In this document: positions 1 to 64,000 of the stretch, one piece after another
Position numbering within the stretch: the first letter of the stretch is position 1
Layout: every line of letters starts with the position of its first letter
DNA from: a virus
Virus record (IMG/VR): IMGVR_UViG_3300042731_011014
Span: 96,001-160,000 of that record
DNA length: 64,000 bases
Strand: one strand, 5' to 3'
The notes under the pieces: generated by a model
The model's input: the letters and a program-made list of their open reading frames with translations, nothing else
The model's database searches: none
Told to the model about the DNA's origin: nothing
Translations under genes and position numbers: made by a program

Positions 1-253
1 CCCAATCATCCGTTGAAGTATCAGACAGTTCCAACTTTTCCGAGTCCTCGGTTTTTGTACCATCACCAGCCTCAGTCCAATTAGGATGAAGCACACTATT
101 GTTCAGAGGATCGACAAAATCTAATGTCTCCAAAAATTCAAATGTAGCTGGCCTAACAATACCATCACCACCAACCACGTCGGAAGCATTGCCTGACAGA
201 TCATTCTTAGTTAAAAAATCAGCGTCGATTACTTGATGTGCTTTAATAGGCAT
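1..253 (-). CDS. Putative virion/tail fibre protein, N-terminal part (runs off the left edge)
   Basis: Hand translation: ATG at 253, 2 nt after the stop of 256..2025, reads MPIKAHQVIDADFLTKNDLSGNASDVVGGDG... with no stop to position 1. Confidence 0.7.
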   Translation of the reverse strand, partial: MPIKAHQVIDADFLTKNDLSGNASDVVGGDGIVRPATFEFLETLDFVDPLNNSVLHPNWTEAGDGTKTEDSEKLELSDTSTDDW

Positions 254-255
254 TA

Positions 256-2025
256 TTAGCTCCCGTATACTATTTGATAAAAATCAGCTTCACCAGACCC
301 GTAAACGCTGACTTTATTTGTACCATCATTATAGGTATATTCGTTGGTCGCAGCTGGTGTTCCAGAAACATATTTCATCATAATCCCTTCACAGAACACT
401 CTTAAATCGTATCCTGAAGGTGTATCTGCTGTTCCTCCACCTCTTGGAGTAGCACTTAGTGCAGTATCGCCTTTAAGGACAATAACACCAGGTGTTCCAG
501 ATGCTGTTGAGGTCCAAACTTCTTCATGAGGAGTATCGCCTCCTCCTCCACCCGGTAAGTTGCCAACCTGAACCTTCCGCTTTGCTCCTGTTGTAACCTT
601 TTCTAGTAAGATTAAGTCAGTACTTCCTGGCGAACTCTCCTCGGTGAATCCACTCCAATCATTATCAGCTCTTTTAAGTTGAGCATCATTTGTTACATTG
701 CCTAGTCCAACATCACTGTTGTCTAATGTGTCGTAGGTAAACGCATCTGACCCATTAGTCTTTAAAACTTGACCGTTGCTGCCATAACCAGATGGAGTAT
801 CGGTCATGCTTTCAAGAGTGGACGCCCCGCCACCCGACGGAGTATCAATCAAATTCCAGCCACCAGACCCGTCAGTCTCTAGTATCTTATTAATCGAGGC
901 CGCCCCAGATCCTAAATTCTGTACCGTCAACTCGTCGGATCCAGCATCTTCGTGAGAAAGAGCATGACTCGTTGGTATTCTAGCATCTGACAGCCTAGAA
1001 TCATCGCCCTCACAAGCTGTATCTGAACCAGTCCCATAGACCTGCTGTGACCCAGTCAGCTTAGAACTAGCATCTAATCCAGCGTAACCGTTTGCTGCGT
1101 TTTTATTCGCTGTTTCCTCGTGCCCAGAATGTGGCGCACTTGCGCCTAAATGTGAATCAATCGCCGAATGATCATTCGTACCAGCGTCTTGTAAATTCTG
1201 GTGAGTTATTTCATCACTTCCACCTAATTCATGATCAGATTTATGAGCCTTAGGTATCTGTGGATCACTTAATTCACCAGATAAACCCGTAACACTGATT
1301 TCGTCAGATTGACCGTCGCCATGACTAGATGCGTGGCCTGTAGGTGTTTGCGGATCAGCTAAAAGACCTGAAAGACCTGCAACACTGATTTCATCAGCCT
1401 GTCCATTACCATGACTAGATCCATGAGTCTTAGGCGGTTGAGGTGTTGCTGATTCTCCAGAAAGCCCAGTTAGACTTATTTCATCTCCCTGACCAGCACC
1501 ATGATCGGAACCATGGGCCTTAGGCGGCTGTGGATCAGCGAGTTCACCAGAAAGGCCAGTAACATCAATTTCATCATCTTGACCGTTCTCATGAGTTGAT
1601 CCGTGTGGCTCTTCTAGTTTTCTGAGAGTTTTATTTAAATATCTTTTTCCGTAATTATACCCTTTATCTCCAGGGTAATATTGTTGCCATCTTTCAGATC
1701 TAACAAGGATCCACTGCTGACCATTTTCTTTATCTTTTAAAGGGTTTGATGACAGTGGTTCATTGTTTGTCGCAACACATTGTAAAATATACGCTCCATC
1801 AATACCGCCATCTATTTCAAGTTGTGGATTTTGAACAGTGGCAACACCATCAGTGAAATCACCCTTAACACCTATATTAGCAGTACTACCATCTGGTAGA
1901 TCTAAAATAGTCCATTCCCAACTTGTAGGTGACTCGGTAGCAGTGGCGCCTAACTGGATCAACCTAGAAGATGCACTATAAAGCTCAACAACATCAGCCG
2001 AACATGTAACTTCTGGTTTTCCCAT
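256..2025 (-). CDS. Tail fibre-like protein with His-containing 30-aa repeats
   Basis: 589 aa, Gly/Ser/Asp-rich; repeats HxxxHxxGxxDEIxVxGLSGxLxxPQxP; lies in the fibre cluster. Confidence 0.7.
   Translation of the reverse strand: MGKPEVTCSADVVELYSASSRLIQLGATATESPTSWEWTILDLPDGSTANIGVKGDFTDGVATVQNPQLEIDGGIDGAYILQCVATNNEPLSSNPLKDKENGQQWILVRSERWQQYYPGDKGYNYGKRYLNKTLRKLEEPHGSTHENGQDDEIDVTGLSGELADPQPPKAHGSDHGAGQGDEISLTGLSGESATPQPPKTHGSSHGNGQADEISVAGLSGLLADPQTPTGHASSHGDGQSDEISVTGLSGELSDPQIPKAHKSDHELGGSDEITHQNLQDAGTNDHSAIDSHLGASAPHSGHEETANKNAANGYAGLDASSKLTGSQQVYGTGSDTACEGDDSRLSDARIPTSHALSHEDAGSDELTVQNLGSGAASINKILETDGSGGWNLIDTPSGGGASTLESMTDTPSGYGSNGQVLKTNGSDAFTYDTLDNSDVGLGNVTNDAQLKRADNDWSGFTEESSPGSTDLILLEKVTTGAKRKVQVGNLPGGGGGDTPHEEVWTSTASGTPGVIVLKGDTALSATPRGGGTADTPSGYDLRVFCEGIMMKYVSGTPAATNEYTYNDGTNKVSVYGSGEADFYQIVYGS
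1201..1608 (-). repeat. About 4.5 coding tandem repeats with a 90-nt period
   Basis: First His codons at 1605 and 1515, continuing at 90-nt spacing; units such as HGSSHGNGQADEISVAGLSGLLADPQTP. Confidence 0.9.
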
Positions 2026-2034
2026 AATCTATCC

Positions 2035-3171
2035 TTATATTTTTTCTGCGGAGTGGATTAAAACAGTAACTACCTCTCCTACATTGTATTTTTCTATTCT
2101 ATCCAACGTTATTCTAAGCCCATTATTAATTGGTTCCATTTTGCTTCTAGTTCCATTATACATCGGTTTAAATCTCGGTGAAGCATCATAATCAAAAGCA
2201 AATTCAAAAACTTCATCATCGCCTGGTTTAATCCATATTCTTATTGTCTCTTTTCTTATTTCTAGTTCAGCAACTAACTCAACTATTATCAACGATTCTG
2301 ATGACTCATCAGCATTTGGGGCTGGAAATTGGTACTCTGCATATGGTCCACGTGATCCAGTATTAAACGACCATTGTGTATCCGATGTGTTTGGTTCACC
2401 TGGCCACAAATCAGAAGCTTGAATGCGAACAGGTATTGCTGATTCGTGAGTATATTGACCAATTATATCAACATCGTAATGATAACCGTCAGTTATCTCT
2501 GTCTTTTTTACCTTAAAGCCAGTTTGCTGGGTGTCGTTTTGCCATGCAACACGATCTTCGATCCTTATAACAACACTGTCCTGATTGACTCCACTATCAT
2601 CAGTTAAATCAAAAGATACCCTAGTTACAGGGTGAACTAATTCACCGCTGCTAGGAGTCTCATTATTAACAGACGGCCCCTCCGAATCCGGTGCCACGCC
2701 TTCAAGAGTCTGCAACTGAATTCCCGAGTATAATCCAAAAAAACCATACAAATCGTTTATTTCTGGATAAACAAGTGTTAACCCTGTAAATAATCTAGAA
2801 TTTCCAGATGTGCCTATTTTGGCCCCATGGACATCCTCAATATTTGGCGATACTGAAGCCGTATACTGAACATTAGCCATATTATCACAAATCGCCTCAA
2901 CCTCACTATCATTCCTCCTGTAAACCCTTACAATATTTAATTGATGAAGCGTAACTGCTTCTTTTATTATGTAATTTGCAGGATCAAGTAAGTTAACAAG
3001 CGTTCCGCCGATAAAAATGTCAGATCTCATAGCCCGACTAAATACAAATCTCACTCTATCATGATTAACAGCTTGAACTTGCTGAAGAAAAGGAGTTGGG
3101 ACACCTTCATCATCTGACAAAGTTATTTTACTCACTCCAACGGCTGATGCTCTAAAGAAATCTAACGTCAT
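2035..3171 (-). CDS. Virion protein with probable Ig-like domains
   Basis: 378 aa, beta-rich; segments VRFVFSRAM...DPANY and GPSVNNETPSSGELVHPVTRVSFDLTD resemble bacterial Ig-like modules. Confidence 0.5.
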   Translation of the reverse strand: MTLDFFRASAVGVSKITLSDDEGVPTPFLQQVQAVNHDRVRFVFSRAMRSDIFIGGTLVNLLDPANYIIKEAVTLHQLNIVRVYRRNDSEVEAICDNMANVQYTASVSPNIEDVHGAKIGTSGNSRLFTGLTLVYPEINDLYGFFGLYSGIQLQTLEGVAPDSEGPSVNNETPSSGELVHPVTRVSFDLTDDSGVNQDSVVIRIEDRVAWQNDTQQTGFKVKKTEITDGYHYDVDIIGQYTHESAIPVRIQASDLWPGEPNTSDTQWSFNTGSRGPYAEYQFPAPNADESSESLIIVELVAELEIRKETIRIWIKPGDDEVFEFAFDYDASPRFKPMYNGTRSKMEPINNGLRITLDRIEKYNVGEVVTVLIHSAEKI

Positions 3172-6100
3172 GCACTTATTCCCTTGACAATCTTACCATA
3201 ATCTATCGAACTCTTGGAGTACACAGTATTAGTTAAGAGATCTACAGCAAAAATAATACCAGATGTATTTTTTCTACTACCATACTCTACAGCTACTATT
3301 AGGCATGGTGTAAGATTATTTATCACCCTATCCACCATAATTACTCTATTGTAACTTGAATTAAAAATATCATAATCGGCCAGTGAACCCAGTTTTCCAT
3401 AATGAAATGTTACCGTAGCACTTGGCCACGCTATTTTATAAACACCCTCATCTGATGGGATATAAAATGCACTTGTATTTATATCGTATACAGCATTAAT
3501 TTGCGCTATCTCTGTCCTTTCCCCAGATAATGGACTAATAGCAGTGTCAGCGGAAAAAGTACCACCTGAGTCTGACAATGTGCTTTCCCATGTTGACCTC
3601 TGGACGCAGAAAAACCCATCTAATGACATGTAAAATAAATCACCAGAAGAATTAAACCAACACCATCCAATATCACCTGTCTCATTACTATGGGAATACA
3701 ATATACCACTCAAATTTTCCCCACTTGATGAATCACCAAAAAGATACCATCGTTTCCATTTATTAACAGTTACACCGCTTTTACTTGCTATCGCCCTATA
3801 AACATAACCTCCATCCTCAAAAATACAGCTATATCTAGATACGTTATCTTGAATAGCCCATGAGTCATTATCTCCACTATATCCCGCGTCAAGGTTTCTA
3901 GCTGCTATCTGTCCATTTGTCGATTCAATGCCAATTTGACCATTTTTAGTAAACCATGATCCATTCCATGTTCCAAATAATGCACCAGTTATTGAACTGG
4001 ATTCCAATCTAAAAATCCTTATTTCATCTAAAGAAAAATCAACAAAAATAACTAATCCCTCATCTGACTGATAACTTTCAGTTGAGCAGCTTATTATAAG
4101 CAATCCGTTTGTCATAAAAGCTTGTCGAGGTTTTACTCCATCACCAAACAAAGGCAACGCATGACAATCCGCATCTGACGTACCATCAGCTATAAATCTC
4201 ATCCATAATAAATTAGCATCAGTATCTATTATTTCCACAGATGTTTCAGTACACGCTATAATAGCGTGAATTGGAAATTCAGCATTTAATCCCCTATTAA
4301 TGCTAAATCCTTCCCTTGCCCATCCAGCTAAATTTGTAGTAATTCCAGAATTTATCGTAAATCCGAAAATATCCGCGTTAAAATTAGTCGTTGGTGTATC
4401 TAACCATGATCCTAATAAAGCAAAAACATCGCCGGCAAAAACATCATGTGTATAATTTCTAAGAAGCACCCAGCCGCCACCAATATCATAATATACTTCG
4501 ATTAAATTTACTGTCCTCTTAATCCTAAATTTACCAAAAGTCGCAGATGAACCAAGAACCACATCGCTACCCCAACTACCATTTATCTGAACAGAACTCT
4601 TTATTGTATTATTAGTTCTCCTTTGAATATAAATAGCATTATTATTATCAACCCTGATCATAAAATAAAAACCGCCACTACTTGCTAAACCAGAAAAATT
4701 TTCCCATGAGATCTCAATATCAAAATCGGCTACCATATACCATCTACCAGACGATTTCATATATTTAGATTTTCCACCACTCCAAGTTGTATTGGTAGAT
4801 AGCCTCATTTTATCATCATCAATAAGGGAAAAATCAAACTCACTGTCACCGCCAGTTCCAACCGGCTCATCTAAGCCCCACGCCGTATTATCAAAACCGT
4901 CTGCCAGGGTCCCAAAACCCCCTGGACCGCAAACATACCCATCGTAAACAAAAACCCCATCTCTTCTCGCACCATAATAGCCAGTACTTCCCAACAGGCT
5001 ATGCCATATATCAGTCGATCCGTCATAGAAAAAAATTCCAGTTACATTATTTCCATCTAAAAAATCATTACCATGAGAATCAACCTTTCCACGCATGTAA
5101 TCTAGTGACACAATATCCACAAATCCATTATCCTCAAGCGCTAACGGTTCTACATTTTTTGTCTTACTCGGATCAGTTGTCGTTTTTCTGCCCGGTACAA
5201 ATGCCCCGGCTGGCATTTGAATATATCTATTAACAGAAGCGTTCACTGTCTTTATGAAAATATTATCATTATCAAAAAAGAAACATGTCTCTTCCTTTGC
5301 CGAACTCTCGGATGGCTCAAATAACGGTCCAGGTAGACGCGCCGCTCCCCTTATATTATATCCTAAAGTTTTATATCCCCTAACAGGGCCATGATTAATC
5401 AATACCCCTCTGTCTGTCATTTTTATTGGATCAGCATCCCTTTTATTATTCTGCGATTTTCTGTGTCCAGGCACGACTAAACCAATAGTTTCACCAAGTG
5501 GGCTTTTATATTTTCTATTCCCACCAAATGGGGCTAGAGCAAGATTATCCTCAATGACAGACACCTCTCTTTTAAACCTTTGTTGCTCATTGTAAGCCTG
5601 ATAATATCTAAAATAATCAAAACTGATATTTGCAGGCGGAAGAGCACCCCAGTTTTGCAGAAAAACACCAGCTTGAAGATTTTCTATATTAAACTCAAAA
5701 GTATAAGTACATCCAACCTCAGTAAAGGACGCCCCATTATCATCACTATAAAAAAAGGAAACAGTATTCGGATCTATTTTTTCACCAAACCACTCATATG
5801 ATACAGGATACGGTCTCGGATTCCACGCAACTCTATAAATATGATTATTAGTTGACGGATCCGGGACTACGGCAGTCGTACAAACAGTCGAAAATGATCC
5901 ATTATATCCTTTGGTTATTTGAATTTGTGTTGAATCTTTATTATACCCCATCGATATCGCATTCTCTCTATTTGTAAATAATGCAACTCCACCCATACAT
6001 TCAGTCCCAGTACTGCCAAAATCAGTTATCTTAACCTCTACTATGTGAATTTTACCTGATAATCGATTATCTCCATCCTCATCCCCGGTATATTCTAGTC

Positions 6101-6287
6101 CAACATCTTTAATTGCAACTATTGGATTTCTATATATACCACTCCACCATTCATTGTTAAAATCCTCTTCCACGCCAACAAGCAGTTCCCCGGCTGAATG
6201 CGTAACCTTCCCATAATATGGCCTAATAATTTTCATCTTAATAGATGGGCCAGTAAAATCGTCTTCAAACTTTTTTACTAAAGGCAT
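3168..6287 (-). CDS. Large putative receptor-binding/tail appendage protein (lectin-like plus propeller-like regions)
   Basis: 1039 aa, aromatic/Gly-rich beta composition; C-terminal half resembles that of 6291..8774 (FPIHAIIAC...LWMRF vs FPDKVLIVV...VWMRF). Confidence 0.55.
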   Translation of the reverse strand: MPLVKKFEDDFTGPSIKMKIIRPYYGKVTHSAGELLVGVEEDFNNEWWSGIYRNPIVAIKDVGLEYTGDEDGDNRLSGKIHIVEVKITDFGSTGTECMGGVALFTNRENAISMGYNKDSTQIQITKGYNGSFSTVCTTAVVPDPSTNNHIYRVAWNPRPYPVSYEWFGEKIDPNTVSFFYSDDNGASFTEVGCTYTFEFNIENLQAGVFLQNWGALPPANISFDYFRYYQAYNEQQRFKREVSVIEDNLALAPFGGNRKYKSPLGETIGLVVPGHRKSQNNKRDADPIKMTDRGVLINHGPVRGYKTLGYNIRGAARLPGPLFEPSESSAKEETCFFFDNDNIFIKTVNASVNRYIQMPAGAFVPGRKTTTDPSKTKNVEPLALEDNGFVDIVSLDYMRGKVDSHGNDFLDGNNVTGIFFYDGSTDIWHSLLGSTGYYGARRDGVFVYDGYVCGPGGFGTLADGFDNTAWGLDEPVGTGGDSEFDFSLIDDDKMRLSTNTTWSGGKSKYMKSSGRWYMVADFDIEISWENFSGLASSGGFYFMIRVDNNNAIYIQRRTNNTIKSSVQINGSWGSDVVLGSSATFGKFRIKRTVNLIEVYYDIGGGWVLLRNYTHDVFAGDVFALLGSWLDTPTTNFNADIFGFTINSGITTNLAGWAREGFSINRGLNAEFPIHAIIACTETSVEIIDTDANLLWMRFIADGTSDADCHALPLFGDGVKPRQAFMTNGLLIISCSTESYQSDEGLVIFVDFSLDEIRIFRLESSSITGALFGTWNGSWFTKNGQIGIESTNGQIAARNLDAGYSGDNDSWAIQDNVSRYSCIFEDGGYVYRAIASKSGVTVNKWKRWYLFGDSSSGENLSGILYSHSNETGDIGWCWFNSSGDLFYMSLDGFFCVQRSTWESTLSDSGGTFSADTAISPLSGERTEIAQINAVYDINTSAFYIPSDEGVYKIAWPSATVTFHYGKLGSLADYDIFNSSYNRVIMVDRVINNLTPCLIVAVEYGSRKNTSGIIFAVDLLTNTVYSKSSIDYGKIVKGISA

Positions 6288-6290
6288 TAA

Positions 6291-8774
6291 TTAGTCATCC
6301 TTCGGTAACACTAATCCCCAAAAACAACCATCCTCATGTAAATCCGGATAAGTATACGAATCAACGTTTTTATCATCCATTAATCTTATTACGGATACAG
6401 CACCTCCTATTGATTCATATTTCCACGATGAAACAACAACAAAATCAGATATAAGTGTTGAAAAAGCAATCGCATGCCTGAAAACAGATTCACTACCAAC
6501 AAGGATCTCTCCGGAAGGTGGGTTATTATCCTTTCCCCCTCCACCCTGTTGCGACAACGAATAAGCTAGCCAATATTCCATATTCCCGCGATTAAGCATA
6601 TAAATACCACGGGTAGTCAATGCGAATAAAACATTACTCGCGGATGCAAGACCCTTTATTTCAACCGGCAGCTCAACCATCCTATCGATATTTTTATTTA
6701 TTGAATTCTGAGCTATTCTACCATATTGATAATCAAAAACATTCCTCCAGATTTTCCTACCTCTTGAAAACCAAAGCCATCCGCTCACATCCAGATGTAT
6801 ATTTCTGTATCCAATCTCATTATTATCATAATCACCTAGATCGTCTCCTATTACAGGATTCAATATCTGTGCCTCATTATCAATATACATAATAATTTCA
6901 GGACCAGGATCCTCGCCCATTGCAATCGTCCACATTTTTGAAACATCGGAACTATCAAAAATAGCTTCTACTGAATAAACATTATCTGAAGTAATCCTAA
7001 GAGATGGATCCACTCCAACAGAAGTATACACGCCTCCAGTATCATTTCTATTAGTTATCGTAATTCCCGAGTCTGCCTTATAGTGATTATCGCTCCTAAT
7101 TAGTGTAAATACATTTTGATCAGATGATTTAAAATCAATCGTTATTATTCCACCATTATCAGTTCCATTGTCACTTACTCCTACAACCAGCACCCCATTT
7201 AACATCTTAACCGATCTAACACTAAATTCACCTCTCCCTAGCGCCTTGTAATTTGATAGATCATCAAACATAAATCGCATCCAAACAACAAAATTAGCCG
7301 ATGTTCCATCATAATTATCCAAGTCAAAAATTACCAATTCCTTACTGGCTACCACAATTAAAACCTTGTCTGGAAAAGATGGATCAGGACTCCTATAATC
7401 ACTAGATACTTCGGTTCTCCAAGGCGCCTCAATAGGTCCGGGATCCTGGCTGCCATCAGTATATTTATAGCCAATTTTTGAATAACCGGAAAAATTATTT
7501 TCTGTAGGTCTATCCCATGGCTCATTTGTAGTGTCATAAAAAAAAGCTACATTCGGCTTAACCGAATCTAAAAAATGAGCATGACCATGAATATCACTCG
7601 TCGATCTATTCACATTTGTCTCAAGTCCCAGTATTCTTCTTTCATTGTCTTCAAAAGCAGTAATATTTTGTCTATTTTTTAGGTCATTTTGTTCAAAACA
7701 CGCCCCTCTTGTATATTGAGGGAAAGTATATTTTACTCTATCTCCAGCATTATCAATCTTATGGAAATCATACATTTTAGCTGGTTTTTTGTAAGTATTA
7801 TTATCCGATCTTGATAGATTGGAAACTTTACCAGGAACAACTACTCCAACACCAATGTTATTATCATAATAATTTTTTCTTGATCCAAACTCACCAATCT
7901 TAAAATCATCTTCGATATTCCCATCCTTGAAAATATGCTTCATGCCAACTTTTATGCCTGGATATGAAAAACCATGATATTTTTCCCTAACACCAGCACT
8001 AACCATCCCTATGCCATCCTCTAAGATAGATTTATTATCTTTTTCTAATATCTCTGTCGGATCATCTAAAATAGATTCATATGCATCTAATACATCTGAG
8101 TTGCTAAACGTTTCATTTGTTATTCTAACACCGTAAATAATCGTATTGCTGTTATTGCCAATATTAAGTCTTTGAGTATTTCCACTTGTAGCCTTCTCTG
8201 CTGCTGTGCCTGAAATGGTATCCTTCAGATCGCCATTAATGTACATTTTCATCTCATCGCCATCTGAATTAACAGTTAAGGTAAGATAAACAATCTCGTC
8301 AACAACAGCAGTTGCATTTGGAAAACTATAATAATAATCTGTTCCTGCTCCATGCTCTATATAAGTACTATGAGTAGATCCGCTTATGCGGCCAAGACTA
8401 TATAAACAATTTGTCTCAGGTGATTCACCTAGACCAATGCATTCAATCTCATTTACGGCATTTAAAACCGCCTTAGCAATACACTCAATTGTTAACGATG
8501 CATCGCCACCACCTCCAGATTCCTTTGCAACTCTTAAGGCCTCAACATCAGGAGCCTCAAGTTTTCCGGTCGGTATTCTCATACCAATAAGGCCACTGTA
8601 AAGATCATCTTCATAGACTAAGCCGGATCCAACAATAATAAGATCTCTGCCTTGACCAGTCCTATCAAGTAATGATGAACTTGAGCTATCAAATCGATAT
8701 ACACACAGTGGAGGATTTGTAACCCCAACCGGATTGTTGATACCTAAATATTCACCGATTATCTTTATAGACAT
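6291..8774 (-). CDS. Putative receptor-binding protein with N-terminal LamG/ConA-like domain
   Basis: SLTIEC...YLTLTVNSDGDEMKMYINGDL...LNIG...IYGVRITN matches the LamG pattern; C-terminal propeller-like region. Confidence 0.6.
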   Translation of the reverse strand: MSIKIIGEYLGINNPVGVTNPPLCVYRFDSSSSSLLDRTGQGRDLIIVGSGLVYEDDLYSGLIGMRIPTGKLEAPDVEALRVAKESGGGGDASLTIECIAKAVLNAVNEIECIGLGESPETNCLYSLGRISGSTHSTYIEHGAGTDYYYSFPNATAVVDEIVYLTLTVNSDGDEMKMYINGDLKDTISGTAAEKATSGNTQRLNIGNNSNTIIYGVRITNETFSNSDVLDAYESILDDPTEILEKDNKSILEDGIGMVSAGVREKYHGFSYPGIKVGMKHIFKDGNIEDDFKIGEFGSRKNYYDNNIGVGVVVPGKVSNLSRSDNNTYKKPAKMYDFHKIDNAGDRVKYTFPQYTRGACFEQNDLKNRQNITAFEDNERRILGLETNVNRSTSDIHGHAHFLDSVKPNVAFFYDTTNEPWDRPTENNFSGYSKIGYKYTDGSQDPGPIEAPWRTEVSSDYRSPDPSFPDKVLIVVASKELVIFDLDNYDGTSANFVVWMRFMFDDLSNYKALGRGEFSVRSVKMLNGVLVVGVSDNGTDNGGIITIDFKSSDQNVFTLIRSDNHYKADSGITITNRNDTGGVYTSVGVDPSLRITSDNVYSVEAIFDSSDVSKMWTIAMGEDPGPEIIMYIDNEAQILNPVIGDDLGDYDNNEIGYRNIHLDVSGWLWFSRGRKIWRNVFDYQYGRIAQNSINKNIDRMVELPVEIKGLASASNVLFALTTRGIYMLNRGNMEYWLAYSLSQQGGGGKDNNPPSGEILVGSESVFRHAIAFSTLISDFVVVSSWKYESIGGAVSVIRLMDDKNVDSYTYPDLHEDGCFWGLVLPKDD

Positions 8775-8776
8775 TC

Positions 8777-9016
8777 TTACTCTGTTTTCTCACGTGTACC
8801 ATCTGAAAAAACCACCTCCCTGACACCTTCTTCAAATGATACAATCCTAATCGCTCTTCTTAGTTGTTTTTTATATTTTAATGAGGCCTCAACAATCTCA
8901 ACAGAAATATCATTATCATGCTCTCTAAAAAACCTTATTGCTTCTTCTCTGGTTTCAAATGGGCCATCCAGAGATATATTATTATTTTTTAATTTATGCT
9001 CAATCCAAAATGGCAT
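8777..9016 (-). CDS. Hypothetical protein
   Basis: 79-aa ORF with GGAG SD, tightly packed in the operon. Confidence 0.6.
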   Translation of the reverse strand: MPFWIEHKLKNNNISLDGPFETREEAIRFFREHDNDISVEIVEASLKYKKQLRRAIRIVSFEEGVREVVFSDGTREKTE

Positions 9017-9025
9017 AACCTCTCC

Positions 9026-9706
9026 TTATACATTAAGTAATCTAAATTGATATTCTATAAATAATACCTGATGTTCAGTTTTTGTTATAGTAACAGGTAT
9101 TCCATTTTCATCCTTTAATCTCACCCTGCCAACCCTCTCTATAGGCGCTTGCCAGCTAGGATTCATAGATCCAGTTTGACCAGATAACCCATAAATACCA
9201 AGGCTTCTAATATTACTAGAAATACCTTGGCTTGGTAAATACATCCACGCATTCTTAAAAATTACTTCTTCTCTTGTGTTAAATGCTTCTATGGAAAAAT
9301 CATACATTTGATCTACAATAAACCTCTTTGCACCCCCGTTGACATCATCACCATTAACAGTTTCACTAGTATCATTAATATTTCTTCCCCCCTCATCTAT
9401 TAAATTTTCTGTATATGAATCAGTATCAGAATCAGTAGTTAGCAAACAAATAAATGCTAAAGTAGAATATGCATCTACTCCTTGCGTTATCCAAGTCCAG
9501 GAAAATCTAGAAGGACCAATATTAAATACTTGTTGAAGTAAAAAAGCAGCTTTTCCGTCAAAAATCCTATTGCTACAATCTAATTGAGTTTCCAATTCTA
9601 ACCCAGAAACCAATTCTTTAAGTGTTCCATTTTTTTGTGCACTAATAAAATCGCTATCTTTGAGGTCTCCGGAATTTAGCAATCTAATCTTAAAAAAACC
9701 ATTCAT
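9026..9706 (-). CDS. Tail-associated paralog 4 of 4
   Basis: Shares MNGFFxIxLL, NRIFD, YLPS, IRSxGIY, RVGRVRLKDxxG and TKT...VLxIEY with three neighbours. Confidence 0.8.
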   Translation of the reverse strand: MNGFFKIRLLNSGDLKDSDFISAQKNGTLKELVSGLELETQLDCSNRIFDGKAAFLLQQVFNIGPSRFSWTWITQGVDAYSTLAFICLLTTDSDTDSYTENLIDEGGRNINDTSETVNGDDVNGGAKRFIVDQMYDFSIEAFNTREEVIFKNAWMYLPSQGISSNIRSLGIYGLSGQTGSMNPSWQAPIERVGRVRLKDENGIPVTITKTEHQVLFIEYQFRLLNV

Positions 9707-9708
9707 CT

Positions 9709-10374
9709 TTACATACTCACAATGCTAAAAACATATTCAACTAGCATTACTTGATCTATCGTCTTTTCGATAGTAACAGGAATACCTGCCCCGTCCTTGA
9801 TTCTTATTCTACCTATTCTAGCAACATAACTCCCCCAATACCCTCCAGTAGCTAAATCAGCTTGTTTAGCCCAAAAGATACCGATACTTCTTATCTCATC
9901 AGAGACACACTGCGTTGGTAAATACAGAAAATTATTTTTAAATACAATTTCATCTCGATCCTCTTCAATCCAAAGATCGTATTTATCCAACTCATCAATT
10001 ATAAATCTTTTTCCCGCGGAAGACGTATTAGCAGAATCCTGAACAATATGAATTGTTGTTTCGGCAGCACCCCACCAATTTTCTGTATAATAAGGCTCAT
10101 TATCTGTTTTCAACATACAGATAAAACCTAACGGTGCAGCGGTAACATACTCAACATCATCATAAGGACCACGCGGTAACCCAAAAAGAAGATCAAGTAA
10201 AATACCTGACGCATTATCAAAAATCCTATTTCTACCACTGAATTCATTATCAATACTCAGACTGTTTATAAGTAAATCTAATTCACCACACCTCTTTGCC
10301 TCTAAAAAATCCCTGTCATTATAGTTCTTGCAATTTAGCAATCTGATATCAAAAAAACCATTCATATTAGACAC
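9709..10374 (-). CDS. Tail-associated paralog 3 of 4
   Basis: Same conserved blocks as its neighbours. Confidence 0.8.
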   Translation of the reverse strand: MSNMNGFFDIRLLNCKNYNDRDFLEAKRCGELDLLINSLSIDNEFSGRNRIFDNASGILLDLLFGLPRGPYDDVEYVTAAPLGFICMLKTDNEPYYTENWWGAAETTIHIVQDSANTSSAGKRFIIDELDKYDLWIEEDRDEIVFKNNFLYLPTQCVSDEIRSIGIFWAKQADLATGGYWGSYVARIGRIRIKDGAGIPVTIEKTIDQVMLVEYVFSIVSM

Positions 10375-11020
10375 TTATAAGCTTAAACGTATAATCAAAA
10401 AGTAAAACTTCTTCTGCATTTTTCGTTAATTCAACATTGTTTCCATTAAGATCCTTTATTCTTACCCTGCCTACCCTTCCATTCGTCAAAACAGATCCAA
10501 GATCATTACTAGATCGCCGTCTCCAATAAATTCCAACACTTCTTATATCATCAGATATAGCTTCTGAAGGAAGGTATAAGTATCTACTTAAATAATAAAC
10601 CTCATCCCTAGTTGCATTTCTCTCAATAGAACTAGAGAATGCATCAATATAAAAAGACTTTAATGCAGTACTAGAAACTATATTACTTATTAAATTCGCC
10701 ACACCGGTCCATGACCAATCCTCAATATATGAATCAGTATTACTATCAATATCTAATAATGCCAAAAAAGTTAGCGGTGCAGCACGATCTACACCCGTTT
10801 GGTACAGATAATATGGATCCGTGCAATCTGGTAATCCAAATAACCTATCCAATATCATAGCAGCTACATTATCAAAAATCCTATTACTGCATCTTGCCTC
10901 TTGTTTTAACTCCAACTTATCAAGAATATTATTTATACTGCCATCTTTTATTGCAGATTTAAAAAAATCATCACCGGCACCATTAGAACTAAATTTTTTT
11001 ATATTAAAAAAACCATTCAT
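10367..11020 (-). CDS. Tail-associated paralog 2 of 4
   Basis: Same conserved blocks as its neighbours. Confidence 0.8.
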   Translation of the reverse strand: MNGFFNIKKFSSNGAGDDFFKSAIKDGSINNILDKLELKQEARCSNRIFDNVAAMILDRLFGLPDCTDPYYLYQTGVDRAAPLTFLALLDIDSNTDSYIEDWSWTGVANLISNIVSSTALKSFYIDAFSSSIERNATRDEVYYLSRYLYLPSEAISDDIRSVGIYWRRRSSNDLGSVLTNGRVGRVRIKDLNGNNVELTKNAEEVLLFDYTFKLISV

Positions 11021-11028
11021 ATTTCTAC

Positions 11029-11685
11029 CTAACCGCTTGACATTGTAAATTGATATTCAATTAATAAAACATCTCTATCGCTTTTTGTCATTGTCACTAA
11101 ATTACCTTCTGCATCCTTTAATCTTATTCTGGCAACTCTCAAAACATACCAGTTCCACCCAGAATTATATAAAGTAGCACCAATAACTAAGCTATTTATA
11201 TTGCTTGATATAATTTCAGATGGCATAAATAAAACTCTACTGGTAAAAATTATTTTATCCGCATCACCATGCACCAATATCGACGATTCAACAGCGCCAT
11301 CTATTAGAAATATACTCCCATTATCATTATCAACTGATCCACTTATATCGCTAACATATTCCCTACTTCTACTATCGATACTATTATTGCTAGTCTCGGT
11401 GTATGAATCAGTATCAGTATCAATACTACTGATATTTAAAAAATCTAATGAATAGAATGTACTAAAACCTAGAGGAAAATCACTCCATAAACTCGGTGCC
11501 CCAAAGAGCTTGTTAAGCATTCTTGCAGGTATTGAATCAAACACTCTATTACATCCATTATACCTACCTTTTAAACTTAATTTTTTACATAATTCATCTA
11601 CACCATGATACTTAATGTACTCAACTACATCATAATCATTCATTCCACAAGAATCTAATAATCTAACATCAAAATATCCATTCAT
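11029..11685 (-). CDS. Tail-associated paralog 1 of 4
   Basis: Same conserved blocks (NRVFD, LFMPS, RVARIRLKDAEG, TKSDRDVLLIEY). Confidence 0.8.
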   Translation of the reverse strand: MNGYFDVRLLDSCGMNDYDVVEYIKYHGVDELCKKLSLKGRYNGCNRVFDSIPARMLNKLFGAPSLWSDFPLGFSTFYSLDFLNISSIDTDTDSYTETSNNSIDSRSREYVSDISGSVDNDNGSIFLIDGAVESSILVHGDADKIIFTSRVLFMPSEIISSNINSLVIGATLYNSGWNWYVLRVARIRLKDAEGNLVTMTKSDRDVLLIEYQFTMSSG

Positions 11686-11688
11686 TAC

Positions 11689-14040
11689 TTACGCCCATCC
11701 GCCGGGAACATTACCGGTCAAGTTTATCCTATACATAATTACCAACGCCTCATCAGGTGGTTTGGTAATTACCTGAGTTATACCAACTTTAGATCCGCCC
11801 CCGGTTGGTAACCCTAATTTAGCATTTGAAGTTGACCCATTAGCAACTGTGTCTAAATCAAGATCGCTCCTATCACCTGCTACTGTCGCCCTTATCAATA
11901 AAAAACCAAAATCTGTTCTTATAGCCTCAATTCTGTACCCTCTAAAAGCCTGATTCAATGAATCCACAATATCACTCATGCTAAATGTTTGTAGCATATT
12001 TGGTATTTCAAATATTCTGTAAGTCGGAACACCATCCGTCGCCATCCTTAAAACTTCATCAGTAAACGTAACACCAGGCATTGCCTCAAAAGCCATTAAT
12101 GACGCTATTTTTACACCATGCGATGAATCATTCGCCAGCATGTTCGTTAATCTAACACCAAGACATTGAATTGCATTAAAAACAAACTCAAGTCCATATG
12201 CGCCATTATCATAAATTGTAGATGCCTGTGAAGTATGATCAGGATCAGACACATCAAACCAGCTATTATCATCACCAGGTTTTTCAGTGCCAGCCGGAAC
12301 CCCGCCTGGATTATCAGTAAGTACTTGAATCTTAAAACTATTAGGACAATACATCTTGTTTTGACCAGCAGGGAATACTATCCTGATCCCTACCAAATCT
12401 TTCGCAGCCCCCCAAACCCTACCGCACATATGAGGTCCCGAATTATCTTCACTAGCGAAATATTCACCATGAATTACTGCGCCCGGTTCATCAGGATCGT
12501 CAGCAGCATCCACTCTGCCTTCATTTTCAACACGCCCATCAAACATTTTCGACGCATTGTAAACCGTAAAAACCCCATCACCAGTTGTCATAAAATTTTC
12601 TGTAACTGTAGAATTTGGTGTCTCAAAAACTTTTACTATGTGCTTATCAATAACATCCTCAATCGTATAATCCCTATTATTATTACCATCGGACGAGTTA
12701 CTAATTCTTAACGTTTTTCTTACATGAAAATCCCTATCAAACCCGTGAGTTAATGGTAATGCAGCTACAGCATTTGAACGTTTAAATGTTATCTCTCTTG
12801 TGGTTGCATTAATCGAGTCGGATGCATCCCCGACAATGTCAGATTCAACCTGCTCCTCGGTTAGCATGGAATTGGATATATACCCATCAGATGAAACAAC
12901 AGTAACTAGGTCAGGGTATGTATATTCAATAAGATCGATACCCTGAGACTGGGCCTCATGTTTATAAATTCTATCGCATATGCCTTGGAAAGTTGGAGAT
13001 AACCCAATAATTGATCTAACACCAATTTGATTATCCACTTCACCATCACCGCAAGCTACTCCGTAAGCTAAACCAACTGATTTAATAGGAAAATTATCAA
13101 GATATTTATTATCTCCGGCTTCGGATGCAACACCTCCAGACATACCTGATACAGAAAATCCTCCGTCTGATACATTTTCAGTTATCGCTTTAACATGAAC
13201 AGTTCCGCCTATATCATGATCAAGATCCACCTGTGCTGTTCCTCCTGATGAAGCAGTTATCCTTAAGCTATTATTCTGTCCATTAATTTCTGTGATAATA
13301 GCATCTCTAACGTCATCAGCATCAGAAGCTCCAGAAATATCCACTGGCACCCTTCCGGCAGTCCAGCTCCCATCTGTATCGAATTCAAAAATAACAGGAT
13401 CATTGATACCATCATCAATTGTAAAATAATCAGCATCAGTAAGTGATCCTGGAGCAACGGTCGTTATGGAGCCAACAGCATTTGAATAAACAAGTGTAGG
13501 CTGAGCATAAAACACAAACTCGGCTTCACCATACGGATCTGTACTCCTATAAGATACAGATACAGTCCGGAATACTCCGCTCGTATCACTTATAAGAACA
13601 CTCCTTCTACCTTCACCCGGTGTCGTAATATCAGCAGATATTTTATCATCATACTGACTATCAGACTCATTAAACTCAACCTTTTCATCGCCATTTTTAC
13701 CATCAGTTGATGGACTGTCAGTTGCCACAAAAAACGCTTGAAATGGGTTTCTTTCTGGCTCATATGTTATATCGGAAGGAACAAAAGGGCCACCAGAATG
13801 ACCGGATAGGCACTCATGCATCATTCTTGAAAGTCCGCGCTTAGTAAACTTGTTTTTGAACGCCCTAGAATAAACTATCCGATCTTTTTCTTTTGGTTCA
13901 AAACTTCCGTCAGGTGTTTCCTGCATAAAATCAGAAAAATTAACCCTACCACCATCGCCTGTACCTTTTATCCCTTTTATGTTAACACCAACAAACTTAA
14001 AACAGCCGGATGTTCCAATAGTTCCTCTACCCTTTATCAT
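11689..14040 (-). CDS. Multidomain baseplate/fibre protein with a discoidin (F5/8 type C)-like segment
   Basis: 783 aa; ASKMFDG...GIRIVFP...PNSFKIQVL...WFDV resembles discoidin; C-terminus ITKPPDEALVIMYRINL resembles the paralog C-termini. Confidence 0.55.
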   Translation of the reverse strand: MIKGRGTIGTSGCFKFVGVNIKGIKGTGDGGRVNFSDFMQETPDGSFEPKEKDRIVYSRAFKNKFTKRGLSRMMHECLSGHSGGPFVPSDITYEPERNPFQAFFVATDSPSTDGKNGDEKVEFNESDSQYDDKISADITTPGEGRRSVLISDTSGVFRTVSVSYRSTDPYGEAEFVFYAQPTLVYSNAVGSITTVAPGSLTDADYFTIDDGINDPVIFEFDTDGSWTAGRVPVDISGASDADDVRDAIITEINGQNNSLRITASSGGTAQVDLDHDIGGTVHVKAITENVSDGGFSVSGMSGGVASEAGDNKYLDNFPIKSVGLAYGVACGDGEVDNQIGVRSIIGLSPTFQGICDRIYKHEAQSQGIDLIEYTYPDLVTVVSSDGYISNSMLTEEQVESDIVGDASDSINATTREITFKRSNAVAALPLTHGFDRDFHVRKTLRISNSSDGNNNRDYTIEDVIDKHIVKVFETPNSTVTENFMTTGDGVFTVYNASKMFDGRVENEGRVDAADDPDEPGAVIHGEYFASEDNSGPHMCGRVWGAAKDLVGIRIVFPAGQNKMYCPNSFKIQVLTDNPGGVPAGTEKPGDDNSWFDVSDPDHTSQASTIYDNGAYGLEFVFNAIQCLGVRLTNMLANDSSHGVKIASLMAFEAMPGVTFTDEVLRMATDGVPTYRIFEIPNMLQTFSMSDIVDSLNQAFRGYRIEAIRTDFGFLLIRATVAGDRSDLDLDTVANGSTSNAKLGLPTGGGSKVGITQVITKPPDEALVIMYRINLTGNVPGGWA

Positions 14041-14054
14041 TGATAGCTCCTAGT

Positions 14055-14540
14055 TTATATTTCCCCGATTTCTTCACCGGTTACCCATGGTTCATCTTCA
14101 ATGTACTCCGTACCATTCCACCACATTTCCGTAACCTCAACATTAAAACCATAGATATTAGCTAATGTCACAAAAGACTGTAACGTCCCTTTTATTGTAT
14201 TAAACTTTGTTGCAACCCTTATAGCAAGTCTTCTATATTCAATAGGGTTGTAATCATCTATATCAACACCAAACGAATCCGCAAGGTGTCTTATTAAATC
14301 TTCCCTGACCTTATCAGGGTTCATGAGTGATCCATATTCATCAACAAGAAATTTTAACTCATTAAAAGATGGAGTCATTCCCTTAATCATTTTCATAAGA
14401 TAATAACCATTTTTTAAGTCCTCCTCTTTCTGCTCCTCAGGTAGCGATTCATAGAGAACTATAAACGCCCAATCTTCATGACCAAATGGGCGATGGCCAA
14501 ATGGCTGATGGCCAAATCCATGCGAAACAGGTGACGCCAT
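14055..14540 (-). CDS. Baseplate wedge protein (P2 gpI / T4 gp7 N-terminal-like)
   Basis: LMNPDKVREDLIRHLADSFG...RRLAIRVATKFNTIKGTLQSFVTLANIYG matches the tail protein I pattern; follows the gpJ/gp6-like gene. Confidence 0.7.
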   Translation of the reverse strand: MASPVSHGFGHQPFGHRPFGHEDWAFIVLYESLPEEQKEEDLKNGYYLMKMIKGMTPSFNELKFLVDEYGSLMNPDKVREDLIRHLADSFGVDIDDYNPIEYRRLAIRVATKFNTIKGTLQSFVTLANIYGFNVEVTEMWWNGTEYIEDEPWVTGEEIGEI

Positions 14541-14542
14541 TA

Positions 14543-14971
14543 TTACGATCCTGCTACTATCTGATTTGTTCTCAGATAAACATTGTTGGCCTTCCTAAAC
14601 CCTATCCAGAATTTATTTTGGTCACTCCCTACCGAAGTAGCCTTAGCCGCTGTTAGCGTTTTTACACCAGTTATTGGTCTAGATAATTCAACATAAACAA
14701 CATCACCTCCGGTTATAACTATTCCACTGGCTGATATGGTTCTAGTTGCACCATTAAGCAGATTTACAATTACAATATCCTCACTCCACTCAAACATGTC
14801 TGTAGCAATTGTAAGCGAAAATGTGCCACCTCCAGTCACAACTAAGTGATTATCCTCTCGCAGTGCATAGATAGAGGTATCAATAGCATTCACAAAATTT
14901 GCAAAAATCTCATACCATGGATCTTGATATTCCGATGGATATGAATATCCCATTCTCGACGTAGATGGCAT
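14543..14971 (-). CDS. Baseplate/fibre-associated hypothetical protein
   Basis: 142 aa; N-terminal MGYSYP...W...N...ID resembles fibre anchor segments. Confidence 0.5.
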   Translation of the reverse strand: MPSTSRMGYSYPSEYQDPWYEIFANFVNAIDTSIYALREDNHLVVTGGGTFSLTIATDMFEWSEDIVIVNLLNGATRTISASGIVITGGDVVYVELSRPITGVKTLTAAKATSVGSDQNKFWIGFRKANNVYLRTNQIVAGS

Positions 14972-14982
14972 TAATATCTCCT

Positions 14983-17751
14983 CTATGCAGTTAGTTCTAC
15001 TATTTGCTTAATCTCAGTATTTACACCCTTTGTAATAATCTGATTGTCTTCTATTTCAAGATCTCCATCGCTATTAGCTGATGGCGGCGTATCTGTTACT
15101 GTCGTATCGACAAACCGTGTACCGGTAATCTTAACATTAATATATTCATATTTAGTTGCACCGGCCTGCGTCACAACATTAGCCTTAATTGCCTGATTAA
15201 ATTCGTCTAGACGTAGCTTTTGCCCAAACTCCCTGTTCTTAAAAACAATATCAACCTGCTCACTTACCTCTGTTAAAATATCCGCCGGAGCGAAAAGCTC
15301 CTTCACTTTAACCTTTACCTCAATATCAACCCCAATAAGAAACCTTGCTCCATCTATAGTTGATACTGTTACGGATGCAAGTTTTTTCCCATCAATATTA
15401 TCTTTTAATGAACTTAATAATCCATTTGATGGCGCAGTATAAAAACCATCAGCGTCAACAGTAAGTACCTGTACTTGAATAATATTTGCCTTACATTCTC
15501 CACTGATTACCGTATCGAGATAATCTTCAAGATCTTGCACTGCCGTTGTTACATTTGCCGGAATCAACGCAGTATATCCTATGTATGTATCGCTAATAAC
15601 ACTGTCAGCATTAATCGTATCTGCTAGCGTGTCAATATCATCCATGTCCGTTGAAATAACAGCAGTGTCAGTATCGATTGAATCAACATCGGTCTCAGCC
15701 TGTGTAATATCAGAATTAGCTTCTGTTAAATCAGATTTAGCATTATCTATCGCAGTCGTCGCAGACTCAAGTTCATACTGAAAATTAACATAGATATTCT
15801 TACCGAATTCACCGCTAATACCTTCAGGTGCAATAACAAAATTAACTGTTAATGCTCCTGATGCATAATTAATAGTACTTCCAGTATCTATTCCAGGTCC
15901 CGAAATCGCCCCGGCCCCATCATCAAATCCATAAACAGAGTCACCATACTTTTCCACAATAAGATTGGTGCCAAACATTCGATTACCAGAATATCTAACT
16001 TTTTTATCATTCACAAACTCAAGGATTTGCCTTTTAAGCCCACCAATCCTAATTAGCTTACCAACATCACCTGATAAGAAAAACGCGGCTGTAGCCACCT
16101 CAACGAACCCAGGGGATGTTTCACAATCGCCTGTAACATCCGAGGCAGCAACAACAGGCTCAACTACAATTGAAAGAGATCTGGGTACAATATTTTGAAA
16201 AGTCAGCAATTTATAAAATGATTTTGTCGCCCCATCGCCTTGGGCCATAATCTCCTGAAAGGGAACCGAGCTAGCCGCGTCAATAGCAATATCAAGATCA
16301 CTATTTGCATCGGCAATATGGGACGTTGCATTTGCTGTATCGGTTTTAATTGTCGCTTGCTTAGTTCCAATTGAAGCCAGTATAGACTTAGCACTGGCCG
16401 TCTCAATTTTTACAGTATTAGAACTAGTTCTAATTGCGGTATTTTTTGTTGTTACTGTACTCAAAAAAACAGACAAATTAGCCGTTTGAGTATTTATATT
16501 ATTGAGTCCTCCTTGAATACCAACCTCATTCTCGACACCAAGAAGTCTAATAGCGTTAGCTCTAGCAACCGATCCATAGGTCCCACTGCTGAATTTCTCA
16601 GAAAGAATTCGAAAATCACTTAATGAAACAGCTCTATCAACAGTAGCATACCATTTTGGGGCACTTGCCTGAATCGATGATATAGACTCCTCAGGAGCGG
16701 ACCCGGACGACGCTGAAGAATTATTGCAACTTATATTGATTACAGTAAAGTTAATAGTCAAGGAATCCCTAAATGTTGTAAGGGTCCCCGCCGCAGCAAC
16801 TCCAGCAGTTCCGCTACCAGCAACATACAACACACTGATTTCCGCCCCGGTCTCTGGAATATTTCCAATTGCCCCATTTCCAAACCGAATTGTAGGAGGA
16901 GCAGCCGCATAATCAATCATGAATTGGTTTGATTGTTCGAAATTCAAAAAATCATTTTCCGCCCAACTATCACCATCTACCTTAAGAATAACAGAGTCTT
17001 TAGCAATTGTTTTATCTGAAGGAACTGAAGTTAGCTTAAAAATCTGATTCGCAGTGCCATCGGAAATAAATGATTCATTAATCGTTTCACCCTCATAAGC
17101 AGATATGTTTTGACCAGGAAGATATTGAGTTTTTGTATATGGGTAAACAGCAGAACTTTGTTCGGCAGCGGTAAAAGTAACATCCTGATTTAGTTCATAA
17201 ATTAATCCATTTGGACCATTAATTTTCGAACCCTTAGGCACTGTAATGTCAAATCCATAATTTTGATCTAAGATTAGATCAAGATCAACAGAAGCATTTA
17301 CCATCTGACTAGGCTTGTACCCAAGTAGCCTAGCAAATCTATTTACACTGCTTCTTAATCTAGCCGTTGTTAGAAAATTTTCCTCTGATTGTTTATCCAG
17401 GTACCATGACATTGTATCCAAAGCAAATGATACATATTGGACAATCATAATTGCGATCTGTGACGCATTAAAATCGTTAAAATCATCGCCAAATTGATCT
17501 TTTATAAACGCTAAAATTTCATCTTGAAATGTCCCATAGTCACGACCAGCATATTTTACCCTGGCAAGTGTCGCCCCAATCCTGACAGTATCTCTAATAG
17601 CAGCCCCATACTCAACCACCTCAAAGTCAGTAGTAACCGATGGATCTGTTCCTGTTTTTATGTAAATAGCATCATCAGTGGTATTATAATAAGGATACCA
17701 TTGGCTTTTACCAATCGGATGCGATCCTAACTCATCAAGCGCAAGAATCAT
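14983..17751 (-). CDS. gp6: Baseplate wedge protein (T4 gp6 / baseplate J-like) with large coiled-coil insertion
   Basis: GRDYGTFQDEILAFIK...ENFLTTARLRSSVNRFARLLGYKP and DRAVSLSDF are gp6/gpJ motifs. Confidence 0.85.
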   Translation of the reverse strand: MILALDELGSHPIGKSQWYPYYNTTDDAIYIKTGTDPSVTTDFEVVEYGAAIRDTVRIGATLARVKYAGRDYGTFQDEILAFIKDQFGDDFNDFNASQIAIMIVQYVSFALDTMSWYLDKQSEENFLTTARLRSSVNRFARLLGYKPSQMVNASVDLDLILDQNYGFDITVPKGSKINGPNGLIYELNQDVTFTAAEQSSAVYPYTKTQYLPGQNISAYEGETINESFISDGTANQIFKLTSVPSDKTIAKDSVILKVDGDSWAENDFLNFEQSNQFMIDYAAAPPTIRFGNGAIGNIPETGAEISVLYVAGSGTAGVAAAGTLTTFRDSLTINFTVINISCNNSSASSGSAPEESISSIQASAPKWYATVDRAVSLSDFRILSEKFSSGTYGSVARANAIRLLGVENEVGIQGGLNNINTQTANLSVFLSTVTTKNTAIRTSSNTVKIETASAKSILASIGTKQATIKTDTANATSHIADANSDLDIAIDAASSVPFQEIMAQGDGATKSFYKLLTFQNIVPRSLSIVVEPVVAASDVTGDCETSPGFVEVATAAFFLSGDVGKLIRIGGLKRQILEFVNDKKVRYSGNRMFGTNLIVEKYGDSVYGFDDGAGAISGPGIDTGSTINYASGALTVNFVIAPEGISGEFGKNIYVNFQYELESATTAIDNAKSDLTEANSDITQAETDVDSIDTDTAVISTDMDDIDTLADTINADSVISDTYIGYTALIPANVTTAVQDLEDYLDTVISGECKANIIQVQVLTVDADGFYTAPSNGLLSSLKDNIDGKKLASVTVSTIDGARFLIGVDIEVKVKVKELFAPADILTEVSEQVDIVFKNREFGQKLRLDEFNQAIKANVVTQAGATKYEYINVKITGTRFVDTTVTDTPPSANSDGDLEIEDNQIITKGVNTEIKQIVELTA

Positions 17752-17761
17752 ACTCTATCTC

Positions 17762-18130
17762 CTAGGATACTTCCCTGCTAAAATCAACTTGAACATCATT
17801 TGCCTCAGCTAAAAATTCATAAAAAATATCTATTGTTACAATATTCTCATCGACCTCTATATTTACAGAAAGAATATCAATTCTAGGCTCCCATGTTCTT
17901 AAAGATCGATAAACCTCTCTGCGAGCCTTGGCATCAAGTAATTCGTCATTATGCTCAAAAACAAGTTCATAAATTTCACTACCAAAGCCAGGGAGCATCA
18001 CTCTCTCGCCTTTTCTCGTGCTAAGTATCTGCCTAATTGAGCTTTTTATAACCTCTCTATCCTCCTCAGTAGCAGGAATTCCACTTTTTCCTTTTCTAAA
18101 TGGATAAGATATTCCCTTAATCACAGCCAT
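17762..18130 (-). CDS. gp25: Baseplate protein, GPW/gp25 family
   Basis: IKSSIRQILSTRKGERVMLPGFGSEIYELVFE...WEPRI. Confidence 0.92.
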   Translation of the reverse strand: MAVIKGISYPFRKGKSGIPATEEDREVIKSSIRQILSTRKGERVMLPGFGSEIYELVFEHNDELLDAKARREVYRSLRTWEPRIDILSVNIEVDENIVTIDIFYEFLAEANDVQVDFSREVS

Positions 18131-18138
18131 AAATCACC

Positions 18139-18645
18139 TCATATCAATGGCATTGGAGGCGGTGGGGGTGGAATAGGAGGTGGTACAATAAATGTAACTA
18201 GCGCTGTCTTTGTTGCCGCATCAATAATCGTAGCCATTTGATTTGCAATACTATCATAAGTGTTTTTTAGGTTAGCCAACGCCCCAGCTATTCCCGGTCC
18301 TATCATTGCCGCACCAGGCATCACAAGGCACATCCCAGGGTGTGGAGCTGGTGCAAACATCACCGGAGGGGCTGTCCAGTAAGCCATAACAGCATTTTGG
18401 ATCGCCATCGCAAACGTCATAGCTTGGCCCTGTGGACTTAATGCACCCATGAGCGTAGTCATCATTAGTGCTTTCTCTGCACCGGTAAAAATCGGAGTAG
18501 ACGGGCCAGCCATAGCCGCACTTGCATAATTTGCATAGGCATCAGCAAAGGCCTTCGCCGCATCAAGATGTTGTTTATTATTCTCAGCCACATCCTTAAG
18601 AAAGGATTTGATCGGGTTAACTAACTTTATCGGAATCAATGGCAT
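18139..18645 (-). CDS. Ala/Pro/Met-rich hypothetical baseplate-region protein
   Basis: 168-aa ORF between the spike/HNH genes and gp25; poly-Pro C-terminus. Confidence 0.6.
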   Translation of the reverse strand: MPLIPIKLVNPIKSFLKDVAENNKQHLDAAKAFADAYANYASAAMAGPSTPIFTGAEKALMMTTLMGALSPQGQAMTFAMAIQNAVMAYWTAPPVMFAPAPHPGMCLVMPGAAMIGPGIAGALANLKNTYDSIANQMATIIDAATKTALVTFIVPPPIPPPPPPMPLI

Positions 18646-18648
18646 AAA

Positions 18649-19326
18649 TCACCTTACTTCTATTATATCACTTTTTAATTCATCAATCTCAGTAAACTCG
18701 TTAAAATATTTGGAATGGAGCCTGCTATGACACTCCGCACAACACCAAACAACATCAAGAGGCTTGCTGTAATCTTTATGGTGAGCTTCTATATTCTTAT
18801 TAGATCCACAAATACCGCACAGCCCCCTTATTAATTTTCCACTCCTAACTGCTGCGCTAACAGCACCTCTGGCCTTTAGTTTTTCTTTATTTTTTAAATC
18901 TAATCTAATTTTTCCGCTCTTAAGTATTAGTTTTTCTTTAATTTCTGGTCTTTGCCTATATTTTTTATACATTTCTTTAATTTCTGGTCTTTGCCTATAT
19001 CTTCTACCGTATTCTCTATTCTTTTTTTTATTTTCCGGCTTCTGCTTAATTATAGCTCGCCTTCCACTAATCTTATACTTCTCTCTATATTCCATCTCTT
19101 TTTGCTTAACATCAAACCTTTGTCGATATTCCTTACGTCTTTCTTTAAACTCTGGAATCTGTTCACGCTCTCTTCTTTTTTGTTTTGTTTCTGGTCTTTG
19201 GCTATATTTTTTTTGGCAATCCCTACAATGGCTTCGCCTTCCATCTTTTGAAGAACTTTTTCTATTAAAACAGTTTAGTGATTTTATTTCTCCACACCTA
19301 CTGCATTTCTTCTTGCCTAAGTTCAT
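18649..19326 (-). CDS. Free-standing HNH endonuclease with N-terminal Cys4 zinc finger
   Basis: CSRC...CRDC at the N-terminus; CGICGSNKNIEAHHKDYSKPLDVVWCCAECHSRLH at the C-terminus. Confidence 0.85.
   Translation of the reverse strand: MNLGKKKCSRCGEIKSLNCFNRKSSSKDGRRSHCRDCQKKYSQRPETKQKRREREQIPEFKERRKEYRQRFDVKQKEMEYREKYKISGRRAIIKQKPENKKKNREYGRRYRQRPEIKEMYKKYRQRPEIKEKLILKSGKIRLDLKNKEKLKARGAVSAAVRSGKLIRGLCGICGSNKNIEAHHKDYSKPLDVVWCCAECHSRLHSKYFNEFTEIDELKSDIIEVR
18933..19000. repeat. 29-bp identical direct repeat, 39-bp period, inside the HNH gene
   Basis: tttctttaatttctggtctttgcctatat at 18933 and 18972 (YRQRPEIKE twice). Confidence 0.9.
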
Positions 19327-20318
19327 TATTTTTTTCCAAACACTCTTGAACTATATGTTGCTGGAGTAGGTGGCTGTGCTGGAACTGTTGGAGGAGATGT
19401 AGGGCCGACTCCAGATCCGTGAAAATGAGTATTGAATGTTGTATTAATATGATTATCAACCCACGTTTTAAATTGGTTACCTAAAACCATCTTTTCTGAT
19501 GCACCCCCGCCAAGCATAATTTTATCGGCAGTTACTTCAACTTCCTTTGTTTTCACATCAACCTTATCGTCTGATTCAACAAATATTTCACCACCTTTTA
19601 GTGTAATTTTACTACCCCCAGCATGCAAAATTTCTATTTGCTCGCCTTTCATAGTGATTATATTCTCATTGTCAGCCTTATTCGTAATTACAATTTCTTT
19701 GTTTTCAGCATCAAGATAAACTGTATTTTCATTCTTATCTTTAGTGGTGATAGATCCTTTTTCATCCATTAAAAATTCTGATAGCTCAGGATGAATAATC
19801 TTAAACTGATCTTTTTCTGGCTCGCGACTAAAAAGCATTAAAAATGACTTTGCCGCATCGCTAGCAAGCATCTTAATACCGCGAACATATGGCGCTTTTT
19901 TATCAGACTCCTTACCATCCCAATCCTTACCGGGCTGACCCTCTGTTTTAAATTCATCCGGAAGCTCTGACTTGCCCTGGTCCTCCCCTTTATCATCATC
20001 GCTAGCCCACCATTGACCTATATACCATGGATAACGAATATCACCATTTTCAAACCAAACTAAAACAGCTTCATCTTTCTCAGGTGGGAAGAATATTCCA
20101 TGATCTCTACCAGCATACGGCGAACTTGGCCACGCCGGCTCACCAAGCACATCATCGCCAGATACAACAGGCACTTTAACCAGAATCCTACCTTGTCCAC
20201 CTGGATCTGCATTCGCAAAAACAGTTCCATGATAAATTCCATAGAATCTACCATAATATTCTAAACCATGAGTTACTAAGTTTCTAATAAAATTCTTAAT
20301 AAAATCAGCGGCGTTCAT
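19326..20318 (-). CDS. Central spike (gpV/gp5/VgrG-like OB fold) with HxH apex
   Basis: YHGTVFANADPGGQGRILVKVP...GIFFPPEKDEAVLVWFENGDIRYPWYIG; C-terminal FNTHFHGSGVGPTSPP. Confidence 0.88.
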   Translation of the reverse strand: MNAADFIKNFIRNLVTHGLEYYGRFYGIYHGTVFANADPGGQGRILVKVPVVSGDDVLGEPAWPSSPYAGRDHGIFFPPEKDEAVLVWFENGDIRYPWYIGQWWASDDDKGEDQGKSELPDEFKTEGQPGKDWDGKESDKKAPYVRGIKMLASDAAKSFLMLFSREPEKDQFKIIHPELSEFLMDEKGSITTKDKNENTVYLDAENKEIVITNKADNENIITMKGEQIEILHAGGSKITLKGGEIFVESDDKVDVKTKEVEVTADKIMLGGGASEKMVLGNQFKTWVDNHINTTFNTHFHGSGVGPTSPPTVPAQPPTPATYSSRVFGKK

Positions 20319-21712
20319 ATTGCTACCTTAGCATTCCCGCCACCACCACCTTCAGGTTTCTTTTGACTACCTCCAGCCGCGTTTTTTTCACCCTTTGCCT
20401 TTTTTGATACAAGATCTTTATTAACCCCTAAACTAATACCTTTAATACTCATATTGTACCCACCAGACCCAACATCATGGCTAACATTTATGACTCTATA
20501 ATTACCAGATAGCCAAGAAGATCCGAACTCAAACGCAACAATAGATCCAGGATCAGCTACATTTGGAACCCCAATAGTATCAAACTCTAGCGTAACACCA
20601 GCAACACCAAACATGCCATTGATATACAATGAATCAGCTATATCCTTACTATCCCTCTCCTCTCTTGGAGGTCTCGGAAACATCTTACCAGCGTCTCTTT
20701 TATCTTCCTTTATCTTACCTACAAAAATTCCATCTTCATCTTTTATCGTCGATCCAACATCTGAGTTAGATAACTCACCGCCATCGTTAATTGTTTTTAC
20801 CTTTGTTGTTTTTGCTCCAGCCTCAACTTTAACTGATTTTTTCTTATTTAGAGATAAATGCTGGACAACCGCATCCCCCTTTTTTGCGGCAAATAGAGAA
20901 TTAAGAGGTAGATTTACAGATCCAGTAATTGGAAACACATTATCTTTTCCAAATTCCCCAGAATGATAGACAAACTTAATCTTGGGCTCTATCTCCGCCA
21001 TTTTTAGCCAAGAATAAATAACCAAAGTATTTCCTCGCAACTCAGGTGTAGCAAGATTATAAGCGCAAAGCCACTCAATATAATCCCACCCGCTAAGACC
21101 AGATATAATATAACTATTTTTCTTTTCAGTAAACCTCTTCATTTCGCCTGGAGGGGATGATTCTGCACCGGGCATATATATGGGGCCATGCCATCCATTT
21201 CTTTTAACAAGTACCTTGATAATATCTTCAGCAGAATGTTGCTTAGGTAATCCAGTCTCAGATCCACCAAATACCTTAGCAGCCGTAGCAGACTGAGCAA
21301 ACTTATTAAGCCCCTTAGCATTTAATGTTATATCAATCATTTGACCAAGAGTTATACTAGGTGGATCCATTGACACATTAAGCCAATCTGTTTGATGTAA
21401 TGCGTCTGAAGCATACCCCCATCTAACTGATAATCTATTGTGCAATTTAACAAACTCATTTAATCCACTATACCCTCCCACACTAGGATCACCTAATAAT
21501 GCTAAACCCATATCTCGGTTCATCGGCTTCAATGAAACAGAAACCATTGAACTAGATGGTGTCAGCTTAACTGAAAGGGATTCAGCTATCGGAACATGGT
21601 AAAAATCCAATCCTGGATTTTCTCTACTGCCAGGGGTTAAAATAAGCTTTTTCTTATCGGGCGTTACAATCATCGCCTCAAAAAAAGGACTGAAAAAATC
21701 ATACGCTGCCAT
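20315..21712 (-). CDS. Baseplate hub (gp27 / late control D-like)
   Basis: Position between the LysM-like gene and the spike; C-terminal GVPNVADPGSIVAFEFGSSWLSGNYRVINVSHDVGSGGY. Confidence 0.75.
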   Translation of the reverse strand: MAAYDFFSPFFEAMIVTPDKKKLILTPGSRENPGLDFYHVPIAESLSVKLTPSSSMVSVSLKPMNRDMGLALLGDPSVGGYSGLNEFVKLHNRLSVRWGYASDALHQTDWLNVSMDPPSITLGQMIDITLNAKGLNKFAQSATAAKVFGGSETGLPKQHSAEDIIKVLVKRNGWHGPIYMPGAESSPPGEMKRFTEKKNSYIISGLSGWDYIEWLCAYNLATPELRGNTLVIYSWLKMAEIEPKIKFVYHSGEFGKDNVFPITGSVNLPLNSLFAAKKGDAVVQHLSLNKKKSVKVEAGAKTTKVKTINDGGELSNSDVGSTIKDEDGIFVGKIKEDKRDAGKMFPRPPREERDSKDIADSLYINGMFGVAGVTLEFDTIGVPNVADPGSIVAFEFGSSWLSGNYRVINVSHDVGSGGYNMSIKGISLGVNKDLVSKKAKGEKNAAGGSQKKPEGGGGGNAKVAI

Positions 21713-21713
21713 A

Positions 21714-22025
21714 CTATTCCTTTGATCTTAGGACAGCCCCGATAACTCTATTTCTATTCGGTATCCTAATTTTTTTACCCTTAAAAATCCCAAAAGGAGC
21801 AATCATAAGCTCATTTGCCTGCATTATTACCCAATATAATGAAGGATCTCCATAATATTTATAAGCAAGAAGATCCATCCTAGTATTCTCCTCAACAGTT
21901 ATGAAAATATCATCATCTTGCTCTGGGAAATCTTGGACAATTGGTGCCTCAAAAAACTCAACACCATCCTCAAGCCTTAACTCTGTTAAATTTAATCGAC
22001 TATTTACACTAACTGTTACAGCCAT
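21714..22025 (-). CDS. LysM-like baseplate protein (tail X / gp53-like)
   Basis: RMDLLAYKYYGDPSLYWVIMQAN...GKKIRIP. Confidence 0.85.
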   Translation of the reverse strand: MAVTVSVNSRLNLTELRLEDGVEFFEAPIVQDFPEQDDDIFITVEENTRMDLLAYKYYGDPSLYWVIMQANELMIAPFGIFKGKKIRIPNRNRVIGAVLRSKE

Positions 22026-22304
22026 AGATAATTCTCACTTACAGTGACATAAGGTGGAATAAAATATTCATTTTTGACAAAAACCCATATTTTATAAGTA
22101 TTATCATGCTTTTTCTACACTTACATTATCAAACCATCTAAACCGTCCTAAGTCACATTTTAACCTTTTAGCCTCCTTGATGGCTTCATTTTTTGTCATT
22201 AAAACAATCTCCTTTTTCTAACTACTACCTCACCAATCCAAAAAAAGTAAATAGATTAAAAAACACCACAATTACAACAACTACAACCTTGATAATCTCA
22301 ATTA

Positions 22305-25300
22305 CTATGTAAACCCTCCAAAATCTGAAAACTCACCACTGTCAGCCCTTGCTGCATCCATGAACTTATCAAACTTACCTTTTATAACAATTGGCTGTTT
22401 GGCTATAATCATAATCGCACTTCTAAGCATAGATACCTGATTTGCAAGTGCCGAAATTTGATCCGAAACAGATGATGGTATAGAACCACGTTCGCCCATA
22501 GTAACATCCTGTTCATCCGCGCCTTTACCATTAACAAATCTTTGAACAGTAAGATCGGCAGGTTTAGATGCAACATAATCCTCAGATGTTCTTATTCCAG
22601 TCTCCTTACTCACAACCATCGCTCCTGGTATAATCTTTTGCTCAGGAACAAGAGCATCAATCACCTTCGGTTGTTCCGGCTTGACGATTTCCCTATCAGC
22701 TTTAACCCTTACAGGTTTTTTCATAATAACTTTCTTAGGTTTCCATAACGCCTTCAACTGTTCCGGCTTAGTAACATCTTTTTTAACCTTGATTTTTGCA
22801 GGTTTTTCAGCAATAGTTTTTTTAGGCTTTTCAACTATCTCAGTAGATACAGGAGCGACAATCTTCTTTCTCTCCAACATTTTGCTTATATCATCAAACT
22901 CCTTTTTCTTCATCTTCACACCAGGACTGATAGATATTTCATCCTTACCTAGTTTAGTCTCAATCAATTTTTTAGTTTTCTTAAGATCATCCTCATCAGG
23001 GGAGATTCTTATTTTTCGCATTTTACCAAGTAGAGCCTCAGTTTGCTTTTTATCAAAGCCAAGTGCCTCGCTAGTTTTAGTTACTGCAACCCTAAACTGA
23101 TCAACACGTTTCATTTCCTCTTTTGTTAAAGGCCCTACTCTGCTCATTAAGGCAGTCGTCTCATTAATAGACTTTGCAGATATACCGAAATCCTCTTTAA
23201 TTCTACCAACAACCTTTTGTACTGGACCGAACTCCATATCAAATCTAACCATTTTTTGGAGCCCTTTAGCCATCTCATTCATTTCATCTCGGCTGGCACC
23301 TTTAATACCAGACCCGGCAAGCATTTCTTTAAACCAGTTTTCGCCACCCACCTCCATACCTTTCAACATTTCAATCTTGGCGGCCGTACTGTAACCGGTC
23401 ATACTCTTAAAAAATGCACCTACACGATCCTCTATTTTCTCACCCGCATCCCATCCATGTTTAGCAACTGAATCGTTGAATTTATCAAGTTCACTTTTTG
23501 GCATCTTGATCCCAGGGGCCACAGTAATCGTATATTCCTCTGGAATACCACTATTTAATGCCATGGTAACTTGTTCAAAATCTTTTCTAGTTGGCGGCTC
23601 GATCTTTGCTTTTGTATCACCTGAAGGTCTTCCTGGTGCAGCTCCCCCACCAAAACCGCCACCGCCTCCAAATCCACTCGCCATAGGTTTATCACTTCTT
23701 GGTTTACTTGGTTTTGGCTTAGGCTTGGGCTTGCTTATTTTTTCAATATCGTTTTGGAATTTCTTCTGAATATCAACCTTTATTTTTGCTTTTGCCTTTT
23801 CAGTGTCTTTTGATTTTCTAATCTCTGTCCTGCCAGGTATCCCCTTATCAGCTTCAGAAATCATACGACGATCACGCAAAACCTGTTTCGCATATTGCTT
23901 CCTCGCACTTTTTCTTTCTTTATCAAAAGAATTTAATACTATTTTTTCCTGCTCTTTTGCTTTCATTATATTGGCTAGCGCCTCGTCGGATGATGATGCC
24001 TGCCTCTTAACCTCTTCCCGTCTACTTTTCTCAGTTGCTTTATCTCTTTTTTTAATACCATCATCCCAGACCTGCTCTAACGTCCTACCAGTCCTTTTCA
24101 TTTCGGATTCCATTTTATCAAGGCCAAGAGATTTCTTAATAACATCCAACTTAGGAGTAAATGAAGGCAATGAACTAACAAATTTTAAAATCCCATATCT
24201 AACCTTATCTATCAAAAAAGTAAAAGCATCACTTAAAGACCATACCATTTTTGTAAATACAAGCTTTATTCCGGCAATAGCATCAATGAACATGTGCTTA
24301 AACTTCAACCATCCAATATTTAATTTTGATGTTAGTTTAAACCAAACTTCTTTTATTCCTACTATTGACTCTTTAAAAGATAATTTAATCCCGCTCCAAA
24401 CAATTGACGCATATCCCATAAATTTAGTTATAGTGTTAGACATAACATCAACCATAGACTCCCATAACCCTTTGGCTGTTTCAGCAGATACCCCGACCAT
24501 TTGAAGTATTCCAGAAAAAACACTCTGAGAGACCGACAGCGCCTTGTCCCCGGTTGACATAATTGGATTTTCAATCGCTGCCATCACTTCGCTAGCTACC
24601 CCAGGTAGAACCCTAAAAGCTTGAATAATCAATCCAACAGCAAGTGTACCTTTTAAACCGATTGTTTTAAATATTCCAAAAGCAATGCTTCCAAGCTTAC
24701 CAATTCCACCCATGAGTAATGGTAAAAAATTAAACAACTTTCTAGGTGATGCCAAAAGTCCAAAGGCAAAGGCTCCGCCAATCACTTTGGCCGCATCTCC
24801 AACTTTATCGCCAAATGATTTACTGTCATCATTCCACCATTGGCCAATCTTATCCCATAGTCTTGCTAATCCATCCTTTACCGCCTTAGCTAAGGCACGA
24901 CCTAATCCACCCACAGCCTTGCTTAACCCTTTTTCCATTGGGTCTTTCATACTTTCCGCGCCGGCCTCAACCTTCTTTTTTTCACTAGATCCAAATAATC
25001 CGTCCCATAAGCCAGAAAAAAGCTTCATAATTAAGTTAGATAGCCATTTAGTGGCTTTTACAATTCCCTTACCAATCTTTCCAAAAACCTCACCCCAGTC
25101 CACTTGGCCAATTCTCTCTGAAATCTTATCTATCGACCTAGTTAAAATCGTACTAATTGCGGCAAACATCTTGCTAGCAACTCGTGATCCCGCAGTCTCA
25201 GCCTTTTTTTCTGCCTTCTTATCGCCAAATAACGCATCCCACGCGTCAGATAAAAAAATTCCAATTCTGTCAAAAGACCAATCGATTGCCCTGATTATTG

Positions 25301-27287
25301 AGCCTGAAACCTTATCAGCAAACTTGATCCAATTAACCTGATCGAGTTGTTTAACCACCCAATCAAACATTCTACCAATCAAATCGACACCTGTCTTGAA
25401 AGTATCGACAGCAAAACTCCATGCCCTCTTAAGTCCTTCAGCTACAATCATTCCAACTTTTTTCCAGGGTCCATCACCGGCTAACCCAATAGAATTAGCA
25501 ATATCCTTGACCCATTGCGGACCGAATTTCTTAGCAAACTTAAGTAATTCATTAGGCATCTTCGTGCCAAACATTTCTTTTGCTTTGCTTGTTCCTTCCT
25601 TGCCAGCGCTACTAATAGCTTTTCCGATCAAACCAATCCCACCGACAACCAGGCCAGCCGGTCCAACAATTTTAAGAAGTCTTCCAGGCATTCCACCTAA
25701 CATAGAGTTAAACACATCAAACGGAGCTCCTAATGGGGAAATTACCTTACCAAGCATGTTAAAGTTAAATCCCATATTAGTTAGCGCGGTTATAAATTGG
25801 GCGTTCTTTTGGATAACTTGAAACGCACTATCTGCGAACTCACCAAGAGCGCCAGCCGCCGGGCCTATTGCAGACATTAACCCAGAGAATCCGGCTATCC
25901 TAAGTTTAATCATGGCTTTGGTCATCCCGGCTATTGGGCCATCACCTGAAGCAAGGGTCCCCGCAACGTCCTGAATCATCTTAAACGCCTTCCTCTGCCG
26001 CGCTATCAGCTTATTAGCATCTAATCCCCCTATTTCCCTCATAGCTATCTTGTGGGATTCTTCCATTCTCTGCATGCGCTCTTCGAACGTTCTACCTGTC
26101 TTATGGCCTATTTTTCCTATCTCCTGAAACGCCCCTTTTACGTCACCTGCTGCGGTAACTGAACTTCCACCTAGCGCCTCAATGGTAGATCCAAGGCCGC
26201 CAAGCTCACCGCTCATGCGTTCAAGTAATTTATGGATATCTGGACCAACAGTTGAAATAAGTGATTCTCGCAGCTTCATAGCAATTGGACTAAAATTACC
26301 ACCTTTCTTTTCAAGCTCACCAATATACTTAACAAAATCAACGGGTGACTGAGATAATTTCAAAAATAGCGAATCTAAACTACCAGTGTGGCTAGCGATT
26401 GTTTTCATCTCTTCACTGAGATCGGTTCCATCCGTTACTAGCCCCCTCCACTGGTCTTGCATTCCTAACATACCCTCAACAACCTTTGATGCTGATGCAG
26501 TAGCCTCACTCATACCTTTGCCGAGGTTTTTCTTTATCATGGTCGCCAAGGCACCTACGCCTTTAATGGCCTGAGATGGGTCCATCCTGAACCGTTCAGG
26601 TATAGCACGTTGTGCCTCATCAATCTTAGCGTACAAATCAGGCATCATCTTAAGTGTTGCGCTAACATCGCCTGCTCTCTTACCTGTTGCAGTCATCTGA
26701 TCCATAAACTTACGGAATTCCTTGACACCGTCCTTTCCGGCCGCATTAAAATCACGGATCATCTGTTTACCAAAAGATCCTATTTCTTTGGGATCTAAAT
26801 CTAAAACATCAAATGTTTTAAGAACCTGCTCATAAGAATCACCATACGCCTTAGTCAAATCTTTGCTTCCATCCTTTAGCGCCTTAAAAAGTCCAGTAGC
26901 CTTCCCAGCATCGATATTTAGATCAACAACTGCACTTTTTATCCTTTTTCCCCACATTGCGGCTTCTTTGCTGGTAAGATTCATATTAGCCGCGGTTTTA
27001 CTAAACTCCTTATTCATTTGGATAGCTTGTTGCTCAAGGCCAGTTGTTAACGATAGCCCGGCCATACCATCACCTATCCCAGAAATCTTCTCTGAGATCT
27101 CACTCAATTTTGAGACCGACCAGCTATTGATGATTGTATTAAACTTGGATGCTCCAGCTATAGCCTCAAGCTTACTGAAAGCCGATTCTAGGAGCCCAAA
27201 TGACTTGGAGGCATTATCGGCCACCCTAGACACTCCATCATCTCTAGCGCCAAATATGAAGCCCAGACCAGCAAAATTAAAACCCAT
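22305..27287 (-). CDS. Tape measure protein
   Basis: 1660 aa, helical, Ala/Gly/Lys/Met-rich with aromatic periodicity; upstream of the baseplate genes. Confidence 0.85.
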   Translation of the reverse strand: MGFNFAGLGFIFGARDDGVSRVADNASKSFGLLESAFSKLEAIAGASKFNTIINSWSVSKLSEISEKISGIGDGMAGLSLTTGLEQQAIQMNKEFSKTAANMNLTSKEAAMWGKRIKSAVVDLNIDAGKATGLFKALKDGSKDLTKAYGDSYEQVLKTFDVLDLDPKEIGSFGKQMIRDFNAAGKDGVKEFRKFMDQMTATGKRAGDVSATLKMMPDLYAKIDEAQRAIPERFRMDPSQAIKGVGALATMIKKNLGKGMSEATASASKVVEGMLGMQDQWRGLVTDGTDLSEEMKTIASHTGSLDSLFLKLSQSPVDFVKYIGELEKKGGNFSPIAMKLRESLISTVGPDIHKLLERMSGELGGLGSTIEALGGSSVTAAGDVKGAFQEIGKIGHKTGRTFEERMQRMEESHKIAMREIGGLDANKLIARQRKAFKMIQDVAGTLASGDGPIAGMTKAMIKLRIAGFSGLMSAIGPAAGALGEFADSAFQVIQKNAQFITALTNMGFNFNMLGKVISPLGAPFDVFNSMLGGMPGRLLKIVGPAGLVVGGIGLIGKAISSAGKEGTSKAKEMFGTKMPNELLKFAKKFGPQWVKDIANSIGLAGDGPWKKVGMIVAEGLKRAWSFAVDTFKTGVDLIGRMFDWVVKQLDQVNWIKFADKVSGSIIRAIDWSFDRIGIFLSDAWDALFGDKKAEKKAETAGSRVASKMFAAISTILTRSIDKISERIGQVDWGEVFGKIGKGIVKATKWLSNLIMKLFSGLWDGLFGSSEKKKVEAGAESMKDPMEKGLSKAVGGLGRALAKAVKDGLARLWDKIGQWWNDDSKSFGDKVGDAAKVIGGAFAFGLLASPRKLFNFLPLLMGGIGKLGSIAFGIFKTIGLKGTLAVGLIIQAFRVLPGVASEVMAAIENPIMSTGDKALSVSQSVFSGILQMVGVSAETAKGLWESMVDVMSNTITKFMGYASIVWSGIKLSFKESIVGIKEVWFKLTSKLNIGWLKFKHMFIDAIAGIKLVFTKMVWSLSDAFTFLIDKVRYGILKFVSSLPSFTPKLDVIKKSLGLDKMESEMKRTGRTLEQVWDDGIKKRDKATEKSRREEVKRQASSSDEALANIMKAKEQEKIVLNSFDKERKSARKQYAKQVLRDRRMISEADKGIPGRTEIRKSKDTEKAKAKIKVDIQKKFQNDIEKISKPKPKPKPSKPRSDKPMASGFGGGGGFGGGAAPGRPSGDTKAKIEPPTRKDFEQVTMALNSGIPEEYTITVAPGIKMPKSELDKFNDSVAKHGWDAGEKIEDRVGAFFKSMTGYSTAAKIEMLKGMEVGGENWFKEMLAGSGIKGASRDEMNEMAKGLQKMVRFDMEFGPVQKVVGRIKEDFGISAKSINETTALMSRVGPLTKEEMKRVDQFRVAVTKTSEALGFDKKQTEALLGKMRKIRISPDEDDLKKTKKLIETKLGKDEISISPGVKMKKKEFDDISKMLERKKIVAPVSTEIVEKPKKTIAEKPAKIKVKKDVTKPEQLKALWKPKKVIMKKPVRVKADREIVKPEQPKVIDALVPEQKIIPGAMVVSKETGIRTSEDYVASKPADLTVQRFVNGKGADEQDVTMGERGSIPSSVSDQISALANQVSMLRSAIMIIAKQPIVIKGKFDKFMDAARADSGEFSDFGGFT

Positions 27288-27301
27288 GTCAAACCCCTAA
27301 A

Positions 27302-28069
27302 CTAATTTGCCACAGTTAATCTTCTCTCTAGCTTTTCAGCAAAATCCATTCTATCTTTAATAAAATCCTTAAATGCTAATATAAACAAGTCTTTATCTGC
27401 TAACGTATAAATATCAGTATCATAACCATGTTTCTTTTTATATAATTTTTTCAAGATTTTACTGAAAATATTACTATATTTCTTTATCTCACTATCAAGT
27501 AAACCGTTATCCTTAAGAAAAGAATCGACGCTAATCACCAATCTATCATCCCAGACTAAACCTTTTTCATCGCTATTCTCATACGTTCCAATACTTGCAC
27601 TAGTTAATGCAGATAGCTCATGCTCGGCTACACGCCTAATATTGTCAGGTAAATTTCTTTTTGATAAAACATTCATATATTTAATTACAAGATTATGCCT
27701 CTTAATATCTTCAATATTGTTTGTTTCAAAGAAAAGTTTCCTAAGAACTTTAGATGCCTCTTTCTGATAGGCCTCAAGTTTTAATCTGACATGACTTGCT
27801 ACCTTATTAGCGTTAATTGTTGCTAGCCACATGGGAAGGGAATCTAGGTCAATCATAAAAATTCCTTGTTTTCGACCACTTGCATCGTGTGAGGTAATGA
27901 TAACTACACATGCCCATTCCTTTTCTTGCAACTTTTTCATCTGAGATTTTGAATCAATCCCCAATGCTTCACACACCCTACGGACACTAATCCAAAGGGT
28001 TTCATTGTCTTTAATCACTTCCAAATTATCGCCCTGGAAGTTAAACTTCGTTAATTCTTTACCTGTCAT
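27302..28069 (-). CDS. ant: Phage antirepressor (P22 Ant N-terminal-like domain)
   Basis: FNFQGDNLEVI...ISVRRVCEALGID...IDLDSLPMWLATINANKV...LKLEAYQKEASKVL. Confidence 0.8.
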   Translation of the reverse strand: MTGKELTKFNFQGDNLEVIKDNETLWISVRRVCEALGIDSKSQMKKLQEKEWACVVIITSHDASGRKQGIFMIDLDSLPMWLATINANKVASHVRLKLEAYQKEASKVLRKLFFETNNIEDIKRHNLVIKYMNVLSKRNLPDNIRRVAEHELSALTSASIGTYENSDEKGLVWDDRLVISVDSFLKDNGLLDSEIKKYSNIFSKILKKLYKKKHGYDTDIYTLADKDLFILAFKDFIKDRMDFAEKLERRLTVAN

Positions 28070-28433
28070 CGTACCTCTCTACAAAAAAACAAACGTGAAG
28101 ACCATTATAGCTCTTTTTCTCTTTTACTTCTATCCCCAAACCCAAAAATTTTCTTCCTTTTAGGGAAAAATCTGATCAACTCTTTTTCTCTCCCTTTCAT
28201 TCTCTTTTCCTAGTCCCTATAGGGCACTCAATAACTAGGCGATGTACTAAAGAAAAAATGCAATAATTTCATACCGCTACCAGCGGATAATGAAATTGTG
28301 TTGTCAAATTCGAGCCTTAGCGAAAAATTTGACCAAAATTTGTATTCTTATATTAGTATTATTAGAGCACGGAATCAACCGGGGTAACATGAGGAAAATA
28401 TTATAAAAACCGCCCCAGATCGGTGGCTGAAAA

Positions 28434-28505
28434 GTGACATATTTGTCACTACTTAATGACATATTTGTCACTTTTACAATTCATTAAAAATGACATATTT
28501 GTCAC
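28434..28505. repeat. Three copies of the palindrome TGACA-TATT-TGTCA(C); candidate operators or iterons
   Basis: Copies start at 28435, 28457 and 28491; half-sites near 28540 and 28601; AT-rich non-coding context. Confidence 0.85.
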
Positions 28506-28664
28506 TTTTTTAAGTTTATCAAATTTAAAGGATTTTAGAGTGTGACACACTACCTGAATTTTATTTTGTATCGGTAGATACAGTTTTTTTAATTTTTAAT
28601 GTGTCACTTTTTAAAAGAAGGGATCTATTAGATTTCAAAAATAATGTATTTGCAGATACTAAAT

Positions 28665-28988
28665 TTAGTGTTCACCTATGTGGTCCTCACCTAATTTATG
28701 AAGAATAACGCGGAGTATCCAGCACCATCCTGAACTAATAAATCCACATGCAACCAAATTGATGGCTGTAATATAAAAATCATCATGTGACTTAATAAAT
28801 TCTATATCTGGGACTTGTACATGCGGTATATTATAGGAACCAACTGCACTCACTAGTATGCCAACCCAAAACCCAAAACACATTGGACACCTGAACACTT
28901 GGAATCTCCTTAGCGGCTCAAATAGCTTGCCACCTGTTACGGAGTTTGTAATCCCAAAGCAAATCATCAAGAAAACAATAAAATTCAT
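28665..28988 (-). CDS. Small membrane protein (DUF1360-like)
   Basis: Three hydrophobic segments and a CPMCFGFW motif. Confidence 0.6.
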   Translation of the reverse strand: MNFIVFLMICFGITNSVTGGKLFEPLRRFQVFRCPMCFGFWVGILVSAVGSYNIPHVQVPDIEFIKSHDDFYITAINLVACGFISSGWCWILRVILHKLGEDHIGEH

Positions 28989-29221
28989 TTTATTCCTTTT
29001 TTTCGATCCTCAATTACCTCTTTTGGTACTTTTATAACCTGTTCTAGTGGCATTTTTATATGGTAGATATCGCCTTTATAATCGAAGACAATTTTCATGT
29101 ATTTTTTACCATCATATTTTATTGATGGTTTATATCTTTTGTCTTCGACGATATCAGCCGATATAGCAAAATCAATTACTTCCACATCGATTTTTTCTCT
29201 TTTTCTATCGTATTTCGACAT
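28985..29221 (-). CDS. Hypothetical protein
   Basis: 78 aa, overlaps its neighbours in operon fashion. Confidence 0.6.
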   Translation of the reverse strand: MSKYDRKREKIDVEVIDFAISADIVEDKRYKPSIKYDGKKYMKIVFDYKGDIYHIKMPLEQVIKVPKEVIEDRKKGIK

Positions 29222-29447
29222 AGGTTTTACAACACGATTTACTATGACCGATAGGTGGTATTTCCCATTTTTTTTTCGGCAGGTTTATGTGTTCAATTTG
29301 ACTTGGAAGTTCAATCATGTCGTCATCCCAGTTAGTCCTAATATCGTCTCTTTTTCTGAAAGGAATTTCTTCCTCTCTTTTGTGTGGGATCTCTTGCCCC
29401 GGTTTCTCTTGATTATATAACATATCCTTCTCGCAATTGTTAATCAA
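29205..29447 (-). CDS. Hypothetical protein
   Basis: 80 aa, coupled to its neighbours. Confidence 0.55.
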   Translation of the reverse strand: MINNCEKDMLYNQEKPGQEIPHKREEEIPFRKRDDIRTNWDDDMIELPSQIEHINLPKKKWEIPPIGHSKSCCKTYVEIR

Positions 29448-29850
29448 CCAGTGACGCTGGTTGCGGTATTGACTTTACTTTTTCCTTTATGTTTAATTTA
29501 ATTATCGAATCAATAGGATCACCATTGGACTTAGTTTCATGGTACATATCTATCACTTCAATTCTTTCTACATCAGCCAAAAAATACTTTAGCTCTTCCA
29601 GTTTTTGCTTAATATGAAGGGCTTTATCGTCATGCCATTTTGTTACCCATTGAGGGTTAGATCCGATACGCGATTCCTTTATTGAACTTTCCTCACTAAA
29701 ATATTCCCAATTCTTATCTGATACTGAAAAAATCAATTTAAGATCTCTATTACGTATTTTCAACTGTCCGCAATCATCAACCTCTGCCTCAAGTCCTTCT
29801 ACTTTTAAATACTTTTCAGATCCATGCATTTTTACAATAAACTTTTTCAT
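29440..29850 (-). CDS. Hypothetical protein
   Basis: 136 aa; its ATG overlaps the TAA of the -1 frame extension (TAATG). Confidence 0.6.
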   Translation of the reverse strand: MKKFIVKMHGSEKYLKVEGLEAEVDDCGQLKIRNRDLKLIFSVSDKNWEYFSEESSIKESRIGSNPQWVTKWHDDKALHIKQKLEELKYFLADVERIEVIDMYHETKSNGDPIDSIIKLNIKEKVKSIPQPASLVD

Positions 29851-30059
29851 TATCTCCGTCTCCTAGATCTAGCTGATGTGGCAGCCGATACCCTCGCAGA
29901 TTTGATTTTTTCTGTTTTAACTTGTTCTATTTCATGTTTCTTCAAACATATTCTCATGCGTCTGGAAACAGGCATTCCCATAATTGTATCATACTGCTGG
30001 TGCAGTGTTTCCATCAAGAAGAATAACTGATCTTCTAACCCATCTATGTCTCCGACGGG
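29850..30059 (-). CDS. -1 frameshift extension of the tail assembly chaperone (G/GT-type)
   Basis: Hand translation of the -1 frame after the slippery run: PVGDIDGLEDQLFFLMETLHQQYDTIMGMPVSRRMRICLKKHEIEQ...RSRRRR*; stop overlaps the next ATG. Confidence 0.8.
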   Translation of the reverse strand, partial: PVGDIDGLEDQLFFLMETLHQQYDTIMGMPVSRRMRICLKKHEIEQVKTEKIKSARVSAATSARSRRRR

Positions 30060-30823
30060 AAAAAAAAATCAGCACTAAGCACTTCCAATCTAACAGCAAA
30101 AGTATTACCGCATGAATTACATGTAACATCTATATCTGTTTCAATTCCACCCTCTTTTTTAATAAAAGAATTCCTTATTGCATTCCTATCTCTTAATGAT
30201 AGGTTCTTTAGGTCCTTTACATTTGGCGGGTGACCATCAATTTCAATAACACGAGTTAATAACTTCGTAGTCATTAGATCTTTACTTTGACGAAGCATTA
30301 TACCTGCTTTTTTCTGATCTTTTGCCTGCATAGCTTTCATTTTGACCATTTTCTTAGAGGCAGGAAGTTCTATTTCCCATATAAGCTTTTCTGGCTCTTC
30401 AGGGTATTTTACCTCAAGATCATCTATTTCAGATACATAATTTGATTCATATCCACAGTCATTATCCGTGCATTTTACTTTGAATTTATAGGTACTTCCA
30501 AGACTTACAATTCTTATTAACAAAATCCCGTAAATAAGATCGGTAATCTGCATATCCTGAATTGCTTTACCTATTTGCATGGGTTTATCAATAATAAAGC
30601 TATTCTCATTTGTATCGCTTAGATTGATGGTGCATTTTGAAAGAATCTGCATTACCTTGTCTTCTACAGCTAGTTTTCTATTGGCTAAGATATCTTCTTC
30701 ATTGCCCGATAACTCTCTTATTGCTATATGCTTCAATAATGTCGTTGTACCATCATGCTCCCATACGACGCCACCAGGAAGGTCGAATTCACCGGTAGTG
30801 CTTTTAGGATCTTCGTAACTCAT
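30044..30823 (-). CDS. Tail assembly chaperone
   Basis: 259 aa; IRELSGNEEDIL, CxxxxC and CxxC motifs, LKNLSLRDRNAIR; lies between the tube genes and the tape measure. Confidence 0.75.
   Translation of the reverse strand: MSYEDPKSTTGEFDLPGGVVWEHDGTTTLLKHIAIRELSGNEEDILANRKLAVEDKVMQILSKCTINLSDTNENSFIIDKPMQIGKAIQDMQITDLIYGILLIRIVSLGSTYKFKVKCTDNDCGYESNYVSEIDDLEVKYPEEPEKLIWEIELPASKKMVKMKAMQAKDQKKAGIMLRQSKDLMTTKLLTRVIEIDGHPPNVKDLKNLSLRDRNAIRNSFIKKEGGIETDIDVTCNSCGNTFAVRLEVLSADFFFPSET
30059..30068 (-). promoter_or_regulatory. Slippery sequence (T TTT TTT / T TTT TTC) for -1 ribosomal frameshifting
   Basis: GAT TTT TTT TTC CCG: nine consecutive T, a few codons before the chaperone stop. Confidence 0.75.
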
Positions 30824-30836
30824 GTTTTTTTCTCTC

Positions 30837-31070
30837 CTACCTATCTTCTGGGTTGACTACCAAAAACTTATCAATCAGATATCTGATTATATCGCTAACA
30901 GTTCTATCCTCACATTTTGCCAATTCTTTTAGTTCGGCGTATTTATTTGATTCTACCCATACATTTAGTCTTATATTTTTTTGCTTTATTGCATTATTTT
31001 TGTCCCATTCTCTGCCGCGTCCAATGTTTACGCCCAACTTTCTTTCTTTATTTGGTTTATCTGAACTCAC
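30837..31070 (-). CDS. Ribbon-helix-helix (CopG-like) DNA-binding protein
   Basis: IRLNVWVESNKYAELKELAKCEDRTVSDIIRYLIDKFL. Confidence 0.75.
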   Translation of the reverse strand: MSSDKPNKERKLGVNIGRGREWDKNNAIKQKNIRLNVWVESNKYAELKELAKCEDRTVSDIIRYLIDKFLVVNPEDR

Positions 31071-31151
31071 TTATTTAACCTTGTTTATACTTCTGTTAAT
31101 AGAAGTAAAATAAAGTCAATTGTCAACCCTAGTTAGAGTAAAAAAAACTAA

Positions 31152-31370
31152 TTATCGGCAACTACATTTTGCAAACAAATCACTTACTGTAGTAAAACCA
31201 ATCTTTTTCCGTTTTTTTCGCCTCTTTGATTTCTTAAAAATATTATGAATTTTTGGCGTTCTCATTGCCATAGGTCTTAAAATTGGGGAAATATTTGAGG
31301 TCACTAACTGCTCATTAAAGAGACTATTAGCATATCTTAGAAGATCATCAACATATAATCTGTCTAGCAT
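31152..31370 (-). CDS. Small basic hypothetical protein
   Basis: 72 aa with a KKSKRRKKRKK tract; starts 3 nt after the tube-2 stop. Confidence 0.45.
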   Translation of the reverse strand: MLDRLYVDDLLRYANSLFNEQLVTSNISPILRPMAMRTPKIHNIFKKSKRRKKRKKIGFTTVSDLFAKCSCR

Positions 31371-31373
31371 TTT

Positions 31374-32033
31374 CTATCCTGGAATTAGGTTTTCTGCAAA
31401 TGCTGCCAAGCTATATTCTTCAACTAACTCCGGTTCAAGATCTAACTCGGCTATAGACACCTCGCTGCTCCTGGCATCAAAATCTGACGCTGCTTTCCAT
31501 CTTGAGGGCAAACAGTTCCAAAGCATCCATGTTTTAGCAGGCATCCGCCAAATACCACCCATACCAGTAACTATTCCAGCTGATGCCCCCATTGATGCAG
31601 CAAGGCTTCCACCCGTCTCACCAGCCGCAGCCACCAATCCCGCACCAAATGCAGTAGTACTTGCAATAGCAGCTACACCAGAATCTTGGGCAAACTGTAT
31701 TAAAAGAAAATTCCGTCTAACTCTTGGGTTACCCATTTTGGGTGTTGGCCCCAAGATTCCACGAGAAAACCAGCGCCAAAAATCAGAATCATAAAAAGTC
31801 GAACCACGTGAAAGAGTAATCGCGGAAACAGTGGCTCCTTTGATAACTTTACGTTTAGCTATAAAGTTACCTTCAGGTATTTCTTCAATCTCTGCTGTAA
31901 TCTCTGGTGCCGTTGCTGATGAAAATCCAGCTTGAGGCATGAAAACCGGAACATGAGGCGGAATCAGCGGACATACATCAAGTAGATGAAATCTAAAAAC
32001 AGCTAATTCGTCTAATAACGTATGTCTCGCCAT
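31374..32033 (-). CDS. Second tail tube-like protein (gp19 family) with a Gly/Ala insertion
   Basis: AGFSSATAPEI...ITLSRG...DFWRW...WNCLPSRWKAASDFDARSSEVSIAELDL. Confidence 0.85.
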   Translation of the reverse strand: MARHTLLDELAVFRFHLLDVCPLIPPHVPVFMPQAGFSSATAPEITAEIEEIPEGNFIAKRKVIKGATVSAITLSRGSTFYDSDFWRWFSRGILGPTPKMGNPRVRRNFLLIQFAQDSGVAAIASTTAFGAGLVAAAGETGGSLAASMGASAGIVTGMGGIWRMPAKTWMLWNCLPSRWKAASDFDARSSEVSIAELDLEPELVEEYSLAAFAENLIPG

Positions 32034-32041
32034 TCAAAATA

Positions 32042-32398
32042 CTAACCTTTAGGATTGCTTAGCTTTTTTGACATTCTAGTTGCTTTACCTTTTCGAAAAG
32101 TTGCTAATTTTTTCTTATATGCCTTTCTCTCTTTTCGCTTTGTTGCTGCGCTCTTTTTACCAACTTCACACCCACCTTTATCTTTTTTCTTTCCAATTTT
32201 ACACCCACCTAAATTAACAGCTTCAACTAAATCACTAAGATCCTCAATAATATCCCCTAACATTTCACCAATATCTTCAATACTTAATTGATTTTCTTCA
32301 TCAAGATCCTCGTAATTTTCGTAATCCTCTTGTCCACTGTCATAATCTTCAGTGTAACCGGAAAGTCTCCTTAATTCTTCAAGCATACCTTTACTCAT
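32042..32398 (-). CDS. Acidic/basic bipartite protein, probable virion-internal
   Basis: N-terminal EELRRLSG, acidic middle, Lys-rich tail. Confidence 0.55.
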   Translation of the reverse strand: MSKGMLEELRRLSGYTEDYDSGQEDYENYEDLDEENQLSIEDIGEMLGDIIEDLSDLVEAVNLGGCKIGKKKDKGGCEVGKKSAATKRKERKAYKKKLATFRKGKATRMSKKLSNPKG

Positions 32399-32457
32399 TT
32401 TTTATCTCCTAAATGTACCTGTCCTGTGTTTTTACAGAAACAGAGATTAAATTGTTT

Positions 32458-32940
32458 TTAGCTAACCACCTCAAGCTCAAAATATTCCATTGATAAATCA
32501 AGCTCTTGGATGTTAATATCAGATGCCGTTGCATCCATATCGCCGGCAATTTTACATCTAATAGGCTGCGCCTCAAAGATGTTATACTTTTTTGCGATTG
32601 CAGTCCCATCGGGATCAATCGGTGTACCCGCATCACGGTGATAATGTCTAATTTCTATAGTTTGACGATACTGTTCGCCATTAATTGACATCATGACCCA
32701 GTCCCAAAAATTGGTATCTGCACGAGTTGTTCCTCTCGACAAAGTAATGTCAGAGAAGGTTGGATTGCCAGCATATTTTCGTGTATATGTCCAGAGTCCT
32801 TCCTTGTACTCGCCTTGTTCAATGGACACCTCAGGTGTAGTTACTGCTGAAAAACCAGCACCAACTTCAAGGTAGTTATCCTCAGTGACCACATGATATT
32901 TGGCTGATCCAAGAAAATCATCCGCTGTTGCTCTACCCAT
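32458..32940 (-). CDS. gp19: Tail tube protein (T4 gp19 / eCIS tube family)
   Basis: AGFSAVTTPEVSIEQGEYKEG...TFSDITLSRG...FWDW...DMDATASDINIQELDL. Confidence 0.92.
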   Translation of the reverse strand: MGRATADDFLGSAKYHVVTEDNYLEVGAGFSAVTTPEVSIEQGEYKEGLWTYTRKYAGNPTFSDITLSRGTTRADTNFWDWVMMSINGEQYRQTIEIRHYHRDAGTPIDPDGTAIAKKYNIFEAQPIRCKIAGDMDATASDINIQELDLSMEYFELEVVS

Positions 32941-32980
32941 AATAAATCCTCCAAATCGTAAGAGTTAAGCTCTTACTTCT

Positions 32981-33009
32981 AATATACAAGGGGTCAAAAT
33001 AGCAGTCAA
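32981..33009 (-). promoter_or_regulatory. Sigma70-type promoter of the tube gene
   Basis: TTGACT-17 nt-TATATT, followed by the hairpin GTAAGAG-CTTAA-CTCTTAC. Confidence 0.6.
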
Positions 33010-33033
33010 CTATGATAACCTCTCACGGGTCAC

Positions 33034-35553
33034 TTAGCCAGCAGAAGCAGTTTTTTGCTGAAATCTAATCCTAACAAACTCGCTTGGTTTCTCAGGTGCG
33101 ATGTAAACATCAATAACTATGAATCCAGCATCAATACTGCCTTGTGGATTATTGCTTGTGTCAACAATTACTGCAAACGCTTCCTCTGGTGAATTTCCGG
33201 CAAAATAACCATCGTTGTAAAGATTGTTTAGAAAACCAACAATCTGTGTTTTTATCCTTGCCCAGAGACCAGGACCATTATTTTCAAATACAATCCAATG
33301 GGTTGCATTGAATACAGATTTTTTGACAAAGATAAAAAGCCTTCTGGCCTGGATATATCTCCATTCACTGTCAAGTGACAATGTTCGAACACCCCAAACT
33401 GCCCGTCCGGTAAAACTTGAGTCCATAAACGGATTAATCCTGGTACTATAAAGAACGTCTCTTTCTCCTTTAGATAGAAGTCGTTCAATACCAATGCAAT
33501 AATTTAGCTTACCATCCTCAATACCACCTGGGGCCTTTCCTACGTTCCGATTTGAATCAGTTCGGGCATAAACACCAGCAACATGCCCAACAGGAGGCAA
33601 TAGCATTGGGCGACCCTCATTTAAGGGATCGGCGATCTGAAGATGCGGATAATACAGCGCACAGTAACTTGTGTTTTTATTTAGCGTTTGACGATTCCAT
33701 TTTGCTGCATCAGTTGGAGTATAGTTCATTGGAACCGCAGCAAGAACAAAACAATCATCCCTGTTCTCTGCGTAACCAATTTGATCATCTAGTGATGTTG
33801 GATCGCTACAAAAATCAGGAATAGAAATCTGCATAGGTTCCTCAATCTTATCAAAGGCATATATACCTTCAAGATCAGCTGCCAATGCAGGGGCAGTTAC
33901 ATCATTTCGAGTAATCGCCGCAGATCCATCAGCTCCACCGGAAAGTTCACAATAAGCTGTTCCAGTGGGTTCCAGAATATAAGTAACCTGAATATTGGTG
34001 TCTGCCGATGGCTCACTACCACCGTTAAAAATAACCGTACAGGCACCGGTCGTATAATTAACCACTGAGCCACTAGCTAGATTGGTACCAGAAATTACTC
34101 CGGTTCCATCACCCTGATCAGCGTCACCGCCCTCAGAAGCCCCGCCGTCAACATGAACAGTACAAGATCCGGGAAGAATTGACCATCCTGTTGGGACAAC
34201 AAGATCTGCCGTAAAAGTGTCAGCCGATCCGGTTCCGTAACCAATCGAATACAGTGACTTGCTAACTGGTTTCAAGGAAGGTGGTACGTCAGGGCCATCA
34301 GCGCCAACAGTTAGATCGACACGTGTCGAAAGAGCATTGATAACGTTTGGTGCGTACCTTGCGCTATCTACATCACTAAAACTTAGTTCGAGATATTGTT
34401 CCTCAATCTGATACACATCATCATCATCTTTTTCATACACATAATAATCGAATTTTGTATAGGCGCCGGTTACAGCACTTTTATAATCCTCATTGAGTCT
34501 AATTTCGCCTTTAACCCCATTTCCCCATGCACCTTTGGATATTGCATCAACATCCCAATATGCACCGGCTGCGACACCATTATAAGTGTGTGGGTAGCTT
34601 CCTTCGGCAAGACCTAGTAGTAAATTGGAGCAATCATTTTCACTTGGCGCACTAAACTCAACTTCTGATAATACTCCAGTTGTTGGGGACGTAAAAACCA
34701 GTCGGTTATCATCATCTTTTGCGACAATATCTTGCGTGTTTGAAGTATAAGTATGAGGATATGCACCTTCATCAAGACCAAGTAAAAGATTGGTGCAATC
34801 ATTTGCTGATGGTGCGGCAAACTCAATCTCTGTACCGGCCTTAAATAGTAACTTGGTGCCTTGAACAAAACACACCGTTGAACCAACGGCCGTGTTAATA
34901 TTGGCAGCAATTACAGTTAACGCATAAGATCCACCTACACCACTATCACCGGTAACATCAATATCCGCAGCTCCACCGTCATCAATATCTAAATTGATAT
35001 TAAAGTGTGTACCATCTAATGTGAGAATAGGATCAGTAATCGCTGCACCAAGAAATCGTGCTTTTTGCCAATCGTTATTAATATTGGTCACAATTGCAGA
35101 TAATGCATAAGATCCACCAACACCTTCGTCATTAGTAACATCAATCTCTTTTGCTTCGCCACCATCAATTGCAACATTGATATTATAATGTGTACCATCT
35201 AACGCCGTCGCTGGATCAGGTAAAACTCTCCCGGTTGACTCAGCCGCTGATGCAGACGAATTATGAGCACATGCAGCCGCGGCCGCATCACTCGGAGTTA
35301 CCCTAACCATATAAAGACGCTGGCCTCCATTTGCAAAAAAAGCTGTTACAGCAAAAGAAATATATGATTTTTTCCAATGTTCTCCAAAAGTTCGGAAATA
35401 CTGTTCCAAACTTGTTATTAATGTAGCTTCATGCTCGGGACCGCGAGGCGTAAACCCCATGGTCGCCATTGTTGAAGTCGAAACAGCAGCAATGGCCCCA
35501 GCACCGGCTTTCCTCTCTTCGATATAAATTCCGGGACTTAGATAACTGGGCAT
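33034..35553 (-). CDS. gp18: Contractile tail sheath protein
   Basis: Start reassigned to MPSYLSPGIYIEE (GGAGG SD); LYYPHL, PPVGHVAGVYARTD, AVWGVRTL, WRYIQARRLF, APEKPSEF. Confidence 0.95.
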   Translation of the reverse strand: MPSYLSPGIYIEERKAGAGAIAAVSTSTMATMGFTPRGPEHEATLITSLEQYFRTFGEHWKKSYISFAVTAFFANGGQRLYMVRVTPSDAAAAACAHNSSASAAESTGRVLPDPATALDGTHYNINVAIDGGEAKEIDVTNDEGVGGSYALSAIVTNINNDWQKARFLGAAITDPILTLDGTHFNINLDIDDGGAADIDVTGDSGVGGSYALTVIAANINTAVGSTVCFVQGTKLLFKAGTEIEFAAPSANDCTNLLLGLDEGAYPHTYTSNTQDIVAKDDDNRLVFTSPTTGVLSEVEFSAPSENDCSNLLLGLAEGSYPHTYNGVAAGAYWDVDAISKGAWGNGVKGEIRLNEDYKSAVTGAYTKFDYYVYEKDDDDVYQIEEQYLELSFSDVDSARYAPNVINALSTRVDLTVGADGPDVPPSLKPVSKSLYSIGYGTGSADTFTADLVVPTGWSILPGSCTVHVDGGASEGGDADQGDGTGVISGTNLASGSVVNYTTGACTVIFNGGSEPSADTNIQVTYILEPTGTAYCELSGGADGSAAITRNDVTAPALAADLEGIYAFDKIEEPMQISIPDFCSDPTSLDDQIGYAENRDDCFVLAAVPMNYTPTDAAKWNRQTLNKNTSYCALYYPHLQIADPLNEGRPMLLPPVGHVAGVYARTDSNRNVGKAPGGIEDGKLNYCIGIERLLSKGERDVLYSTRINPFMDSSFTGRAVWGVRTLSLDSEWRYIQARRLFIFVKKSVFNATHWIVFENNGPGLWARIKTQIVGFLNNLYNDGYFAGNSPEEAFAVIVDTSNNPQGSIDAGFIVIDVYIAPEKPSEFVRIRFQQKTASAG

Positions 35554-35611
35554 TTTAACCTCCAAAAAAAACCTTACGGTATTTGTTCATTTTTAATGCT
35601 TATTAAGCTTT

Positions 35612-36142
35612 TTATATCTCTTCATCATTGTTACTAGTCCAATCAATTTCACCTTTGAAATATGAACTATGTTTATCCTCTTCAACTTCTTCATCTAAGT
35701 CCAATTCGTTTATTGTGCTCTCTTCTTTAATGGGTTCGCTTTTTTCTACATTATCCATTTTCTCTTCAATAATCTCTTGCTCATCTACTAAATCTTTTGT
35801 TTGCGTTTCTTTTTGTTTTTCTTCCTCTAGTTGATCGTCTTTGACTGTGATTTCCTCGACATTTTCATTAGTCTCGGGATCACTAACTTCCCTTATATTA
35901 TTAACCGGCTGAATGTTTTGTTCAACCTCTTTTTTCTTTTTATTTTCTATACTTACTTCTATCTGCTCTTCTAAATAGATTTCTTTTATCCATTTACTTC
36001 TAAGATACCTGCTAATATCAGGAGAATTAACATTAATACCCTCAACCATAAAAGTAGAAAATCTCGGTACTAATATTGAAGGACCCTCAATAAGATTAAT
36101 CGGTAATGGCCCACTGAAAATGTTTCTGTATGCTTTTTTCAT
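35612..36142 (-). CDS. Acidic hypothetical protein upstream of the sheath
   Basis: 176 aa, Glu-rich C-terminal half. Confidence 0.6.
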   Translation of the reverse strand: MKKAYRNIFSGPLPINLIEGPSILVPRFSTFMVEGINVNSPDISRYLRSKWIKEIYLEEQIEVSIENKKKKEVEQNIQPVNNIREVSDPETNENVEEITVKDDQLEEEKQKETQTKDLVDEQEIIEEKMDNVEKSEPIKEESTINELDLDEEVEEDKHSSYFKGEIDWTSNNDEEI

Positions 36143-36220
36143 AAAAAAACCCCTTTACTTTGTCCACGCGGCGGAAACCCCTGATTTCAATCAGGAGAGG
36201 AGCCACCTAACGATTGAACA

Positions 36221-36354
36221 CTATGCATACGAATAACCGTCTATCCGTTGCAATATTTAAAAGCGATACCTTTCTTTAGCAATTCCCTTACACGTGCCGG
36301 ATGGCAGGGCATTAACGGCATTTTGTTTTTGTCTAAAACAAGAGCTTTTAACAT
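36221..36354 (-). pseudogene. iscB: iscB remnant: PLMP N-terminus joined to the C-terminal tail
   Basis: MLKALVLDKNKMPLMPCHPARVRELLKKG-IAFKYCNG* (36354..36241) and, in another frame, ILQRIDGYSYA* (36256..36221). Confidence 0.88.
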
Positions 36355-36591
36355 TGGGAGTTACCTCCCAATTCTCTGCTTTCGCAGGTAAAGGTCACCT
36401 CGGCAAAGTTAATGCACGGTTTTATATGCAAACAGCACTGGCTTAACCCCTTAGACCTGGTGAAGCATTCCAAAGTGCCTATATATTTGCGCTTAACGTA
36501 GCTCAAGAAGTATTGCTCCTTTGCTTAGCCTGGTCAACATAAGGCCTGTTATTTTTCACAAACCTCCGACTTAAAGTCGAGGGCAGTTGAC
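36355..36591 (-). ncRNA. omega RNA / HEARO-like scaffold
   Basis: GTCAAC (36591-36586) can pair with GTTGAC (36538-36533); blocks GTTGACCAGGCTAAG, GAGCTACGTT, ATAGGCACTTTGGAATGC and GCCGAGG; final hairpin ATTGGGAG-GTAA-CTCCCAAT next to the iscB ATG. Confidence 0.8.
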
Positions 36592-36593
36592 AT

Positions 36594-37331
36594 CTATTCC
36601 TTTTGGTGCATATTGTGTTTACCTTCTTTAACTGCCTTATAGACAACCGGATCATTCAAATCTATTTGCCCCTCAACTCTAATAGTTACCGACCATACAG
36701 CTAATCGATTACCTATTTCAGCAAATTCGCTAATATCTGAAAATCCTTCAAGATAAACATCGTATGTTCTGTCCTCATCAAGGCTATCTTTCACGTTAAC
36801 CAACGAATATGGCTGATAAGTTCTTAGGACCTTCTTTAAAATAGCCTGCGTAACTCTCCTGTATTTGGATCGAATAATTATGGTGTAGTTAATATCATAG
36901 GGCCATGCCATAACTTTAGTTTCGTAAGAATCATATCCATTAAGGGTTGTCCCGTCAGGCTTTGTAATCACAACCGGATTTGCACCATCAGCAGGTCTTT
37001 TATACTGCAAACCAAGGGAAGGCCATCTTCCAAGTGCCAAAACCGGCTCACCATTTCTTTGGACCTCAATTGAAGGTAAAACGTGATTTTCAACTGTCGC
37101 CTTCGGATTGGTAAAAGTTATCGGGATACCTGGAGCAGTAGTGCCTGTACTATCAACAGGTAAATCTGATGAACCTAGCCCGGCTATATCGCCTAATGGA
37201 ATTATGTAATTTTGCTGATTATTACCGTCCTGGGACCATCCAAGCAACTGTCCTCCCATAGTAGTAATTACACCCGTATCAAAATCCCTAACCCAAACAT
37301 CACCAGTTTTTTGATCACCAACTAATGGCAT
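36594..37331 (-). CDS. Tail terminator / completion protein (gp15-like)
   Basis: LPSIEVQR...WPYDINYTIIIRSKYRRVTQAILKKVL; upstream of the sheath. Confidence 0.6.
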   Translation of the reverse strand: MPLVGDQKTGDVWVRDFDTGVITTMGGQLLGWSQDGNNQQNYIIPLGDIAGLGSSDLPVDSTGTTAPGIPITFTNPKATVENHVLPSIEVQRNGEPVLALGRWPSLGLQYKRPADGANPVVITKPDGTTLNGYDSYETKVMAWPYDINYTIIIRSKYRRVTQAILKKVLRTYQPYSLVNVKDSLDEDRTYDVYLEGFSDISEFAEIGNRLAVWSVTIRVEGQIDLNDPVVYKAVKEGKHNMHQKE

Positions 37332-37341
37332 AATTCACCTG

Positions 37342-37770
37342 CTAACTTGTCTTATGACTGGCGCCAAGTAGACTTGCATAATCGACAACGGATTTAATTA
37401 ATACATTGTAGTCATTTTTATCACGCTGACCTGAAAAATTTTGTCTCAGTTTTCCATTTATATCCCTGACGCTAACATTAATCGTCTCCTCATCCACCTT
37501 AACATTGATTTTAAATCCGGTTTTTCTAACCTCCCCATCATGACCAAGTTCTTTTGCTCCAAAATGACCGGTTGCCTTGGCAGTTTCCTTGGTTACAGAG
37601 CTAGATCCCTCCATGTCATGAATAGGAATTGCCATCATATCGGAAATATCAGTCAAGGTAATTTTGGCAACGTCCTCAGGATGGCCATACCCCTCAGAAA
37701 GGTAAACCTCTCGTTTAAGACCATTTAATTTTTTGTTACATTCTTTAATACTCATTTTTTTTACCCTCAT
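37342..37770 (-). CDS. Hypothetical protein, possible internal head protein
   Basis: 142 aa; N-terminal YLSE could be a protease site. Confidence 0.5.
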   Translation of the reverse strand: MRVKKMSIKECNKKLNGLKREVYLSEGYGHPEDVAKITLTDISDMMAIPIHDMEGSSSVTKETAKATGHFGAKELGHDGEVRKTGFKINVKVDEETINVSVRDINGKLRQNFSGQRDKNDYNVLIKSVVDYASLLGASHKTS

Positions 37771-38591
37771 GTAACTTTACTTTGAAATTTCAAAAACTTA
37801 ATTGCATCACTTTCAGATATTGATTGTTTATCGCTTGGCTTTTTCCACTCCCTATTAAACGGGTTTGTAAGAACATCTGTGATGTCCTTATTTTTTGCTA
37901 TTTCACGAGGAAGTGCTCTTTTTACTTTTTGGATCATAGGCCTCCAATGCGGGGTGATTCTTGTACCACCTAGACCAAATTCCATTCTGATTGCATTAAA
38001 AACAACATCAGGGATAGTTTTTGATTCCTGTGGAGGTTGTTCCATCTCAGATCCGGGAATTGTGTCCCTTTTACTTATTCCAGCCTTGCGTAAAACTTCA
38101 TCTATTGTTTTATTTTGAGATTTCCTTCGTTTTCTAACCTGTACTACTTCGTCCTTGCTCACTTTTCTATAGATAACATCAGCCTGGTCACCGGATGGAA
38201 CAACAGGAATAGTATCTATAGTCCACGGGCTTAGGTCTTCAATCATTTGAAGCCATTCGTCAATGCTCTCATTTGCAGTGCGCTTAACTCTTACATAAAC
38301 AATATCATGCTGGGGCTCAAGTTCTCTTAAATGCCTCTTACTCATAGTCTCAACAGATGAAATTATCGCAGCTCCAGTCGATCCATCCGATAACTCCACC
38401 TGTTTAATAACTAAACTATCCCCATATTCGTTATCATCCTCGCTATCAGGTATCCTATCTTTAAGTAATTCGAGGCCTTTTTCGGCTGCTGTTTCAACAC
38501 AGATCTGCATTGCGCGTTTAACCCTTTTGTCAAACTCACCTAAAAGCTTCCTATATCTTTGCCAGTTATCCGGCGGCGAAACCTTTAACAT
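37767..38591 (-). CDS. HK97 gp10-like tail completion protein
   Basis: N-terminal helix ...AAEKGLELLKDRIP and C-terminal MEFGLGGTRITPHWRP resemble the gp10 EFGT...PFxRP pattern. Confidence 0.5.
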   Translation of the reverse strand: MLKVSPPDNWQRYRKLLGEFDKRVKRAMQICVETAAEKGLELLKDRIPDSEDDNEYGDSLVIKQVELSDGSTGAAIISSVETMSKRHLRELEPQHDIVYVRVKRTANESIDEWLQMIEDLSPWTIDTIPVVPSGDQADVIYRKVSKDEVVQVRKRRKSQNKTIDEVLRKAGISKRDTIPGSEMEQPPQESKTIPDVVFNAIRMEFGLGGTRITPHWRPMIQKVKRALPREIAKNKDITDVLTNPFNREWKKPSDKQSISESDAIKFLKFQSKVT

Positions 38592-39065
38592 TTACTTTCT
38601 TTCTATTGGTGCAAGTGTCTCCAGATCTTCCAATAGTGTACTATCTAATCCAAAAATGGAGTTTTCTTTATACATTTTAGCTATTTTTGGCGCCTTTCCC
38701 GTATCAATGTAATCATCGATTTTCTTGATAGTTTTAGTAGGCTTCTTTTCCTTTGATTTGGGAAAATGCTTCTTAATTACCTTCTCAATTTTCAACGCAA
38801 GATCGTTGGCAGATTTTATTTTGAGTTCGGGTTTCTTTTTTGCTTCATTAAGTGAATCAATTAAGTCACTTAATGACATTTCCTCTTTCTTAAACGCTAT
38901 TATATCAGATGGTTTCATATCTTCCCCTGATTTTACACCGCATGCTTTTTTAAGTACGCTATAAGCTATTGCCATATCCTGCTTTGATGGTGGTTCACCT
39001 TTTTTTCGTTTATGGTTTACGTTCCACTGGAACGCTTTCATAGAGCATTGTTTTTTTAATGGCAT
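38592..39065 (-). CDS. Basic hypothetical protein
   Basis: MPLKK...KQDMAIAYS N-terminal module, internal LIDSLNEA. Confidence 0.55.
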   Translation of the reverse strand: MPLKKQCSMKAFQWNVNHKRKKGEPPSKQDMAIAYSVLKKACGVKSGEDMKPSDIIAFKKEEMSLSDLIDSLNEAKKKPELKIKSANDLALKIEKVIKKHFPKSKEKKPTKTIKKIDDYIDTGKAPKIAKMYKENSIFGLDSTLLEDLETLAPIERK

Positions 39066-39454
39066 TATTTCTTTCCATTTGTCATTTTTTTAATGACCTT
39101 ATTAAGAACAGGTAGCTTTTTCTCAAGTTCATCTCTAGTAAACATTTCGCTAAAAGACTGTCCTTTTTTACCTAAATCCTTAATCCCAAAATTAGGATCG
39201 TTGATACTTGCCTTTGCTTTATTCGGCCATTTGGCATAAACAGAATACATGGTATCGCCGTCAATATTATCAACCTCTACGCGAAACACGTAACCATTAG
39301 GATGCTCAAAAAACACTTGCTTCTTTTTATAGGCTATAACATTCCATCCTTTAAATCTTGTTTTTGAAAATAATTTCGTCATAGAAAGATCTGTACTCTC
39401 ATTCAGCACTACTTTTAGCTCATTCAGTTTGATATTAGCCAGCTTGATGTTCAT
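39065..39454 (-). CDS. Hypothetical protein, possible internal head protein
   Basis: 129 aa; N-terminal VVLNE/S. Confidence 0.55.
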   Translation of the reverse strand: MNIKLANIKLNELKVVLNESTDLSMTKLFSKTRFKGWNVIAYKKKQVFFEHPNGYVFRVEVDNIDGDTMYSVYAKWPNKAKASINDPNFGIKDLGKKGQSFSEMFTRDELEKKLPVLNKVIKKMTNGKK

Positions 39455-39590
39455 TCCTATAGATCCTTTTTTCTCATTATAAACATGAGTTTTTTGTTAT
39501 CCCTGATAAGATTGTAGATACCAGCCGCATAATCTCATATTATCTGTTCGTCAATAGATATCATCTCATTTGCTTCAGATATTTTCATGA

Positions 39591-40004
39591 TTATTTTCCT
39601 ATTATTACAGGATTTTTAACCGTATCTATACGATCACTTTGACCATTGACAGTTTTTTTACTGGCCTCGTTAATTTTAAGTCTTTTGACAAGATCTAAAT
39701 GCTTTTCGCAAACCCCAATTACCTTACTAGAAATAGAGCTTTCACTTATAACACCTCTAAGCGCATAGTTAGATTGTTCGCCGCATACGTAACAAAGGTT
39801 TTTAAAGTTAAGTATAGGGCCATCGTAATCGTTAAACGCACCGCCCGATGATGGACTACCGCAACCATTCTGGGATGTACATCTGACTGTATTATCCCAT
39901 CTCTTTAACCCTTTTTCTTTTCCCTCCCAATATTTTTTACACATTGCGCAAACAAATATCAGACCAGTTTTCATCTCGCCAAGTACTTGTTCCTTCGTAA
40001 ACAT
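39591..40004 (-). CDS. Cys-rich (zinc-binding) hypothetical protein
   Basis: CAMC, C..C, CYVC and CEKH; start moved to MFTKEQ (GGAGA SD). Confidence 0.6.
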   Translation of the reverse strand: MFTKEQVLGEMKTGLIFVCAMCKKYWEGKEKGLKRWDNTVRCTSQNGCGSPSSGGAFNDYDGPILNFKNLCYVCGEQSNYALRGVISESSISSKVIGVCEKHLDLVKRLKINEASKKTVNGQSDRIDTVKNPVIIGK

Positions 40005-40017
40005 TATTTCTCCAATA

Positions 40018-40974
40018 CTATGAACCACCAAAGAGTTTCTTGTTTATATTAGCTCTAAACTTTTTAGCTAGTTCAGGTCCGCCAACTTCCCATCTTGGGA
40101 AATTTTTTATAAACGTTGGGTGATCTATTAATGACCCTTTTGGTATAATCATTATTAAGTCTTTTTTTAGATTCGCAGCCCATATATTATTTTCACTTCT
40201 TTTTATACCAGATGCAGCTTTTACCGCATCTCTAGTACTACTTCTGGCATAATGCTTAATTAGTTTTTTTATCCTGTCTTTTGCATGAAGATTATATACT
40301 TTTTCTTTTGGAATATACTCAAACTCTGGAATAAGCTTTTCAACTCTTTTTAAAAGAGCATTCGTAATTTTCTTCCCTGCTAGAAATAAATATTTTCTCT
40401 CATTTTTATGATAAAATAATGGATAATCAAAACTTTGCCTGAATCCGTAAGTCATGGACATTTTTTCCATTGCATCAGTTACGGTATCAGCGGATGTTTT
40501 TCTATATGCATTCAATACGATTTTTATTCTTTTCTCATCTACTGAACTTAATGATTTCTGATCTTTAGGAATAGTTACAGAATTCTTTATTTTAGTTATC
40601 ATCGATTTGGATAGTTCTTTAGTGATACCAAGAGCTTTATGAACATGATCAAACCCATATGGGGTAATACTTTTATCATCTTTATGCCAAACATAAAAGA
40701 TATGAACTATCTTCCTGTTACATGTCGAACATATTTCAGCTCTATCCCAATCACTCACCCTAACATCCTTAACTTCATCACCAATTTCTCTAATGTCCCA
40801 TTTCCAAGGCCAAATATAAGACACAACCTTATTTCCATTTGGACCCTCAAAGTTATCTTTTCTAAGGGCAGATTTTAACCAGTTTTTATTTGTATACTTA
40901 GATATAATTTTATCCTCAAAAAGACTCTTGTTTTTTCTGATAAAATCCAATCCCTCTCTAAAAATTTTACTCAT
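40018..40974 (-). CDS. Leader-bearing putative internal head protein
   Basis: N-terminus MSKIFREGLDFIRKNKSLFE; internal CSTC. Confidence 0.6.
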   Translation of the reverse strand: MSKIFREGLDFIRKNKSLFEDKIISKYTNKNWLKSALRKDNFEGPNGNKVVSYIWPWKWDIREIGDEVKDVRVSDWDRAEICSTCNRKIVHIFYVWHKDDKSITPYGFDHVHKALGITKELSKSMITKIKNSVTIPKDQKSLSSVDEKRIKIVLNAYRKTSADTVTDAMEKMSMTYGFRQSFDYPLFYHKNERKYLFLAGKKITNALLKRVEKLIPEFEYIPKEKVYNLHAKDRIKKLIKHYARSSTRDAVKAASGIKRSENNIWAANLKKDLIMIIPKGSLIDHPTFIKNFPRWEVGGPELAKKFRANINKKLFGGS

Positions 40975-41014
40975 TATATTTCCTTATTTTTAAGTCTAAT
41001 CCATATCATTTTCT

Positions 41015-42184
41015 CTAATGCTTTTGCATTACTTTTCTTATTTCTCCATCGCTTGTTTTATCTATCATATCTGCCAATCTTCTCATGTCAGTTAGTGTTT
41101 TTATGGCTTTTTTGGTTGGTTTTTTTGTTTTTGATGCTTTTATAATCTGCTTGGGGACCTCTAGAATAAGATCCTCAAGGTTAGCATATGAGTATTTCCC
41201 TTTGCTTACAAACCGTGTACGAAATAATTCATCAAAGGGGAATTTCAAAATTCTATATGCCCTATTGTTATGCCAATCCGGATAATTTCCTTTTTTGTAA
41301 TCATTTATAAAATCAGTAATGCCTTTTCTTATCTCGTCATTATCATAACTATCGTCATCTTTTCTTATGTCCAAAAGAACGTCCCCAAGTTTTTTCATAA
41401 AATTAAGAATTTTATTAAAATCAGATTTCCATTCGCTTTTGTCGCCAAGGCCAATGTCAGCTTCTTTTTCGCCGAACTTACTGGCAATTTTGTTAAATAT
41501 AATCATTTGTTTTGGTGACAGTGTCTTGCCGCGCTTAATCTGAGATCTAAACGAATCAATCATATCGTGATCACTATGAGGATCGCCTTTATAGTCGTCA
41601 TCCGGGACATTCCCAAAAATTACATCCTCAATTTTATCGCGGATTTCATTGACCTTTTTGAGCATTTTTTCGTCAACTTTTACATTAAAAAAATCAACAA
41701 CTATCTCAGGCAAAATATTTGGATCTCTTTTAAACTTTTGTTCAACCTTGGAAAAGTTCATTTTAAAGTCACCACCTTCACTTTTTGGATGATCAACTTT
41801 CACTTTTCCATGGTAAACAACACCGCCACTATCAAGGATAGTCATGAATGCATGGTATCTTATCTTCGATTTGGTTTTTCTTCCAAATTCTTTAAGTTGA
41901 ATTTTTTCGGCCACAACAATTGAATTTTTCCCATGATCATGACCCATTTTCTTAGCAATATCAGAAGCTTTTTTAAAATCAGTAGATCTAAAGCTATGAC
42001 GTGAGATATTTTTGCCCGCATTCAATAAAAACTTACCCTGCCTGTCAGATTTCCATTCGCCCTTGTTATTTTTAATGAGGGTATTAACCGATTTATAGAA
42101 ATCAACTATAGCCTCGTCTAATTGCTCAAAAATAAGCGAAGCTTCCCTAATTAGGCTTAATCCATGTTCTAATATTTTACTCAT
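41015..42184 (-). CDS. Leader-bearing putative internal head protein
   Basis: N-terminus MSKILEHGLSLIREASLIFEQLDE. Confidence 0.6.
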   Translation of the reverse strand: MSKILEHGLSLIREASLIFEQLDEAIVDFYKSVNTLIKNNKGEWKSDRQGKFLLNAGKNISRHSFRSTDFKKASDIAKKMGHDHGKNSIVVAEKIQLKEFGRKTKSKIRYHAFMTILDSGGVVYHGKVKVDHPKSEGGDFKMNFSKVEQKFKRDPNILPEIVVDFFNVKVDEKMLKKVNEIRDKIEDVIFGNVPDDDYKGDPHSDHDMIDSFRSQIKRGKTLSPKQMIIFNKIASKFGEKEADIGLGDKSEWKSDFNKILNFMKKLGDVLLDIRKDDDSYDNDEIRKGITDFINDYKKGNYPDWHNNRAYRILKFPFDELFRTRFVSKGKYSYANLEDLILEVPKQIIKASKTKKPTKKAIKTLTDMRRLADMIDKTSDGEIRKVMQKH

Positions 42185-42187
42185 ACC

Positions 42188-42652
42188 TTACTCCATTTCG
42201 GATATGATAGCGGATAAATCGCCTATTATACTCTCTTCTTTTTCCTGCTTCTGATACAATGAACTTAGCCCGTCAGTATTTATTTCGCCTTCGACCTTTG
42301 CGCATGACTTAGGCGAACTGAAGTGCTTACAATTTCCGCACCGCTTATTAGGGTCCTCTGATGTTTCAACATAACTGGCAGTCTCCTTGGACACCTTTCC
42401 TTTCTTACTATCGCTTTTCTTTCTTATACTCACATCAGATTTTTTGTTACTAATATTGGTGTTTCCTTTTTCCTTGTTATCCTCTTTACTTTTTTTAAGT
42501 GTCGGAGGTGGATCAGCCCTGTTGCCATCATCACCAATATTAGCGTCAGCGTCGTTATCCTGATCACTATCTTTGTCTTCTTTTTCGAGAATATATTTCA
42601 CTGTATCCTCAAGAAATTGAAGACCTTCTTTTAATATACTATTGTGTTTCAT
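42188..42652 (-). CDS. Leader-bearing protein with HiPIP-like Cys motif
   Basis: MKHNSILKEGLQFLEDTVKYILE; YVETSEDPNKRCGNCKHFSSPKSCAKVEGEINTDGLSSLY. Confidence 0.6.
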   Translation of the reverse strand: MKHNSILKEGLQFLEDTVKYILEKEDKDSDQDNDADANIGDDGNRADPPPTLKKSKEDNKEKGNTNISNKKSDVSIRKKSDSKKGKVSKETASYVETSEDPNKRCGNCKHFSSPKSCAKVEGEINTDGLSSLYQKQEKEESIIGDLSAIISEME

Positions 42653-42906
42653 AATTTTATTCCTTTTTCTTTTGCTAACGCTCTCAGATCGTCAATACTC
42701 ATATTGTCAAGAATATACGTCTCGTATCCTTTTGATGCATCCATTACCTTATACCTACCACTTATTTTTTTGGCATCGCCGGATCTTTTAAATGCTTTAA
42801 AAATCGCCCTTATAATTTTCATTTTAATATCAGCTTCAACAATCACTGAATGTTTTCTGATAAACTCTAAACCATTTTGAAGAATCTTACCGTATTTCAT
42901 AATCAC
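42649..42906 (-). CDS. Leader-bearing small putative internal head protein
   Basis: MIMKYGKILQNGLEFIRKHSVIVE. Confidence 0.6.
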   Translation of the reverse strand: MIMKYGKILQNGLEFIRKHSVIVEADIKMKIIRAIFKAFKRSGDAKKISGRYKVMDASKGYETYILDNMSIDDLRALAKEKGIKL

Positions 42907-42907
42907 C

Positions 42908-43456
42908 TCACGTATTCATCTTTCTTTCAGGAGTGAATTTAGAATGACGAATTAGCTCAAGGTTGAAACAATCATAAGTTGTACCGGTATCTTTGTCTCG
43001 ATCTATGCTGGTTATATCGAATTTAATACCATTCATTTCAACAATATCGCCTATTTTTGGGACAATTGTTTTGTCAGTAACTTCAGATGTTGCGTTAAGA
43101 GCAGTCTCCCAGTCCCCAAAAAGGATTTTTATTCGGGTATCAAAGGTTTTATACTTACCTTTTTCATCACCTGTTGTAGTGGTTCCAACAAACGCATAGA
43201 AGAAATCAAGCTCAAAACCAAAATCAACCTCTTTGATGTACTCGTTATTGATTGGTTCGTCATATAGTGGATCCCTGACAGTAGTGGCAAGATTTAGAAC
43301 TATGTATCGACCGGTAGTCTTTCCGGCCATGTCGCTTAGATCTATGTATTTATCATTAAGGCCAAAGCTTTTCTTAGTATCCTCAATCTCAGATATTATG
43401 TTTGTAAAAAACGCGGCTTCACGTTCCTGACATTTTGGCTTTGAGTCACAGCTCAT
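42908..43456 (-). CDS. Putative head closure (gp14-like) protein
   Basis: DPLYDEP and PKIGDIVEMNGIKFDITSI; position downstream of the gp13-like gene. Confidence 0.45.
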   Translation of the reverse strand: MSCDSKPKCQEREAAFFTNIISEIEDTKKSFGLNDKYIDLSDMAGKTTGRYIVLNLATTVRDPLYDEPINNEYIKEVDFGFELDFFYAFVGTTTTGDEKGKYKTFDTRIKILFGDWETALNATSEVTDKTIVPKIGDIVEMNGIKFDITSIDRDKDTGTTYDCFNLELIRHSKFTPERKMNT

Positions 43457-43457
43457 A

Positions 43458-43871
43458 CTATCCCCATCTTATTCGGCCACCAAAGCACTTGACAAGGTGT
43501 TCAAGGTGTTGCCTGGCCTCTTGTAATGGTGACATTTTTGGTTTTCTAACAGGTTCAAAATCATCTTCCTCGATACTGTAGTTGATCAAACTTTCGTCAT
43601 CATCAACGCCAGGTACACTGCAAAACATATCTATTTCACTATCAATCTCAGGACCACCTAACCCAAGCATCATATTACTAGTTCCACCACCTCCTTTAAG
43701 TATAAGATCCTCAAGCGGTGTACCCTGCATCTTAGGAGGAACAAATTGCTCAACCATTTTTTGCTTTTTCGACCTAGCAGGTTTACGTGCCTGTGGCGAT
43801 TGTCGTCTTGGTTGTTTTTTATTTGGAACCTTACATATACTAATGATTTCATCCATAAAGTTACTCATCAT
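43458..43871 (-). CDS. Hypothetical protein
   Basis: 137-aa ORF coupled to its neighbours. Confidence 0.55.
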   Translation of the reverse strand: MMSNFMDEIISICKVPNKKQPRRQSPQARKPARSKKQKMVEQFVPPKMQGTPLEDLILKGGGGTSNMMLGLGGPEIDSEIDMFCSVPGVDDDESLINYSIEEDDFEPVRKPKMSPLQEARQHLEHLVKCFGGRIRWG

Positions 43872-44446
43872 CTGCCCCTTTTTAGATCTCTTTCTATTCT
43901 TCTCTGCGTGCTTCGTCTTAGTGGTGACTTCTCTTTTTTGGGGACTTTCTTGCTCTTCTCTTTTTCCTTGCCTTTCTCCGCTTTGGCTTTTCTCGCTTCT
44001 TTACCTTGCTTTGTTCCGGTAGCCCCTCCAGATTTTTTATCATCATCTTTTTTACCCCTATTTAGACGTTTCAAGTATCTATTATACTCACGCTCAAACC
44101 TAAGTGTCATAAAATTGTAATGCGAAGTTTTTCTAGCGCCGCCACGCTCAAACGCATGCTTAAAATCACGTCTTACACCGCGCTGTGTTCGCTTCATATC
44201 CGAGACTTTCCCTTTATGGGACCCTCGTTTATAGAACGCTGATAAGCCATCCTTATGATGGTGCCAGGGTTTTGTCATAACATGTCTGCACATATTCATC
44301 GCAGCAAAAGCCCTGGTACCTTTTTTAGGTTTGAACTTTCTGTTTTTATAAACAGCCAAGGTGCAGTGTTTAATGAGCGTAGGTGCCTGTTTTAAATCCG
44401 ATTCACCAGCTTCAGCTAAAAGATGTTTTATACTAATAAGTTTCAT
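43868..44446 (-). CDS. Highly basic protein, possible DNA-binding core protein
   Basis: Lys/Arg-rich throughout; N-terminal HLLAE/A. Confidence 0.55.
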   Translation of the reverse strand: MKLISIKHLLAEAGESDLKQAPTLIKHCTLAVYKNRKFKPKKGTRAFAAMNMCRHVMTKPWHHHKDGLSAFYKRGSHKGKVSDMKRTQRGVRRDFKHAFERGGARKTSHYNFMTLRFEREYNRYLKRLNRGKKDDDKKSGGATGTKQGKEARKAKAEKGKEKEKSKKVPKKEKSPLRRSTQRRIERDLKRGR

Positions 44447-45332
44447 TTATTACTTTAGCCTTTTCAAATTTATACCTTCCAAAACAATCAAAACCTTGAG
44501 TATTAAAAATCTTTTTAATCTCCGGTCTTACATTTTCAGATCTATCAACTATCCAAATACACTCTGTACGTTCTTTATCAATGCTAACTTCTTTTATTTT
44601 AGAAGCGAATATTTTAACTTCAAACCTGATAGTAAACCATTCATCTGGAACATAGTTGTTATCATATCCTGATAAAACGAATGAGCCCTCTGCATTATTA
44701 AGAGCAAGGATAAGGTTTTTATAATAGCTATCGTCAATTTTAAATTCATAGTTCTGATCAGTGCCAATATATGGCGGGTCACAATAAAATAAAGTTTGCG
44801 GACTGTCCCATTTTTTAATTATATTAATAGCATCATCACATTCAATATAAACACTCTGCAATCTATCAAGTGGACTTTTTAATCTGTTATTCCCATTAGA
44901 CCAAGTAACACAATGATTTTGAGTAAATAAACCAAAACCCCATCCGCCATTTTCTATTTTTGCAAATGATTGATTTATATTAACATAATACGCCCATGCT
45001 TTTTCCAGATCGCTAGCGCCATTAGGATTTTTACATATTTCTACAGCCTTTTTATGTTCAGCCTTAGAGTATGGAGTAAGTTTTAAATGCCTTATTAATT
45101 CTTCACCATCATCACTACGTAGCACCCTAAAAAAATTAACTAAAAGCTCATTTTTATCGTTAAGAACTTCACGATAGTGAGTACTGTTAGTTATCATAGG
45201 TAGTGGTTTTGTAAAAAATACTGCTGCACCACCACAGAAAGGCTCTACATAAACAGTGTGATTGGGGAAATACTTCACAATTTTCGAAGCTATACGCTGC
45301 TTGCCACCATAATACGAAATAGGAGTTTTCAT
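44433..45332 (-). CDS. dam: DNA adenine methyltransferase (D12/Dam class)
   Basis: ISYYGGKQRIA, YVEPFCGGAAVFF, LNDKN, FYCDPPY. Confidence 0.92.
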   Translation of the reverse strand: MKTPISYYGGKQRIASKIVKYFPNHTVYVEPFCGGAAVFFTKPLPMITNSTHYREVLNDKNELLVNFFRVLRSDDGEELIRHLKLTPYSKAEHKKAVEICKNPNGASDLEKAWAYYVNINQSFAKIENGGWGFGLFTQNHCVTWSNGNNRLKSPLDRLQSVYIECDDAINIIKKWDSPQTLFYCDPPYIGTDQNYEFKIDDSYYKNLILALNNAEGSFVLSGYDNNYVPDEWFTIRFEVKIFASKIKEVSIDKERTECIWIVDRSENVRPEIKKIFNTQGFDCFGRYKFEKAKVINETY

Positions 45333-45511
45333 TTACCACCAACAAGTTTCATTGCTTTTTCTCGACCCTCATTAGGCTGACCAGTTTTCGGATCAACATT
45401 AAATAAACCAGGAGGAAGTCTCATATACTTACCAGCAAAAGTAGCTGCACTTTTACACGCCTTCTCATAATTCAAATTAAGTTCTTTCATATTCCTCATG
45501 AATTTCGCCAT
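45329..45511 (-). CDS. Small hypothetical protein, possibly the C-terminal part of a frameshifted gene
   Basis: 60 aa; overlaps a 29-aa ORF in another frame. Confidence 0.45.
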   Translation of the reverse strand: MAKFMRNMKELNLNYEKACKSAATFAGKYMRLPPGLFNVDPKTGQPNEGREKAMKLVGGK

Positions 45512-45566
45512 AATTAGTACCTGGAGCTATTCCAGAAAGCATTCTTAATTCTTCTACAAGTTTCAT
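45477..45566 (-). CDS. 29-aa ORF with an EELRxLSG leader
   Basis: Hand translation MKLVEELRMLSGIAPGTNYGEIHEEYERT*, starting 3 nt after the neck gene stop. Confidence 0.5.
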   Translation of the reverse strand: MKLVEELRMLSGIAPGTNYGEIHEEYERT

Positions 45567-45569
45567 TAG

Positions 45570-46313
45570 TCACTCCGTAAAAAAGCTTAATGGGTAAAAA
45601 TTTCTTGCTTCCTCTTTTAAGATCTCAAGCTCCTTGTCTGACTCATCAAGTAACTGGGCACCATCAAGTACCACTGCACCACCGGGTACAGGAATATTAT
45701 CGAACTTGGATCGGATCCTACCAAGCGTTTGCTTTGCGTGTGCTATGCAGCATTTTCTCAGAAAATCCTCCTCACGCGGTCGAAGCCGATCTCCGTCAAC
45801 AATACTTCTTTTATATTCAAAAATAGCTGTCCCACTTTGAGTACGCTCCGGCATTATAAGAAGAATGCCAGTATCAAAATCAAACTCAAAAGCAGTGTCA
45901 CCACTAAGAACCCGTTTTATTTGCTCTTGATGCTGAATCGATTGAACGATCCCGCTATACGTCAATTCAGACGAAATATGAGCGCTTTCATAGGGCACAC
46001 CAGACAGTCCAAGGAAATCATAATTGAGCATAAAACTAACGTCTACAGGGCCAGCAGGGAGCCATAACTTAGTCACAGAAACAAGTTCGTCAAACTCGTC
46101 AGCAGACAGAATCGTGCTAAGATCGTATTCCATAACCCCAGCTGTAATTTGGAATGATGCCTTTTTCTTTTTTCCAAGACGAGCAGAATACCACCTCAAA
46201 CCGTCGTCAATAGCATCATCAAGATCATTACTGCTAAGTTCAACACACATCTGTTCGCCGCCAAGCTTACGAACAATATAATCCTTCAGTTTAGTTCTCT
46301 TAATAACTCCCAT
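45570..46313 (-). CDS. gp13: Neck / head-tail adaptor (T4 gp13-like)
   Basis: KLKDYIVRKLGGEQMCVELSSNDLDDAIDDGL; AKQTLGRIRSKF...PGGAVVLDG. Confidence 0.88.
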   Translation of the reverse strand: MGVIKRTKLKDYIVRKLGGEQMCVELSSNDLDDAIDDGLRWYSARLGKKKKASFQITAGVMEYDLSTILSADEFDELVSVTKLWLPAGPVDVSFMLNYDFLGLSGVPYESAHISSELTYSGIVQSIQHQEQIKRVLSGDTAFEFDFDTGILLIMPERTQSGTAIFEYKRSIVDGDRLRPREEDFLRKCCIAHAKQTLGRIRSKFDNIPVPGGAVVLDGAQLLDESDKELEILKEEARNFYPLSFFTE

Positions 46314-46329
46314 CTAAACATCCTTAGTC

Positions 46330-46797
46330 TTACTCTCCTGTTAATTTTTTCTTGGCTGACTCAACAAGGGACTCAGTAAATTCGGTTGTTCTATTTATTT
46401 TCATAGCCAAGTTAACAGGGTGAACGTTTGCTATTTTCTCGAAACTGCCAAAGCCGGCCTTGATAAGTTTTTTAGCTGTCTGTATTCCAATACCATCCAG
46501 TTGGGTAAGATCATCCTCCTTCTCTGGCTCAATACTAAAATCCAGACCATCACTTAGTAATGGATCAATGTCTGAATCAATAAACTCATCAATAGGATCG
46601 ATTACATCTTTAACTTCCTCTTTTGGCGGTTCCTGTTTTACTTCAACATACTCTACCAAGATAGGTGGCTTTTTTTTAAAAGTTGGCTTCAAATACTTTA
46701 CCCATTCTTTCCCCGCCAAAATTGTAGACCTGTCAATGTCCTGACCGTTAATACATACACTATCCGCTGGCCAGGCGGGATTTAATTTATACTTCAT
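46330..46797 (-). CDS. Protein with C-terminal helix-hairpin-helix domain
   Basis: DDLTQLDGIGIQTAKKLIKAGFGSFEKIA; start moved to MKYKLN (AAGGAG SD). Confidence 0.75.
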   Translation of the reverse strand: MKYKLNPAWPADSVCINGQDIDRSTILAGKEWVKYLKPTFKKKPPILVEYVEVKQEPPKEEVKDVIDPIDEFIDSDIDPLLSDGLDFSIEPEKEDDLTQLDGIGIQTAKKLIKAGFGSFEKIANVHPVNLAMKINRTTEFTESLVESAKKKLTGE

Positions 46798-46815
46798 TGT
46801 GCACTCCTTGCGAAG

Positions 46816-46856
46816 CAAAAAGAAAGGAATAAGGAGGGAGACGAATGCCTCCCTCC
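46816..46856 (-). terminator. Rho-independent terminator after the major capsid gene
   Basis: GGAGGGAGG-CATTCG-TCTCCCTCC followed by a T-rich tract. Confidence 0.75.
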
Positions 46857-46876
46857 CTCAAAGGCTAAATTAAGAA

Positions 46877-48358
46877 CTATGGCAGGTTAGAACAAGTGAT
46901 TAAACCATAGTACTTATTGTTAACTAATTTTTTCGCGTAGCGTGTCCGCATCCCCTTCCTGAAGTTTTGGTCATCAGGGTCGAGGAATGTTGGAGTAACC
47001 TGTAAGGGCACATAAGGCGCATACACCATTCCTGAATCCAAGAATGTTGGTCCCTTTAGGCCTATCATGATTTGATCATCTGGGAATAGTGGATCAACAT
47101 AAACAGTCCATCGGTTTTGTAACACGCCTAGGCCATATACACCGAATCCTGACGGCGACGTTGGAGGTTGAGGTGCGGGTTGACCAAGGGTCCCTTGACC
47201 AGCCGGCATACTTCCACCATCAAAAACTGATTTAAAGCTACCATGAGTCTCCATGGCGCTAAACAAGGATGCAGCCCGAGTGCTTGTAACAATCCAATTA
47301 CCCGGACCACGCAAGGTTTGCTTACCGACTTCCTGGGAAACCTTGGCAATCTTGGTTAAAAGAGTCATGTAATGCTCTACTGGGCTATAGCTTAAACCAG
47401 ACACATCCGCATCAAACGATTCCTTGTTTGTACCAGCGGCAGCACCTAAATACATGTCCATAATTAGCTCACGGTCGATTTCCAGAGCCAGTTCTGATGC
47501 TACACCACCAACTAACTCCCCTTCAGCGTCCATACCGTGTATGGCTTTTAAATCATCGGCAGCTTCAGCGCTCCACAAGAATTTCAGCTTCCGGCTACTT
47601 ACCTTGATTGGGTCAAGGCCGATATCCAAATAGACTTGAGGCACGGTAACATTTGCCCCTTCCATATCGAAAAAGTAGTTAGCGTAGATAGGAGCTTTGT
47701 CATCTACATTACCATCCCAGGTAATATCATAGGCACCATCCGAGTAAGTAATCGTTGATGCTGCACCAGTATCACCAGCTAAATCCCCACTTCCGTCGGG
47801 ATCATAGATTCTTTTGGCTGCGGTTCCAACCAGGGTTGTAAACTCAAGACCAACTTGGGCTTGCGGACATGAAATAAAAGGTTTTACAGGTGTCCATGAA
47901 AGGTTACCAGTGTAATTCGCTGTCGCACCATTACCGGTCGCGATAACTTCGTGATAGATATACTCTGAAGAATAATACCTGTCGAAGTTCTCGATCATAT
48001 TGTCGCCAGCTGTAATTGTTCCCTTGGAGGTACCGTATTTGTACTCCCAAGTGAAAATGCCTCCTATAGGGCCAGTCATTGGTTGTATAGAAACGAGATT
48101 GTTAGCAATTAAGTTCGGCCATACCCTACGAATCATAGGGAAGACGAACTTCACGAAATCAGCGAAGTTACCTGTGGTTGTATTTTCACTGAGGTTTCGG
48201 ACATGCTGCATTTGATTTTCGAATAAAATAGCCGTGGCTGCCCTACGATAGGGTTCATGGATACCTTCTAAAAGGGGTGCCCATTTTTTAGTTACAGCTG
48301 CGACAAAACTCTTATTTTGAATTGAACGGGTTTCGTTCATTATTTCTCTGGCTTCCAT
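46877..48358 (-). CDS. gp23: Major capsid protein (T4 gp23-like)
   Basis: FPMIRRVWPNLIANNLVSIQPMTGPIGGIF; SRKLKFLWSAEAADDLKAIHGMDAEGEL; YAPYVPL; TRYA. Confidence 0.97.
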   Translation of the reverse strand: MEAREIMNETRSIQNKSFVAAVTKKWAPLLEGIHEPYRRAATAILFENQMQHVRNLSENTTTGNFADFVKFVFPMIRRVWPNLIANNLVSIQPMTGPIGGIFTWEYKYGTSKGTITAGDNMIENFDRYYSSEYIYHEVIATGNGATANYTGNLSWTPVKPFISCPQAQVGLEFTTLVGTAAKRIYDPDGSGDLAGDTGAASTITYSDGAYDITWDGNVDDKAPIYANYFFDMEGANVTVPQVYLDIGLDPIKVSSRKLKFLWSAEAADDLKAIHGMDAEGELVGGVASELALEIDRELIMDMYLGAAAGTNKESFDADVSGLSYSPVEHYMTLLTKIAKVSQEVGKQTLRGPGNWIVTSTRAASLFSAMETHGSFKSVFDGGSMPAGQGTLGQPAPQPPTSPSGFGVYGLGVLQNRWTVYVDPLFPDDQIMIGLKGPTFLDSGMVYAPYVPLQVTPTFLDPDDQNFRKGMRTRYAKKLVNNKYYGLITCSNLP

Positions 48359-48409
48359 TAGTTTCCTCCAAAAATAATCAAAAAATTAGAAAGTTCTAAT
48401 TTTTCTTAC

Positions 48410-50014
48410 TTATTCTTTTTTAATTCCTGACAGATCAACTAAAGTATCTATTCCTATTCCAAACAAATCGCCTTCATCCAGCTTTTTTGCTCGGGTATCC
48501 GAATCTATGGAAGTATCATTTCTCCCCTTACGAAGAGATCTAGTGATACTATTATACTCTTCACTTACAGGATTATTATCATCGTATTCATCAATGATAT
48601 CATTAATCTCTTGCTGATTATTTGCAGCACCGTTCGAAATTGCACCCTCAATAATTTTGCGAACCCTTAATTTGTGCGGGTGATCCGAAATCTTGCGCTC
48701 CACATAAAGTTGCAATGCAAGCTGTCGAGCTGCTATATGAGCCTCAGTTACACTCTGTGATAATTTGTCATTATCATCTTTGAGCTTCTGAACTTCCTCA
48801 GTAACAGCACGTTCGGCCTCCGATTGCTTCTTTACCTTGTTGATAACCAATCTGACTGATTCCTCAAGCTCACTGATTGATTTAAACCTCATTATGTCGC
48901 CAATGTTATTTTTGACAACTTCAAGATTCTCATCAATCTCATTAACTATATTAGTCAAATGATGTTCAAATCCAATCCGCTTTGCAACGTTCATGTAATC
49001 GTCACGTTCTTTCTCAAGAGCCTCAACTTTTTCCTTGAGTTCACTGCTAACTTTCTTAAGTTGTTCCTTAAGATCTGAGATCTCCTTTTCTCTTTGACTA
49101 ACGAGATCGTTAACATCCTCAGGTAAAAGATAAGGAATGAGTTTTTTTGCAATATCTTCCAGTGTTACTTTGGCTCCAGCTACACCAGGATCACTTAGTA
49201 GCTCGCCGCGCACTTCTTCCTTTGCTTCACTCTTTATCGTCCCTACTTTATCTTCAAGCTTCTTTGCAAAATCCTGCTTAAGATTGTCTTCTATTTCCTT
49301 TTTAAGCTCTTCCTTTGTCTTATTGCTCTGCTTTTCGATTTCTTCCTTTGTTTCCTTCACTGCCATTGAGACAATGTTGTTATATAATTCAGGATATTTC
49401 TTTCTAAATTCCTCAATTGTCATGTCTGAATCTCCATCACCCTCTTGGGTCTGATTATGTTTTTGTTCGTTTACACCAGTAACATTGTCATCGCTGCTAG
49501 TTTCCTCTTTAAAATCAGGATACGAATTCACCGCAGCTGGATCTGCAACGAAATCAAATGTTATTAGGTTATAATCCTCTTGTACAATGTCATTGCCAGA
49601 CCCATCAGGTCTAGTGGTGCCCCAACCTCTGCTAGAAACTCCGACCTTGCCGCCAGACCCAACAATAGCCTTAAGTTCCTTGCCCTTAGAGGTATCCATA
49701 ACCAGTGCTTCACCATAAATTTCACCATTTGGTTTCATTTGAAGCTTAGTGATTCTATGACTTGATCGAGATAGTTTTGTTTTACCATCCCCAGGATGAT
49801 CGAGTTCACCATAAACAGTATTTTCTTTAATAGCGCTTTGCTTTTTATGTACCTCACGCTCCATTAATTTGCGCTTGTACACTCTCTTATTTGCTGTAGG
49901 CGTATCACTTAAGCCAAATCTACCTTTAGCTATTAATCTGGTATTACCAGCGGATTCCTCAAGAACATTAATGCTGACATTGGACCATTCATCAATTAGT
50001 AAGACCTTATCCAT
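48410..50014 (-). CDS. gp21: Prohead protease (gp21-like) fused to a scaffold-like coiled coil
   Basis: NKRVY, GELDHP, SHRI, GVSSRGWG and FDFVADP, followed by about 350 aa of charged helix. Confidence 0.9.
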   Translation of the reverse strand: MDKVLLIDEWSNVSINVLEESAGNTRLIAKGRFGLSDTPTANKRVYKRKLMEREVHKKQSAIKENTVYGELDHPGDGKTKLSRSSHRITKLQMKPNGEIYGEALVMDTSKGKELKAIVGSGGKVGVSSRGWGTTRPDGSGNDIVQEDYNLITFDFVADPAAVNSYPDFKEETSSDDNVTGVNEQKHNQTQEGDGDSDMTIEEFRKKYPELYNNIVSMAVKETKEEIEKQSNKTKEELKKEIEDNLKQDFAKKLEDKVGTIKSEAKEEVRGELLSDPGVAGAKVTLEDIAKKLIPYLLPEDVNDLVSQREKEISDLKEQLKKVSSELKEKVEALEKERDDYMNVAKRIGFEHHLTNIVNEIDENLEVVKNNIGDIMRFKSISELEESVRLVINKVKKQSEAERAVTEEVQKLKDDNDKLSQSVTEAHIAARQLALQLYVERKISDHPHKLRVRKIIEGAISNGAANNQQEINDIIDEYDDNNPVSEEYNSITRSLRKGRNDTSIDSDTRAKKLDEGDLFGIGIDTLVDLSGIKKE

Positions 50015-50025
50015 ATTAAAGTCCT

Positions 50026-50838
50026 TTACTCGTCATCTCCTAAAAAAACCTCTGGTAACTCAATCTCGTCATTTTCACCCTCTTCGAGATCTTCTTGGAT
50101 GCTTTTGTGTACATTAACAGCTTCACTTAGTACCTGAGTGATAATATGCACGCCAAAATCAAGCTCTAGTGACATATCTTCGGTTAGCTCCTCATCGTGG
50201 ATATTTTCCAATGCAGATTCGGCCATTGCGCCAGTTGTCATTAGTTCATCAATTAGCTCTTCAAGGGCTTCGTGTTCTTCGTATTCTTCGAATGACTCGA
50301 TTAGTGTAAGAGCTAAATATCTAGCGCCATCTAAAAACTCCACATATTCTTCATGGGTCCCTTGCGGATCGTGAATCTGCTCAAGCAGAGAAATGGAATT
50401 GTTAAGATGATCCATGGCAGTATTTTCGCCAAAGCCCCTTCTTTTGAGTTTTTTTCTGGCGATCTTTGCTTTTATCTTTGATGATGCTTTCTTCCAATAT
50501 TTTTTAGCCAAGGCCTTCATTTTGGCCGTAACCTTCTTAAAAAATACCTTGCCGCCTTTCATAACTCTATGGAAGCCTTTTTTGTGGCGACCTTTTTTTC
50601 TCTTTTTTCCAATTGCAGTAAGCTTCTTAAGTAGACCTTCGTCTAGATCAAACTCATCATCGAAGTCTTCGCTTTCGTCTTCGTTTTCATTTTCTAGATC
50701 TAAATCTGTGTCTTCTATATTGTCATCTTCGTTTAGGTTAAAAGTTTCCTCTCCTAAATTTCTTTTTTCGCCTCTTGTATTTAGCAGCGTAAGATCTTCT
50801 TCAAGCGCATTTAGTGAAAAAAATCGTCTATCTATCAT
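50026..50838 (-). CDS. Putative prohead core protein (gp67/gp68-like composition)
   Basis: Acidic ends around a central Lys-rich block; between the portal and protease genes. Confidence 0.45.
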   Translation of the reverse strand: MIDRRFFSLNALEEDLTLLNTRGEKRNLGEETFNLNEDDNIEDTDLDLENENEDESEDFDDEFDLDEGLLKKLTAIGKKRKKGRHKKGFHRVMKGGKVFFKKVTAKMKALAKKYWKKASSKIKAKIARKKLKRRGFGENTAMDHLNNSISLLEQIHDPQGTHEEYVEFLDGARYLALTLIESFEEYEEHEALEELIDELMTTGAMAESALENIHDEELTEDMSLELDFGVHIITQVLSEAVNVHKSIQEDLEEGENDEIELPEVFLGDDE

Positions 50839-50856
50839 TTTTATACCTCCAAAGAA

Positions 50857-52143
50857 TTATGAATTTTTTTCTAAAGCTTTACTAACAAGTTTCGTTGCAA
50901 GCTCATAGTCAACTAGGTTTTTTGCAAATTCATCAAAGACCAATCCAAGGCAAGGAATACACCCATCACTCTCGATTACCACTTCTTTTATACCATTACT
51001 GAGATCTGCCAAGTCATCTTTTAAGTCTTTAATAAAAATGTTAAATTCCTTTATTGCCTTATCAGACTTAAGATCTCGAAACACATGATCTCTTTTCTGG
51101 TATTCATCATGATATTTTGATATGTTCTCTTTTAGATTATTTACTCTAGATACTAAATTATCTATATCTTGCTCAATCGTTTGGGATGCTTCGGCAAGTT
51201 TTTCGTCGCTAATATTTTTAGAATACAAATGGCGATATTTTGATTTCAATGATTCTTCTTTTATTTTTCCAATATCGCCATAAAGAACTTTTGCTACAGT
51301 CTCTTTATTGTCTCTTAAAAATTCTTTCCACTTCTTATTTGTCGGAAATACTTTTTTAAGTGACGATACGACCCTGTCAAAACTCTCAATTAGGATGGAT
51401 TCCTTGTCTGGAACAGACCTTATAAGCTTACGCATATTGTCTTTAAAAAGACTATCATCCCCTTCTATCAGACCCTCAACAGCACTATTTATTACTTCGT
51501 TTGAATCTTCCTCATAAACAGCAATATTGGCGTCCGCGACCTCGTTAAATTCAACACTATTATCAGAGCAACTAAATCGTGCTCTGTAGAACTTACCATC
51601 ACTATTTGCGACTACAACATAATCTTTAAATGTTGCTATTGGTTTCGCAAATCCTTCGGTAAACTCAATCTCTATATCACCCGATCCCTCAAGAGAATCT
51701 GCGGACATTGACACAATCTTATCCTTACTGGGACCATCAAGCATTTTGACGTCATAGGCAACAGGGGTCCCAAATATTCCAAGGTTCACCTTGATAATTT
51801 TACCCTTATGTTTGCCTTTTTTTACATCAATATCAACCTCTGTAACTATCGAACTATTGTCACATGTGATACTTTCAATCACTTGTTTGTTATTATCTAA
51901 AAGATCGGCTTCGTAAATTCTTCCATCTTCATCACTGCTCACAATGCCAGTGATACGACCGCGCCTATCTAGAATAAAAACTTCCTTCCCAACAATTTTA
52001 TCTTCTTTTAGTCCAAATTTTGTTCTGTTGTTTTCTACAGCGTATCTTACTTTTTGAAGCAAGTTTTCGTAAGAACCTTCCATCAGTTTATCTATTATTC
52101 TGGTAGGTACGTATTTACTCTTTGATTCTGTATCGTTAGCCAT
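50857..52143 (-). CDS. Hypothetical head-region protein
   Basis: 428 aa immediately downstream of the portal. Confidence 0.6.
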   Translation of the reverse strand: MANDTESKSKYVPTRIIDKLMEGSYENLLQKVRYAVENNRTKFGLKEDKIVGKEVFILDRRGRITGIVSSDEDGRIYEADLLDNNKQVIESITCDNSSIVTEVDIDVKKGKHKGKIIKVNLGIFGTPVAYDVKMLDGPSKDKIVSMSADSLEGSGDIEIEFTEGFAKPIATFKDYVVVANSDGKFYRARFSCSDNSVEFNEVADANIAVYEEDSNEVINSAVEGLIEGDDSLFKDNMRKLIRSVPDKESILIESFDRVVSSLKKVFPTNKKWKEFLRDNKETVAKVLYGDIGKIKEESLKSKYRHLYSKNISDEKLAEASQTIEQDIDNLVSRVNNLKENISKYHDEYQKRDHVFRDLKSDKAIKEFNIFIKDLKDDLADLSNGIKEVVIESDGCIPCLGLVFDEFAKNLVDYELATKLVSKALEKNS

Positions 52144-52254
52144 GCCTTTTCTCCGATTGTAAAAATCTCAGCTTGTCAAGCTGAAACTATACTATCTAAC
52201 TCATATTAACATGCAAAAATCTTTTATCAATATTTACTTTAACTTACTTCTATC

Positions 52255-55200
52255 TTATGCTACTTTTTTGTAGCTGATAGCTTCCTTAATCTCGCGCATG
52301 AGGATCCTTAGTTCTCTAACACCTTTATTGAGTTCTTTGTTTGAATTAATAATATTTAAAACCTGGTCTTTTGACACATTCTTATCTCTGCCTGAAGTAA
52401 GTCTTCTTTCAAATCTGCGTCTTAATTGCTTTTTAACAACTTGAAGGTCCTCTTGAGGAACGTTTTCTGCTGGCTTTTCGGCCGGCAATTGTCCACTCAT
52501 TGATATTTTAGATCTGATTTTATCTTGCCTACCTTCAATTGATGCCATTCTTATAGCATCCTCAACACGATGATCTAAGATATCCTCAATTTCTGAGTTA
52601 GTCATGCCGAAAATGTTTTCCATAATCCATCGTTGTGATACCCATTGTTGCATAGAATCGGCTAACTGTGCTCTTTGATTTCTCACTTCCATTTGGGCCA
52701 TTTCAAAAACAGCGCTCGGGACTGTCATCATGACATTAAAATTAACAGATGATGGGTCAAGGCCTTTAGCCGCAAGATGGACACGTCCAATTTGATGGAA
52801 TCCAGTTTTAAGGACCCTTTGGACCCTCAGTATTGTACGCGCAAATCTAACATCTTCCTGGGAATTATGAACAAAAACTCCGCATTCCGTAGCAAAATTA
52901 TGATAACCATCAACAGTCATATCATAAGTATCAATAACAGGGCCTTCTCTAACTTCAACAACCTTATGATTTCTCCCCTTTTTTATCGCGGTAGCAGTAG
53001 ACCTACTCATGTACTTCAGCATGTACTCATGTGCAAAATCTGCGTACTTGATGCCATTTTCTGAAAAAATCCTATTAAGTAAACACTCACTATATCCGGA
53101 CCACTTAATAAGCTCTTTTTTACTTTTACATCTATAACTTTTTGCAACTTCTATTAGATGTTCAATATTTGCATCAGCACCTGGACTATAAACCTGCTCG
53201 TAATCTTTTAACTTTTGTGCCCTACCAATACCAGAAGCATTTCTCCTATATAGAGGCATTAGTGAATCCTCAGGTTTTAAATCTATTGCTTCTCTATAAG
53301 ATCCGTCTCTCATCATAATAGGATGATCTGGCGTACAAGTTAAAATCTCCCCGTTATCAAGAACAACTTCCACTGTTCTGGTTTTTTTCTTAGTTAAACG
53401 AGCATTTTTTGCTAGACCAGGTACAATATGACCATCATCATTACAAGAGTAAACCCAAAATGGCTTGCTTCTTTTTGAAAGATTCTCAATTGTTTCAGAT
53501 GTTCCATCCAATAAAGGAATCATTGTATTGCCAGCTAAACACAAGGTGGCTCGTGATATTGTTTCCTCATACCCAAGGTAAGCCCTAGGAACTTTTATTG
53601 CTGCATACAATTTCATTCTAAAATAATCAACGTCATCAATTCCCTGGTACATACTACCCTGAAGCATGTCAATCCGCGTACTATCTTTTCCACTACGTGT
53701 TGGAATCCAGAAATCCTCATCTTGAGAATTCTTTATGAAAATACCAGCCGTTAACGCAAAATTATGATATTTTTCAACAGTTAAAGTATAAGTATCTTCA
53801 CACTGTTCAATGTATTTAACTGAAACGACTTTATGATTATTCGATGATGCCCATTTTTTAAAAGATTTGAAATTGTCAAAACCTTTTTCCCTATACATTT
53901 TTAACATTAAATGTCTATGAACTTTCTTTGACAAATTTTCCTGTTTAAATAAATCAATCAATCTGGAATTATTGACATAATTTACAACATCTTCTGCGCT
54001 AACATTTAAATTGTTGGCCACATATGATTGAACGCCAACGAAAAAATCATCAGAAAACTTAATTTTTCTTTTTTCAGAAAAAGCTACTCTGTTTTCCTCG
54101 TTTTCCCAAAATTTCTTTTTATTTTCTGACCGCTTAACATTGTCTTGCTCATGTTTACATGAATTATTATAAGCTATTATGTACTTTTCTATCTTATTCC
54201 AAGCTGAAATATTTGCAGATGACACCTTTTTTAGTTTTTTATCCAAAACAGGATCGGATAACCTTATCTGAGACATAATATGACCAATATTATGACCATT
54301 ATCACGATGTATTATACTATGTTCGCTTTTTTTCATAAAAGACAAATTATCGGGAGAATTATCAGTTTTTATAAAATTTTCATGATGAGTTACACCATTT
54401 TGCTTCAATTCATCTCTAACCATACGATGGGTGTAAATATATTTTTTTGTTTTTGGATCATAAACCATCTCGTACCCATCTATTGAATAACCCTTATCCT
54501 TTGACGAAATAAGAGTTTTGTATGGCATAAGAGAATCACCAGATTTTAAATATCTTGCTTCACAATATTTCCCATCTCTTTTTATAAATTTATGATCTGG
54601 GGTAGTCCTAATTGTTTCACCATTATCAAGAGTTACCTCAACAAGTTGTGCCATTTTTCGGGTTTTTCCTGCCCAAACTATTTTTCCTGGAACAATTTTC
54701 CCACTATCAGATCTATCAACAGAATATACCCAGTTCTCTTTTCCTCTGTTGAATTCGCCAACAAGGTTAACTATTGGGATATCTCTGCCATCAAGTAACG
54801 CTATTTTTGTATCACCGGTCAAACAAAGAGGATTGTACTTCATATTCAAAGTACCATCTGAGTTGACAAACTTGCGTTTTTTAAACTCATTTCGCATTTG
54901 TCTGACATGAGCGGTCGCCTCATCGGCATCCATGTCACCCGTATCAACGTAGAAAGCAAACCTTGTAGGAGCCCTGGTAAGTCGGTAAACAAGCATCGCA
55001 TCCTCAAGGAGAACTAATCGTTTCCAGATCCATCTTGCGGGCTCGAGCACGCTATTGTGAACAACAATACCATCTGAAACAAAGCAATGTCCGTCATCAG
55101 CAACTTCTATGTCATAAACCTTTTCAATAATACTTGGTTCTTTAGAAACTATTTTTTCTGAAAAAAAATCATTATCAGAAATATTTTCTCTAAAGAATGA

Positions 55201-57975
55201 CAACAAATAACTGTCTCCACTATTTATTTCTTTACCATTTATTATAGATTTTTTATCTCTCGGCTTACGCGGTCTAATGTTCCCAGATATCCATCCTAAT
55301 CCATCTATAACTGTTTTAATATCAGCTAAAAGATTTTTATTGCAAAGCTCAGTGTGATTATATTCTCCTTTTTTGGTTATCCACCCGTCGGCCTCCATAA
55401 ATCCATCTATCATCGCTGTTCTGATACTTTTTGGAGCATTATAAACCCAATATGGCACTCTTTTGTTTCTTGCCCTATTAATCCACCCTATTTTAATCAT
55501 TAGATCAGATAATCTTTTTGAACTGACATTAATCGTCCTGCTTATTCCATCATCTCCTCTGCTGACTTCTCTGACATTTAAACCAATACTTCTTAAGTAA
55601 TTTTCATAAAATATATTTCTTTCTTCATATACTCCAAGGTGTATAATTATACACCCGTTTTCAATTGCACCATTACCAAGCATATACCCCCAAAACTTGG
55701 CAAATCTATGATCTATAAAATCTGGCAAAATCAATGAATCATATTTTTTCTGCTCAATAGAGTCATAAGTAAATGGTACTCTAATGGAACTAAACAATTT
55801 TTTTGCACTATCAAATGACAAAGAACTTTTACCATCTAATAATTCATCAAGCTTTCCTTTAGTTATCCCAATATCTTCGGCAAATCTTTTCAATCCATCA
55901 AATTTACTGGAATATTTACTTATTTTTGCACAAGTTTTAAGCGAGTTAATTCCACGTTTACTTAAAACAAATTCAGATTTAGAATTAAACTCATCTAATA
56001 AAAGGCCAAGTGGAATATTATTCTTTGTTTCTGGGCAATTACTAACGCACATTATTTTATCATTAGGAGACAAATCTTTAACCTGAACCCACGTATTTCT
56101 CCCTGGCTTTTTATCAACTAAAACAGGATGTTCGCCAGTTAATATTATTTCTCTATGTGCTGTTTTTAACTTAAAGGTTTGCTTTTCCCCACTACAAACA
56201 TGATTCAGTACTTTAGTTTGTCTAAGTAACCCTGCGTGTCTAGTAAAAACACTATCGCCTGGTTTAATATCCTTAATGAACTTCACACCATCTGGGGTCC
56301 AAACCCTTGATTCACCTGATAAACAATACCCGTACTTACTCTTTCTCATTTTTGATCTAAGACGGAAATGAGCAATCTTCCATGGCTCATATAAAATGGT
56401 ATTACCATCCTGGGATGCCATTGCACCGTTTGGCATTTCAATGCCAAAAACAGATTTATCAATTTTAAAGTCACCTGAATAAGATTGTGCAAACCCCAAT
56501 ATTGCACCGGTCCCAGTTTCAAACCTCCTAATCGTAGCTGATGGAAGGAAATTTAATCCCTGAACACCATCATCGTTAACCAGTATCTCTTCATAATCAC
56601 TGCCATATTTGCAAACTGTTCTAGATATCTCCCAAATATTGTCTTCAGCTCTTATTTTGTTGTCATACATATCGGTAAGATCTGTTTGAACATTATCATC
56701 CTCGCATTCAACCCACATAGATCGGTTTTTTTCACCATCAGTTTGTGTTGAATCGTCTGCATATATATCGAGAGCCGAATTGTGAACAACTACTCCATTG
56801 CAAACAAAATTATGATATTTTGGGACTTCAATATCATACACATCGTAAGATTCGCTAATTCTTATAACATTAACCACTCGATGATTTCCAACATCAGAGA
56901 TGAGATCGAATTCTTCTAGCCTGCGTTTCAGTACGCCAAAAGATACGCCTAGCTTTTTTGCTGCCTCAGTTATACTACTTGATGACATATAAGCAGCTTC
57001 AACCTCTTCCCTGCTAAGCTTTATTTTATGCCCTTCAGCTATCTTGCGCTTGTGCTCTTCTGATAGTTTTTTGTCTGTTAACGGCACTCTCTGCTTTTTA
57101 TCTGTTTTCCTTTGATTTGGATGTTTTGTTCCAAGCATTTTTCTAGAGCGCTCTTTGCGCAATTCATCTGTCCATTCTGGAAAATACTTAGTTGTATCGT
57201 GACTTTCGAAATTATGCTTTCTGGCATGAGAATTATGGGTTTCTAGACTAAGGTTGTCCAAACTATTATTTAAAGGGTTGTTGTCTTTGTGGTGGACAAC
57301 CTCCCCTTTTTTTCTTTCCAAAAGCTCATTAGCGACCAATTTATGAATCCAAGTCCACCTTTTCCCGTCACTTTCTCTTATTGATTCTGGTGATGGTTGG
57401 TGGACTTGCCAATATTCGTTTTTACTCTTAGGAGTTAATTTTCTAGTTCTAAGTGCCCCTGGCATTAATCGTGTACCAGGTTTTAGTTCGCCAGCTTTTT
57501 TCCAAACATTAATTTTGGTTAAAAACAAATGATCATCAGTACATGTAATGCTTTCGCCATTATCAAATAAAACTTTGACCATTTGTTTTGGATGACCTGC
57601 CTTGCCTGTTATACGTGCATTTTTTGCTTTTGCAGGTAATAGAGATCTTCTTAACCTGTTATAAGAAAGAACATGAAACTCTCCTCCTCTCTCTGCAAGT
57701 TTTTTAACTTCAATCCAACCATCTTCTATTGTAAAAATCTTACAACATCCCGTAATACAAGAAAGATCTGGGTAGTCATCCATATTTTCATAATCGACAT
57801 AGCGACTCATAAGATCATGATCTAATTGCAAATAATCGGCTACTGAGTCAAATCCGAACTGCATAAACAGGTTGAAATCTTTTTCGCCAGCCTGAGGAAG
57901 ATCGGACCGAGAAACCTCATTTTCTCTTTTGAAAATATTTCTTACATATCCAGCAATTTTATCACTTATTGACAT
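52255..57975 (-). CDS. gp20: Portal protein (T4 gp20-like), 563-aa extein plus four inteins
   Basis: Extein motifs ALDIYADD, IAHFRL, YGY|SVLEPARWIWKRLVLLEDAMLVYRLTRAP, |SQDEDFWIP, DDVDYFRMKLYAAIKVP, |SQEDVRFARTI. Confidence 0.95.
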   Translation of the reverse strand: MSISDKIAGYVRNIFKRENEVSRSDLPQAGEKDFNLFMQFGFDSVADYLQLDHDLMSRYVDYENMDDYPDLSCITGCCKIFTIEDGWIEVKKLAERGGEFHVLSYNRLRRSLLPAKAKNARITGKAGHPKQMVKVLFDNGESITCTDDHLFLTKINVWKKAGELKPGTRLMPGALRTRKLTPKSKNEYWQVHQPSPESIRESDGKRWTWIHKLVANELLERKKGEVVHHKDNNPLNNSLDNLSLETHNSHARKHNFESHDTTKYFPEWTDELRKERSRKMLGTKHPNQRKTDKKQRVPLTDKKLSEEHKRKIAEGHKIKLSREEVEAAYMSSSSITEAAKKLGVSFGVLKRRLEEFDLISDVGNHRVVNVIRISESYDVYDIEVPKYHNFVCNGVVVHNSALDIYADDSTQTDGEKNRSMWVECEDDNVQTDLTDMYDNKIRAEDNIWEISRTVCKYGSDYEEILVNDDGVQGLNFLPSATIRRFETGTGAILGFAQSYSGDFKIDKSVFGIEMPNGAMASQDGNTILYEPWKIAHFRLRSKMRKSKYGYCLSGESRVWTPDGVKFIKDIKPGDSVFTRHAGLLRQTKVLNHVCSGEKQTFKLKTAHREIILTGEHPVLVDKKPGRNTWVQVKDLSPNDKIMCVSNCPETKNNIPLGLLLDEFNSKSEFVLSKRGINSLKTCAKISKYSSKFDGLKRFAEDIGITKGKLDELLDGKSSLSFDSAKKLFSSIRVPFTYDSIEQKKYDSLILPDFIDHRFAKFWGYMLGNGAIENGCIIIHLGVYEERNIFYENYLRSIGLNVREVSRGDDGISRTINVSSKRLSDLMIKIGWINRARNKRVPYWVYNAPKSIRTAMIDGFMEADGWITKKGEYNHTELCNKNLLADIKTVIDGLGWISGNIRPRKPRDKKSIINGKEINSGDSYLLSFFRENISDNDFFSEKIVSKEPSIIEKVYDIEVADDGHCFVSDGIVVHNSVLEPARWIWKRLVLLEDAMLVYRLTRAPTRFAFYVDTGDMDADEATAHVRQMRNEFKKRKFVNSDGTLNMKYNPLCLTGDTKIALLDGRDIPIVNLVGEFNRGKENWVYSVDRSDSGKIVPGKIVWAGKTRKMAQLVEVTLDNGETIRTTPDHKFIKRDGKYCEARYLKSGDSLMPYKTLISSKDKGYSIDGYEMVYDPKTKKYIYTHRMVRDELKQNGVTHHENFIKTDNSPDNLSFMKKSEHSIIHRDNGHNIGHIMSQIRLSDPVLDKKLKKVSSANISAWNKIEKYIIAYNNSCKHEQDNVKRSENKKKFWENEENRVAFSEKRKIKFSDDFFVGVQSYVANNLNVSAEDVVNYVNNSRLIDLFKQENLSKKVHRHLMLKMYREKGFDNFKSFKKWASSNNHKVVSVKYIEQCEDTYTLTVEKYHNFALTAGIFIKNSQDEDFWIPTRSGKDSTRIDMLQGSMYQGIDDVDYFRMKLYAAIKVPRAYLGYEETISRATLCLAGNTMIPLLDGTSETIENLSKRSKPFWVYSCNDDGHIVPGLAKNARLTKKKTRTVEVVLDNGEILTCTPDHPIMMRDGSYREAIDLKPEDSLMPLYRRNASGIGRAQKLKDYEQVYSPGADANIEHLIEVAKSYRCKSKKELIKWSGYSECLLNRIFSENGIKYADFAHEYMLKYMSRSTATAIKKGRNHKVVEVREGPVIDTYDMTVDGYHNFATECGVFVHNSQEDVRFARTILRVQRVLKTGFHQIGRVHLAAKGLDPSSVNFNVMMTVPSAVFEMAQMEVRNQRAQLADSMQQWVSQRWIMENIFGMTNSEIEDILDHRVEDAIRMASIEGRQDKIRSKISMSGQLPAEKPAENVPQEDLQVVKKQLRRRFERRLTSGRDKNVSKDQVLNIINSNKELNKGVRELRILMREIKEAISYKKVA
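52864..53541 (-). mobile_element. Intein 4 (226 aa; no recognisable endonuclease)
   Basis: L|CLAGNT ... FATECGVFVHN|S. Confidence 0.92.
53728..54825 (-). mobile_element. Intein 3 (366 aa, HNH type, ends Lys-Asn)
   Basis: L|CLTGDT ... THRMV...THHENFIKTDNSPDNL ... FALTAGIFIKN|S. Confidence 0.92.
55054..56325 (-). mobile_element. Intein 2 (424 aa, LAGLIDADG/DOD type)
   Basis: Y|CLSGES ... WGYMLGNG ... IDGFMEADG ... GIVVHN|S. Confidence 0.93.
56779..57759 (-). mobile_element. Intein 1 (327 aa, HNH type)
   Basis: S|CITGCC ... WIHKLV...VVHHKDNNPLNNSLDNL ... GVVVHN|S. Confidence 0.92.
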
Positions 57976-57978
57976 ATC

Positions 57979-60012
57979 TTACCCCATTATGATCGAAGGC
58001 ATTATTTTCTTAGGTTTGCCCGGTTTCCCTTTTGGTTTCAAATTCTTATTTCTAACAACCCAATCGTATTCTCTCATACTTCCACTGATTGGCTCAATGC
58101 TTTTCATTATTGGCAAAGGCATTCTCATTGGCACTGTAGTTAACCCATAGCATACACCGCACACCGCATCAGATATATCCTTACTGCCTTTATCAAGGTG
58201 ATCGATTTTTCCGGTCGTTTCATCATCAACCAGTCCTTTTAGTTCCTGAATCAATGGAGCATACCTGTAATAAACAATCCTATTTTCATACAACGCCTCT
58301 TTTAGTATTTTATACGGATCTTTTGACCTATCAACACTAACTATTTCAGCCTTGTATCCTTTCTTGACTAATTTCTGCTTTGATTCTATCGATTGAAACG
58401 AGTCCATTGATACATATCGGATTGGGTAACCCATCTCTGTTAAAATGTAAACTAGCTGCCTACCGGTTCCCAAATCAATCTCATCATCTTGGGGCGGAAT
58501 AATTCTTATAGCAAAATCAATAACAATAACAGGAGCTTTCTCTGATGTCATTTTACCCGTTGATTTATCGCGTCTACTTACATTAACCATGCCAGATACA
58601 TGGCCCATAGCAAAACCAGTGGCATCTCCAGTAAGTGATGGATCGATATGGACAAATCTTGGTGACTTCGGCGATATGATAGGTCTAATTTTTCCATTAC
58701 TATCTGGTGCCACCATAAGCCTTCTATTAAAAGCAATAGGTAAATTTGGGTTCCATTCGATAACATCAGTCGGATGAGCCATATTATCGTTGATTGCTTC
58801 AAATATCTTTTCCCTACGAACAATAAATGGCCTAACTGCCATGGTGGCAATTCCGGCCATATCGCGCAAAGCATCATCAATGTCTTTTTCGAAATCAAAA
58901 CGGAAGTCCTCAGGTACCTCTATAATAGTGCACCCTTCGTCTTCCATTTCCTTAGTCATTTCAAAATCTTCGTCTTGATCTAGTACTCTTGATCTTTGCG
59001 CATCAACGCCAACAAATACCTGAAATCTATTTTTTGAAAACCGTTCGGGCGGCTGAACGTCCCAAATTGCATAATCGCGAACAAATAAAGTTGGATCATC
59101 CCTGGACTCAAGAATCCTTTTTTGGGTAAAATCATGCTCAGTTTGTTTTGACGAAGGAAGTAAAAGAATACCGGGTAACCTACCGGTCCGACCGAACCTT
59201 GATCTCATTCTTCTGATAACGGAGTTGTAAACCAAACTAGCGTCGTCAATAATTCCATACTTTGCATGGGCAGCCTTTTCTTGCTTAGTTCGGCGTCCAC
59301 CTTTAAAGTTTGACTCATCGATCACACCACCAAAAATATTTAATCCAAGGGACCCTGTCCTTGCACTGGACAGTGGTGCAAGCCAAACGTTTTTAGGGAA
59401 CCTAATTTCACTGCTAGTTATTTTAGGATCAAAATGCTCTTTAAAATATGGCGAACAAACAAGCATTGCAACAACACCTGTGAATACAACTTTTTTAGCC
59501 ATCTTCTCAGTAACATGATAATTAACAATAGCTATCTGCTGATTCTCGGATTGGCCGTAGCTTTTTTGAGGATTCCTAAGGCATGATATCTCATAAAGCA
59601 TTCGGCATATTGCAAGGTTGGAGAAAAAAGTTTTCCCCCACCCTATTGCACCGGTAAGTATTGCTTCGTGATATGGGCCACTAAACATCTCGATAAAATC
59701 TTTCTCAAGCTGAGGCCATAATTGGTTGCCTGTATCACCCATGTAGTAGGGATCGTGAAGCCAGGTCTCAACATCAACTACCTCCCTTTCATATTCAGCC
59801 TCCCGGTATATATCGACTATTTTGAATTCTTCTTTCCTCCCGTACTCGTCGATATATAACTTACTATCATCCGTTGCCAGCTCCTTTAACACTTCCCTTA
59901 AGACTTCTATCTCATTTTTAGATAATCCAGCTATTGCCTTCGTTATCTCTTCGACACGTTCCCTGTCCGTCCTCTCGCTTTTGAACCTTCCATTATTTAC
60001 AACAACAGCCAT
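57979..60012 (-). CDS. terL: Terminase large subunit
   Basis: Walker A LTGAIGWGKT; Walker B GGVIDE; nuclease FVHIDPSLTGDATG, SMDSFQS, IDHLDKGSKDISDA. Confidence 0.92.
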   Translation of the reverse strand: MAVVVNNGRFKSERTDRERVEEITKAIAGLSKNEIEVLREVLKELATDDSKLYIDEYGRKEEFKIVDIYREAEYEREVVDVETWLHDPYYMGDTGNQLWPQLEKDFIEMFSGPYHEAILTGAIGWGKTFFSNLAICRMLYEISCLRNPQKSYGQSENQQIAIVNYHVTEKMAKKVVFTGVVAMLVCSPYFKEHFDPKITSSEIRFPKNVWLAPLSSARTGSLGLNIFGGVIDESNFKGGRRTKQEKAAHAKYGIIDDASLVYNSVIRRMRSRFGRTGRLPGILLLPSSKQTEHDFTQKRILESRDDPTLFVRDYAIWDVQPPERFSKNRFQVFVGVDAQRSRVLDQDEDFEMTKEMEDEGCTIIEVPEDFRFDFEKDIDDALRDMAGIATMAVRPFIVRREKIFEAINDNMAHPTDVIEWNPNLPIAFNRRLMVAPDSNGKIRPIISPKSPRFVHIDPSLTGDATGFAMGHVSGMVNVSRRDKSTGKMTSEKAPVIVIDFAIRIIPPQDDEIDLGTGRQLVYILTEMGYPIRYVSMDSFQSIESKQKLVKKGYKAEIVSVDRSKDPYKILKEALYENRIVYYRYAPLIQELKGLVDDETTGKIDHLDKGSKDISDAVCGVCYGLTTVPMRMPLPIMKSIEPISGSMREYDWVVRNKNLKPKGKPGKPKKIMPSIIMG

Positions 60013-60025
60013 TTATTCACCGTTT

Positions 60026-60742
60026 CTAATTATCATTTATCCATATACGCTCTATACTTTTTTTGAACTTATTACCACTACCGTGATTGATGTATATATT
60101 TTTGAAGTCAAGCCAATCTACCCCAGGCCCCTCGCAAACAATAACTTGTCCACTTCTCGTTTTACACCATTCAGCTAGTCTTTTATAATCCATATTGGTT
60201 AAATTGCAAATATAATACTTATTATTAATATAGGGAGGATATATAAACCAAGTAACTTTCATTGGAGGTTCAACTACAGAATAATCATTACAATAAACCT
60301 CCCAGTGGTTTATTTTATTAACTTGATTTGCAATCTTTTTTCTAGTCAATTCTGACCAAAAGCCGCATACATTAGCATTTGATTCAGCAATTGCGGATTT
60401 TACAAGTGATTTTTTAGGCTTTATGCAGTTTTTGTTTAACCAAAAACCAATAAAATCTTTTTCAGCATCAGATAATGTTTTTATGTTATCTATCTTCTCT
60501 CCTCTATTTAATAGAGGCAAACTAAGTATATCGTTTTTGTTTGCCTCTATTAAATATTTCCATACTCTATATACTCTAAAATATTTTTCAATAAGTACTA
60601 TTTTCTTATCGTAATATAAGGTAGAGTAACCCGCAGATCCGGCAAATGGTTCAACTATCATATCATACTTAGGTTCAGGATATTTTCCTGCCTTACACCA
60701 TTTGGAACCAAAATAAGAAAAAAAAGGAGCTAACCTACTCAT
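60026..60742 (-). CDS. DNA adenine methyltransferase paralog with an altered catalytic motif (YPPY)
   Basis: Start moved to MSRLAPFFSYFGSK (overlaps the upstream stop); EPFAGSAG; WFIYPPY. Confidence 0.8.
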   Translation of the reverse strand: MSRLAPFFSYFGSKWCKAGKYPEPKYDMIVEPFAGSAGYSTLYYDKKIVLIEKYFRVYRVWKYLIEANKNDILSLPLLNRGEKIDNIKTLSDAEKDFIGFWLNKNCIKPKKSLVKSAIAESNANVCGFWSELTRKKIANQVNKINHWEVYCNDYSVVEPPMKVTWFIYPPYINNKYYICNLTNMDYKRLAEWCKTRSGQVIVCEGPGVDWLDFKNIYINHGSGNKFKKSIERIWINDN

Positions 60743-61445
60743 TAATCCAAACCAATTCCTTTGTTCTACATCTACTTCCTTCCGTATTACATAAATAAGT
60801 AAAAGGAAGCCAGTCAGCAGATTCGTTCTCGCAAACAATAACTTGACCCTCTCTTGTTTTGCACCACTCAGCAAGTTTTTTATAATCTGAATCCAATAAA
60901 GGACAGACATAACAGTAACCCATTTTTTTATATGGTGGATCTATCAACCAGGTGGCTTTAAATGGCGGATCAGCTATTGAATAGTCGCCTAAATAAACTT
61001 TCCAATGATCTGTCTTATAGATATTTTTAGCTAACCTTTTTCTTGTTAGCTCACTCCATGATCCACACTGTCCCTTATTATTTGTCTCTATTGCACGAGG
61101 TGATAGATAATTTTTTGGTTTTTCAGTTCCCCTATTAATCCAAAATCCTATAAGATCTCTTTCTTCATCTGATAGGTACTCAATATCTCTTATATTTTGA
61201 TCTCTTTCCACTAAAGGAAGGTTTAAAATATCCTTTTCTGTTGCTGAAATAAGATACTTCCACAATCTAGCTATGCGGAAATATTTATCAATTAGAATAA
61301 TATTTTTTTCCCAATGTAACGTTGAGTAACCTGCCGCTCCGGCCAACGGTTCAATTATTACATCATGTTTTGGAGGTGGGTATTTGCTAGATATCGTATT
61401 CTTGCTTCCAAAATAGGAAAAAAAGGGGGGCGTCTTGTCGCTCAT
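60735..61445 (-). CDS. DNA adenine methyltransferase (short D12-like)
   Basis: FFSYFGSK, EPLAGAAG, WLIDPPY. Confidence 0.88.
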   Translation of the reverse strand: MSDKTPPFFSYFGSKNTISSKYPPPKHDVIIEPLAGAAGYSTLHWEKNIILIDKYFRIARLWKYLISATEKDILNLPLVERDQNIRDIEYLSDEERDLIGFWINRGTEKPKNYLSPRAIETNNKGQCGSWSELTRKRLAKNIYKTDHWKVYLGDYSIADPPFKATWLIDPPYKKMGYCYVCPLLDSDYKKLAEWCKTREGQVIVCENESADWLPFTYLCNTEGSRCRTKELVWINE

Positions 61446-62209
61446 TTGCTGCCATTGCCTTTACCATTTCCGCTTCCATTATCTCCTTTTGATATTAACT
61501 GATCTTGCAGATCAGGTCTTAATGATGCAATATTGTTAGCTATCTCGAGAACCTTTTTCCTTGACTCTGGCATTTTTAAAATCCTTCGTGCAGCCCTACT
61601 ACTCATACTTCCATCTAACATAGCCATAGTCTTTGTATCAACATCAATTATTTTACTACTACCATCCCGGATACCTAATGCAACCTGGTATTCTGCAATA
61701 GTTTTTAAAATAGTCAAACATTGATCTATTTCACGGACGGTTGTGGGGAACAGCATTCCAAGTTTTTCTTCATGTTCGCTAACTATTCCGACCCTTTTCT
61801 TTTGTAGCCGATATATTTCTGACATTTCATTTAAAACACTTATTCCCTCTTCAAATTCTCGCATTTTTTCCAGATACCTCCTAGGGAACATATGCTCCGC
61901 TACTTCTGCTGGTGGCAGGTTACTGCGATATTTTTTTAAGGCCTTCTCAATTTGATTTGCAGTCAGATCGCGGAATATGCACAAGTTATTATGAATATAA
62001 TCTGCAATAAAAACAATACTATATCCGTCTTTAACCATGCGCGAAATCTCGTCAAAGTCCCTTGACTCACGCATTCTTTTGAGGACCCTATCTCTTTTCT
62101 TTTTCTCAGGATCGGTAAGTGTTTTTTGAAACCCAGATAGATCGCTTGGTACGCTACGCAGCTCTACCCTTTTCAGATCTTTGTTATCTAATTTTTCTGC
62201 CGCATCCAT
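61442..62209 (-). CDS. Helical protein, candidate terminase small subunit
   Basis: 255 aa, possible HTH; upstream of terL (separated by the two MTases); synteny only. Confidence 0.35.
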   Translation of the reverse strand: MDAAEKLDNKDLKRVELRSVPSDLSGFQKTLTDPEKKKRDRVLKRMRESRDFDEISRMVKDGYSIVFIADYIHNNLCIFRDLTANQIEKALKKYRSNLPPAEVAEHMFPRRYLEKMREFEEGISVLNEMSEIYRLQKKRVGIVSEHEEKLGMLFPTTVREIDQCLTILKTIAEYQVALGIRDGSSKIIDVDTKTMAMLDGSMSSRAARRILKMPESRKKVLEIANNIASLRPDLQDQLISKGDNGSGNGKGNGSK

Positions 62210-62250
62210 TTGTCACCTGTGACGTGGATATAGTATTCCTCACTATATCC

Positions 62251-62279
62251 AAAATACACTGTAAACATAAAAATGTCAA
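62251..62279 (-). promoter_or_regulatory. Sigma70-type promoter
   Basis: TTGACA-17 nt-TATTTT, directly followed by the inverted repeat GGATATAGT-N7-ACTATATCC. Confidence 0.6.
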
Positions 62280-62327
62280 TTAGATCGGTTGGAAGCGGAT
62301 TTTGTAACAAATTAAGACAAGGGCAGG

Positions 62328-62690
62328 TTACTTAACTTTACCGTCGATAACGTCTAATGTTTTTTCCATTGTTTTGACATCAAACGAGCTTGCATCATTG
62401 CCATCTATTATGTCATACATTCTCTGGGCTCTAAGATAACGGACTAACCCGTCAGTTTCGGCGAGATCATCTTGGGATAATTGATCAACTTTAATACCAG
62501 ATTTTCTGGCATTTTTAATCATCCTAGCAAATGCAGGGAGGCTCATCAATTGATCTATTTCCAAGTCGGCTATCCCAAATAATTTTTGGGCTCTGTGACT
62601 TACATATGCTGTTGAGCTATCATCGGTAAACAGTTTTTTATATTGTTTATCAACGAATTTTTTTAATTCTTTCTGTATTTCTTTTTTCAT
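62328..62690 (-). CDS. Hypothetical protein
   Basis: 120-aa ORF. Confidence 0.6.
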   Translation of the reverse strand: MKKEIQKELKKFVDKQYKKLFTDDSSTAYVSHRAQKLFGIADLEIDQLMSLPAFARMIKNARKSGIKVDQLSQDDLAETDGLVRYLRAQRMYDIIDGNDASSFDVKTMEKTLDVIDGKVK

Positions 62691-62693
62691 GGC

Positions 62694-63050
62694 TTAATAG
62701 ACGACTTTTGCTTCTTTTTCTCTGTAAGCCTTCTCTTGTACTTCCTGAAATCTCTTGATCCAGTTACCAATAGCATTCACCGCATTGGCAAGTTTTTTAT
62801 TATCGCTGGCACTCATCATGTCTAACTTATCTTTCATTGAATGCATAATATTATCAGTTCCACCACCACTCCAGTAACCTAGGTGTTTAAAAACGGAATC
62901 AATAGCTAATGCAATGTCGCCGTTACCATACCCACTTTCAAGTTCATAAATTTTACTTTCATTAATCTCATTGTTTTCCGGGCTATCACCGATCTCTTCT
63001 TTGTTCTTTTTTCTGTCTATAATTTCGTTAATCTCATCAATAAGATTCAT
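62694..63050 (-). CDS. Hypothetical protein, possible internal head protein
   Basis: N-terminal LIDEINE...EINE. Confidence 0.55.
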   Translation of the reverse strand: MNLIDEINEIIDRKKNKEEIGDSPENNEINESKIYELESGYGNGDIALAIDSVFKHLGYWSGGGTDNIMHSMKDKLDMMSASDNKKLANAVNAIGNWIKRFQEVQEKAYREKEAKVVY

Positions 63051-63060
63051 TGAACGCCTC

Positions 63061-63309
63061 CTATGGGATAAGATTTGCTAATCTAATTTCTTCCTTGGTT
63101 TGAGGGGCCATCTCTCTTTTTGGCCTTTTCCTTATAATCTCTCTTACCTTATCTTGCAATTCAATTGGTAAAATATCAAGTCTAACATAGTCAGCAACAT
63201 TTTCATCTTCCCTGATTTTTTCCCATACATGAATAATGTCAGGAGCTTGCTCATTTCTCATAGTTACTATCAGACCATATAGTGAATCTATTTCACGCTC
63301 AATACTCAT
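63061..63309 (-). CDS. Hypothetical protein
   Basis: 82-aa ORF. Confidence 0.55.
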   Translation of the reverse strand: MSIEREIDSLYGLIVTMRNEQAPDIIHVWEKIREDENVADYVRLDILPIELQDKVREIIRKRPKREMAPQTKEEIRLANLIP

Positions 63310-63334
63310 TTTCTTTATTTTCTTTCTGTTTTCT

Positions 63335-63363
63335 TTTATAATTCAGTTCAAATAGCCTGTCAA
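63335..63363 (-). promoter_or_regulatory. Sigma70-type promoter
   Basis: TTGACA-17 nt-TATAAA. Confidence 0.65.
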
Positions 63364-63408
63364 TAATCTGTTCTTTAAACTCATCATTTAAATACTTTAA
63401 GCAATCTA

Positions 63409-64000
63409 TTACTTTACATCGACTCCAATAAGTTCCTTGAGGAAAGTGATCCCAGACTTGTCCATTCTTCGCCTAGTCTCTCTTAAAATATTCCCCGGCC
63501 AACTGGGACCACTAGTAACAAAACCGGTCAATGCCTGTACGGCTGATGCTCCGTTTCTTATGTACTTGAGAAAATTACCCGCGGTGCGGACACCTCCAAC
63601 ACCAATAATAGGCATTCTACCTTCAGTTATTCTGTAAATATCTTTTACCATGGCTACGCCGTGATCATAAATAGGCCTTCCACTCATTTCGCAATCATAA
63701 TCACCGCCTATTTTCTCACTTAACCTAGTGCTGATCGTATTAATTACAACAAATCCAGTAAATCCGGCGTTAATAGCCCAGTCAACTTTTTTACCTAAAT
63801 CGCCAGCTCGATCATGGTAACCAAGCTTAACAAAAACAGGGTAATTTATTTCAGTAAAATTCCTAATTGCTACCCTAATCCTTTCATCCTGAATATTAGA
63901 ATCAAACCGCTCTCCATCAACGATCGGACATGACATGTTAATGGTCACATAATCAAATCCTAGCTTGCCAATTAAATGATCAGCAATATCTATAATATGA
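63409..64000 (-). CDS. pyrD: Dihydroorotate dehydrogenase, C-terminal part (runs off the right edge)
   Basis: Frame open to the edge: ...GFDYVTINMSCPI, VINTI, MSGRPI, MPIIGVGGV, GASAVQALTGFVTSGP. Confidence 0.88.
   Translation of the reverse strand, partial: HIIDIADHLIGKLGFDYVTINMSCPIVDGERFDSNIQDERIRVAIRNFTEINYPVFVKLGYHDRAGDLGKKVDWAINAGFTGFVVINTISTRLSEKIGGDYDCEMSGRPIYDHGVAMVKDIYRITEGRMPIIGVGGVRTAGNFLKYIRNGASAVQALTGFVTSGPSWPGNILRETRRRMDKSGITFLKELIGVDVK

Follow-up and report, generated by a model that had tools for sequence, protein, structure and literature searches.

Promiscuous beta-sandwich domains on virions are already known, as are the capsid I-domain of phage P1 and the protein family DUF2460. 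Fraser et al. (2006, J Mol Biol; cited in PMC9230969) reportedly described promiscuous Ig-like domains of the I-set, FN3 and Big_2 types on phage virion proteins. Such Ig-like domains, together with T4 Hoc, are small beta-sandwich additions found in many unrelated phages on capsid, tail, sheath, baseplate and fibre proteins, often in tandem, and their role is presumed to be accessory. In the P1 head, the I-domain of the capsid protein gp23 (PDB 9ukm/9vl4) is beta-rich and sticks out from the surface; together with the N-terminus of a neighbouring subunit, it touches the P-domain of the capsomer next to it; cement proteins are absent from this capsid (PMC12810830). The I-domains of P1 and T4 have been termed structurally similar (PMC12810830). 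Among tail sheaths, multi-domain forms carry a varying number of extra beta-sandwich domains between the core's N- and C-terminal portions. These sit on the sheath's outside, away from the tube, where stabilisation or adhesion has been proposed for them (PMC9230969). That survey labels the extra domains generally as Ig-like; it neither defines a module family nor ties them to capsid I-domains. Further, the RcGTA distal tail protein Rcc01695 has a tube-like core and an additional flexible insertion domain, for which sugar binding has been proposed without a test (PMC7296036). In the literature searched, DUF2460 itself receives only passing mentions.

We describe here a phage in which a single module of this general kind occurs in five virion proteins, at the level of head, tail and baseplate. 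The window, which is the whole 64,000-nucleotide stretch of DNA that was analysed, comes from one phage contig of 177,890 bp. Its late structural genes lie on the minus strand, in the order prohead protease, major capsid protein (MCP), adaptor, sheath, tube, baseplate hub, gp25-like wedge and gp6-like wedge, the last two genes adjoining one another. The MCP is at most 33% identical to any entry of the phage collection, and the phage is therefore far from cultured phages. Its clade is large and uncultured, and the contigs in it measure 150-290 kb.

Three genes of the window carry the module. The MCP gene (46877..48358, minus strand) encodes a 493-aa protein of the Gp23 family (Pfam PF07068, E=1e-67, residues 67-485; phrog_138), with the module at aa 134-232 (47663..47959, minus). 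The tail sheath gene (33034..35565, minus) encodes 843 aa from a TTG start or 839 aa from the first ATG, and matches Pfam Phage_sheath_1 and Phage_sheath_1C at its C-terminus, as well as phrog_23. Its copy occupies aa 439-533 (33967..34251, minus), within a long insertion that separates the core's conserved N- and C-terminal portions. The gp6-like baseplate wedge gene (14983..17751, minus; 922 aa) matches the baseplate wedge subunit family phrog_219 (E=1.6e-28, aa 69-388), and contains a copy in two halves, as detailed below. The segments first quoted by the sequence-only reading, which proposed that one domain is shared by capsid, sheath and baseplate, fall at aa 137-228 of the MCP, aa 439-529 of the sheath and aa 500-657 of the gp6-like protein. 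Translated on the plus strand, the quoted coordinates yield nothing but stops.

All three segments represent a single accessory domain of ancient origin. Pairwise BLASTP joins only those of the sheath and gp6-like protein (E=1e-6), and the MCP segment has no significant BLASTP match to either. Profiles were therefore needed. A profile HMM built from the three segments found three further copies in the genome, directly upstream of the window in two adjacent tail genes (genome positions 90295-92336): two in a 438-aa protein and one compact, uninterrupted copy in a 235-aa protein. The closest copies between these two carriers are 47% identical. The total is thereby six copies, spread over five virion proteins; at E<=1, the profile search of the genome gave no additional one. 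When the other five copies served as the profile, each segment was recovered (MCP, E=2e-12; sheath, 5e-8; gp6-like protein, 1e-11). A second profile drew solely on other genomes (264 instances in 136 unrelated proteins, with capsid proteins not among them), and it recovers the same segments with E-values of 3.5e-19, 1.8e-13 and 5.3e-14, respectively. Both sets of E-values bear out the proposal of a domain common to the three virion parts. All three segments match nearly the whole length of the domain profile, with its framework marked by GxGDG..F, PxS, DDGxGxLxG, Y.TG, F and Y. Across the six copies, the invariant positions are framework prolines, glycines and tyrosines.

The module comprises about 85-95 residues and is predicted to form an eight-stranded, all-beta sandwich. 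Searched against predicted viral structures, the model matches a tail sheath domain of another phage (E=3e-6, rmsd 1.5 A, 33% identity), as well as the MCPs and a baseplate wedge subunit of other phages. A structure search of the ESM Atlas with the compact copy returned Gp23 proteins (TM 0.87) and Baseplate_J proteins. Two copies that were modelled separately have the same best structural match, and the structure predictions agree on a common fold for the segments, as opposed to unrelated folds. Foldseek gave no match in the PDB at E<=1e-3; structural matching was extended beyond Foldseek with VIA-align. The modelled fold is the same as that of the solved P1 I-domain. The label "Ig-like" for the module is unproven. 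Neither the proteins nor the segments match an Ig-type Pfam family (I-set, FN3 or Big_2). A match of the six-copy profile to filamin (Ig, E-set; E=0.004) disappeared with a deeper profile.

In the capsid protein, the extra domain sits between the block containing the N-arm and E-loop and the block containing the P-domain. The MCP matches T4 gp23 chains with E~1e-31 by phmmer, and its flanks align with T4 gp23 on both sides of the module (52-118 with 75-139; 249-475 with 257-478). Consequently, the module occupies the site of the T4 insertion domain. One way for the shared-domain proposal to fail was that the MCP segment be an ordinary element of the gp23 fold. It is not an element of the HK97 core, but it does fill the ordinary I-domain slot, with a domain of the P1 type and not the T4 type. 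All of the 120 nearest MCP homologues hold one copy at this same site. The capsid copy changes more rapidly than the HK97 core does (median identity of 32.6% versus 53.8%), and its conserved positions are confined to a framework of glycines, prolines and aromatic residues. Such a pattern is consistent with an exposed domain whose framework is structural.

The deeper profile matches P1 gp23 in the PDB (E=4.7e-4), and P1 gp23 is the sole match in the P1 genome (E=3.3e-4). With the external profile, P1 gp23 scores 29-31 bits over HMM positions 8-86. The capsid copy is an I-domain of the P1 gp23 type, even though the P1 I-domain and the module are only 14-21% identical. Unlike in P1, where the module is detectable in the capsid protein only, it is found here in five proteins. 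The insertion domain of T4 gp23 and gp24 occupies the same site in the Gp23 fold; however, the T4 virion proteins that were tested score at most 2.6 bits against the module profile, and the whole T4 genome gave no match. Chains of T4 gp23 and gp24 are absent among the structural matches listed, a result with which a shared fold is still compatible.

The copy in the gp6-like wedge protein is one module interrupted by a nested beta-barrel. The external profile matches it as an N-terminal half at aa 499-542 (16126..16257, minus; HMM positions 5-55) and a C-terminal half at aa 603-662 (15766..15945, minus). Between these lies an insert of about 60 aa (aa 543-602; 15946..16125, minus) that forms a small, E1_FCCH-like beta-barrel. 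Two tandem modules would be an improbable explanation of the two matches. Aligned by hhalign, aa 495-665 correspond to one full module, broken by only one gap, of about 72 residues (probability 99.4%, E=3.6e-21), while the inserted piece alone has a probability of 0.25% against the module. Both the split copy and its nested barrel are kept in orthologues.

Beyond this phage, the module forms a very large family of surface domains in phages. Most of it is uncurated, and the P1 capsid I-domain is among its members. An exhaustive profile search returned 2,526 cluster representatives at E<=1e-3, with 556 at E<=1e-10. The carriers span 235 to 4,188 aa, with up to 13 matched stretches or tandem copies per protein, and include sheaths, gp6/Baseplate_J proteins, gpD-type decoration proteins and spikes. 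Among the best 150 external carriers there are about 24 tail sheaths, with one to five copies each, and six gp6-like wedge proteins. A Pfam census of 92 carriers identified Phage_sheath_1 in 13, DUF2460 in 11, the lambda gpD-type decoration family HDPD, Baseplate_J and E1_FCCH in two each, and Tail_P2_I and a beta-helix in one each. All carriers that could be recognised are virion proteins exposed on the outside. Searches of the phage's own copies against Pfam and NCBIfam gave nothing but a sub-threshold match to CopC, and no curated carbohydrate-binding family was matched; two PHROG families of unknown function do match these copies.

The relationship to DUF2460 emerges from the external members. 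In these, the module matches about positions 91-175 of the 205 positions of DUF2460, and two members (P0036 and P0022) exceed the gathering score. Further, the deeper profile (A2) touches residues 91-207 of the RcGTA protein Rcc01695 (chain 6tba_6B, E=0.031). DUF2460 is nevertheless a whole-protein family, in which a tube-like Dit core is combined with an insertion domain, whereas the carriers of this phage have no Dit core: no Dit match was found in the five carriers (MCP, sheath, gp6-like wedge and the two others), and the phage's own copies match neither Pfam DUF2460 nor NCBIfam TIGR02217.

No new principle follows from these results, because promiscuous beta-sandwich accessory domains of virions are well known. 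What appears to be new is that the P1 I-domain, DUF2460 and the inserts of sheath and gp6 proteins form one large family, and that a single phage has five carriers of it. Within the limits of the literature searched, we found no prior description of either the unified family or a five-carrier phage. The P1 I-domain, the variable outer domains of sheaths, the gp6/Baseplate_J inserts and the DUF2460 insertion domain, which tend to be treated separately, come together in a single sequence family with at least 2,500 clusters. Current domain libraries cover this family only in part; were it curated, many structural phage proteins now called hypothetical could be annotated better. Curation would also supply a defined module with which to ask whether such domains stabilise virions or confer weak adhesion. 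A bolder view would have the module define a very large and as yet uncurated superfamily, to which P1-type I-domains, the outer domains of sheaths, inserts of gp6/Baseplate_J proteins, the Dit insertion domain of DUF2460 and gpD-fused domains would all belong. In this clade, the module would also provide a surface chemistry common to head, tail and baseplate, with which a polymer of the host or the environment is bound. As a whole, we regard this view as unlikely.

Phages probably append this domain to virion proteins that face outwards. In this phage, capsid protein, sheath and gp6-like wedge have one copy each, and the other three are in two proteins encoded by the distal baseplate/fibre gene cluster. 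We infer that the copies are exposed on the outside of the virion, and that they have stabilising or adhesive roles. By analogy with the solved P1 head, the capsid copy would stand out from the shell and brace the capsomer beside it. It would act as a built-in cement, and no recognisable decoration gene lies near the capsid gene. The copies on the sheath, wedge and fibre-cluster proteins would most likely be decorations or spacers on the outer face, with possible weak contacts of low specificity to neighbouring subunits or surface polymers. An ancient accessory beta-sandwich on five proteins, with a P1-type buttress on the capsid and outer decorations or spacers elsewhere, is probably the correct reading.

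A module acting mainly as a carbohydrate-binding adhesin is unlikely, but deserves the most serious hearing among the alternatives. Under such a model, hundreds of copies on head, tail and baseplate would let the virion bind weakly and uniformly to a glycan of the host capsule, of mucus or of particles, as proposed for Hoc-type Ig-like domains. The outward-facing carriers, the long tandem arrays, the fusions to gpD-type decoration proteins and beta-helix spikes, and the faster evolution of the module relative to the capsid core would all suit an adhesin. Comparable roles have been put forward for relatives and analogues, as sugar binding for the related Dit insertion domain of RcGTA, again without a test (PMC7296036), and as adhesion for the extra domains of sheaths (PMC9230969). 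However, the copies share framework residues only, with no common conserved patch of polar or aromatic surface residues, and the carbohydrate-binding families yielded no match. Moreover, P1, the sole solved capsid member, shows a protein-protein buttress and not a ligand site.

The sequence-only reading had also raised the possibility that the copies are a common docking site, through which one decoration or accessory protein would bind head, tail and baseplate. The same fold is displayed on several parts of the virion, and the capsid gene is directly followed by a 162-aa open reading frame whose function is unknown, which could be drawn into such a scheme. Only framework residues (proline, glycine and tyrosine) are common to the six copies, which are 22-47% identical to one another, which makes it unlikely that they have a binding surface in common. 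A candidate partner was not found, and we consider a common docking site highly improbable.

On sequence comparison, the copies are old paralogues, and each has become fixed in the lineage of its carrier. Identity of the capsid copy is 60-65% to the capsid copies of other phages and only 32-34% to its own paralogues, and most of the remaining copies are likewise nearer to modules of other phages than to their paralogues. This indicates a module that has been promiscuous over deep time, but not recently mobile in this genome. The sequence-only interpretation, of a mobile Ig-like surface module, is supported in part. A cassette recently dispersed by recombination within the genome might be read from the presence of six copies, and from the adjacency of the two tail genes with the most similar pair. 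Such an origin is barely credible given the closer relatives elsewhere, the presence of the capsid copy in every one of the 120 homologues and the retention of the split gp6 copy in orthologues. Chance resemblance between beta segments rich in glycine, threonine and aspartate, to which the non-significant BLASTP result for the MCP segment would lend itself, is refuted by the leave-one-out and external-profile E-values (the latter 1e-13 to 1e-19, with full-length coverage) and by the best structural match shared by two separately modelled copies, and can be given virtually no credence.

Two further carriers of the module, the all-beta domain of about 90 residues, lie 3.7-5.7 kb ahead of the window start, in L001, the stretch of genome DNA that precedes it. 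The larger, of 438 aa, contains two copies (L001:7008-8324, genome 91008-92324, minus strand), and the smaller, of 235 aa, has one compact copy (L001:6292-6999, genome 90292-90999, minus strand). The N-terminus of the smaller carrier weakly matches Phage_tail_fib, and an Atlas search offers only a lead, with a score of 0.78, to 'baseplate wedge 3 tail fibre network' proteins. Neighbouring genes encode a 342-aa Big_5 Ig-like protein, an 853-aa DUF4082 protein and a 1446-aa beta-helix spike or fibre. Elsewhere, in external proteins of two other phages (alignments A2 and A3 of module family members), the module is fused to HDPD, the lambda gpD-type head decoration domain, which gives it a second way of being displayed on capsids.

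In the gp6-like wedge, the module is bordered on both sides by long, repeat-like stretches rich in Thr, Ser, Asp and Ala (aa ~420-498 and ~663-745; window 15517-16491, minus strand). These flanks look helical, and might form a hairpin stalk that keeps the module off the wedge. Nested within this module is a barrel of about 60 aa (window 15946-16125, minus strand) that resembles the E1 FCCH domain, as well as barrels of lambda gpJ and tailspikes. The barrel seems to be a second promiscuous phage domain of small size, one that accompanies the module in other phages, where Pfam E1_FCCH occurs in 2 of 92 module carriers.

The sheath insertion contains, in addition to its module copy, two pairs of internal repeats that are not related to the module (aa 115-328; window 34582-35223, minus strand). 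In the first pair, aa 115-163 match 176-224 at 63% identity (E=4e-21); in the second, aa 238-273 match 288-328 at 61% (E=7e-18). Their order, A1-A2-B1-B2, could represent a duplicated two-part domain, possibly with one copy nested inside the other.

Non-structural genes are scattered through the structural operon, all on the minus strand: an endonuclease VII/HNH-like gene amid the baseplate genes (window 18649-19326), an Ant-like anti-repressor domain protein adjoining the 1660-aa giant gene (27302-28069), and a DNA methyltransferase close to the head genes (44433-45332). Immediately downstream of the capsid gene, a 162-aa ORF (46330-46818, minus strand) without a PHROG match is a candidate decoration or accessory head protein.

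Follow-up and report, generated by a model that had tools for sequence, protein, structure and literature searches.

The locus and its closest described relatives

IscB is the ancestor of Cas9. The genes that encode it are carried by ISC transposons, which are non-autonomous elements of the IS200/IS605 group (Kapitonov et al., 2016, PMC4810608). Among ISC elements, a class that inserts at the target N|ATGA and begins with a 5'-GTCA terminus is known (Kapitonov et al., 2016). The protein is directed by an omega RNA, whose guide comes from the DNA that lies 5' of the RNA scaffold (Meers et al., 2023, doi 10.1101/2023.03.14.532601; PMC9640706). By the convention used for IS200/IS605 elements, the omega RNA adjoins the right end, or RE (Meers et al., 2023).

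The omega RNA that guides OgeuIscB shows which parts of the scaffold matter. Mutating its nexus pseudoknot abolishes activity, and the hairpin that carries the pseudoknot stabilises the core of the RNA (Kato et al., 2022, PMC9640706). Conversely, some of the peripheral stem-loops make no contact with IscB (Kato et al., 2022). Omega RNAs do not always travel with a gene for their protein. The OMEGA systems include stand-alone, or orphan, omega RNAs (Altae-Tran et al., 2021, as summarised in PMC10691335), and PATE-like elements frequently code for omega RNAs too (Meers et al., 2023, doi 10.1101/2023.03.14.532601).

The locus considered here comes from a T4-like phage found in a wetland. Its source is a virus record in IMG/VR that is 177,890 bp long, CheckV-complete, and 37.8% GC. 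The window that was analysed is a stretch of 64,000 nucleotides, bases 96001-160000 of that record; positions given below are those of the window unless they are called genome positions. Within it, on the minus strand at 36143-36591, lies a decayed ISC/IscB element of 449 bp, called copy A here, with a GC content of 43.7%, against 37.8% for the genome. We consider copy A to be, quite probably, an ISC transposon derivative that is dead or dying, and we extend that judgment to the whole course of decay: insertion, deletions, loss of guide function, and persistence.

Copy A is most easily placed beside ISC elements of the N|ATGA class, such as ISC1-1_MA and ISC2-1_MS (PMC4810608). Like these, it has a 5'-GTCA terminus and is inserted 5' of ATGA without duplication. 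Like these, too, it has subterminal hairpins, and its left end (LE) is common to TnpB-type IS605 elements that are oppositely oriented. Unlike these, however, copy A has an iscB of about 47 codons split between two frames, and its omega RNA is internally deleted. Its circumstances also differ, the host being a T4-like phage, the site being a junction between genes, and the end of the element offering an SD-like sequence to the downstream gene.

The comparison with stand-alone and PATE-like omega elements is less comfortable. Copy A resembles them in having no nuclease and no transposase, while its ends, an omega scaffold, and a guide derived from the flank are kept. In the cases described, however, effector loci are found in the same genome; here, the phage has no IscB, and the scaffold of copy A is damaged. 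A sister copy in the same genome, copy B, fits this category better than copy A does.

With the OgeuIscB-omega RNA (Kato et al., 2022, PMC9640706), the family to which copy A belongs shares a closing stem, a nexus pseudoknot hairpin with a loop that pairs with downstream GGNNN, terminal hairpins ahead of the ATG, a 5' guide of 16-17 nt, and a purine-rich TAM that ATGA fits. Unlike the OgeuIscB complex, the phage offers no protein partner, and copy A itself has lost by deletion the 3' strand of the nexus hairpin and a strand of the adjoining stem.

Much of this is, of course, already published. This includes the identity of HEARO with the omega RNA, the insertion of ISC elements at N|ATGA, and the existence of stand-alone and PATE-like omega RNAs. 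The locus does not create a new category. What it adds is a precisely delimited series of decay, accompanied by an empty site and by a full-length sibling, and an end that bears a ribosome-binding site.

The empty site

The element is located between the stop codon of a gene that encodes a 245-aa tail protein and the ATG of a gene that encodes a 176-aa protein. All genes around it in that part of the window are on the minus strand. When the 449 bp are removed in silico, the junction that results reads TAG + AT + ATGAAA. Two relatives (L115 and L116) have the homologous junction without the element; there it reads TAG + TT + ATGAGA, and the upstream protein is 61% identical. The agreement between the reconstructed and the natural empty junctions means that the boundaries proposed in the first-pass annotation, which had described a 449-bp element in the tail operon, are exact, and that the target is N|ATGA.

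Thus, copy A displays the behavior expected of an ISC transposon: insertion at N|ATGA without target-site duplication, as checked by the empty site, and subterminal hairpins at both ends (36563-36583 and about 36177-36198). The second of these hairpins had been called a right-end hairpin. The hairpin exists, but the end was misassigned; by the IS200/IS605 convention, it is the LE. ATGA comes after each of the four members of the family (copies A and B, a scar called C, and the element in a related contig, L008).

The operon into which the element inserted occurs elsewhere too. Three relatives (L113, L115, and L116) have the same tail operon with the insertion absent, and the order 273/134/242/178/sheath/gp19, again with no insertion, is kept in two T4-like contigs from related phages. 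In L113 and L115, homologues of the 176-aa gene are found at the equivalent position, and two homologues of the 245-aa protein (P0051 and P0052) sit in syntenic tail modules. Peptide patterns found no close relatives of that 245-aa protein in IMG/VR, and a blastn search of the locus against GenBank phages gave no match. Copy A has the orientation of the late tail genes, and a simple scan predicted no minus-strand terminator within the element. The features of the locus are collected in Table 1.

Table 1. Features of copy A and its flanks, in window coordinates
Feature	Position	Strand	Basis
Whole mini-element	36143..36591	minus	Empty-site comparison with L115/L116
Predicted 16-nt guide-encoding flank: last codons and TAG of the 245-aa gene, then AT	36592..36607	minus	Inferred from the 5' guide rule
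Subterminal hairpin at RE, first of the omega scaffold; element starts GTCAAC at 36591	36563..36583	minus	
Omega-RNA scaffold, 237 nt	36355..36591	minus	HEARO RF02033 and family alignment
Junction of the 30-nt internal omega-RNA deletion, between CAG repeats	36458..36462	minus	Comparison with copy B and L008
Remnant iscB ORF, 37 codons: PLMP N-terminus of 29 aa fused at GIA to FKYC	36241..36354	minus	
Out-of-frame last 11 iscB codons, ILQRIDGYSYA, then stop	36221..36256	minus	P0002 C-terminus
Lone TTGCAAC repeat, where a 10-nt slip deletion shifted the frame	36247..36253	minus	L008 comparison
LE subterminal hairpin, then GGGGTTTCC	36177..36198 (about)	minus	Common to copy B and L008
Terminal element segment with SD-like AAAGGGG (36150-36156), 7 nt before the downstream ATG	36143..36167	minus	
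ATGAAA: N|ATGA target, predicted TAM, start codon of the 176-aa gene	36137..36142	minus	
Upstream phage gene, 245 aa, weak match to tail sheath stabilizer	36594..37331	minus	phrog_227, E 6e-4
Downstream phage gene, 176 aa, no function assigned	35612..36142	minus	
Tail sheath gene, beyond the 176-aa gene	33034-35565	minus	phrog_23, E 9e-60

What remains of iscB

The remnant of iscB has 29 N-terminal codons joined to about 18 C-terminal codons. A 46-aa reading of these, taken across the two frames, was the query in protein searches. The 37-codon ORF matches Pfam RRXRR over positions 2-40 only, with 29 bits, and aligns to residues 1-33 of P0002, a 427-aa protein that is the closest full-length IscB found. 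This, in turn, means that copy A is a deletion derivative and not a full member of the ISC group. The RuvC and HNH domains, which an ISC element that encodes IscB would have, are missing. Here, the first-pass annotation had read the sequence correctly, as a PLMP N-terminus fused to the C-terminal tail of IscB with RuvC and HNH gone; both ends match P0002, and the first matches RRXRR.

The manner in which the two ends were joined can be reconstructed. The C-terminus of P0002 reads ...GIGFKYCNILQRIDGYSYA; in the window, GIAFKYC is in frame and ILQRIDGYSYA is displaced by one frame. Through the large deletion, KKG(IA) of the N-terminus has become fused with (Q)GI(G)FKYC of the C-terminus where the codons are similar. 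The break in the frame is a separate event. The full-length relative in L008 has TTGCAAC-ATC-TTGCAAC, with a period of 10, where the window keeps one TTGCAAC; the break is therefore a 10-nt slip deletion. Collapse of a 10-bp repeat had been proposed for it. A deletion of ten nucleotides between direct repeats is indeed what is found, but the repeat is TTGCAAC rather than the exact 10-mer that was suggested.

Neither IscB nor TnpA (the Y1 transposase) is found anywhere in the complete genome of the phage. Thus, the search for a full iscB in the same genome, which had been put forward as a check, came back empty, and so the genome holds no effector that might be compatible with the omega RNA. 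A compatible-looking IscB, in a full-length element with matching ends, is seen only in the related phage contig L008.

The scaffold of the omega RNA

Directly upstream of the ATG of the PLMP remnant, and co-oriented with it, a scaffold begins at the end of the element (36591), which is where a HEARO RNA should be. The Rfam model for HEARO (RF02033) matches 36388-36591 over its full length (1-211), with an E value of 8e-13 and a score of 65.7 bits. Two extra hairpins, one having a GAAA loop and one sequestering GGAGG, extend the scaffold to the iscB ATG at 36354. A HEARO/omega-like scaffold of about 237 nt, as first described, is therefore present.

Its condition is another matter. The curated gathering score for HEARO is 83 bits, and copy A, unlike members of RF02033, falls below it. 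At gathering thresholds, Rfam has no match in the whole window; HEARO surfaces only under an E-value threshold. A covariance-model search, also proposed at the outset as a check, thus delivers the match that was anticipated, but beneath the curated threshold. Copy B scores 140.5 bits. IscB-linked viral loci score 91-156 bits where they exceed the cut-off, as 15 of the 20 scanned did.

An alignment of 19 members of the family, with a consensus structure calculated by RNAalifold, locates the damage. The consensus has 47 pairs, and 32 of these show compensatory changes. The scaffold of copy A is 30 nt shorter than that of copy B and those of all 17 aligned relatives, through a deletion between CAG repeats that takes the nexus pseudoknot hairpin's 3' strand along with the 5' strand of the stem after it. 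Because of this deletion, copy A is without one strand of 21 of the 47 consensus pairs (columns 186-198/209-222 and 224-237/265-276), and is without the nearly invariant segments CTCTRCGG and GTTAAACAG. Further, positions of about 107-135 in the HEARO model, unlike in the members of RF02033, are unmatched or unpaired. The complete set of conserved HEARO helices is accordingly not to be found in copy A.

The first of the damaged hairpins is identified by its loop. The loop (NNNCC) pairs with the GGNNN that follows a conserved CGA in 18 of 18 relatives, using many types of pairs, and this makes it the nexus pseudoknot hairpin known from the OgeuIscB omega RNA. The nucleotides that form the pseudoknot are themselves kept in copy A; it is the 3' strand of their hairpin that is lost.

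The omega RNA had been called intact-looking. With its score below 83 bits, 21 of 47 pairs reduced to one strand, and GTTAAACAG gone, that description cannot be maintained. Broken stems in the scaffold had been named beforehand as an observation that would speak against the first interpretation, and the stems are broken, that of the nexus pseudoknot hairpin among them.

Guide, target, and transcripts

The 16 nt upstream of the element, together with the ATGAAA downstream, make the canonical predicted pair of guide and TAM for an allele that is free of the element. ATGA fits the TAM of OgeuIscB (NNRR/NWRRNA). The empty site in the nearest relative, however, differs from the predicted guide by three mismatches, at TAM-proximal positions 2, 6, and 12. 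Such TAM-proximal mismatches abolish cleavage by OgeuIscB (Kato et al., 2022, PMC9640706).

The phage itself is present in several wetland metagenomes, and the source run and a second sample both reproduce sequence that is specific to copy A. No contig that bridges the empty site was found in the source and sister wetland samples. One RNA library gave contigs that overlap the element. All of these differ from the phage at position 36416 and run into unlike sequence, and they are therefore derived from relatives rather than from copy A. One contig in the RNA library, from the same kind of wetland, has a near-identical N-terminus followed by further iscB coding sequence; a related and apparently longer iscB is present in that library. 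A sigma-70-like promoter match on the minus strand of the element, at 36537-36509, was judged coincidental, as it overlaps the family-conserved GTTGACCAGG.

Sister copies and relatives

Copy B has 343 bp and lies at genome positions 83384-83726 on the minus strand, 12.3 kb before the start of the window (L002:1430-1772). It is flanked by a gene for a 160-aa membrane-like protein and a gene for a 106-aa protein. Here, the deletion in iscB begins at codon 2 and reaches to its last five codons, which leaves no ORF, and the omega RNA is intact. Removing copy B in silico restores an ATGA stop/start overlap, in which ...KPNPVKS and its stop are followed by MKK.... A stand-alone omega element would have no protein gene, both of its ends, and an intact scaffold. 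Copy B has all of these, as does an element in a further contig, L009; copy A does not. Copy B is, then, a better candidate than copy A for a guide that acts in trans.

The two copies are unevenly similar. The 3' 111 nt of their omega RNAs are 100% identical (window 36349-36459, genome 83455-83565), and identity is about 91% in their 5' 93 nt, where the pseudoknot hairpin shows compensatory changes. The pattern of identity suggests gene conversion between copies dispersed within the phage genome. Selection could, of course, have produced the identical tract instead; this possibility counts against the view that copy A is simply decaying.

A third trace of the family, scar C, is about 47 nt long and lies at genome positions of about 65942-65985, minus strand (L004:1495-1545), directly before the ATG of a gene for a 498-aa protein. 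It retains the final portion of the omega RNA's terminal hairpin together with the outermost 20 nt of the element, in which the SD-like AAAGGG lies. In chained alignment it scores 52, whereas shuffled sequences give 21 +/- 4. Copies A and B and scar C make up a decay series of one element family within one phage genome.

The full-length form is found in L008 (JGI 3300035141, Ga0373591_005729), a contig from a wetland-type metagenome. It bears an element of the same family, whose omega RNA is about 87-93% identical to that of copy A and whose left end is the same, including the terminal segment and the ATGA. The genes that flank it are 31-41% identical to, and in the same order as, those at about 44662-47334 of the phage genome, where the homologous site in the copy-A phage is an empty ATGA gene start. 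That one phage has the element at a site where the other has none means that the element family circulates in this group of phages. L008 and the relative L115, in which the tail-gene site is empty, were recovered from one metagenome.

The first-pass annotation had recommended a search of phage and host genomes for a full iscB with matching ends. The phage half of that search succeeded, in L008. The host half did not: a 19-mer scan of metagenome and genome collections returned mostly unrelated or sub-threshold HEARO-like matches in diverse bacteria, and no plausible host among them. No IMG/VR sequence matched an exact 20-mer of the omega RNA, and a gapped pattern, narrow in design, for other ORF-less elements with an omega RNA and this LE had 0 matches there. 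The element in L009 (575-938, minus strand, Ga0194110_10067709) has no ORF and an intact omega RNA that scores 128 bits with HEARO. The L009 contig is itself unrelated; at the end of its element, a hairpin is followed by ATGAAC, with which a small duplicated gene begins.

An end that bears a probable ribosome-binding site

The terminal segment of the element, with its AAAGGG, stands 6-7 nt before the ATG of a gene in copy A, in L008 (1566-1593), and in scar C. Copy B carries a diverged version. In relatives with an empty site, an SD sequence (AAGGAG) is inside the last codons of the upstream gene. Insertion must therefore displace the native SD by 449 bp upstream, and the element brings its own as a substitute. 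This would also account for what scar C has kept, with the end of the element supplying the putative ribosome-binding site of the gene downstream. The terminal segment probably persists for this reason, and it is the only part of the element that looks co-opted.

The same 23-29 nt of LE sequence ends TnpB-type IS605 elements, in seven stretches on six other viral contigs (L025-L031). These elements carry their gene in the opposite orientation. Their hairpin is followed by GGAGG-TTTT-ATGA, and three of their five distinct sites are clear gene starts. Across the left ends of copy A, L008, and L025-L031, an SD-like motif faces outward 6-13 nt before the ATGA. That ends are shared between ISC and IS605B elements has been described (Kapitonov et al., 2016, PMC4810608), and the hairpin common to these left ends fits that description.

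An element that has such an end and the N|ATGA target is suited to junctions where genes are translationally coupled, and it leaves behind a useful scar. If the arrangement is general, it would help to explain why such elements are tolerated in the compact operons of phages.

How the locus came to be

Under the view that copy A is a dead or dying ISC transposon, its history runs as follows. Sequence comparison supports the first steps. An ISC element inserted at N|ATGA, precisely in the interval from a tail gene's stop codon to the next ATG. Three deletions at short direct repeats came afterwards. One removed about 1.1 kb of iscB, at the GIA/GIG codons. Another removed ten nucleotides between TTGCAAC repeats. 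[quoted passage not shown] After these losses, the RNA of copy A has probably lost the ability to assemble with IscB, and with it its guide function. Transcription of the late tail operon probably carries the relic along passively.

Why, then, should it still be there? Three reasons may be offered. The phage has no TnpA, so the element would not be precisely excised. The last 25 nt or so of the element would now serve as the ribosome-binding site, with the native one 449 bp away. Last, the insertion, or a scar in its place, would destroy the combination of guide target and TAM that the circulating full-length element recognizes.

Some observations count against so complete a decay. Both ends are still there, as are the position of the guide, the TAM, and the nucleotides of the pseudoknot. 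Further, given that some peripheral stem-loops make no contact with IscB, some residual activity of the copy-A omega RNA is conceivable.

The first-pass annotation had offered a livelier interpretation: a guide cassette that programs an IscB supplied in trans. Here, the RNA of copy A, processed from the late transcript, would load onto IscB provided by a sibling phage in the same infection or by the host. Tail-gene junctions free of the element would be cut, and repair would copy the element in, giving homing or marker exclusion. The mechanism is orthodox. The geometry of guide and TAM is canonical, and there are reports of stand-alone omega RNAs that act in trans when compatible effectors are present (as summarised in PMC10691335). 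A source of IscB is conceivable as well, as the related phage of L008 has a full-length element with a very similar omega RNA, and as the RNA library has its contig that runs from a near-identical N-terminus into more iscB. For copy A, the proposal is unlikely. In its RNA, nearly half of the conserved pairs are one-stranded, those of the nexus pseudoknot hairpin included; nearly invariant nucleotides are lost; and its HEARO score is far under that of every IscB-linked copy above threshold. To this must be added the missing IscB in the genome and the three mismatches between guide and nearest empty site. Guide-only homing suits copy B much more than it suits copy A. What survives of the guide cassette is, therefore, a non-autonomous derivative without a nuclease, with canonical geometry and a full-length relative; what does not survive is copy A as a cassette in working order.

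The proposal can be widened to say that the nuclease-less omega cassettes of this phage are gene drives made of guide only, hitch-hikers that borrow IscB from sibling phages of the L008 lineage and for which the ribosome-binding end is an adaptation. We regard this as unlikely. Were it true, copy B would certainly be one of these, and copy A possibly still. In mixed infections, element-free alleles would be cut at the junctions of tail and membrane genes, and the cassettes would spread, or exclude the markers of competitors, without bearing the cost of a nuclease gene. The built-in ribosome-binding site would then be an adaptation to the ATGA junctions of densely packed phage operons.

Alternatively, the relic might have been domesticated as a structured RNA or as a cis-regulatory module of the tail operon, doing more than supplying a ribosome-binding site; for example, it might act in mRNA stability, processing, or translational control. 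Such a role would suit an element that sits in the operon with the orientation of the tail genes, that keeps its terminal SD-like segment even in scar C, and that has 111 nt in common, unchanged, with copy B. Three relatives, however, run the same operon uninserted. The three copies in this genome are in three states of decay, with no single form conserved, and the folding energy of the region is unexceptional (z = -1.8). Domestication, which had been the other suggestion of the first-pass annotation, thus found no support here and seems very improbable.

Any repeated sequence also raises the question of whether an assembler has collapsed two copies, or made a chimera of them, and so created the deletions or the element itself. 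There are two copies with an identical tract in this genome, and Logan contigs do break there. Yet an independent Logan assembly of the source run reproduces 36349-36534, over the junction of the 30-nt deletion, with zero differences, and a contig from the second sample (X2) is identical over 36203-36350, a region unique to copy A. The flanks are coherent, as is the logic of the empty site. On these contigs and junctions an artefact was rejected; it is scarcely credible.

The decay of an ISC transposon, if this is what copy A records, makes the locus a clean and fully delimited natural case of an OMEGA (IscB) system falling apart in a virus, with the empty site, the full-length sibling, and three stages of erosion all available. 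It also implies that the "orphan guide RNAs" of phages can be wreckage rather than weapons. The integrity of an omega RNA should be checked before a function is proposed for it.

IscB and TnpB in viral genomes

IscB is common in IMG/VR, where two peptide patterns recovered 141 confirmed relatives. Two of the full-length relatives, one at L016:10649-12246 and the other in L010, are 55% identical to P0002 and are accompanied by clusters of tRNA genes, which suggests that they come from large phages. The phage that carries copy A, itself without TnpA, has an intact-looking TnpB of 393 aa (genome positions 18125-19303, minus strand, L112). Used as a tblastn query against the phage genome, this TnpB did not bring up a 3' relic of another. 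It matches Pfam PF07282 with 65.6 bits, has the cysteines of a zinc ribbon, and is unrelated to the remnants of the IscB type.

Follow-up and report, generated by a model that had tools for sequence, protein, structure and literature searches.

Unrelated internal proteins of phage T4 carry capsid-targeting sequence (CTS) propeptides of 10–19 residues, which are removed by the protease gp21 (PMC9026906, PMC3012670). The carriers named in reviews of this system are IPI, IPII, IPIII, and Alt (Mullaney & Black 1996, as reviewed in PMC9026906, PMC3012670). [quoted passage not shown] For phage P1, an N-terminal stretch of no more than 30 residues from DarB, an injected anti-restriction protein, suffices to bring a foreign protein into the capsid (PMC9024508). 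Unlike the proteins described below, the P1 Dar proteins have no consensus leader, and their signal is not linked to a T4-type protease motif in PMC9024508. The P1 head also differs from that of the present phage in not being of the T4 type. Encapsulin cargo-loading peptides are short and portable and bring unrelated cargo into an HK97-fold shell. They are usually C-terminal, however, are not removed, and attach to the shell itself instead of to a scaffold core.

Here, we analyze four adjacent genes, A–D, in a window of 64,000 nucleotides (positions 96,001 to 160,000 of IMG/VR record IMGVR_UViG_3300042731_011014). We computed the shared leader, its uniqueness and amphipathicity, the family of the head protease, and where cleavage motifs fall, and we traced the same arrangement, with other leaders, in related phages. 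Like the T4 CTS, the leader is N-terminal, common to otherwise unrelated proteins, and ends in an (L/I)xE protease motif. As in T4, an S77-family protease is encoded along with a gp23/gp20 head module, the cargo is mostly basic, and the cargo genes occupy a variable region. The T4 CTS is a 10-residue peptide (MKTYQEFIAE), whereas the window leader, known from sequence, spans 20–23 residues with a KILxxGLxFI core. Compared with the giant phages, the leaders are short (20–23 residues), position P3 is L or I in 4/4, and the carriers are non-homologous. T-even phages also combine one CTS with varying cargo, whereas the clade of the window phage combines one cargo family with differing leaders.

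A leader common to four unrelated proteins

All four genes lie on the minus strand. Gene A (318 aa, 40018..40974) begins with a leader of residues 1–20 (40915–40974) that ends in LFE and is followed by D, and gene B (389 aa, 41015..42184) with a leader of residues 1–20 (42125–42184) that ends in IFE and is followed by Q. The leader of gene C (154 aa, 42188..42652) comprises residues 1–23 (42584–42652), ending in ILE before K, and that of gene D (83 aa, 42649..42900) residues 1–22 (42835–42900), ending in IVE before A. Gene D overlaps the start of gene C by 4 nt; its more likely start is the ATG at 42900, with GAGGTG 5 nt upstream, over the GTG at 42906. Shine-Dalgarno-like sequences are present at 4/4 starts. 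The genes are located in the late head-neck module, inside a variable slot flanked by two conserved genes on the same strand: g182 (42908..43456, minus strand) at the upstream boundary and a Cys-rich gene (39591..40031, minus strand), whose true start is likely the ATG near 40004, at the downstream boundary.

The first-pass annotation had reported four adjacent N-termini with a common consensus on proteins that are otherwise unrelated. The N-termini it quoted, the consensus, and the placement of the four ORFs on the minus strand were correct, and the bodies indeed lack detectable similarity: blastp among A–D found nothing (E > 0.3), and comparing the A and B families profile against profile returned a probability of 1.8%. 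The leaders, which read KILxxGLxFI and then [LI]xE, have pairwise Smith-Waterman scores 2.6 to 9.3 sd above composition-preserving shuffles. At the DNA level they share little identity, and differing codons encode the invariant I, G, L, and E, which indicates that the similarity is maintained at the protein level rather than left by recent duplication or gene conversion.

The leader is confined to these genes. A whole-genome motif search, as the first-pass annotation had proposed, was run with a leader HMM against 2626 stop-to-stop ORFs and matched A–D only, with the next best hit at E = 0.8. Upon leaving out one member at a time, A, B, and D ranked directly below the training set (E 2e-4, 1e-2, and 3e-5, respectively), but C was not recovered (E 17). 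C has the most divergent leader, with a one-residue indel, and belongs only weakly to the leader family. A GL-core regular expression, composed after all four leaders had been seen, does match C; its other matches are three short spurious ORFs. Among 1.84 billion representative proteins, the leader profile matched the window's own four only. Smith-Waterman scores of the leaders against the T4 CTS were no better than those of shuffles; on this comparison, the leader is either analogous to the T4 peptide or so far diverged from it that homology is not recognizable.

The hydrophobic moments of the four leaders exceed those of shuffles (p 0.002–0.047), identifying them as amphipathic. An amphipathic leader might instead be a signal unconnected with the virion, such as a RiPP-like sequence that a modifying or maturation enzyme recognizes, a degron, or a helix for membrane targeting or for binding a host target. 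Such a role appears very unlikely. The mean leader hydrophobicity is about 0, and hydrophobicity analysis found no hydrophobic core of the kind that signal peptides and membrane anchors typically have. A radical-SAM (PF04055) search of the complete genome gave no match while its controls were positive, the genes lie within a late structural module, and the leader is associated with a protease motif.

The T4-type head module and its protease motifs

The source phage is uncultured, with a genome of 178 kb rated complete by CheckV, and, judged from its sequence, is a deep-branching member of the T4 superfamily. Pfam identifies a T4-type head module (Gp23 1e-67, Peptidase_S77 3e-16, Portal_T4 5e-51), so that a gp20-type portal in the form of exteins, a gp23-type capsid protein, and a gp21-type (S77) prohead protease are encoded. 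The protease gene (48410..50014, minus strand) is the single S77 gene of the complete genome; its gp21-family Peptidase_S77 domain covers residues 27–175, beyond which lies a C-terminal extension of ~360 residues. In an alignment with T4 gp21, H73, S127/S128, and D154 are invariant, making them candidate catalytic residues.

The major capsid protein (MCP; gp23 family; 46877..48358, minus strand) has a predicted propeptide of residues 1–58 (48185–48358) ending in LSE-58. This site aligns with the T4 gp23 cleavage site LTE-65, the end of a 65-residue propeptide (PMC5694885), and its LxE is invariant in the window MCP and four related MCPs. In 5/5 MCPs of the clade, [LI]xE is confined to the first 72 residues. 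The mature protein (~430 residues) contains 0 such sites vs ~5 expected (P = 0.007 for each of the five clade MCPs). By alignment with T4 gp23, the protease motif at the capsid-protein maturation site is the same [LI]xE as that at the leader ends.

Position, size, and site density suggest that a 270-aa protein (50026..50838, minus strand) is a scaffolding-core protein analogous to gp22. It has 13 [LI]xE sites, located in acidic arms on either side of a very basic center, and no family match. A second candidate prohead-core protein (428 aa; 50857..52143, minus strand) has a coiled-coil-like C-terminal part and 10 [LI]xE sites. The genes for both candidates are placed between the portal and protease genes.

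The predicted mature forms of the leader-bearing proteins are basic in 3/4 cases (pI 9.5–9.9), as in T4 internal proteins. Mature A would have 298 aa and a pI of 9.85, with invariant Cys/His residues; mature B, 369 aa and a pI of 9.5; and mature D, 61 aa and a pI of 9.9. Mature C would be acidic and of low complexity, with a conserved Cys cluster. Further [LI]xE sites occur inside the predicted mature parts of A, B, and C, so cleavage at a single site would require structural protection.

Other LxE sites named in the first-pass annotation as suited to the same protease are also present: LNE-12/19 in g129, LSE-26 in g142, LAE-12 in g192, and LSE-58 in the MCP. In g192, a very basic protein (43868..44446, minus strand), LAE-12 is the sole [LI]xE, and the orthologue in related locus L001 has LTE-13 at the matching place. 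The N-terminus of g192 is a candidate second, short propeptide of T4 length. Among other signals, the T4 late-promoter motif TATAAATA showed no enrichment (11 matches vs 8.2 expected), a scan for sigma-70 promoters and terminators stayed at chance level, and no tRNA was found within the window.

Leaders of related phages

In related phages, the orthologues of A, B, and C bear leaders unlike those of the window. These other leaders are similar to the ones on neighboring genes and likewise end in [LI]xE directly ahead of the conserved body, and the window's leader HMM found no match in related loci L001–L006. Wetland or hypersaline samples contain the window phage and L001. For A, the orthologous leaders barely align, with 29% identity vs 57% in the body, and each has an LxE 1–4 residues ahead of the conserved body. 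The [LIC]xE sites of the B orthologues share one alignment column; relatives of B were present in metagenomes, and a scan of viral_contigs returned none. The C orthologues in L001 and L005 have a leader that differs from that of the window's C. A leader that evolves fast between orthologues, yet stays alike within a genome, is the reverse of a passively retained remnant. It is thus hardly probable at all that A–D are old paralogues whose bodies have diverged past recognition and whose N-terminus is slowly decaying without a common function, even though the genes are adjacent and co-oriented and small phage proteins diverge fast. The body lengths differ sixfold, profile comparison finds nothing in common, the leader has been kept alike across unrelated cargo, and its invariant residues are specified by differing codons.

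The sharing of leaders recurs in other loci. In L007, L008, L012/L014/L011, and L005, a non-homologous neighbor has the same local leader as the B or C orthologue. Across gene pairs restricted to those with non-homologous bodies, N-terminal Smith-Waterman scores of at least 40 occurred in 9/2068 within-locus pairs vs 2/27210 between-locus pairs (OR 59, p 2e-9). By itself, [LI]xE is a weak motif, ending at residues 8–35 in 42% of the other ORFs of the same loci (95/226). Among the 22 leader-sharing proteins, chosen by N-terminal similarity and without reference to LxE, 21 have an [LI]xE ending in this interval (p 5e-7).

These comparisons also bear on whether the leader is an uncleaved docking helix that attaches interchangeable proteins to the neck, the tail, the capsid exterior, or a chaperone, and not to the head interior. 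A–D do sit between head-neck and tail genes, and amphipathic helices serve as protein-binding elements in general. We nevertheless regard this explanation as unlikely because it does not account for why, in the window phage and for no fewer than seven further leader types, leader similarity stops at [LI]xE, nor why the conserved bodies of the A and B orthologues start directly past that motif. The cargo, being small, basic, and mostly helical, is also unlike adhesins or fibers.

Proposed role of the leader and its cargo

By analogy with T4, the shared leader is probably a lineage-specific capsid-targeting propeptide through which the cargo docks on the scaffolding core before the head protease cleaves the leader off. 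The first-pass annotation had proposed a new targeting tag. The targeting part of that proposal is strengthened by the gp21-family protease, the [LI]xE at the leader ends, the LxE of the MCP at the T4 site, and the relatives' own leaders. As for newness, the sequence is new; the mechanism is most likely the known T4 CTS principle and not a system of a new kind. An engineering tag, also suggested there, is a remote prospect for an uncultured phage with no known host.

Following the T4 model, we infer core binding, cleavage, presence in the virion, ejection, and a role as cargo. During prohead assembly, the amphipathic leader helix would dock A–D onto the scaffolding core, where candidate receptors are the 270-aa protein, the 428-aa protein, or the protease through its long C-terminal extension. 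Once the shell has closed, the gp21-type serine protease would cut after LFE-20 (A), IFE-20 (B), ILE-23 (C), and IVE-22 (D), and in the same step would cut the capsid protein at LSE-58 and fragment the scaffold. The leader peptides would then exit the head. The mature, mostly basic proteins would remain with the DNA and would probably enter the host with infection.

Searches for the function of the cargo, which the first-pass annotation had suggested to be anti-defense or host-takeover effectors, assigned none to any of A–D. PHROGs and Pfam gave nothing meaningful for A–D; D weakly matched PHROG families whose function is unknown and had, at its C-terminus, a HeH/Rho_N-like motif that scored below threshold. 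The A profile found nothing among PDB sequences. AlphaFold modeled the fold of B confidently (pLDDT 78) and A at pLDDT 72, with the leaders forming the low-confidence N-terminal part of otherwise well-modeled proteins. Foldseek searches of the PDB with the A and B models gave no match at E ≤ 0.001. In VIA-align, the hits of B were generic helical bundles only (Z ≤ 6.6), and those of A did not rise above noise (Z ≤ 4.2), with hints of a zinc finger and a winged helix at a Z of about 3. The ESM Atlas yielded nothing usable on cargo function.

Different, lineage-specific leaders on the same cargo families point to co-evolution of leader and scaffold. We tentatively suggest, as a possibility short of an even chance, that the leaders of this branch are private, fast-evolving address labels that co-evolve with the scaffolding core, and that cargo entering or persisting in another lineage adopts the resident label, as families A, B, and C would have done. 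If so, the packaged and probably injected set could be read from sequence, using N-terminal similarity among non-homologous neighbors together with [LI]xE as the criterion, and A and B would represent new families of injected proteins that are widespread. Proteins packed in the head and co-injected with the DNA are the first line of phage counter-defense and are hard to predict. If the capsid-targeting reading is true, the T4 CTS principle would reach distant, uncultured T4-like phages, and a leader common to unrelated neighbors and ending in the protease motif would provide a sequence rule for packaged cargo, with A–D as four candidate virion-internal proteins.

A common leader on four adjacent proteins

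Four adjacent genes on the minus strand, designated A (40018-40974, 318 aa), B (41015-42184, 389 aa), C (42188-42652, 154 aa), and D (42649-42900, 83 aa), encode proteins with a shared N-terminal leader, and the first-pass annotation was correct in placing it on all four. The leader core reads K/S-I-L/F-x-x-G-L-x-F/L-I/L and is followed 7-9 residues later by an [LI]-x-E site that ends the leader: LFE-20 in A, IFE-20 in B, ILE-23 in C, and IVE-22 in D. Each of the four starts has a Shine-Dalgarno-like sequence; D most likely begins at ATG 42900, with GAGGTG 5 nt upstream, rather than at GTG 42906. Given that D and C overlap by 4 nt and that 3 nt separate C from B, co-translation is probable for D, C, and B at the least.

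Judged by shuffling and profile searches, the leader match exceeds chance. Pairwise leader scores fall 2.6 to 9.3 sd over composition-preserving shuffles. The whole-genome motif search proposed in the first-pass annotation singled out the four proteins: a leader HMM matched only A-D among 2626 stop-to-stop ORFs (next best E = 0.8), and the bodies, described there as unrelated, are indeed dissimilar (blastp E > 0.3; hhalign probability of 1.8% between the A and B families). In leave-one-out HMM searches, A, B, and D each rank straight after the training sequences; C, the weakest member of the set, does not. A regular expression for the GL core, composed after inspection of all four leaders, does match C, its other matches being three short spurious ORFs only. 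The leaders share no more DNA similarity than their amino acids demand, and different codons encode the invariant residues I, G, L, and E, which indicates that selection on the peptide keeps the leaders similar. Recent duplication, gene conversion, and an RNA element are excluded by the same differing codons and low DNA likeness.

The helical hydrophobic moment of the leaders is high (p 0.002-0.047 against shuffles) and their mean hydrophobicity is near zero, properties that define them as predicted amphipathic helices and rule out a signal peptide or membrane anchor. In AlphaFold models, they form the low-confidence N-terminal stretch of proteins that are otherwise modeled well (pLDDT 78 for B and 72 for A).

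The head module and a probable T4-like packaging route

The window spans bases 96001-160000 of the source record, a single contig of 177,890 bp rated complete by CheckV. The minus strand carries every long ORF of the window. The phage branches deeply within the T4 superfamily. Its capsid protein (46877-48358, minus; Pfam Gp23, 1e-67) shares only ~30-33% identity with its closest counterparts in isolated phages. The portal protein (52255-57975, minus; 1906 aa) has a Portal_T4 domain interrupted by inteins, with several intein and Hint domains and an HNH domain. A DNA methyltransferase gene (44433-45332, minus; phrog_56, E 3e-56) lies within the head-neck structural module and was not seen at the matching position in the related loci L001 or L005.

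The only S77 gene of the whole genome encodes a 534-aa prohead protease (48410-50014, minus; Peptidase_S77, T4 gp21), in which H73, S127/S128, and D154 are invariant in alignment with T4 gp21. The S77 domain is restricted to residues 27-175 and is followed by a conserved, charged, helix-rich extension of ~360 residues; this extension also occurs in L001 and L006, and the protein may therefore be a protease-scaffold fusion. The L004 homologue, 920 aa long, aligns as two separate segments, a split that points to an insertion. Two proteins without a family match, of 428 and 270 aa, are encoded between the portal and protease genes. By position, size, and site density, the latter (50026-50838, minus) is likely a gp22-type scaffold, having 13 [LI]xE sites against 16 in the 269 residues of T4 gp22. 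Its [LI]xE-rich acidic arms flank an extremely basic, site-free block of ~85 residues, which would come free as a basic internal peptide upon proteolysis.

The T4 gp23 propeptide has 65 residues and ends at LTE-65 (PMC5694885). This site aligns with an invariant L-x-E, represented by LSE-58 in the window's capsid protein and likewise found in four relatives. In all five capsid proteins of the clade, [LI]xE is confined to the first 72 residues and absent from the ~430 mature residues. [LI]xE is a weak motif, and its genome-wide density of 1.15 per 100 residues predicts ~5 sites per mature capsid protein (P of zero = 0.007 each). The lack of sites in the mature capsid proteins is thus good, if indirect, evidence for a retained T4-like [LI]xE specificity of the protease.

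We consider it fairly likely that the A-D leader operates by the known mechanism of the T4 capsid targeting sequence (CTS; PMC9026906, PMC3012670), albeit with a different peptide sequence. The leader would dock A-D onto the scaffolding core while the prohead assembles, the S77 protease would remove it at the terminal [LI]xE together with the capsid propeptide and scaffold, and mature A-D would remain inside the head alongside the DNA. Binding, cleavage, packaging, and ejection are all steps that we infer. Every sequence-testable feature of CTS membership was found save peptide similarity: the leader does not resemble the T4 CTS peptide (10.1101/2021.01.19.427310) and is twice as long. The leaders also differ from giant-phage propeptides, whose length is above 100 residues and whose motif is A/S/G-x-E (PMC5694885), and from P1 DarB, the P1 Dar proteins having no consensus leader (PMC9024508). 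That the leader serves a shared non-virion function, such as recognition by a maturase, is quite improbable, with no radical-SAM enzyme found in a search of the complete record.

Proposed cargo and further internal-protein candidates

Family, sequence, and structure searches assigned a function to none of A-D. Of the mature proteins, C is acidic, and the other three are basic (pI 9.5-9.9). Residues 75-112 of A contain family-invariant D-W-D, C-x2-C, H, and D-H-x-H elements in a small beta-rich region, with weak structural matches (Z about 3) to zinc fingers and, further along, a winged helix; A may be a metal-binding, DNA-binding cargo.

A very basic 192-aa protein (43868-44446, minus), its C-terminal third rich in lysine and arginine, has LAE-12 as its single [LI]xE, and in its L001 orthologue, LTE-13 directly precedes the corresponding conserved body. 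We see in it a candidate internal protein whose propeptide is short, of T4-like length, and separate from the A-D leader. The 12-residue N-terminal stretch of g129 (39065-39454, minus) ends in LNE, with a second site at LNE-19, and g142 (37342-37770, minus) has IKE-10 and LSE-26; with a mutual N-terminal score of 33, these two proteins may constitute a second, weaker leader class.

Leaders in related loci

A-D occupy a slot flanked by two conserved genes, g182 (42908-43456) and one that is Cys-rich (39591-40031). The slot holds four genes in L001, with C the only one in common, C alone in L005, and nothing in the more distant L021. G+C reaches its window minimum in the A-B part (40001-42000; 0.32 vs ~0.38), which fits a newly acquired or fast-evolving cargo region. 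In variable content and low G+C, the slot is akin to the variable loci that encode internal proteins in T-even phages (PMC3012670, PMC9026906).

The comparison covered six IMG/VR loci (L001-L006; capsid proteins 53-72% identical to the window's) and eleven metagenome loci with B homologues (L007-L017), with genes called from the first ATG only. The window's leader occurs in none of the six or the eleven, and its profile retrieved only the window's own A-D from 1.84 billion representative proteins. The relatives do repeat the arrangement, with leaders of their own. In L004, four or five adjoining small ORFs begin MNLRxRGYLxE, and L006 has three leader sets, among them MQDRFxxLLE|A and LMEEMxxxAGLxE. 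MSVLxELK, continuing to LNE, opens the C orthologue of L005 and a non-homologous neighbor. L002, L007, and L008 each have their own pair or trio of leader-sharing proteins, and M(R/K)LSxxLxE|A is common to L012, L014, and L011; except in L002, the carriers in these loci are the B orthologue and a non-homologous neighbor.

Among gene pairs with non-homologous bodies, Smith-Waterman scores over 27 N-terminal residues were at least 40 for 9/2068 within-locus and 2/27,210 between-locus pairs (odds ratio 59, p 2e-9), the pairs being partly non-independent in that leader families have up to five members. An [LI]xE ending at residues 8-35 is present in 21 of 22 leader-sharing proteins, chosen on N-terminal similarity alone (score at least 35), versus 95 of 226 other ORFs (p 5e-7). 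An uncleaved docking helix serving another virion site would leave the consistent terminal [LI]xE unexplained, and we regard it as unlikely.

The A orthologues P0009-P0011 (48-64% identical) have leaders scarcely alignable with the window's, each with an L-x-E 1-4 residues ahead of the conserved body, and the [LIC]xE sites of the closer B orthologues share one alignment column. Some B orthologues (L013:4501-5616, plus strand; L016; L017) are leaderless or have an N-terminus without [LI]xE, so the B family is not always tagged. In L008 (8417-11041, plus strand), an 874-aa open frame contains the B-family domain as its C-terminal part, directly preceded, in frame, by the contig's resident leader motif; the frame has an internal start or, alternatively, a polyprotein-like layout with an internal processing site.

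Orthologue identity is 23-29% in leader columns versus 47-57% in bodies, and, compared with the C orthologues of L001 and L005, the window's C has the GL core as an insertion. By these alignments, leader evolution from phage to phage outpaces that of the cargo, yet inside one phage the leader is kept similar across unrelated cargo. A remnant of paralogues, at odds with the faster leader evolution between orthologues, is a highly improbable origin. Fast divergence between phages with similarity within each is the pattern that would be expected of a peptide that a common, phage-specific receptor recognizes. This case contributes explicit evidence that orthologous cargo bears different, resident-type leaders in different lineages.

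Follow-up and report, generated by a model that had tools for sequence, protein, structure and literature searches.

Four inteins in one gp20-type portal precursor of a metagenome-derived phage

More than 100 homologues of the portal protein described here are 550–640 aa long and contain no insertions, which raises the question of what fills its own reading frame of 1906 aa and whether a portal subunit can still be made from it. This frame (1906 aa plus stop codon; 52255..57975, minus strand) was recognized by Pfam Portal_T4 and Intein_splicing matches in a window of 64,000 nt, the whole stretch of DNA analysed, which corresponds to positions 96,001 to 160,000 of IMG/VR record IMGVR_UViG_3300042731_011014. 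All coordinates below are those of the window, and all segments of the portal frame lie on the minus strand. We consider it highly probable that the additional length consists of four bona fide class 1 inteins, that is, selfish homing elements whose site-specific lineages are old, and that all four must splice for the portal to be formed.

The portal precursor and its genomic setting

The 5.7-kb portal frame is fully open, with zero internal stop codons. In Pfam searches the whole ORF matched Portal_T4 (PF07230) at 4.9e-51 (174.3 bits vs. a cut-off of 22.9) in four collinear stretches, and Intein_splicing at 2.4e-56, likewise in four stretches. Among the PHROGs, the portal family PHROG 213 matched the ORF at 1.1e-45, and several HNH families matched it too. 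When the boundaries were read at the junctions, each of the four insertions was found to start with Cys (Cys1), to end with Asn and to be followed by Ser (Ser+1), which confirms to the residue the Cys...Asn|Ser-bounded insertions of 327, 424, 366, and 226 aa proposed in the initial annotation. Together these inteins, designated I1 to I4, make up 70.5% of the ORF, in agreement with the earlier estimate of about 70%, and their G+C content is 0.335 vs. 0.397 for the exteins.

The five exteins add up to 563 aa (72 + 151 + 76 + 62 + 202). Extein 1 (aa 1–72; 57760..57975), which ends with ...DYPDLS, extein 2 (aa 400–550; 56326..56778), and extein 4 (aa 1417–1478; 53542..53727) were delimited by junction reading and by the portal profile described below. 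Extein 3 (aa 975–1050; 54826..55053) is the best-conserved portal segment (LLEDA...RAP...YVD.G), and extein 5 (aa 1705–1906; 52258..52863), starting with SQEDVRFAR, comprises the C-terminal part of the wing and the crown. The portal profile was built from 95 sequences, i.e., 94 intein-free homologues and the joined extein of this portal, and has 599 positions. In order, the five exteins span its positions 1–597 collinearly, so that removal of the four inserts restores a complete portal. The colinear, gp20-like product of 563 aa expected in the initial annotation is thus recovered.

The source genome, that of an uncultured T4-like phage, is a metagenome-derived IMG/VR record of 177,890 bp. All Portal_T4 matches in the genome fall within this one frame, so there is a single gene for the portal, the DNA-entry ring, with no spare, and the virion would depend on four splicing reactions per subunit. 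As the record is a metagenome-derived contig classed as 'linear', such a frame might be thought to come from a chimeric assembly or from a defective phage with a non-functional portal. We regard this as extremely improbable, because the frame is intact and keeps every catalytic splicing residue, because the identical portal protein is on record from two contigs, and because dozens of independent contigs have homologous inteins at these four sites; the CheckV completeness of 100% also argues against it.

The surroundings of the gene are those of a head module. On its 3′ side in the coding direction lie a prohead protease (48410–50014) and a gp23-like major head protein (46877–48358), and on its 5′ side an intein-free 677-aa P-loop protein (57979..60012, minus strand), which is a putative large terminase (terL) on the basis of its motifs and ESM Atlas clusters. 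This protein has Walker A (GAIGWGKT) and Walker B-like motifs and falls in ESM Atlas viral clusters with PF27249 (MJ0330_N P-loop); some related clusters carry inteins. No terminase match was obtained for it among the PHROGs, Pfam, and PDB sequences, nor did it match the annotated TerL of Flavobacterium phage immuto, and searches of the whole genome with PF03237 and PF17289 gave no terminase match. The earlier statement that terL has no intein stands insofar as the 677-aa protein shows no Hint match; the part that names this protein terL is to be read as putative.

Elsewhere in the genome, six further inteins were found in a ribonucleotide reductase and two helicases, giving approximately 10 inteins in all. 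Three of these interrupt the class II ribonucleotide reductase, a ResIII helicase has two, of which one lies within its GxGK|T P-loop, and the last is likewise within the P-loop of a DnaB-like helicase.

Splicing residues and nuclease modules of the four inteins

Scanned singly, I1 (aa 73–399, 327 aa; 56779..57759), I2 (aa 551–974, 424 aa; 55054..56325), I3 (aa 1051–1416, 366 aa; 53728..54825), and I4 (aa 1479–1704, 226 aa; 52864..53541) matched Intein_splicing (PF14890) with 66.2, 41.1, 68.4, and 57.5 bits, respectively, at a cut-off of 35.8. I1, I2, and I4 end in HN|S and I3 in KN|S. Each of the four has Cys1, the block B TxxH motif (TDDH in I1, TGEH in I2, TPDH in I3 and I4), the terminal Asn, and Ser+1, and these residues are conserved in the alleles. 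By in-frame insertion, collinear flanks, Hint domain, and terminal residues, I1–I4 have the sequence characteristics of class 1 inteins. We propose that the gene is expressed as a 1906-aa precursor of the phage's only gp20-type portal, with four independent class 1 inteins. Each of them, a Hint domain, would excise itself after translation by an N–S acyl shift at Cys1, transesterification to Ser+1, cyclisation of the terminal Asn, and an O–N shift. Joining of the five extein pieces would then give the 563-aa portal subunit, and with twelve subunits per ring 48 splicing reactions would be required per virion.

I3 is non-canonical in that Lys replaces the usual His before the terminal Asn and Thr occupies block F position 4. 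The Cys1-type alleles of I3 share this Thr, and their terminal Asn is preceded by Lys or Cys, so the combination looks like a working variant; across all I3 alleles the residue before the terminal Asn is Lys, Cys, or His. Class 3 inteins have no N-terminal nucleophile and carry Cys at block F position 4 together with Trp B:12 and Thr G:5 (PMC5222942). Assignment of I3 to this class was rejected, as I3 has Cys1 and its F:4 residue is Thr, not Cys (TYTLTV). The I3 site (extein position 299) holds alleles both with and without an N-terminal nucleophile: P-, A-, or S-initiated alleles found there in relatives read YCMTV, with Cys at F:4, and the full Trp/Thr signature is absent from them.

The nuclease kinds given in the initial annotation, two HNH, one LAGLIDADG, and one intein with no clear nuclease, hold with refinements based on HNH_3, LAGLIDADG_3, and the allele alignments. 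The HNH motifs of I1 (nt 57214–57300, followed by an HTH-like stretch) and I3 (nt 54307–54393) look intact. In both, the HH...N...N...H..H pattern is complete and in register with the alleles; the Pfam HNH_3 profile matches I1 at 1.3e-6 and I3 weakly, at 0.012, below the cut-off. Judged by these motifs, the two nucleases appear to be intact.

I2 aligns with the solved LAGLIDADG inteins of archaeal V-ATPases, and its Pfam match to LAGLIDADG_3 is weak (0.068). It has two LAGLIDADG motifs, at nt 55663–55695 and nt 55378–55413. The first reads GNG, with Asn768 (codon AAT at 55672–55674), and is GDG in 16 of 18 alleles; the second retains its Asp. The motif-ending Asp of LAGLIDADG enzymes binds the catalytic metal, and from its replacement by Asn in motif 1 we infer that the I2 nuclease is either crippled or no more than a nickase. 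I4 gave no nuclease match in Pfam. It is devoid of a 156-aa HNH-bearing segment that a full-length allele (375 aa) at the same site has kept, and it retains a C-terminal helix-rich stretch (nt 53020–53154). The nuclease states of the four inteins suggest successive stages of the homing cycle, with the I1 and I3 nucleases apparently intact, I2 short of one catalytic Asp, and the HNH module of I4 deleted.

Insertion sites on the portal structure

A failure of the joined extein to align with portals had been named beforehand as grounds for giving up the portal assignment. The joined extein aligns with gp20 portals collinearly, with approximately 24% identity to T4 gp20 overall and strong conserved blocks, among them LLEDA..YR.TRAP and (S)..ED(F/Y)W. 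The alignment of the spliced product with T4 gp20 (PDB 3JA7, PMC4493910) extends over wing, stem, clip, tunnel loop, and crown; the spliced product differs by a longer C-terminal tail. T4 gp20 itself is intein-free, yet it has Ser or Thr at three of the four equivalent +1 positions (S97, S329, T397).

Mapping of the sites onto gp20, as the initial annotation had advised, placed the I1 site at about V96|S97, the least certain of the four positions in this 24%-identity alignment, the I2 site at about Y253–R256, the I3 site at M328|S329, and the I4 site at I396|T397. With the T4 portal domain limits taken from PMC4493910, the I1 site falls in the N-terminal part of the wing. The I2 site marks the boundary between wing and stem, where helix α5 begins, and is three residues before the stem helix; the I3 site belongs to the clip domain and precedes the inner clip loop (R338, K342) by ten residues; and the I4 site coincides with the last residues of the tunnel loop (374–398), before the bent helix α8. 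We also used an AlphaFold model of P0021, a homologue without inteins; the mean pLDDT of the model is 69.9. In the PDB it matched T4 gp20 chains best (E 2e-19, TM 0.44–0.63), values that refer to the homologue and not to the joined extein. In this model the I1 site lies within a helix, the I2 site three residues before the long stem helix, the I3 site five residues before a clip strand, and the I4 site one residue before a long helix.

Since inserts of 226–424 aa would sit in ring-building and channel-lining parts, we infer that the precursor is incompatible with a working dodecamer; unspliced subunits are probably unable to form a working ring. If this is so, splicing must precede assembly.

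Inteins across the portal clade and in known systems

A search with extein 5 yielded 16 homologues of at least 1048 aa, all of them with intein domains, and 147 shorter ones, with inteins in 14 of the 120 listed. A profile made from 44 intein-free portals retrieved 94 proteins of at least 1109 aa, the longest of 2794 aa, with PF14890 in every one. Inteins were then counted with our own HMMs of the N- and C-terminal intein blocks. Among 215 collected proteins, a set biased to long ones, one intein was found in 18, two in 55, three in 25, four in nine (this portal included), and six in a single portal, P0202 (2794 aa). A fairer estimate comes from an exhaustive, length-blind search of 1.84 billion cluster representatives. 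In the best-scoring 150 representatives of the clade, we counted no intein in 44, one in 59, two in 30, three in 14, and four in three; inteins are thus carried by 106 of the 150 and two or more by 47, with the caveat that intein-bearing forms may be over-represented as a result of clustering at 50% identity.

The 245 inteins that we mapped on the portal alignment occupy approximately 30 insertion positions, some adjacent ones of which may represent one split site. The four sites of this portal rank among the most popular in the clade, with 47 cases at extein position 72 (I1), 41 at 299 (I3), 21 at 223 (I2), and 18 at 361 (I4). These data bear out the proposal of an intein hotspot in the portal of this lineage. 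Multi-intein portals, whose commonness had been named beforehand as grounds against the proposal of the initial annotation, do prove to be common in the clade. The four-intein portal described here is extreme in degree, with four inteins filling 70% of the ORF, and is not unique; by kind it is ordinary, a phage portal with class 1 inteins whose nucleases are of the HNH or LAGLIDADG type.

Such portals have 2–5 times the normal length and are often left unnamed or labelled just 'intein/homing endonuclease' in annotations. No match to the portal gene was obtained by Megablast among 50,697 phage records. The tblastn matches were confined to distant portals and to a 484-kb uncultured phage without annotation (GenBank LR756508.1), whose 1386-aa portal has three inteins. 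A single-sequence scan of IMG/VR with the portal returned two loci only.

The closest relatives of I1–I3 are same-site portal inteins of other metagenomic phages, with 38–52% identity over the full length. Those of I4 also occupy the same site and are 40% identical over the full length, or 59–68% over the first ~125 aa. Between sites the similarity is distant. It unites the HNH-type inteins of sites 72, 288, 299, 327, and 361 in one group and the LAGLIDADG-type inteins of sites 127, 132, 178, 223, and 248 in the other. For this reason we discarded the view that any of the four inteins was recently copied from another. Divergence among the intein alleles roughly matches that of the exteins and so does not demonstrate recent homing; in the nearest portal relative, a partial protein, sites 299 (I3) and 361 (I4) are empty. 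Variable presence among relatives, together with nucleases in different states of decay, points to selfish elements, and each intein would be an old allele within a site-specific lineage that occurs in many related phages.

The occupied and empty sites seen among related phages would also suit a role in competition, in which the intein nucleases cut the intein-less portal genes of co-infecting relatives and exclude their markers to the advantage of the carrier phage, the inteins being kept by selection at the phage level. The complete HNH motifs of I1 and I3 are in line with this, and nuclease genes have been described to mark the boundaries of genetic exchange between phages (PMC10448857). 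However, I2 with its damaged nuclease and I4 without one persist nevertheless, and such exclusion would be a by-product of ordinary homing that is hard to separate from the selfish-element explanation. We therefore consider this role unlikely.

The initial annotation went further and suggested that the four splicing steps gate head assembly, with redox state, temperature, or metals timing the appearance of the mature portal. The portal starts head assembly in T4, and all four nucleophiles are Cys1, a residue sensitive to oxidation and zinc in other systems. Zinc is reported to inhibit splicing of the DnaB intein reversibly (PMC7360933). In addition, I1 begins with CITGCC and so has two extra cysteines, but neither is conserved in any I1 allele, and a redox switch operating through them was dropped. 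A built-in checkpoint should be conserved, yet relatives differ freely in the number (0 to 6) and the sites of their inteins, the nearest one lacking I3 and I4, and nuclease modules at differing stages of decay are the pattern of selfish elements. What speaks for the gate is the generic sensitivity of Cys nucleophiles; the proposal thus finds no support in our data, and we regard it as very unlikely. We also think it quite improbable that the gp20-type portal is the most intein-dense family known (about 30 positions, up to six inteins, class 1 and class-3-like inteins at one site) and that its four-splice chain has been co-opted as a timer or quality gate or as a weapon.

Selfish homing elements of old lineages, all of which have to splice, remain our preferred explanation of the four inteins. 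A precise 12-mer ring protein that is made only after four self-excisions per chain would be a demanding natural test of the speed and fidelity of splicing. The portal clade as a whole is a large natural experiment in intein biology, with many sites in one small protein, two intein superfamilies (HNH-type and LAGLIDADG-type) that each extend over several sites, and every stage of nuclease decay. Its compact nuclease-less alleles may serve as parts for protein engineering.

Portal inteins are no longer to be regarded as unusual, as they have been published for portals of other families: six in cluster C1 mycobacteriophages (Kelley et al. 2016, PMC5050341) and 14 in SPP1 Gp6-like prophage portals (Novikova et al. 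2016, PMC4760082), and they are known in actinobacteriophages generally (bioRxiv 10.1101/2025.01.02.630785). In common with our portal, these cases feature homing-endonuclease inteins of polyphyletic lineages in an essential portal gene. They concern portals of other kinds (POG1190; COG2369 SPP1 Gp6-like/Mu F; InterPro IPR009279), whereas the present one is of the T4 gp20 type (PF07230), and the accessible portions of these accounts mention no multi-intein portal, in contrast to the four inteins in one polypeptide seen here. In the open-access literature, which omits most subscription journals, we came across no account of gp20-type portals that contain inteins. As far as we could find, this clade is a very rich intein hotspot that has apparently not been described.

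Four inteins in one protein, as in the ribonucleotide reductase of Trichodesmium erythraeum (Liu et al. 2003) and archaeal MCM (PMC10710043, PMC2874743), were the published maximum before five were reported for Anaeramoeba Prp8 (PMC10710043). Like our portal, these proteins contain independent inteins at separate conserved sites, in full-size and nuclease-less forms. They are, however, cellular enzymes of replication or RNA processing, in contrast to a dodecameric structural protein of the phage virion, and the six inteins of the related portal P0202 exceed the published maximum of five.

Among phages, the crAss-like (Delta/Zeta) and Jug phages offer the nearest parallel, as their essential late and replication genes are likewise full of self-splicing elements (PMC7886860, PMC12880540). 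According to the accessible portions of the same two sources, TerL of crAss-like phages can carry two inteins, and the host genes named for the crAss-like and Jug phages are those of TerL, MCP, PolB, primase, RNAP, nrdD, and DNA polymerase, not the portal. These sources give up to three inteins per genome for crAss-like phages, vs. approximately 10 in the 178-kb phage described here.

Genes adjoining the portal

The portal gene is adjoined by a P-loop protein of 677 AA (window 57979-60012, minus strand), which is probably the large terminase. A terminase match for this protein was found in none of Pfam, PHROG and PDB; in the ESM Atlas it grouped with viral PF27249 (MJ0330_N) clusters, and inteins were present in several of the related clusters. 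A homologue of the prohead protease is encoded on the minus strand at window positions 48410-50014, matching PHROG 207 over residues 3-418. With 534 AA, it is much longer than its T4 counterpart, gp21. DNA methyltransferase-like genes (PHROG 56; window 44433-45332 and 60026-61445, both on the minus strand) lie inside the head and packaging module and flank the portal region on both sides.

Inteins elsewhere in the phage genome

Besides the four inteins of the portal, about six others were observed in the same phage genome, beyond the window, in genes at loci L010-L012 (G000:C1:60140-65935, 33214-36987 and 42018-44471). A class II ribonucleotide reductase carries three of them (aa 138-494, 567-904 and 1039-1403). 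A ResIII helicase carries two, of which one is inserted in the P-loop (GxGK|T), and a DnaB-like helicase has a single intein, with GVGK|C as its insertion point. This brings the total, including the portal, to approximately ten inteins in the 178 kb.

Portal inteins of relatives

At the I3 site (extein position 299 of the joined portal), homologous inteins of many relatives (portal homologues P0094, P0148, P0176, P0157, P0007, P0011 and others) carry an N-terminal Pro, Ala or Ser (PVAHDTP...) in place of Cys. Their block B reads APDH, and YCMTV places a Cys at block F position 4. They show a class-3-like pattern, without the complete Trp/Cys/Thr signature. Thus, a single site is home to both class 1 and class-3-like alleles.

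The portal of an unannotated 484-kb uncultured phage (GenBank LR756508.1; L001:2710-6870, 1386 aa) contains three inteins. Two are mini-inteins, separated by 13 residues and located at and just past the I2 site; the third, a 458-aa intein of the HNH type, is inserted at extein position 358, about three residues upstream of the I4 site (361) of the present portal. Six inteins were observed in portal homologue P0202 (2794 aa, from a 154-kb contig; aa 77-234, 295-640, 730-1164, 1190-1631, 1684-2054 and 2118-2528), which exceeds the published record of five inteins per protein (PMC10710043).
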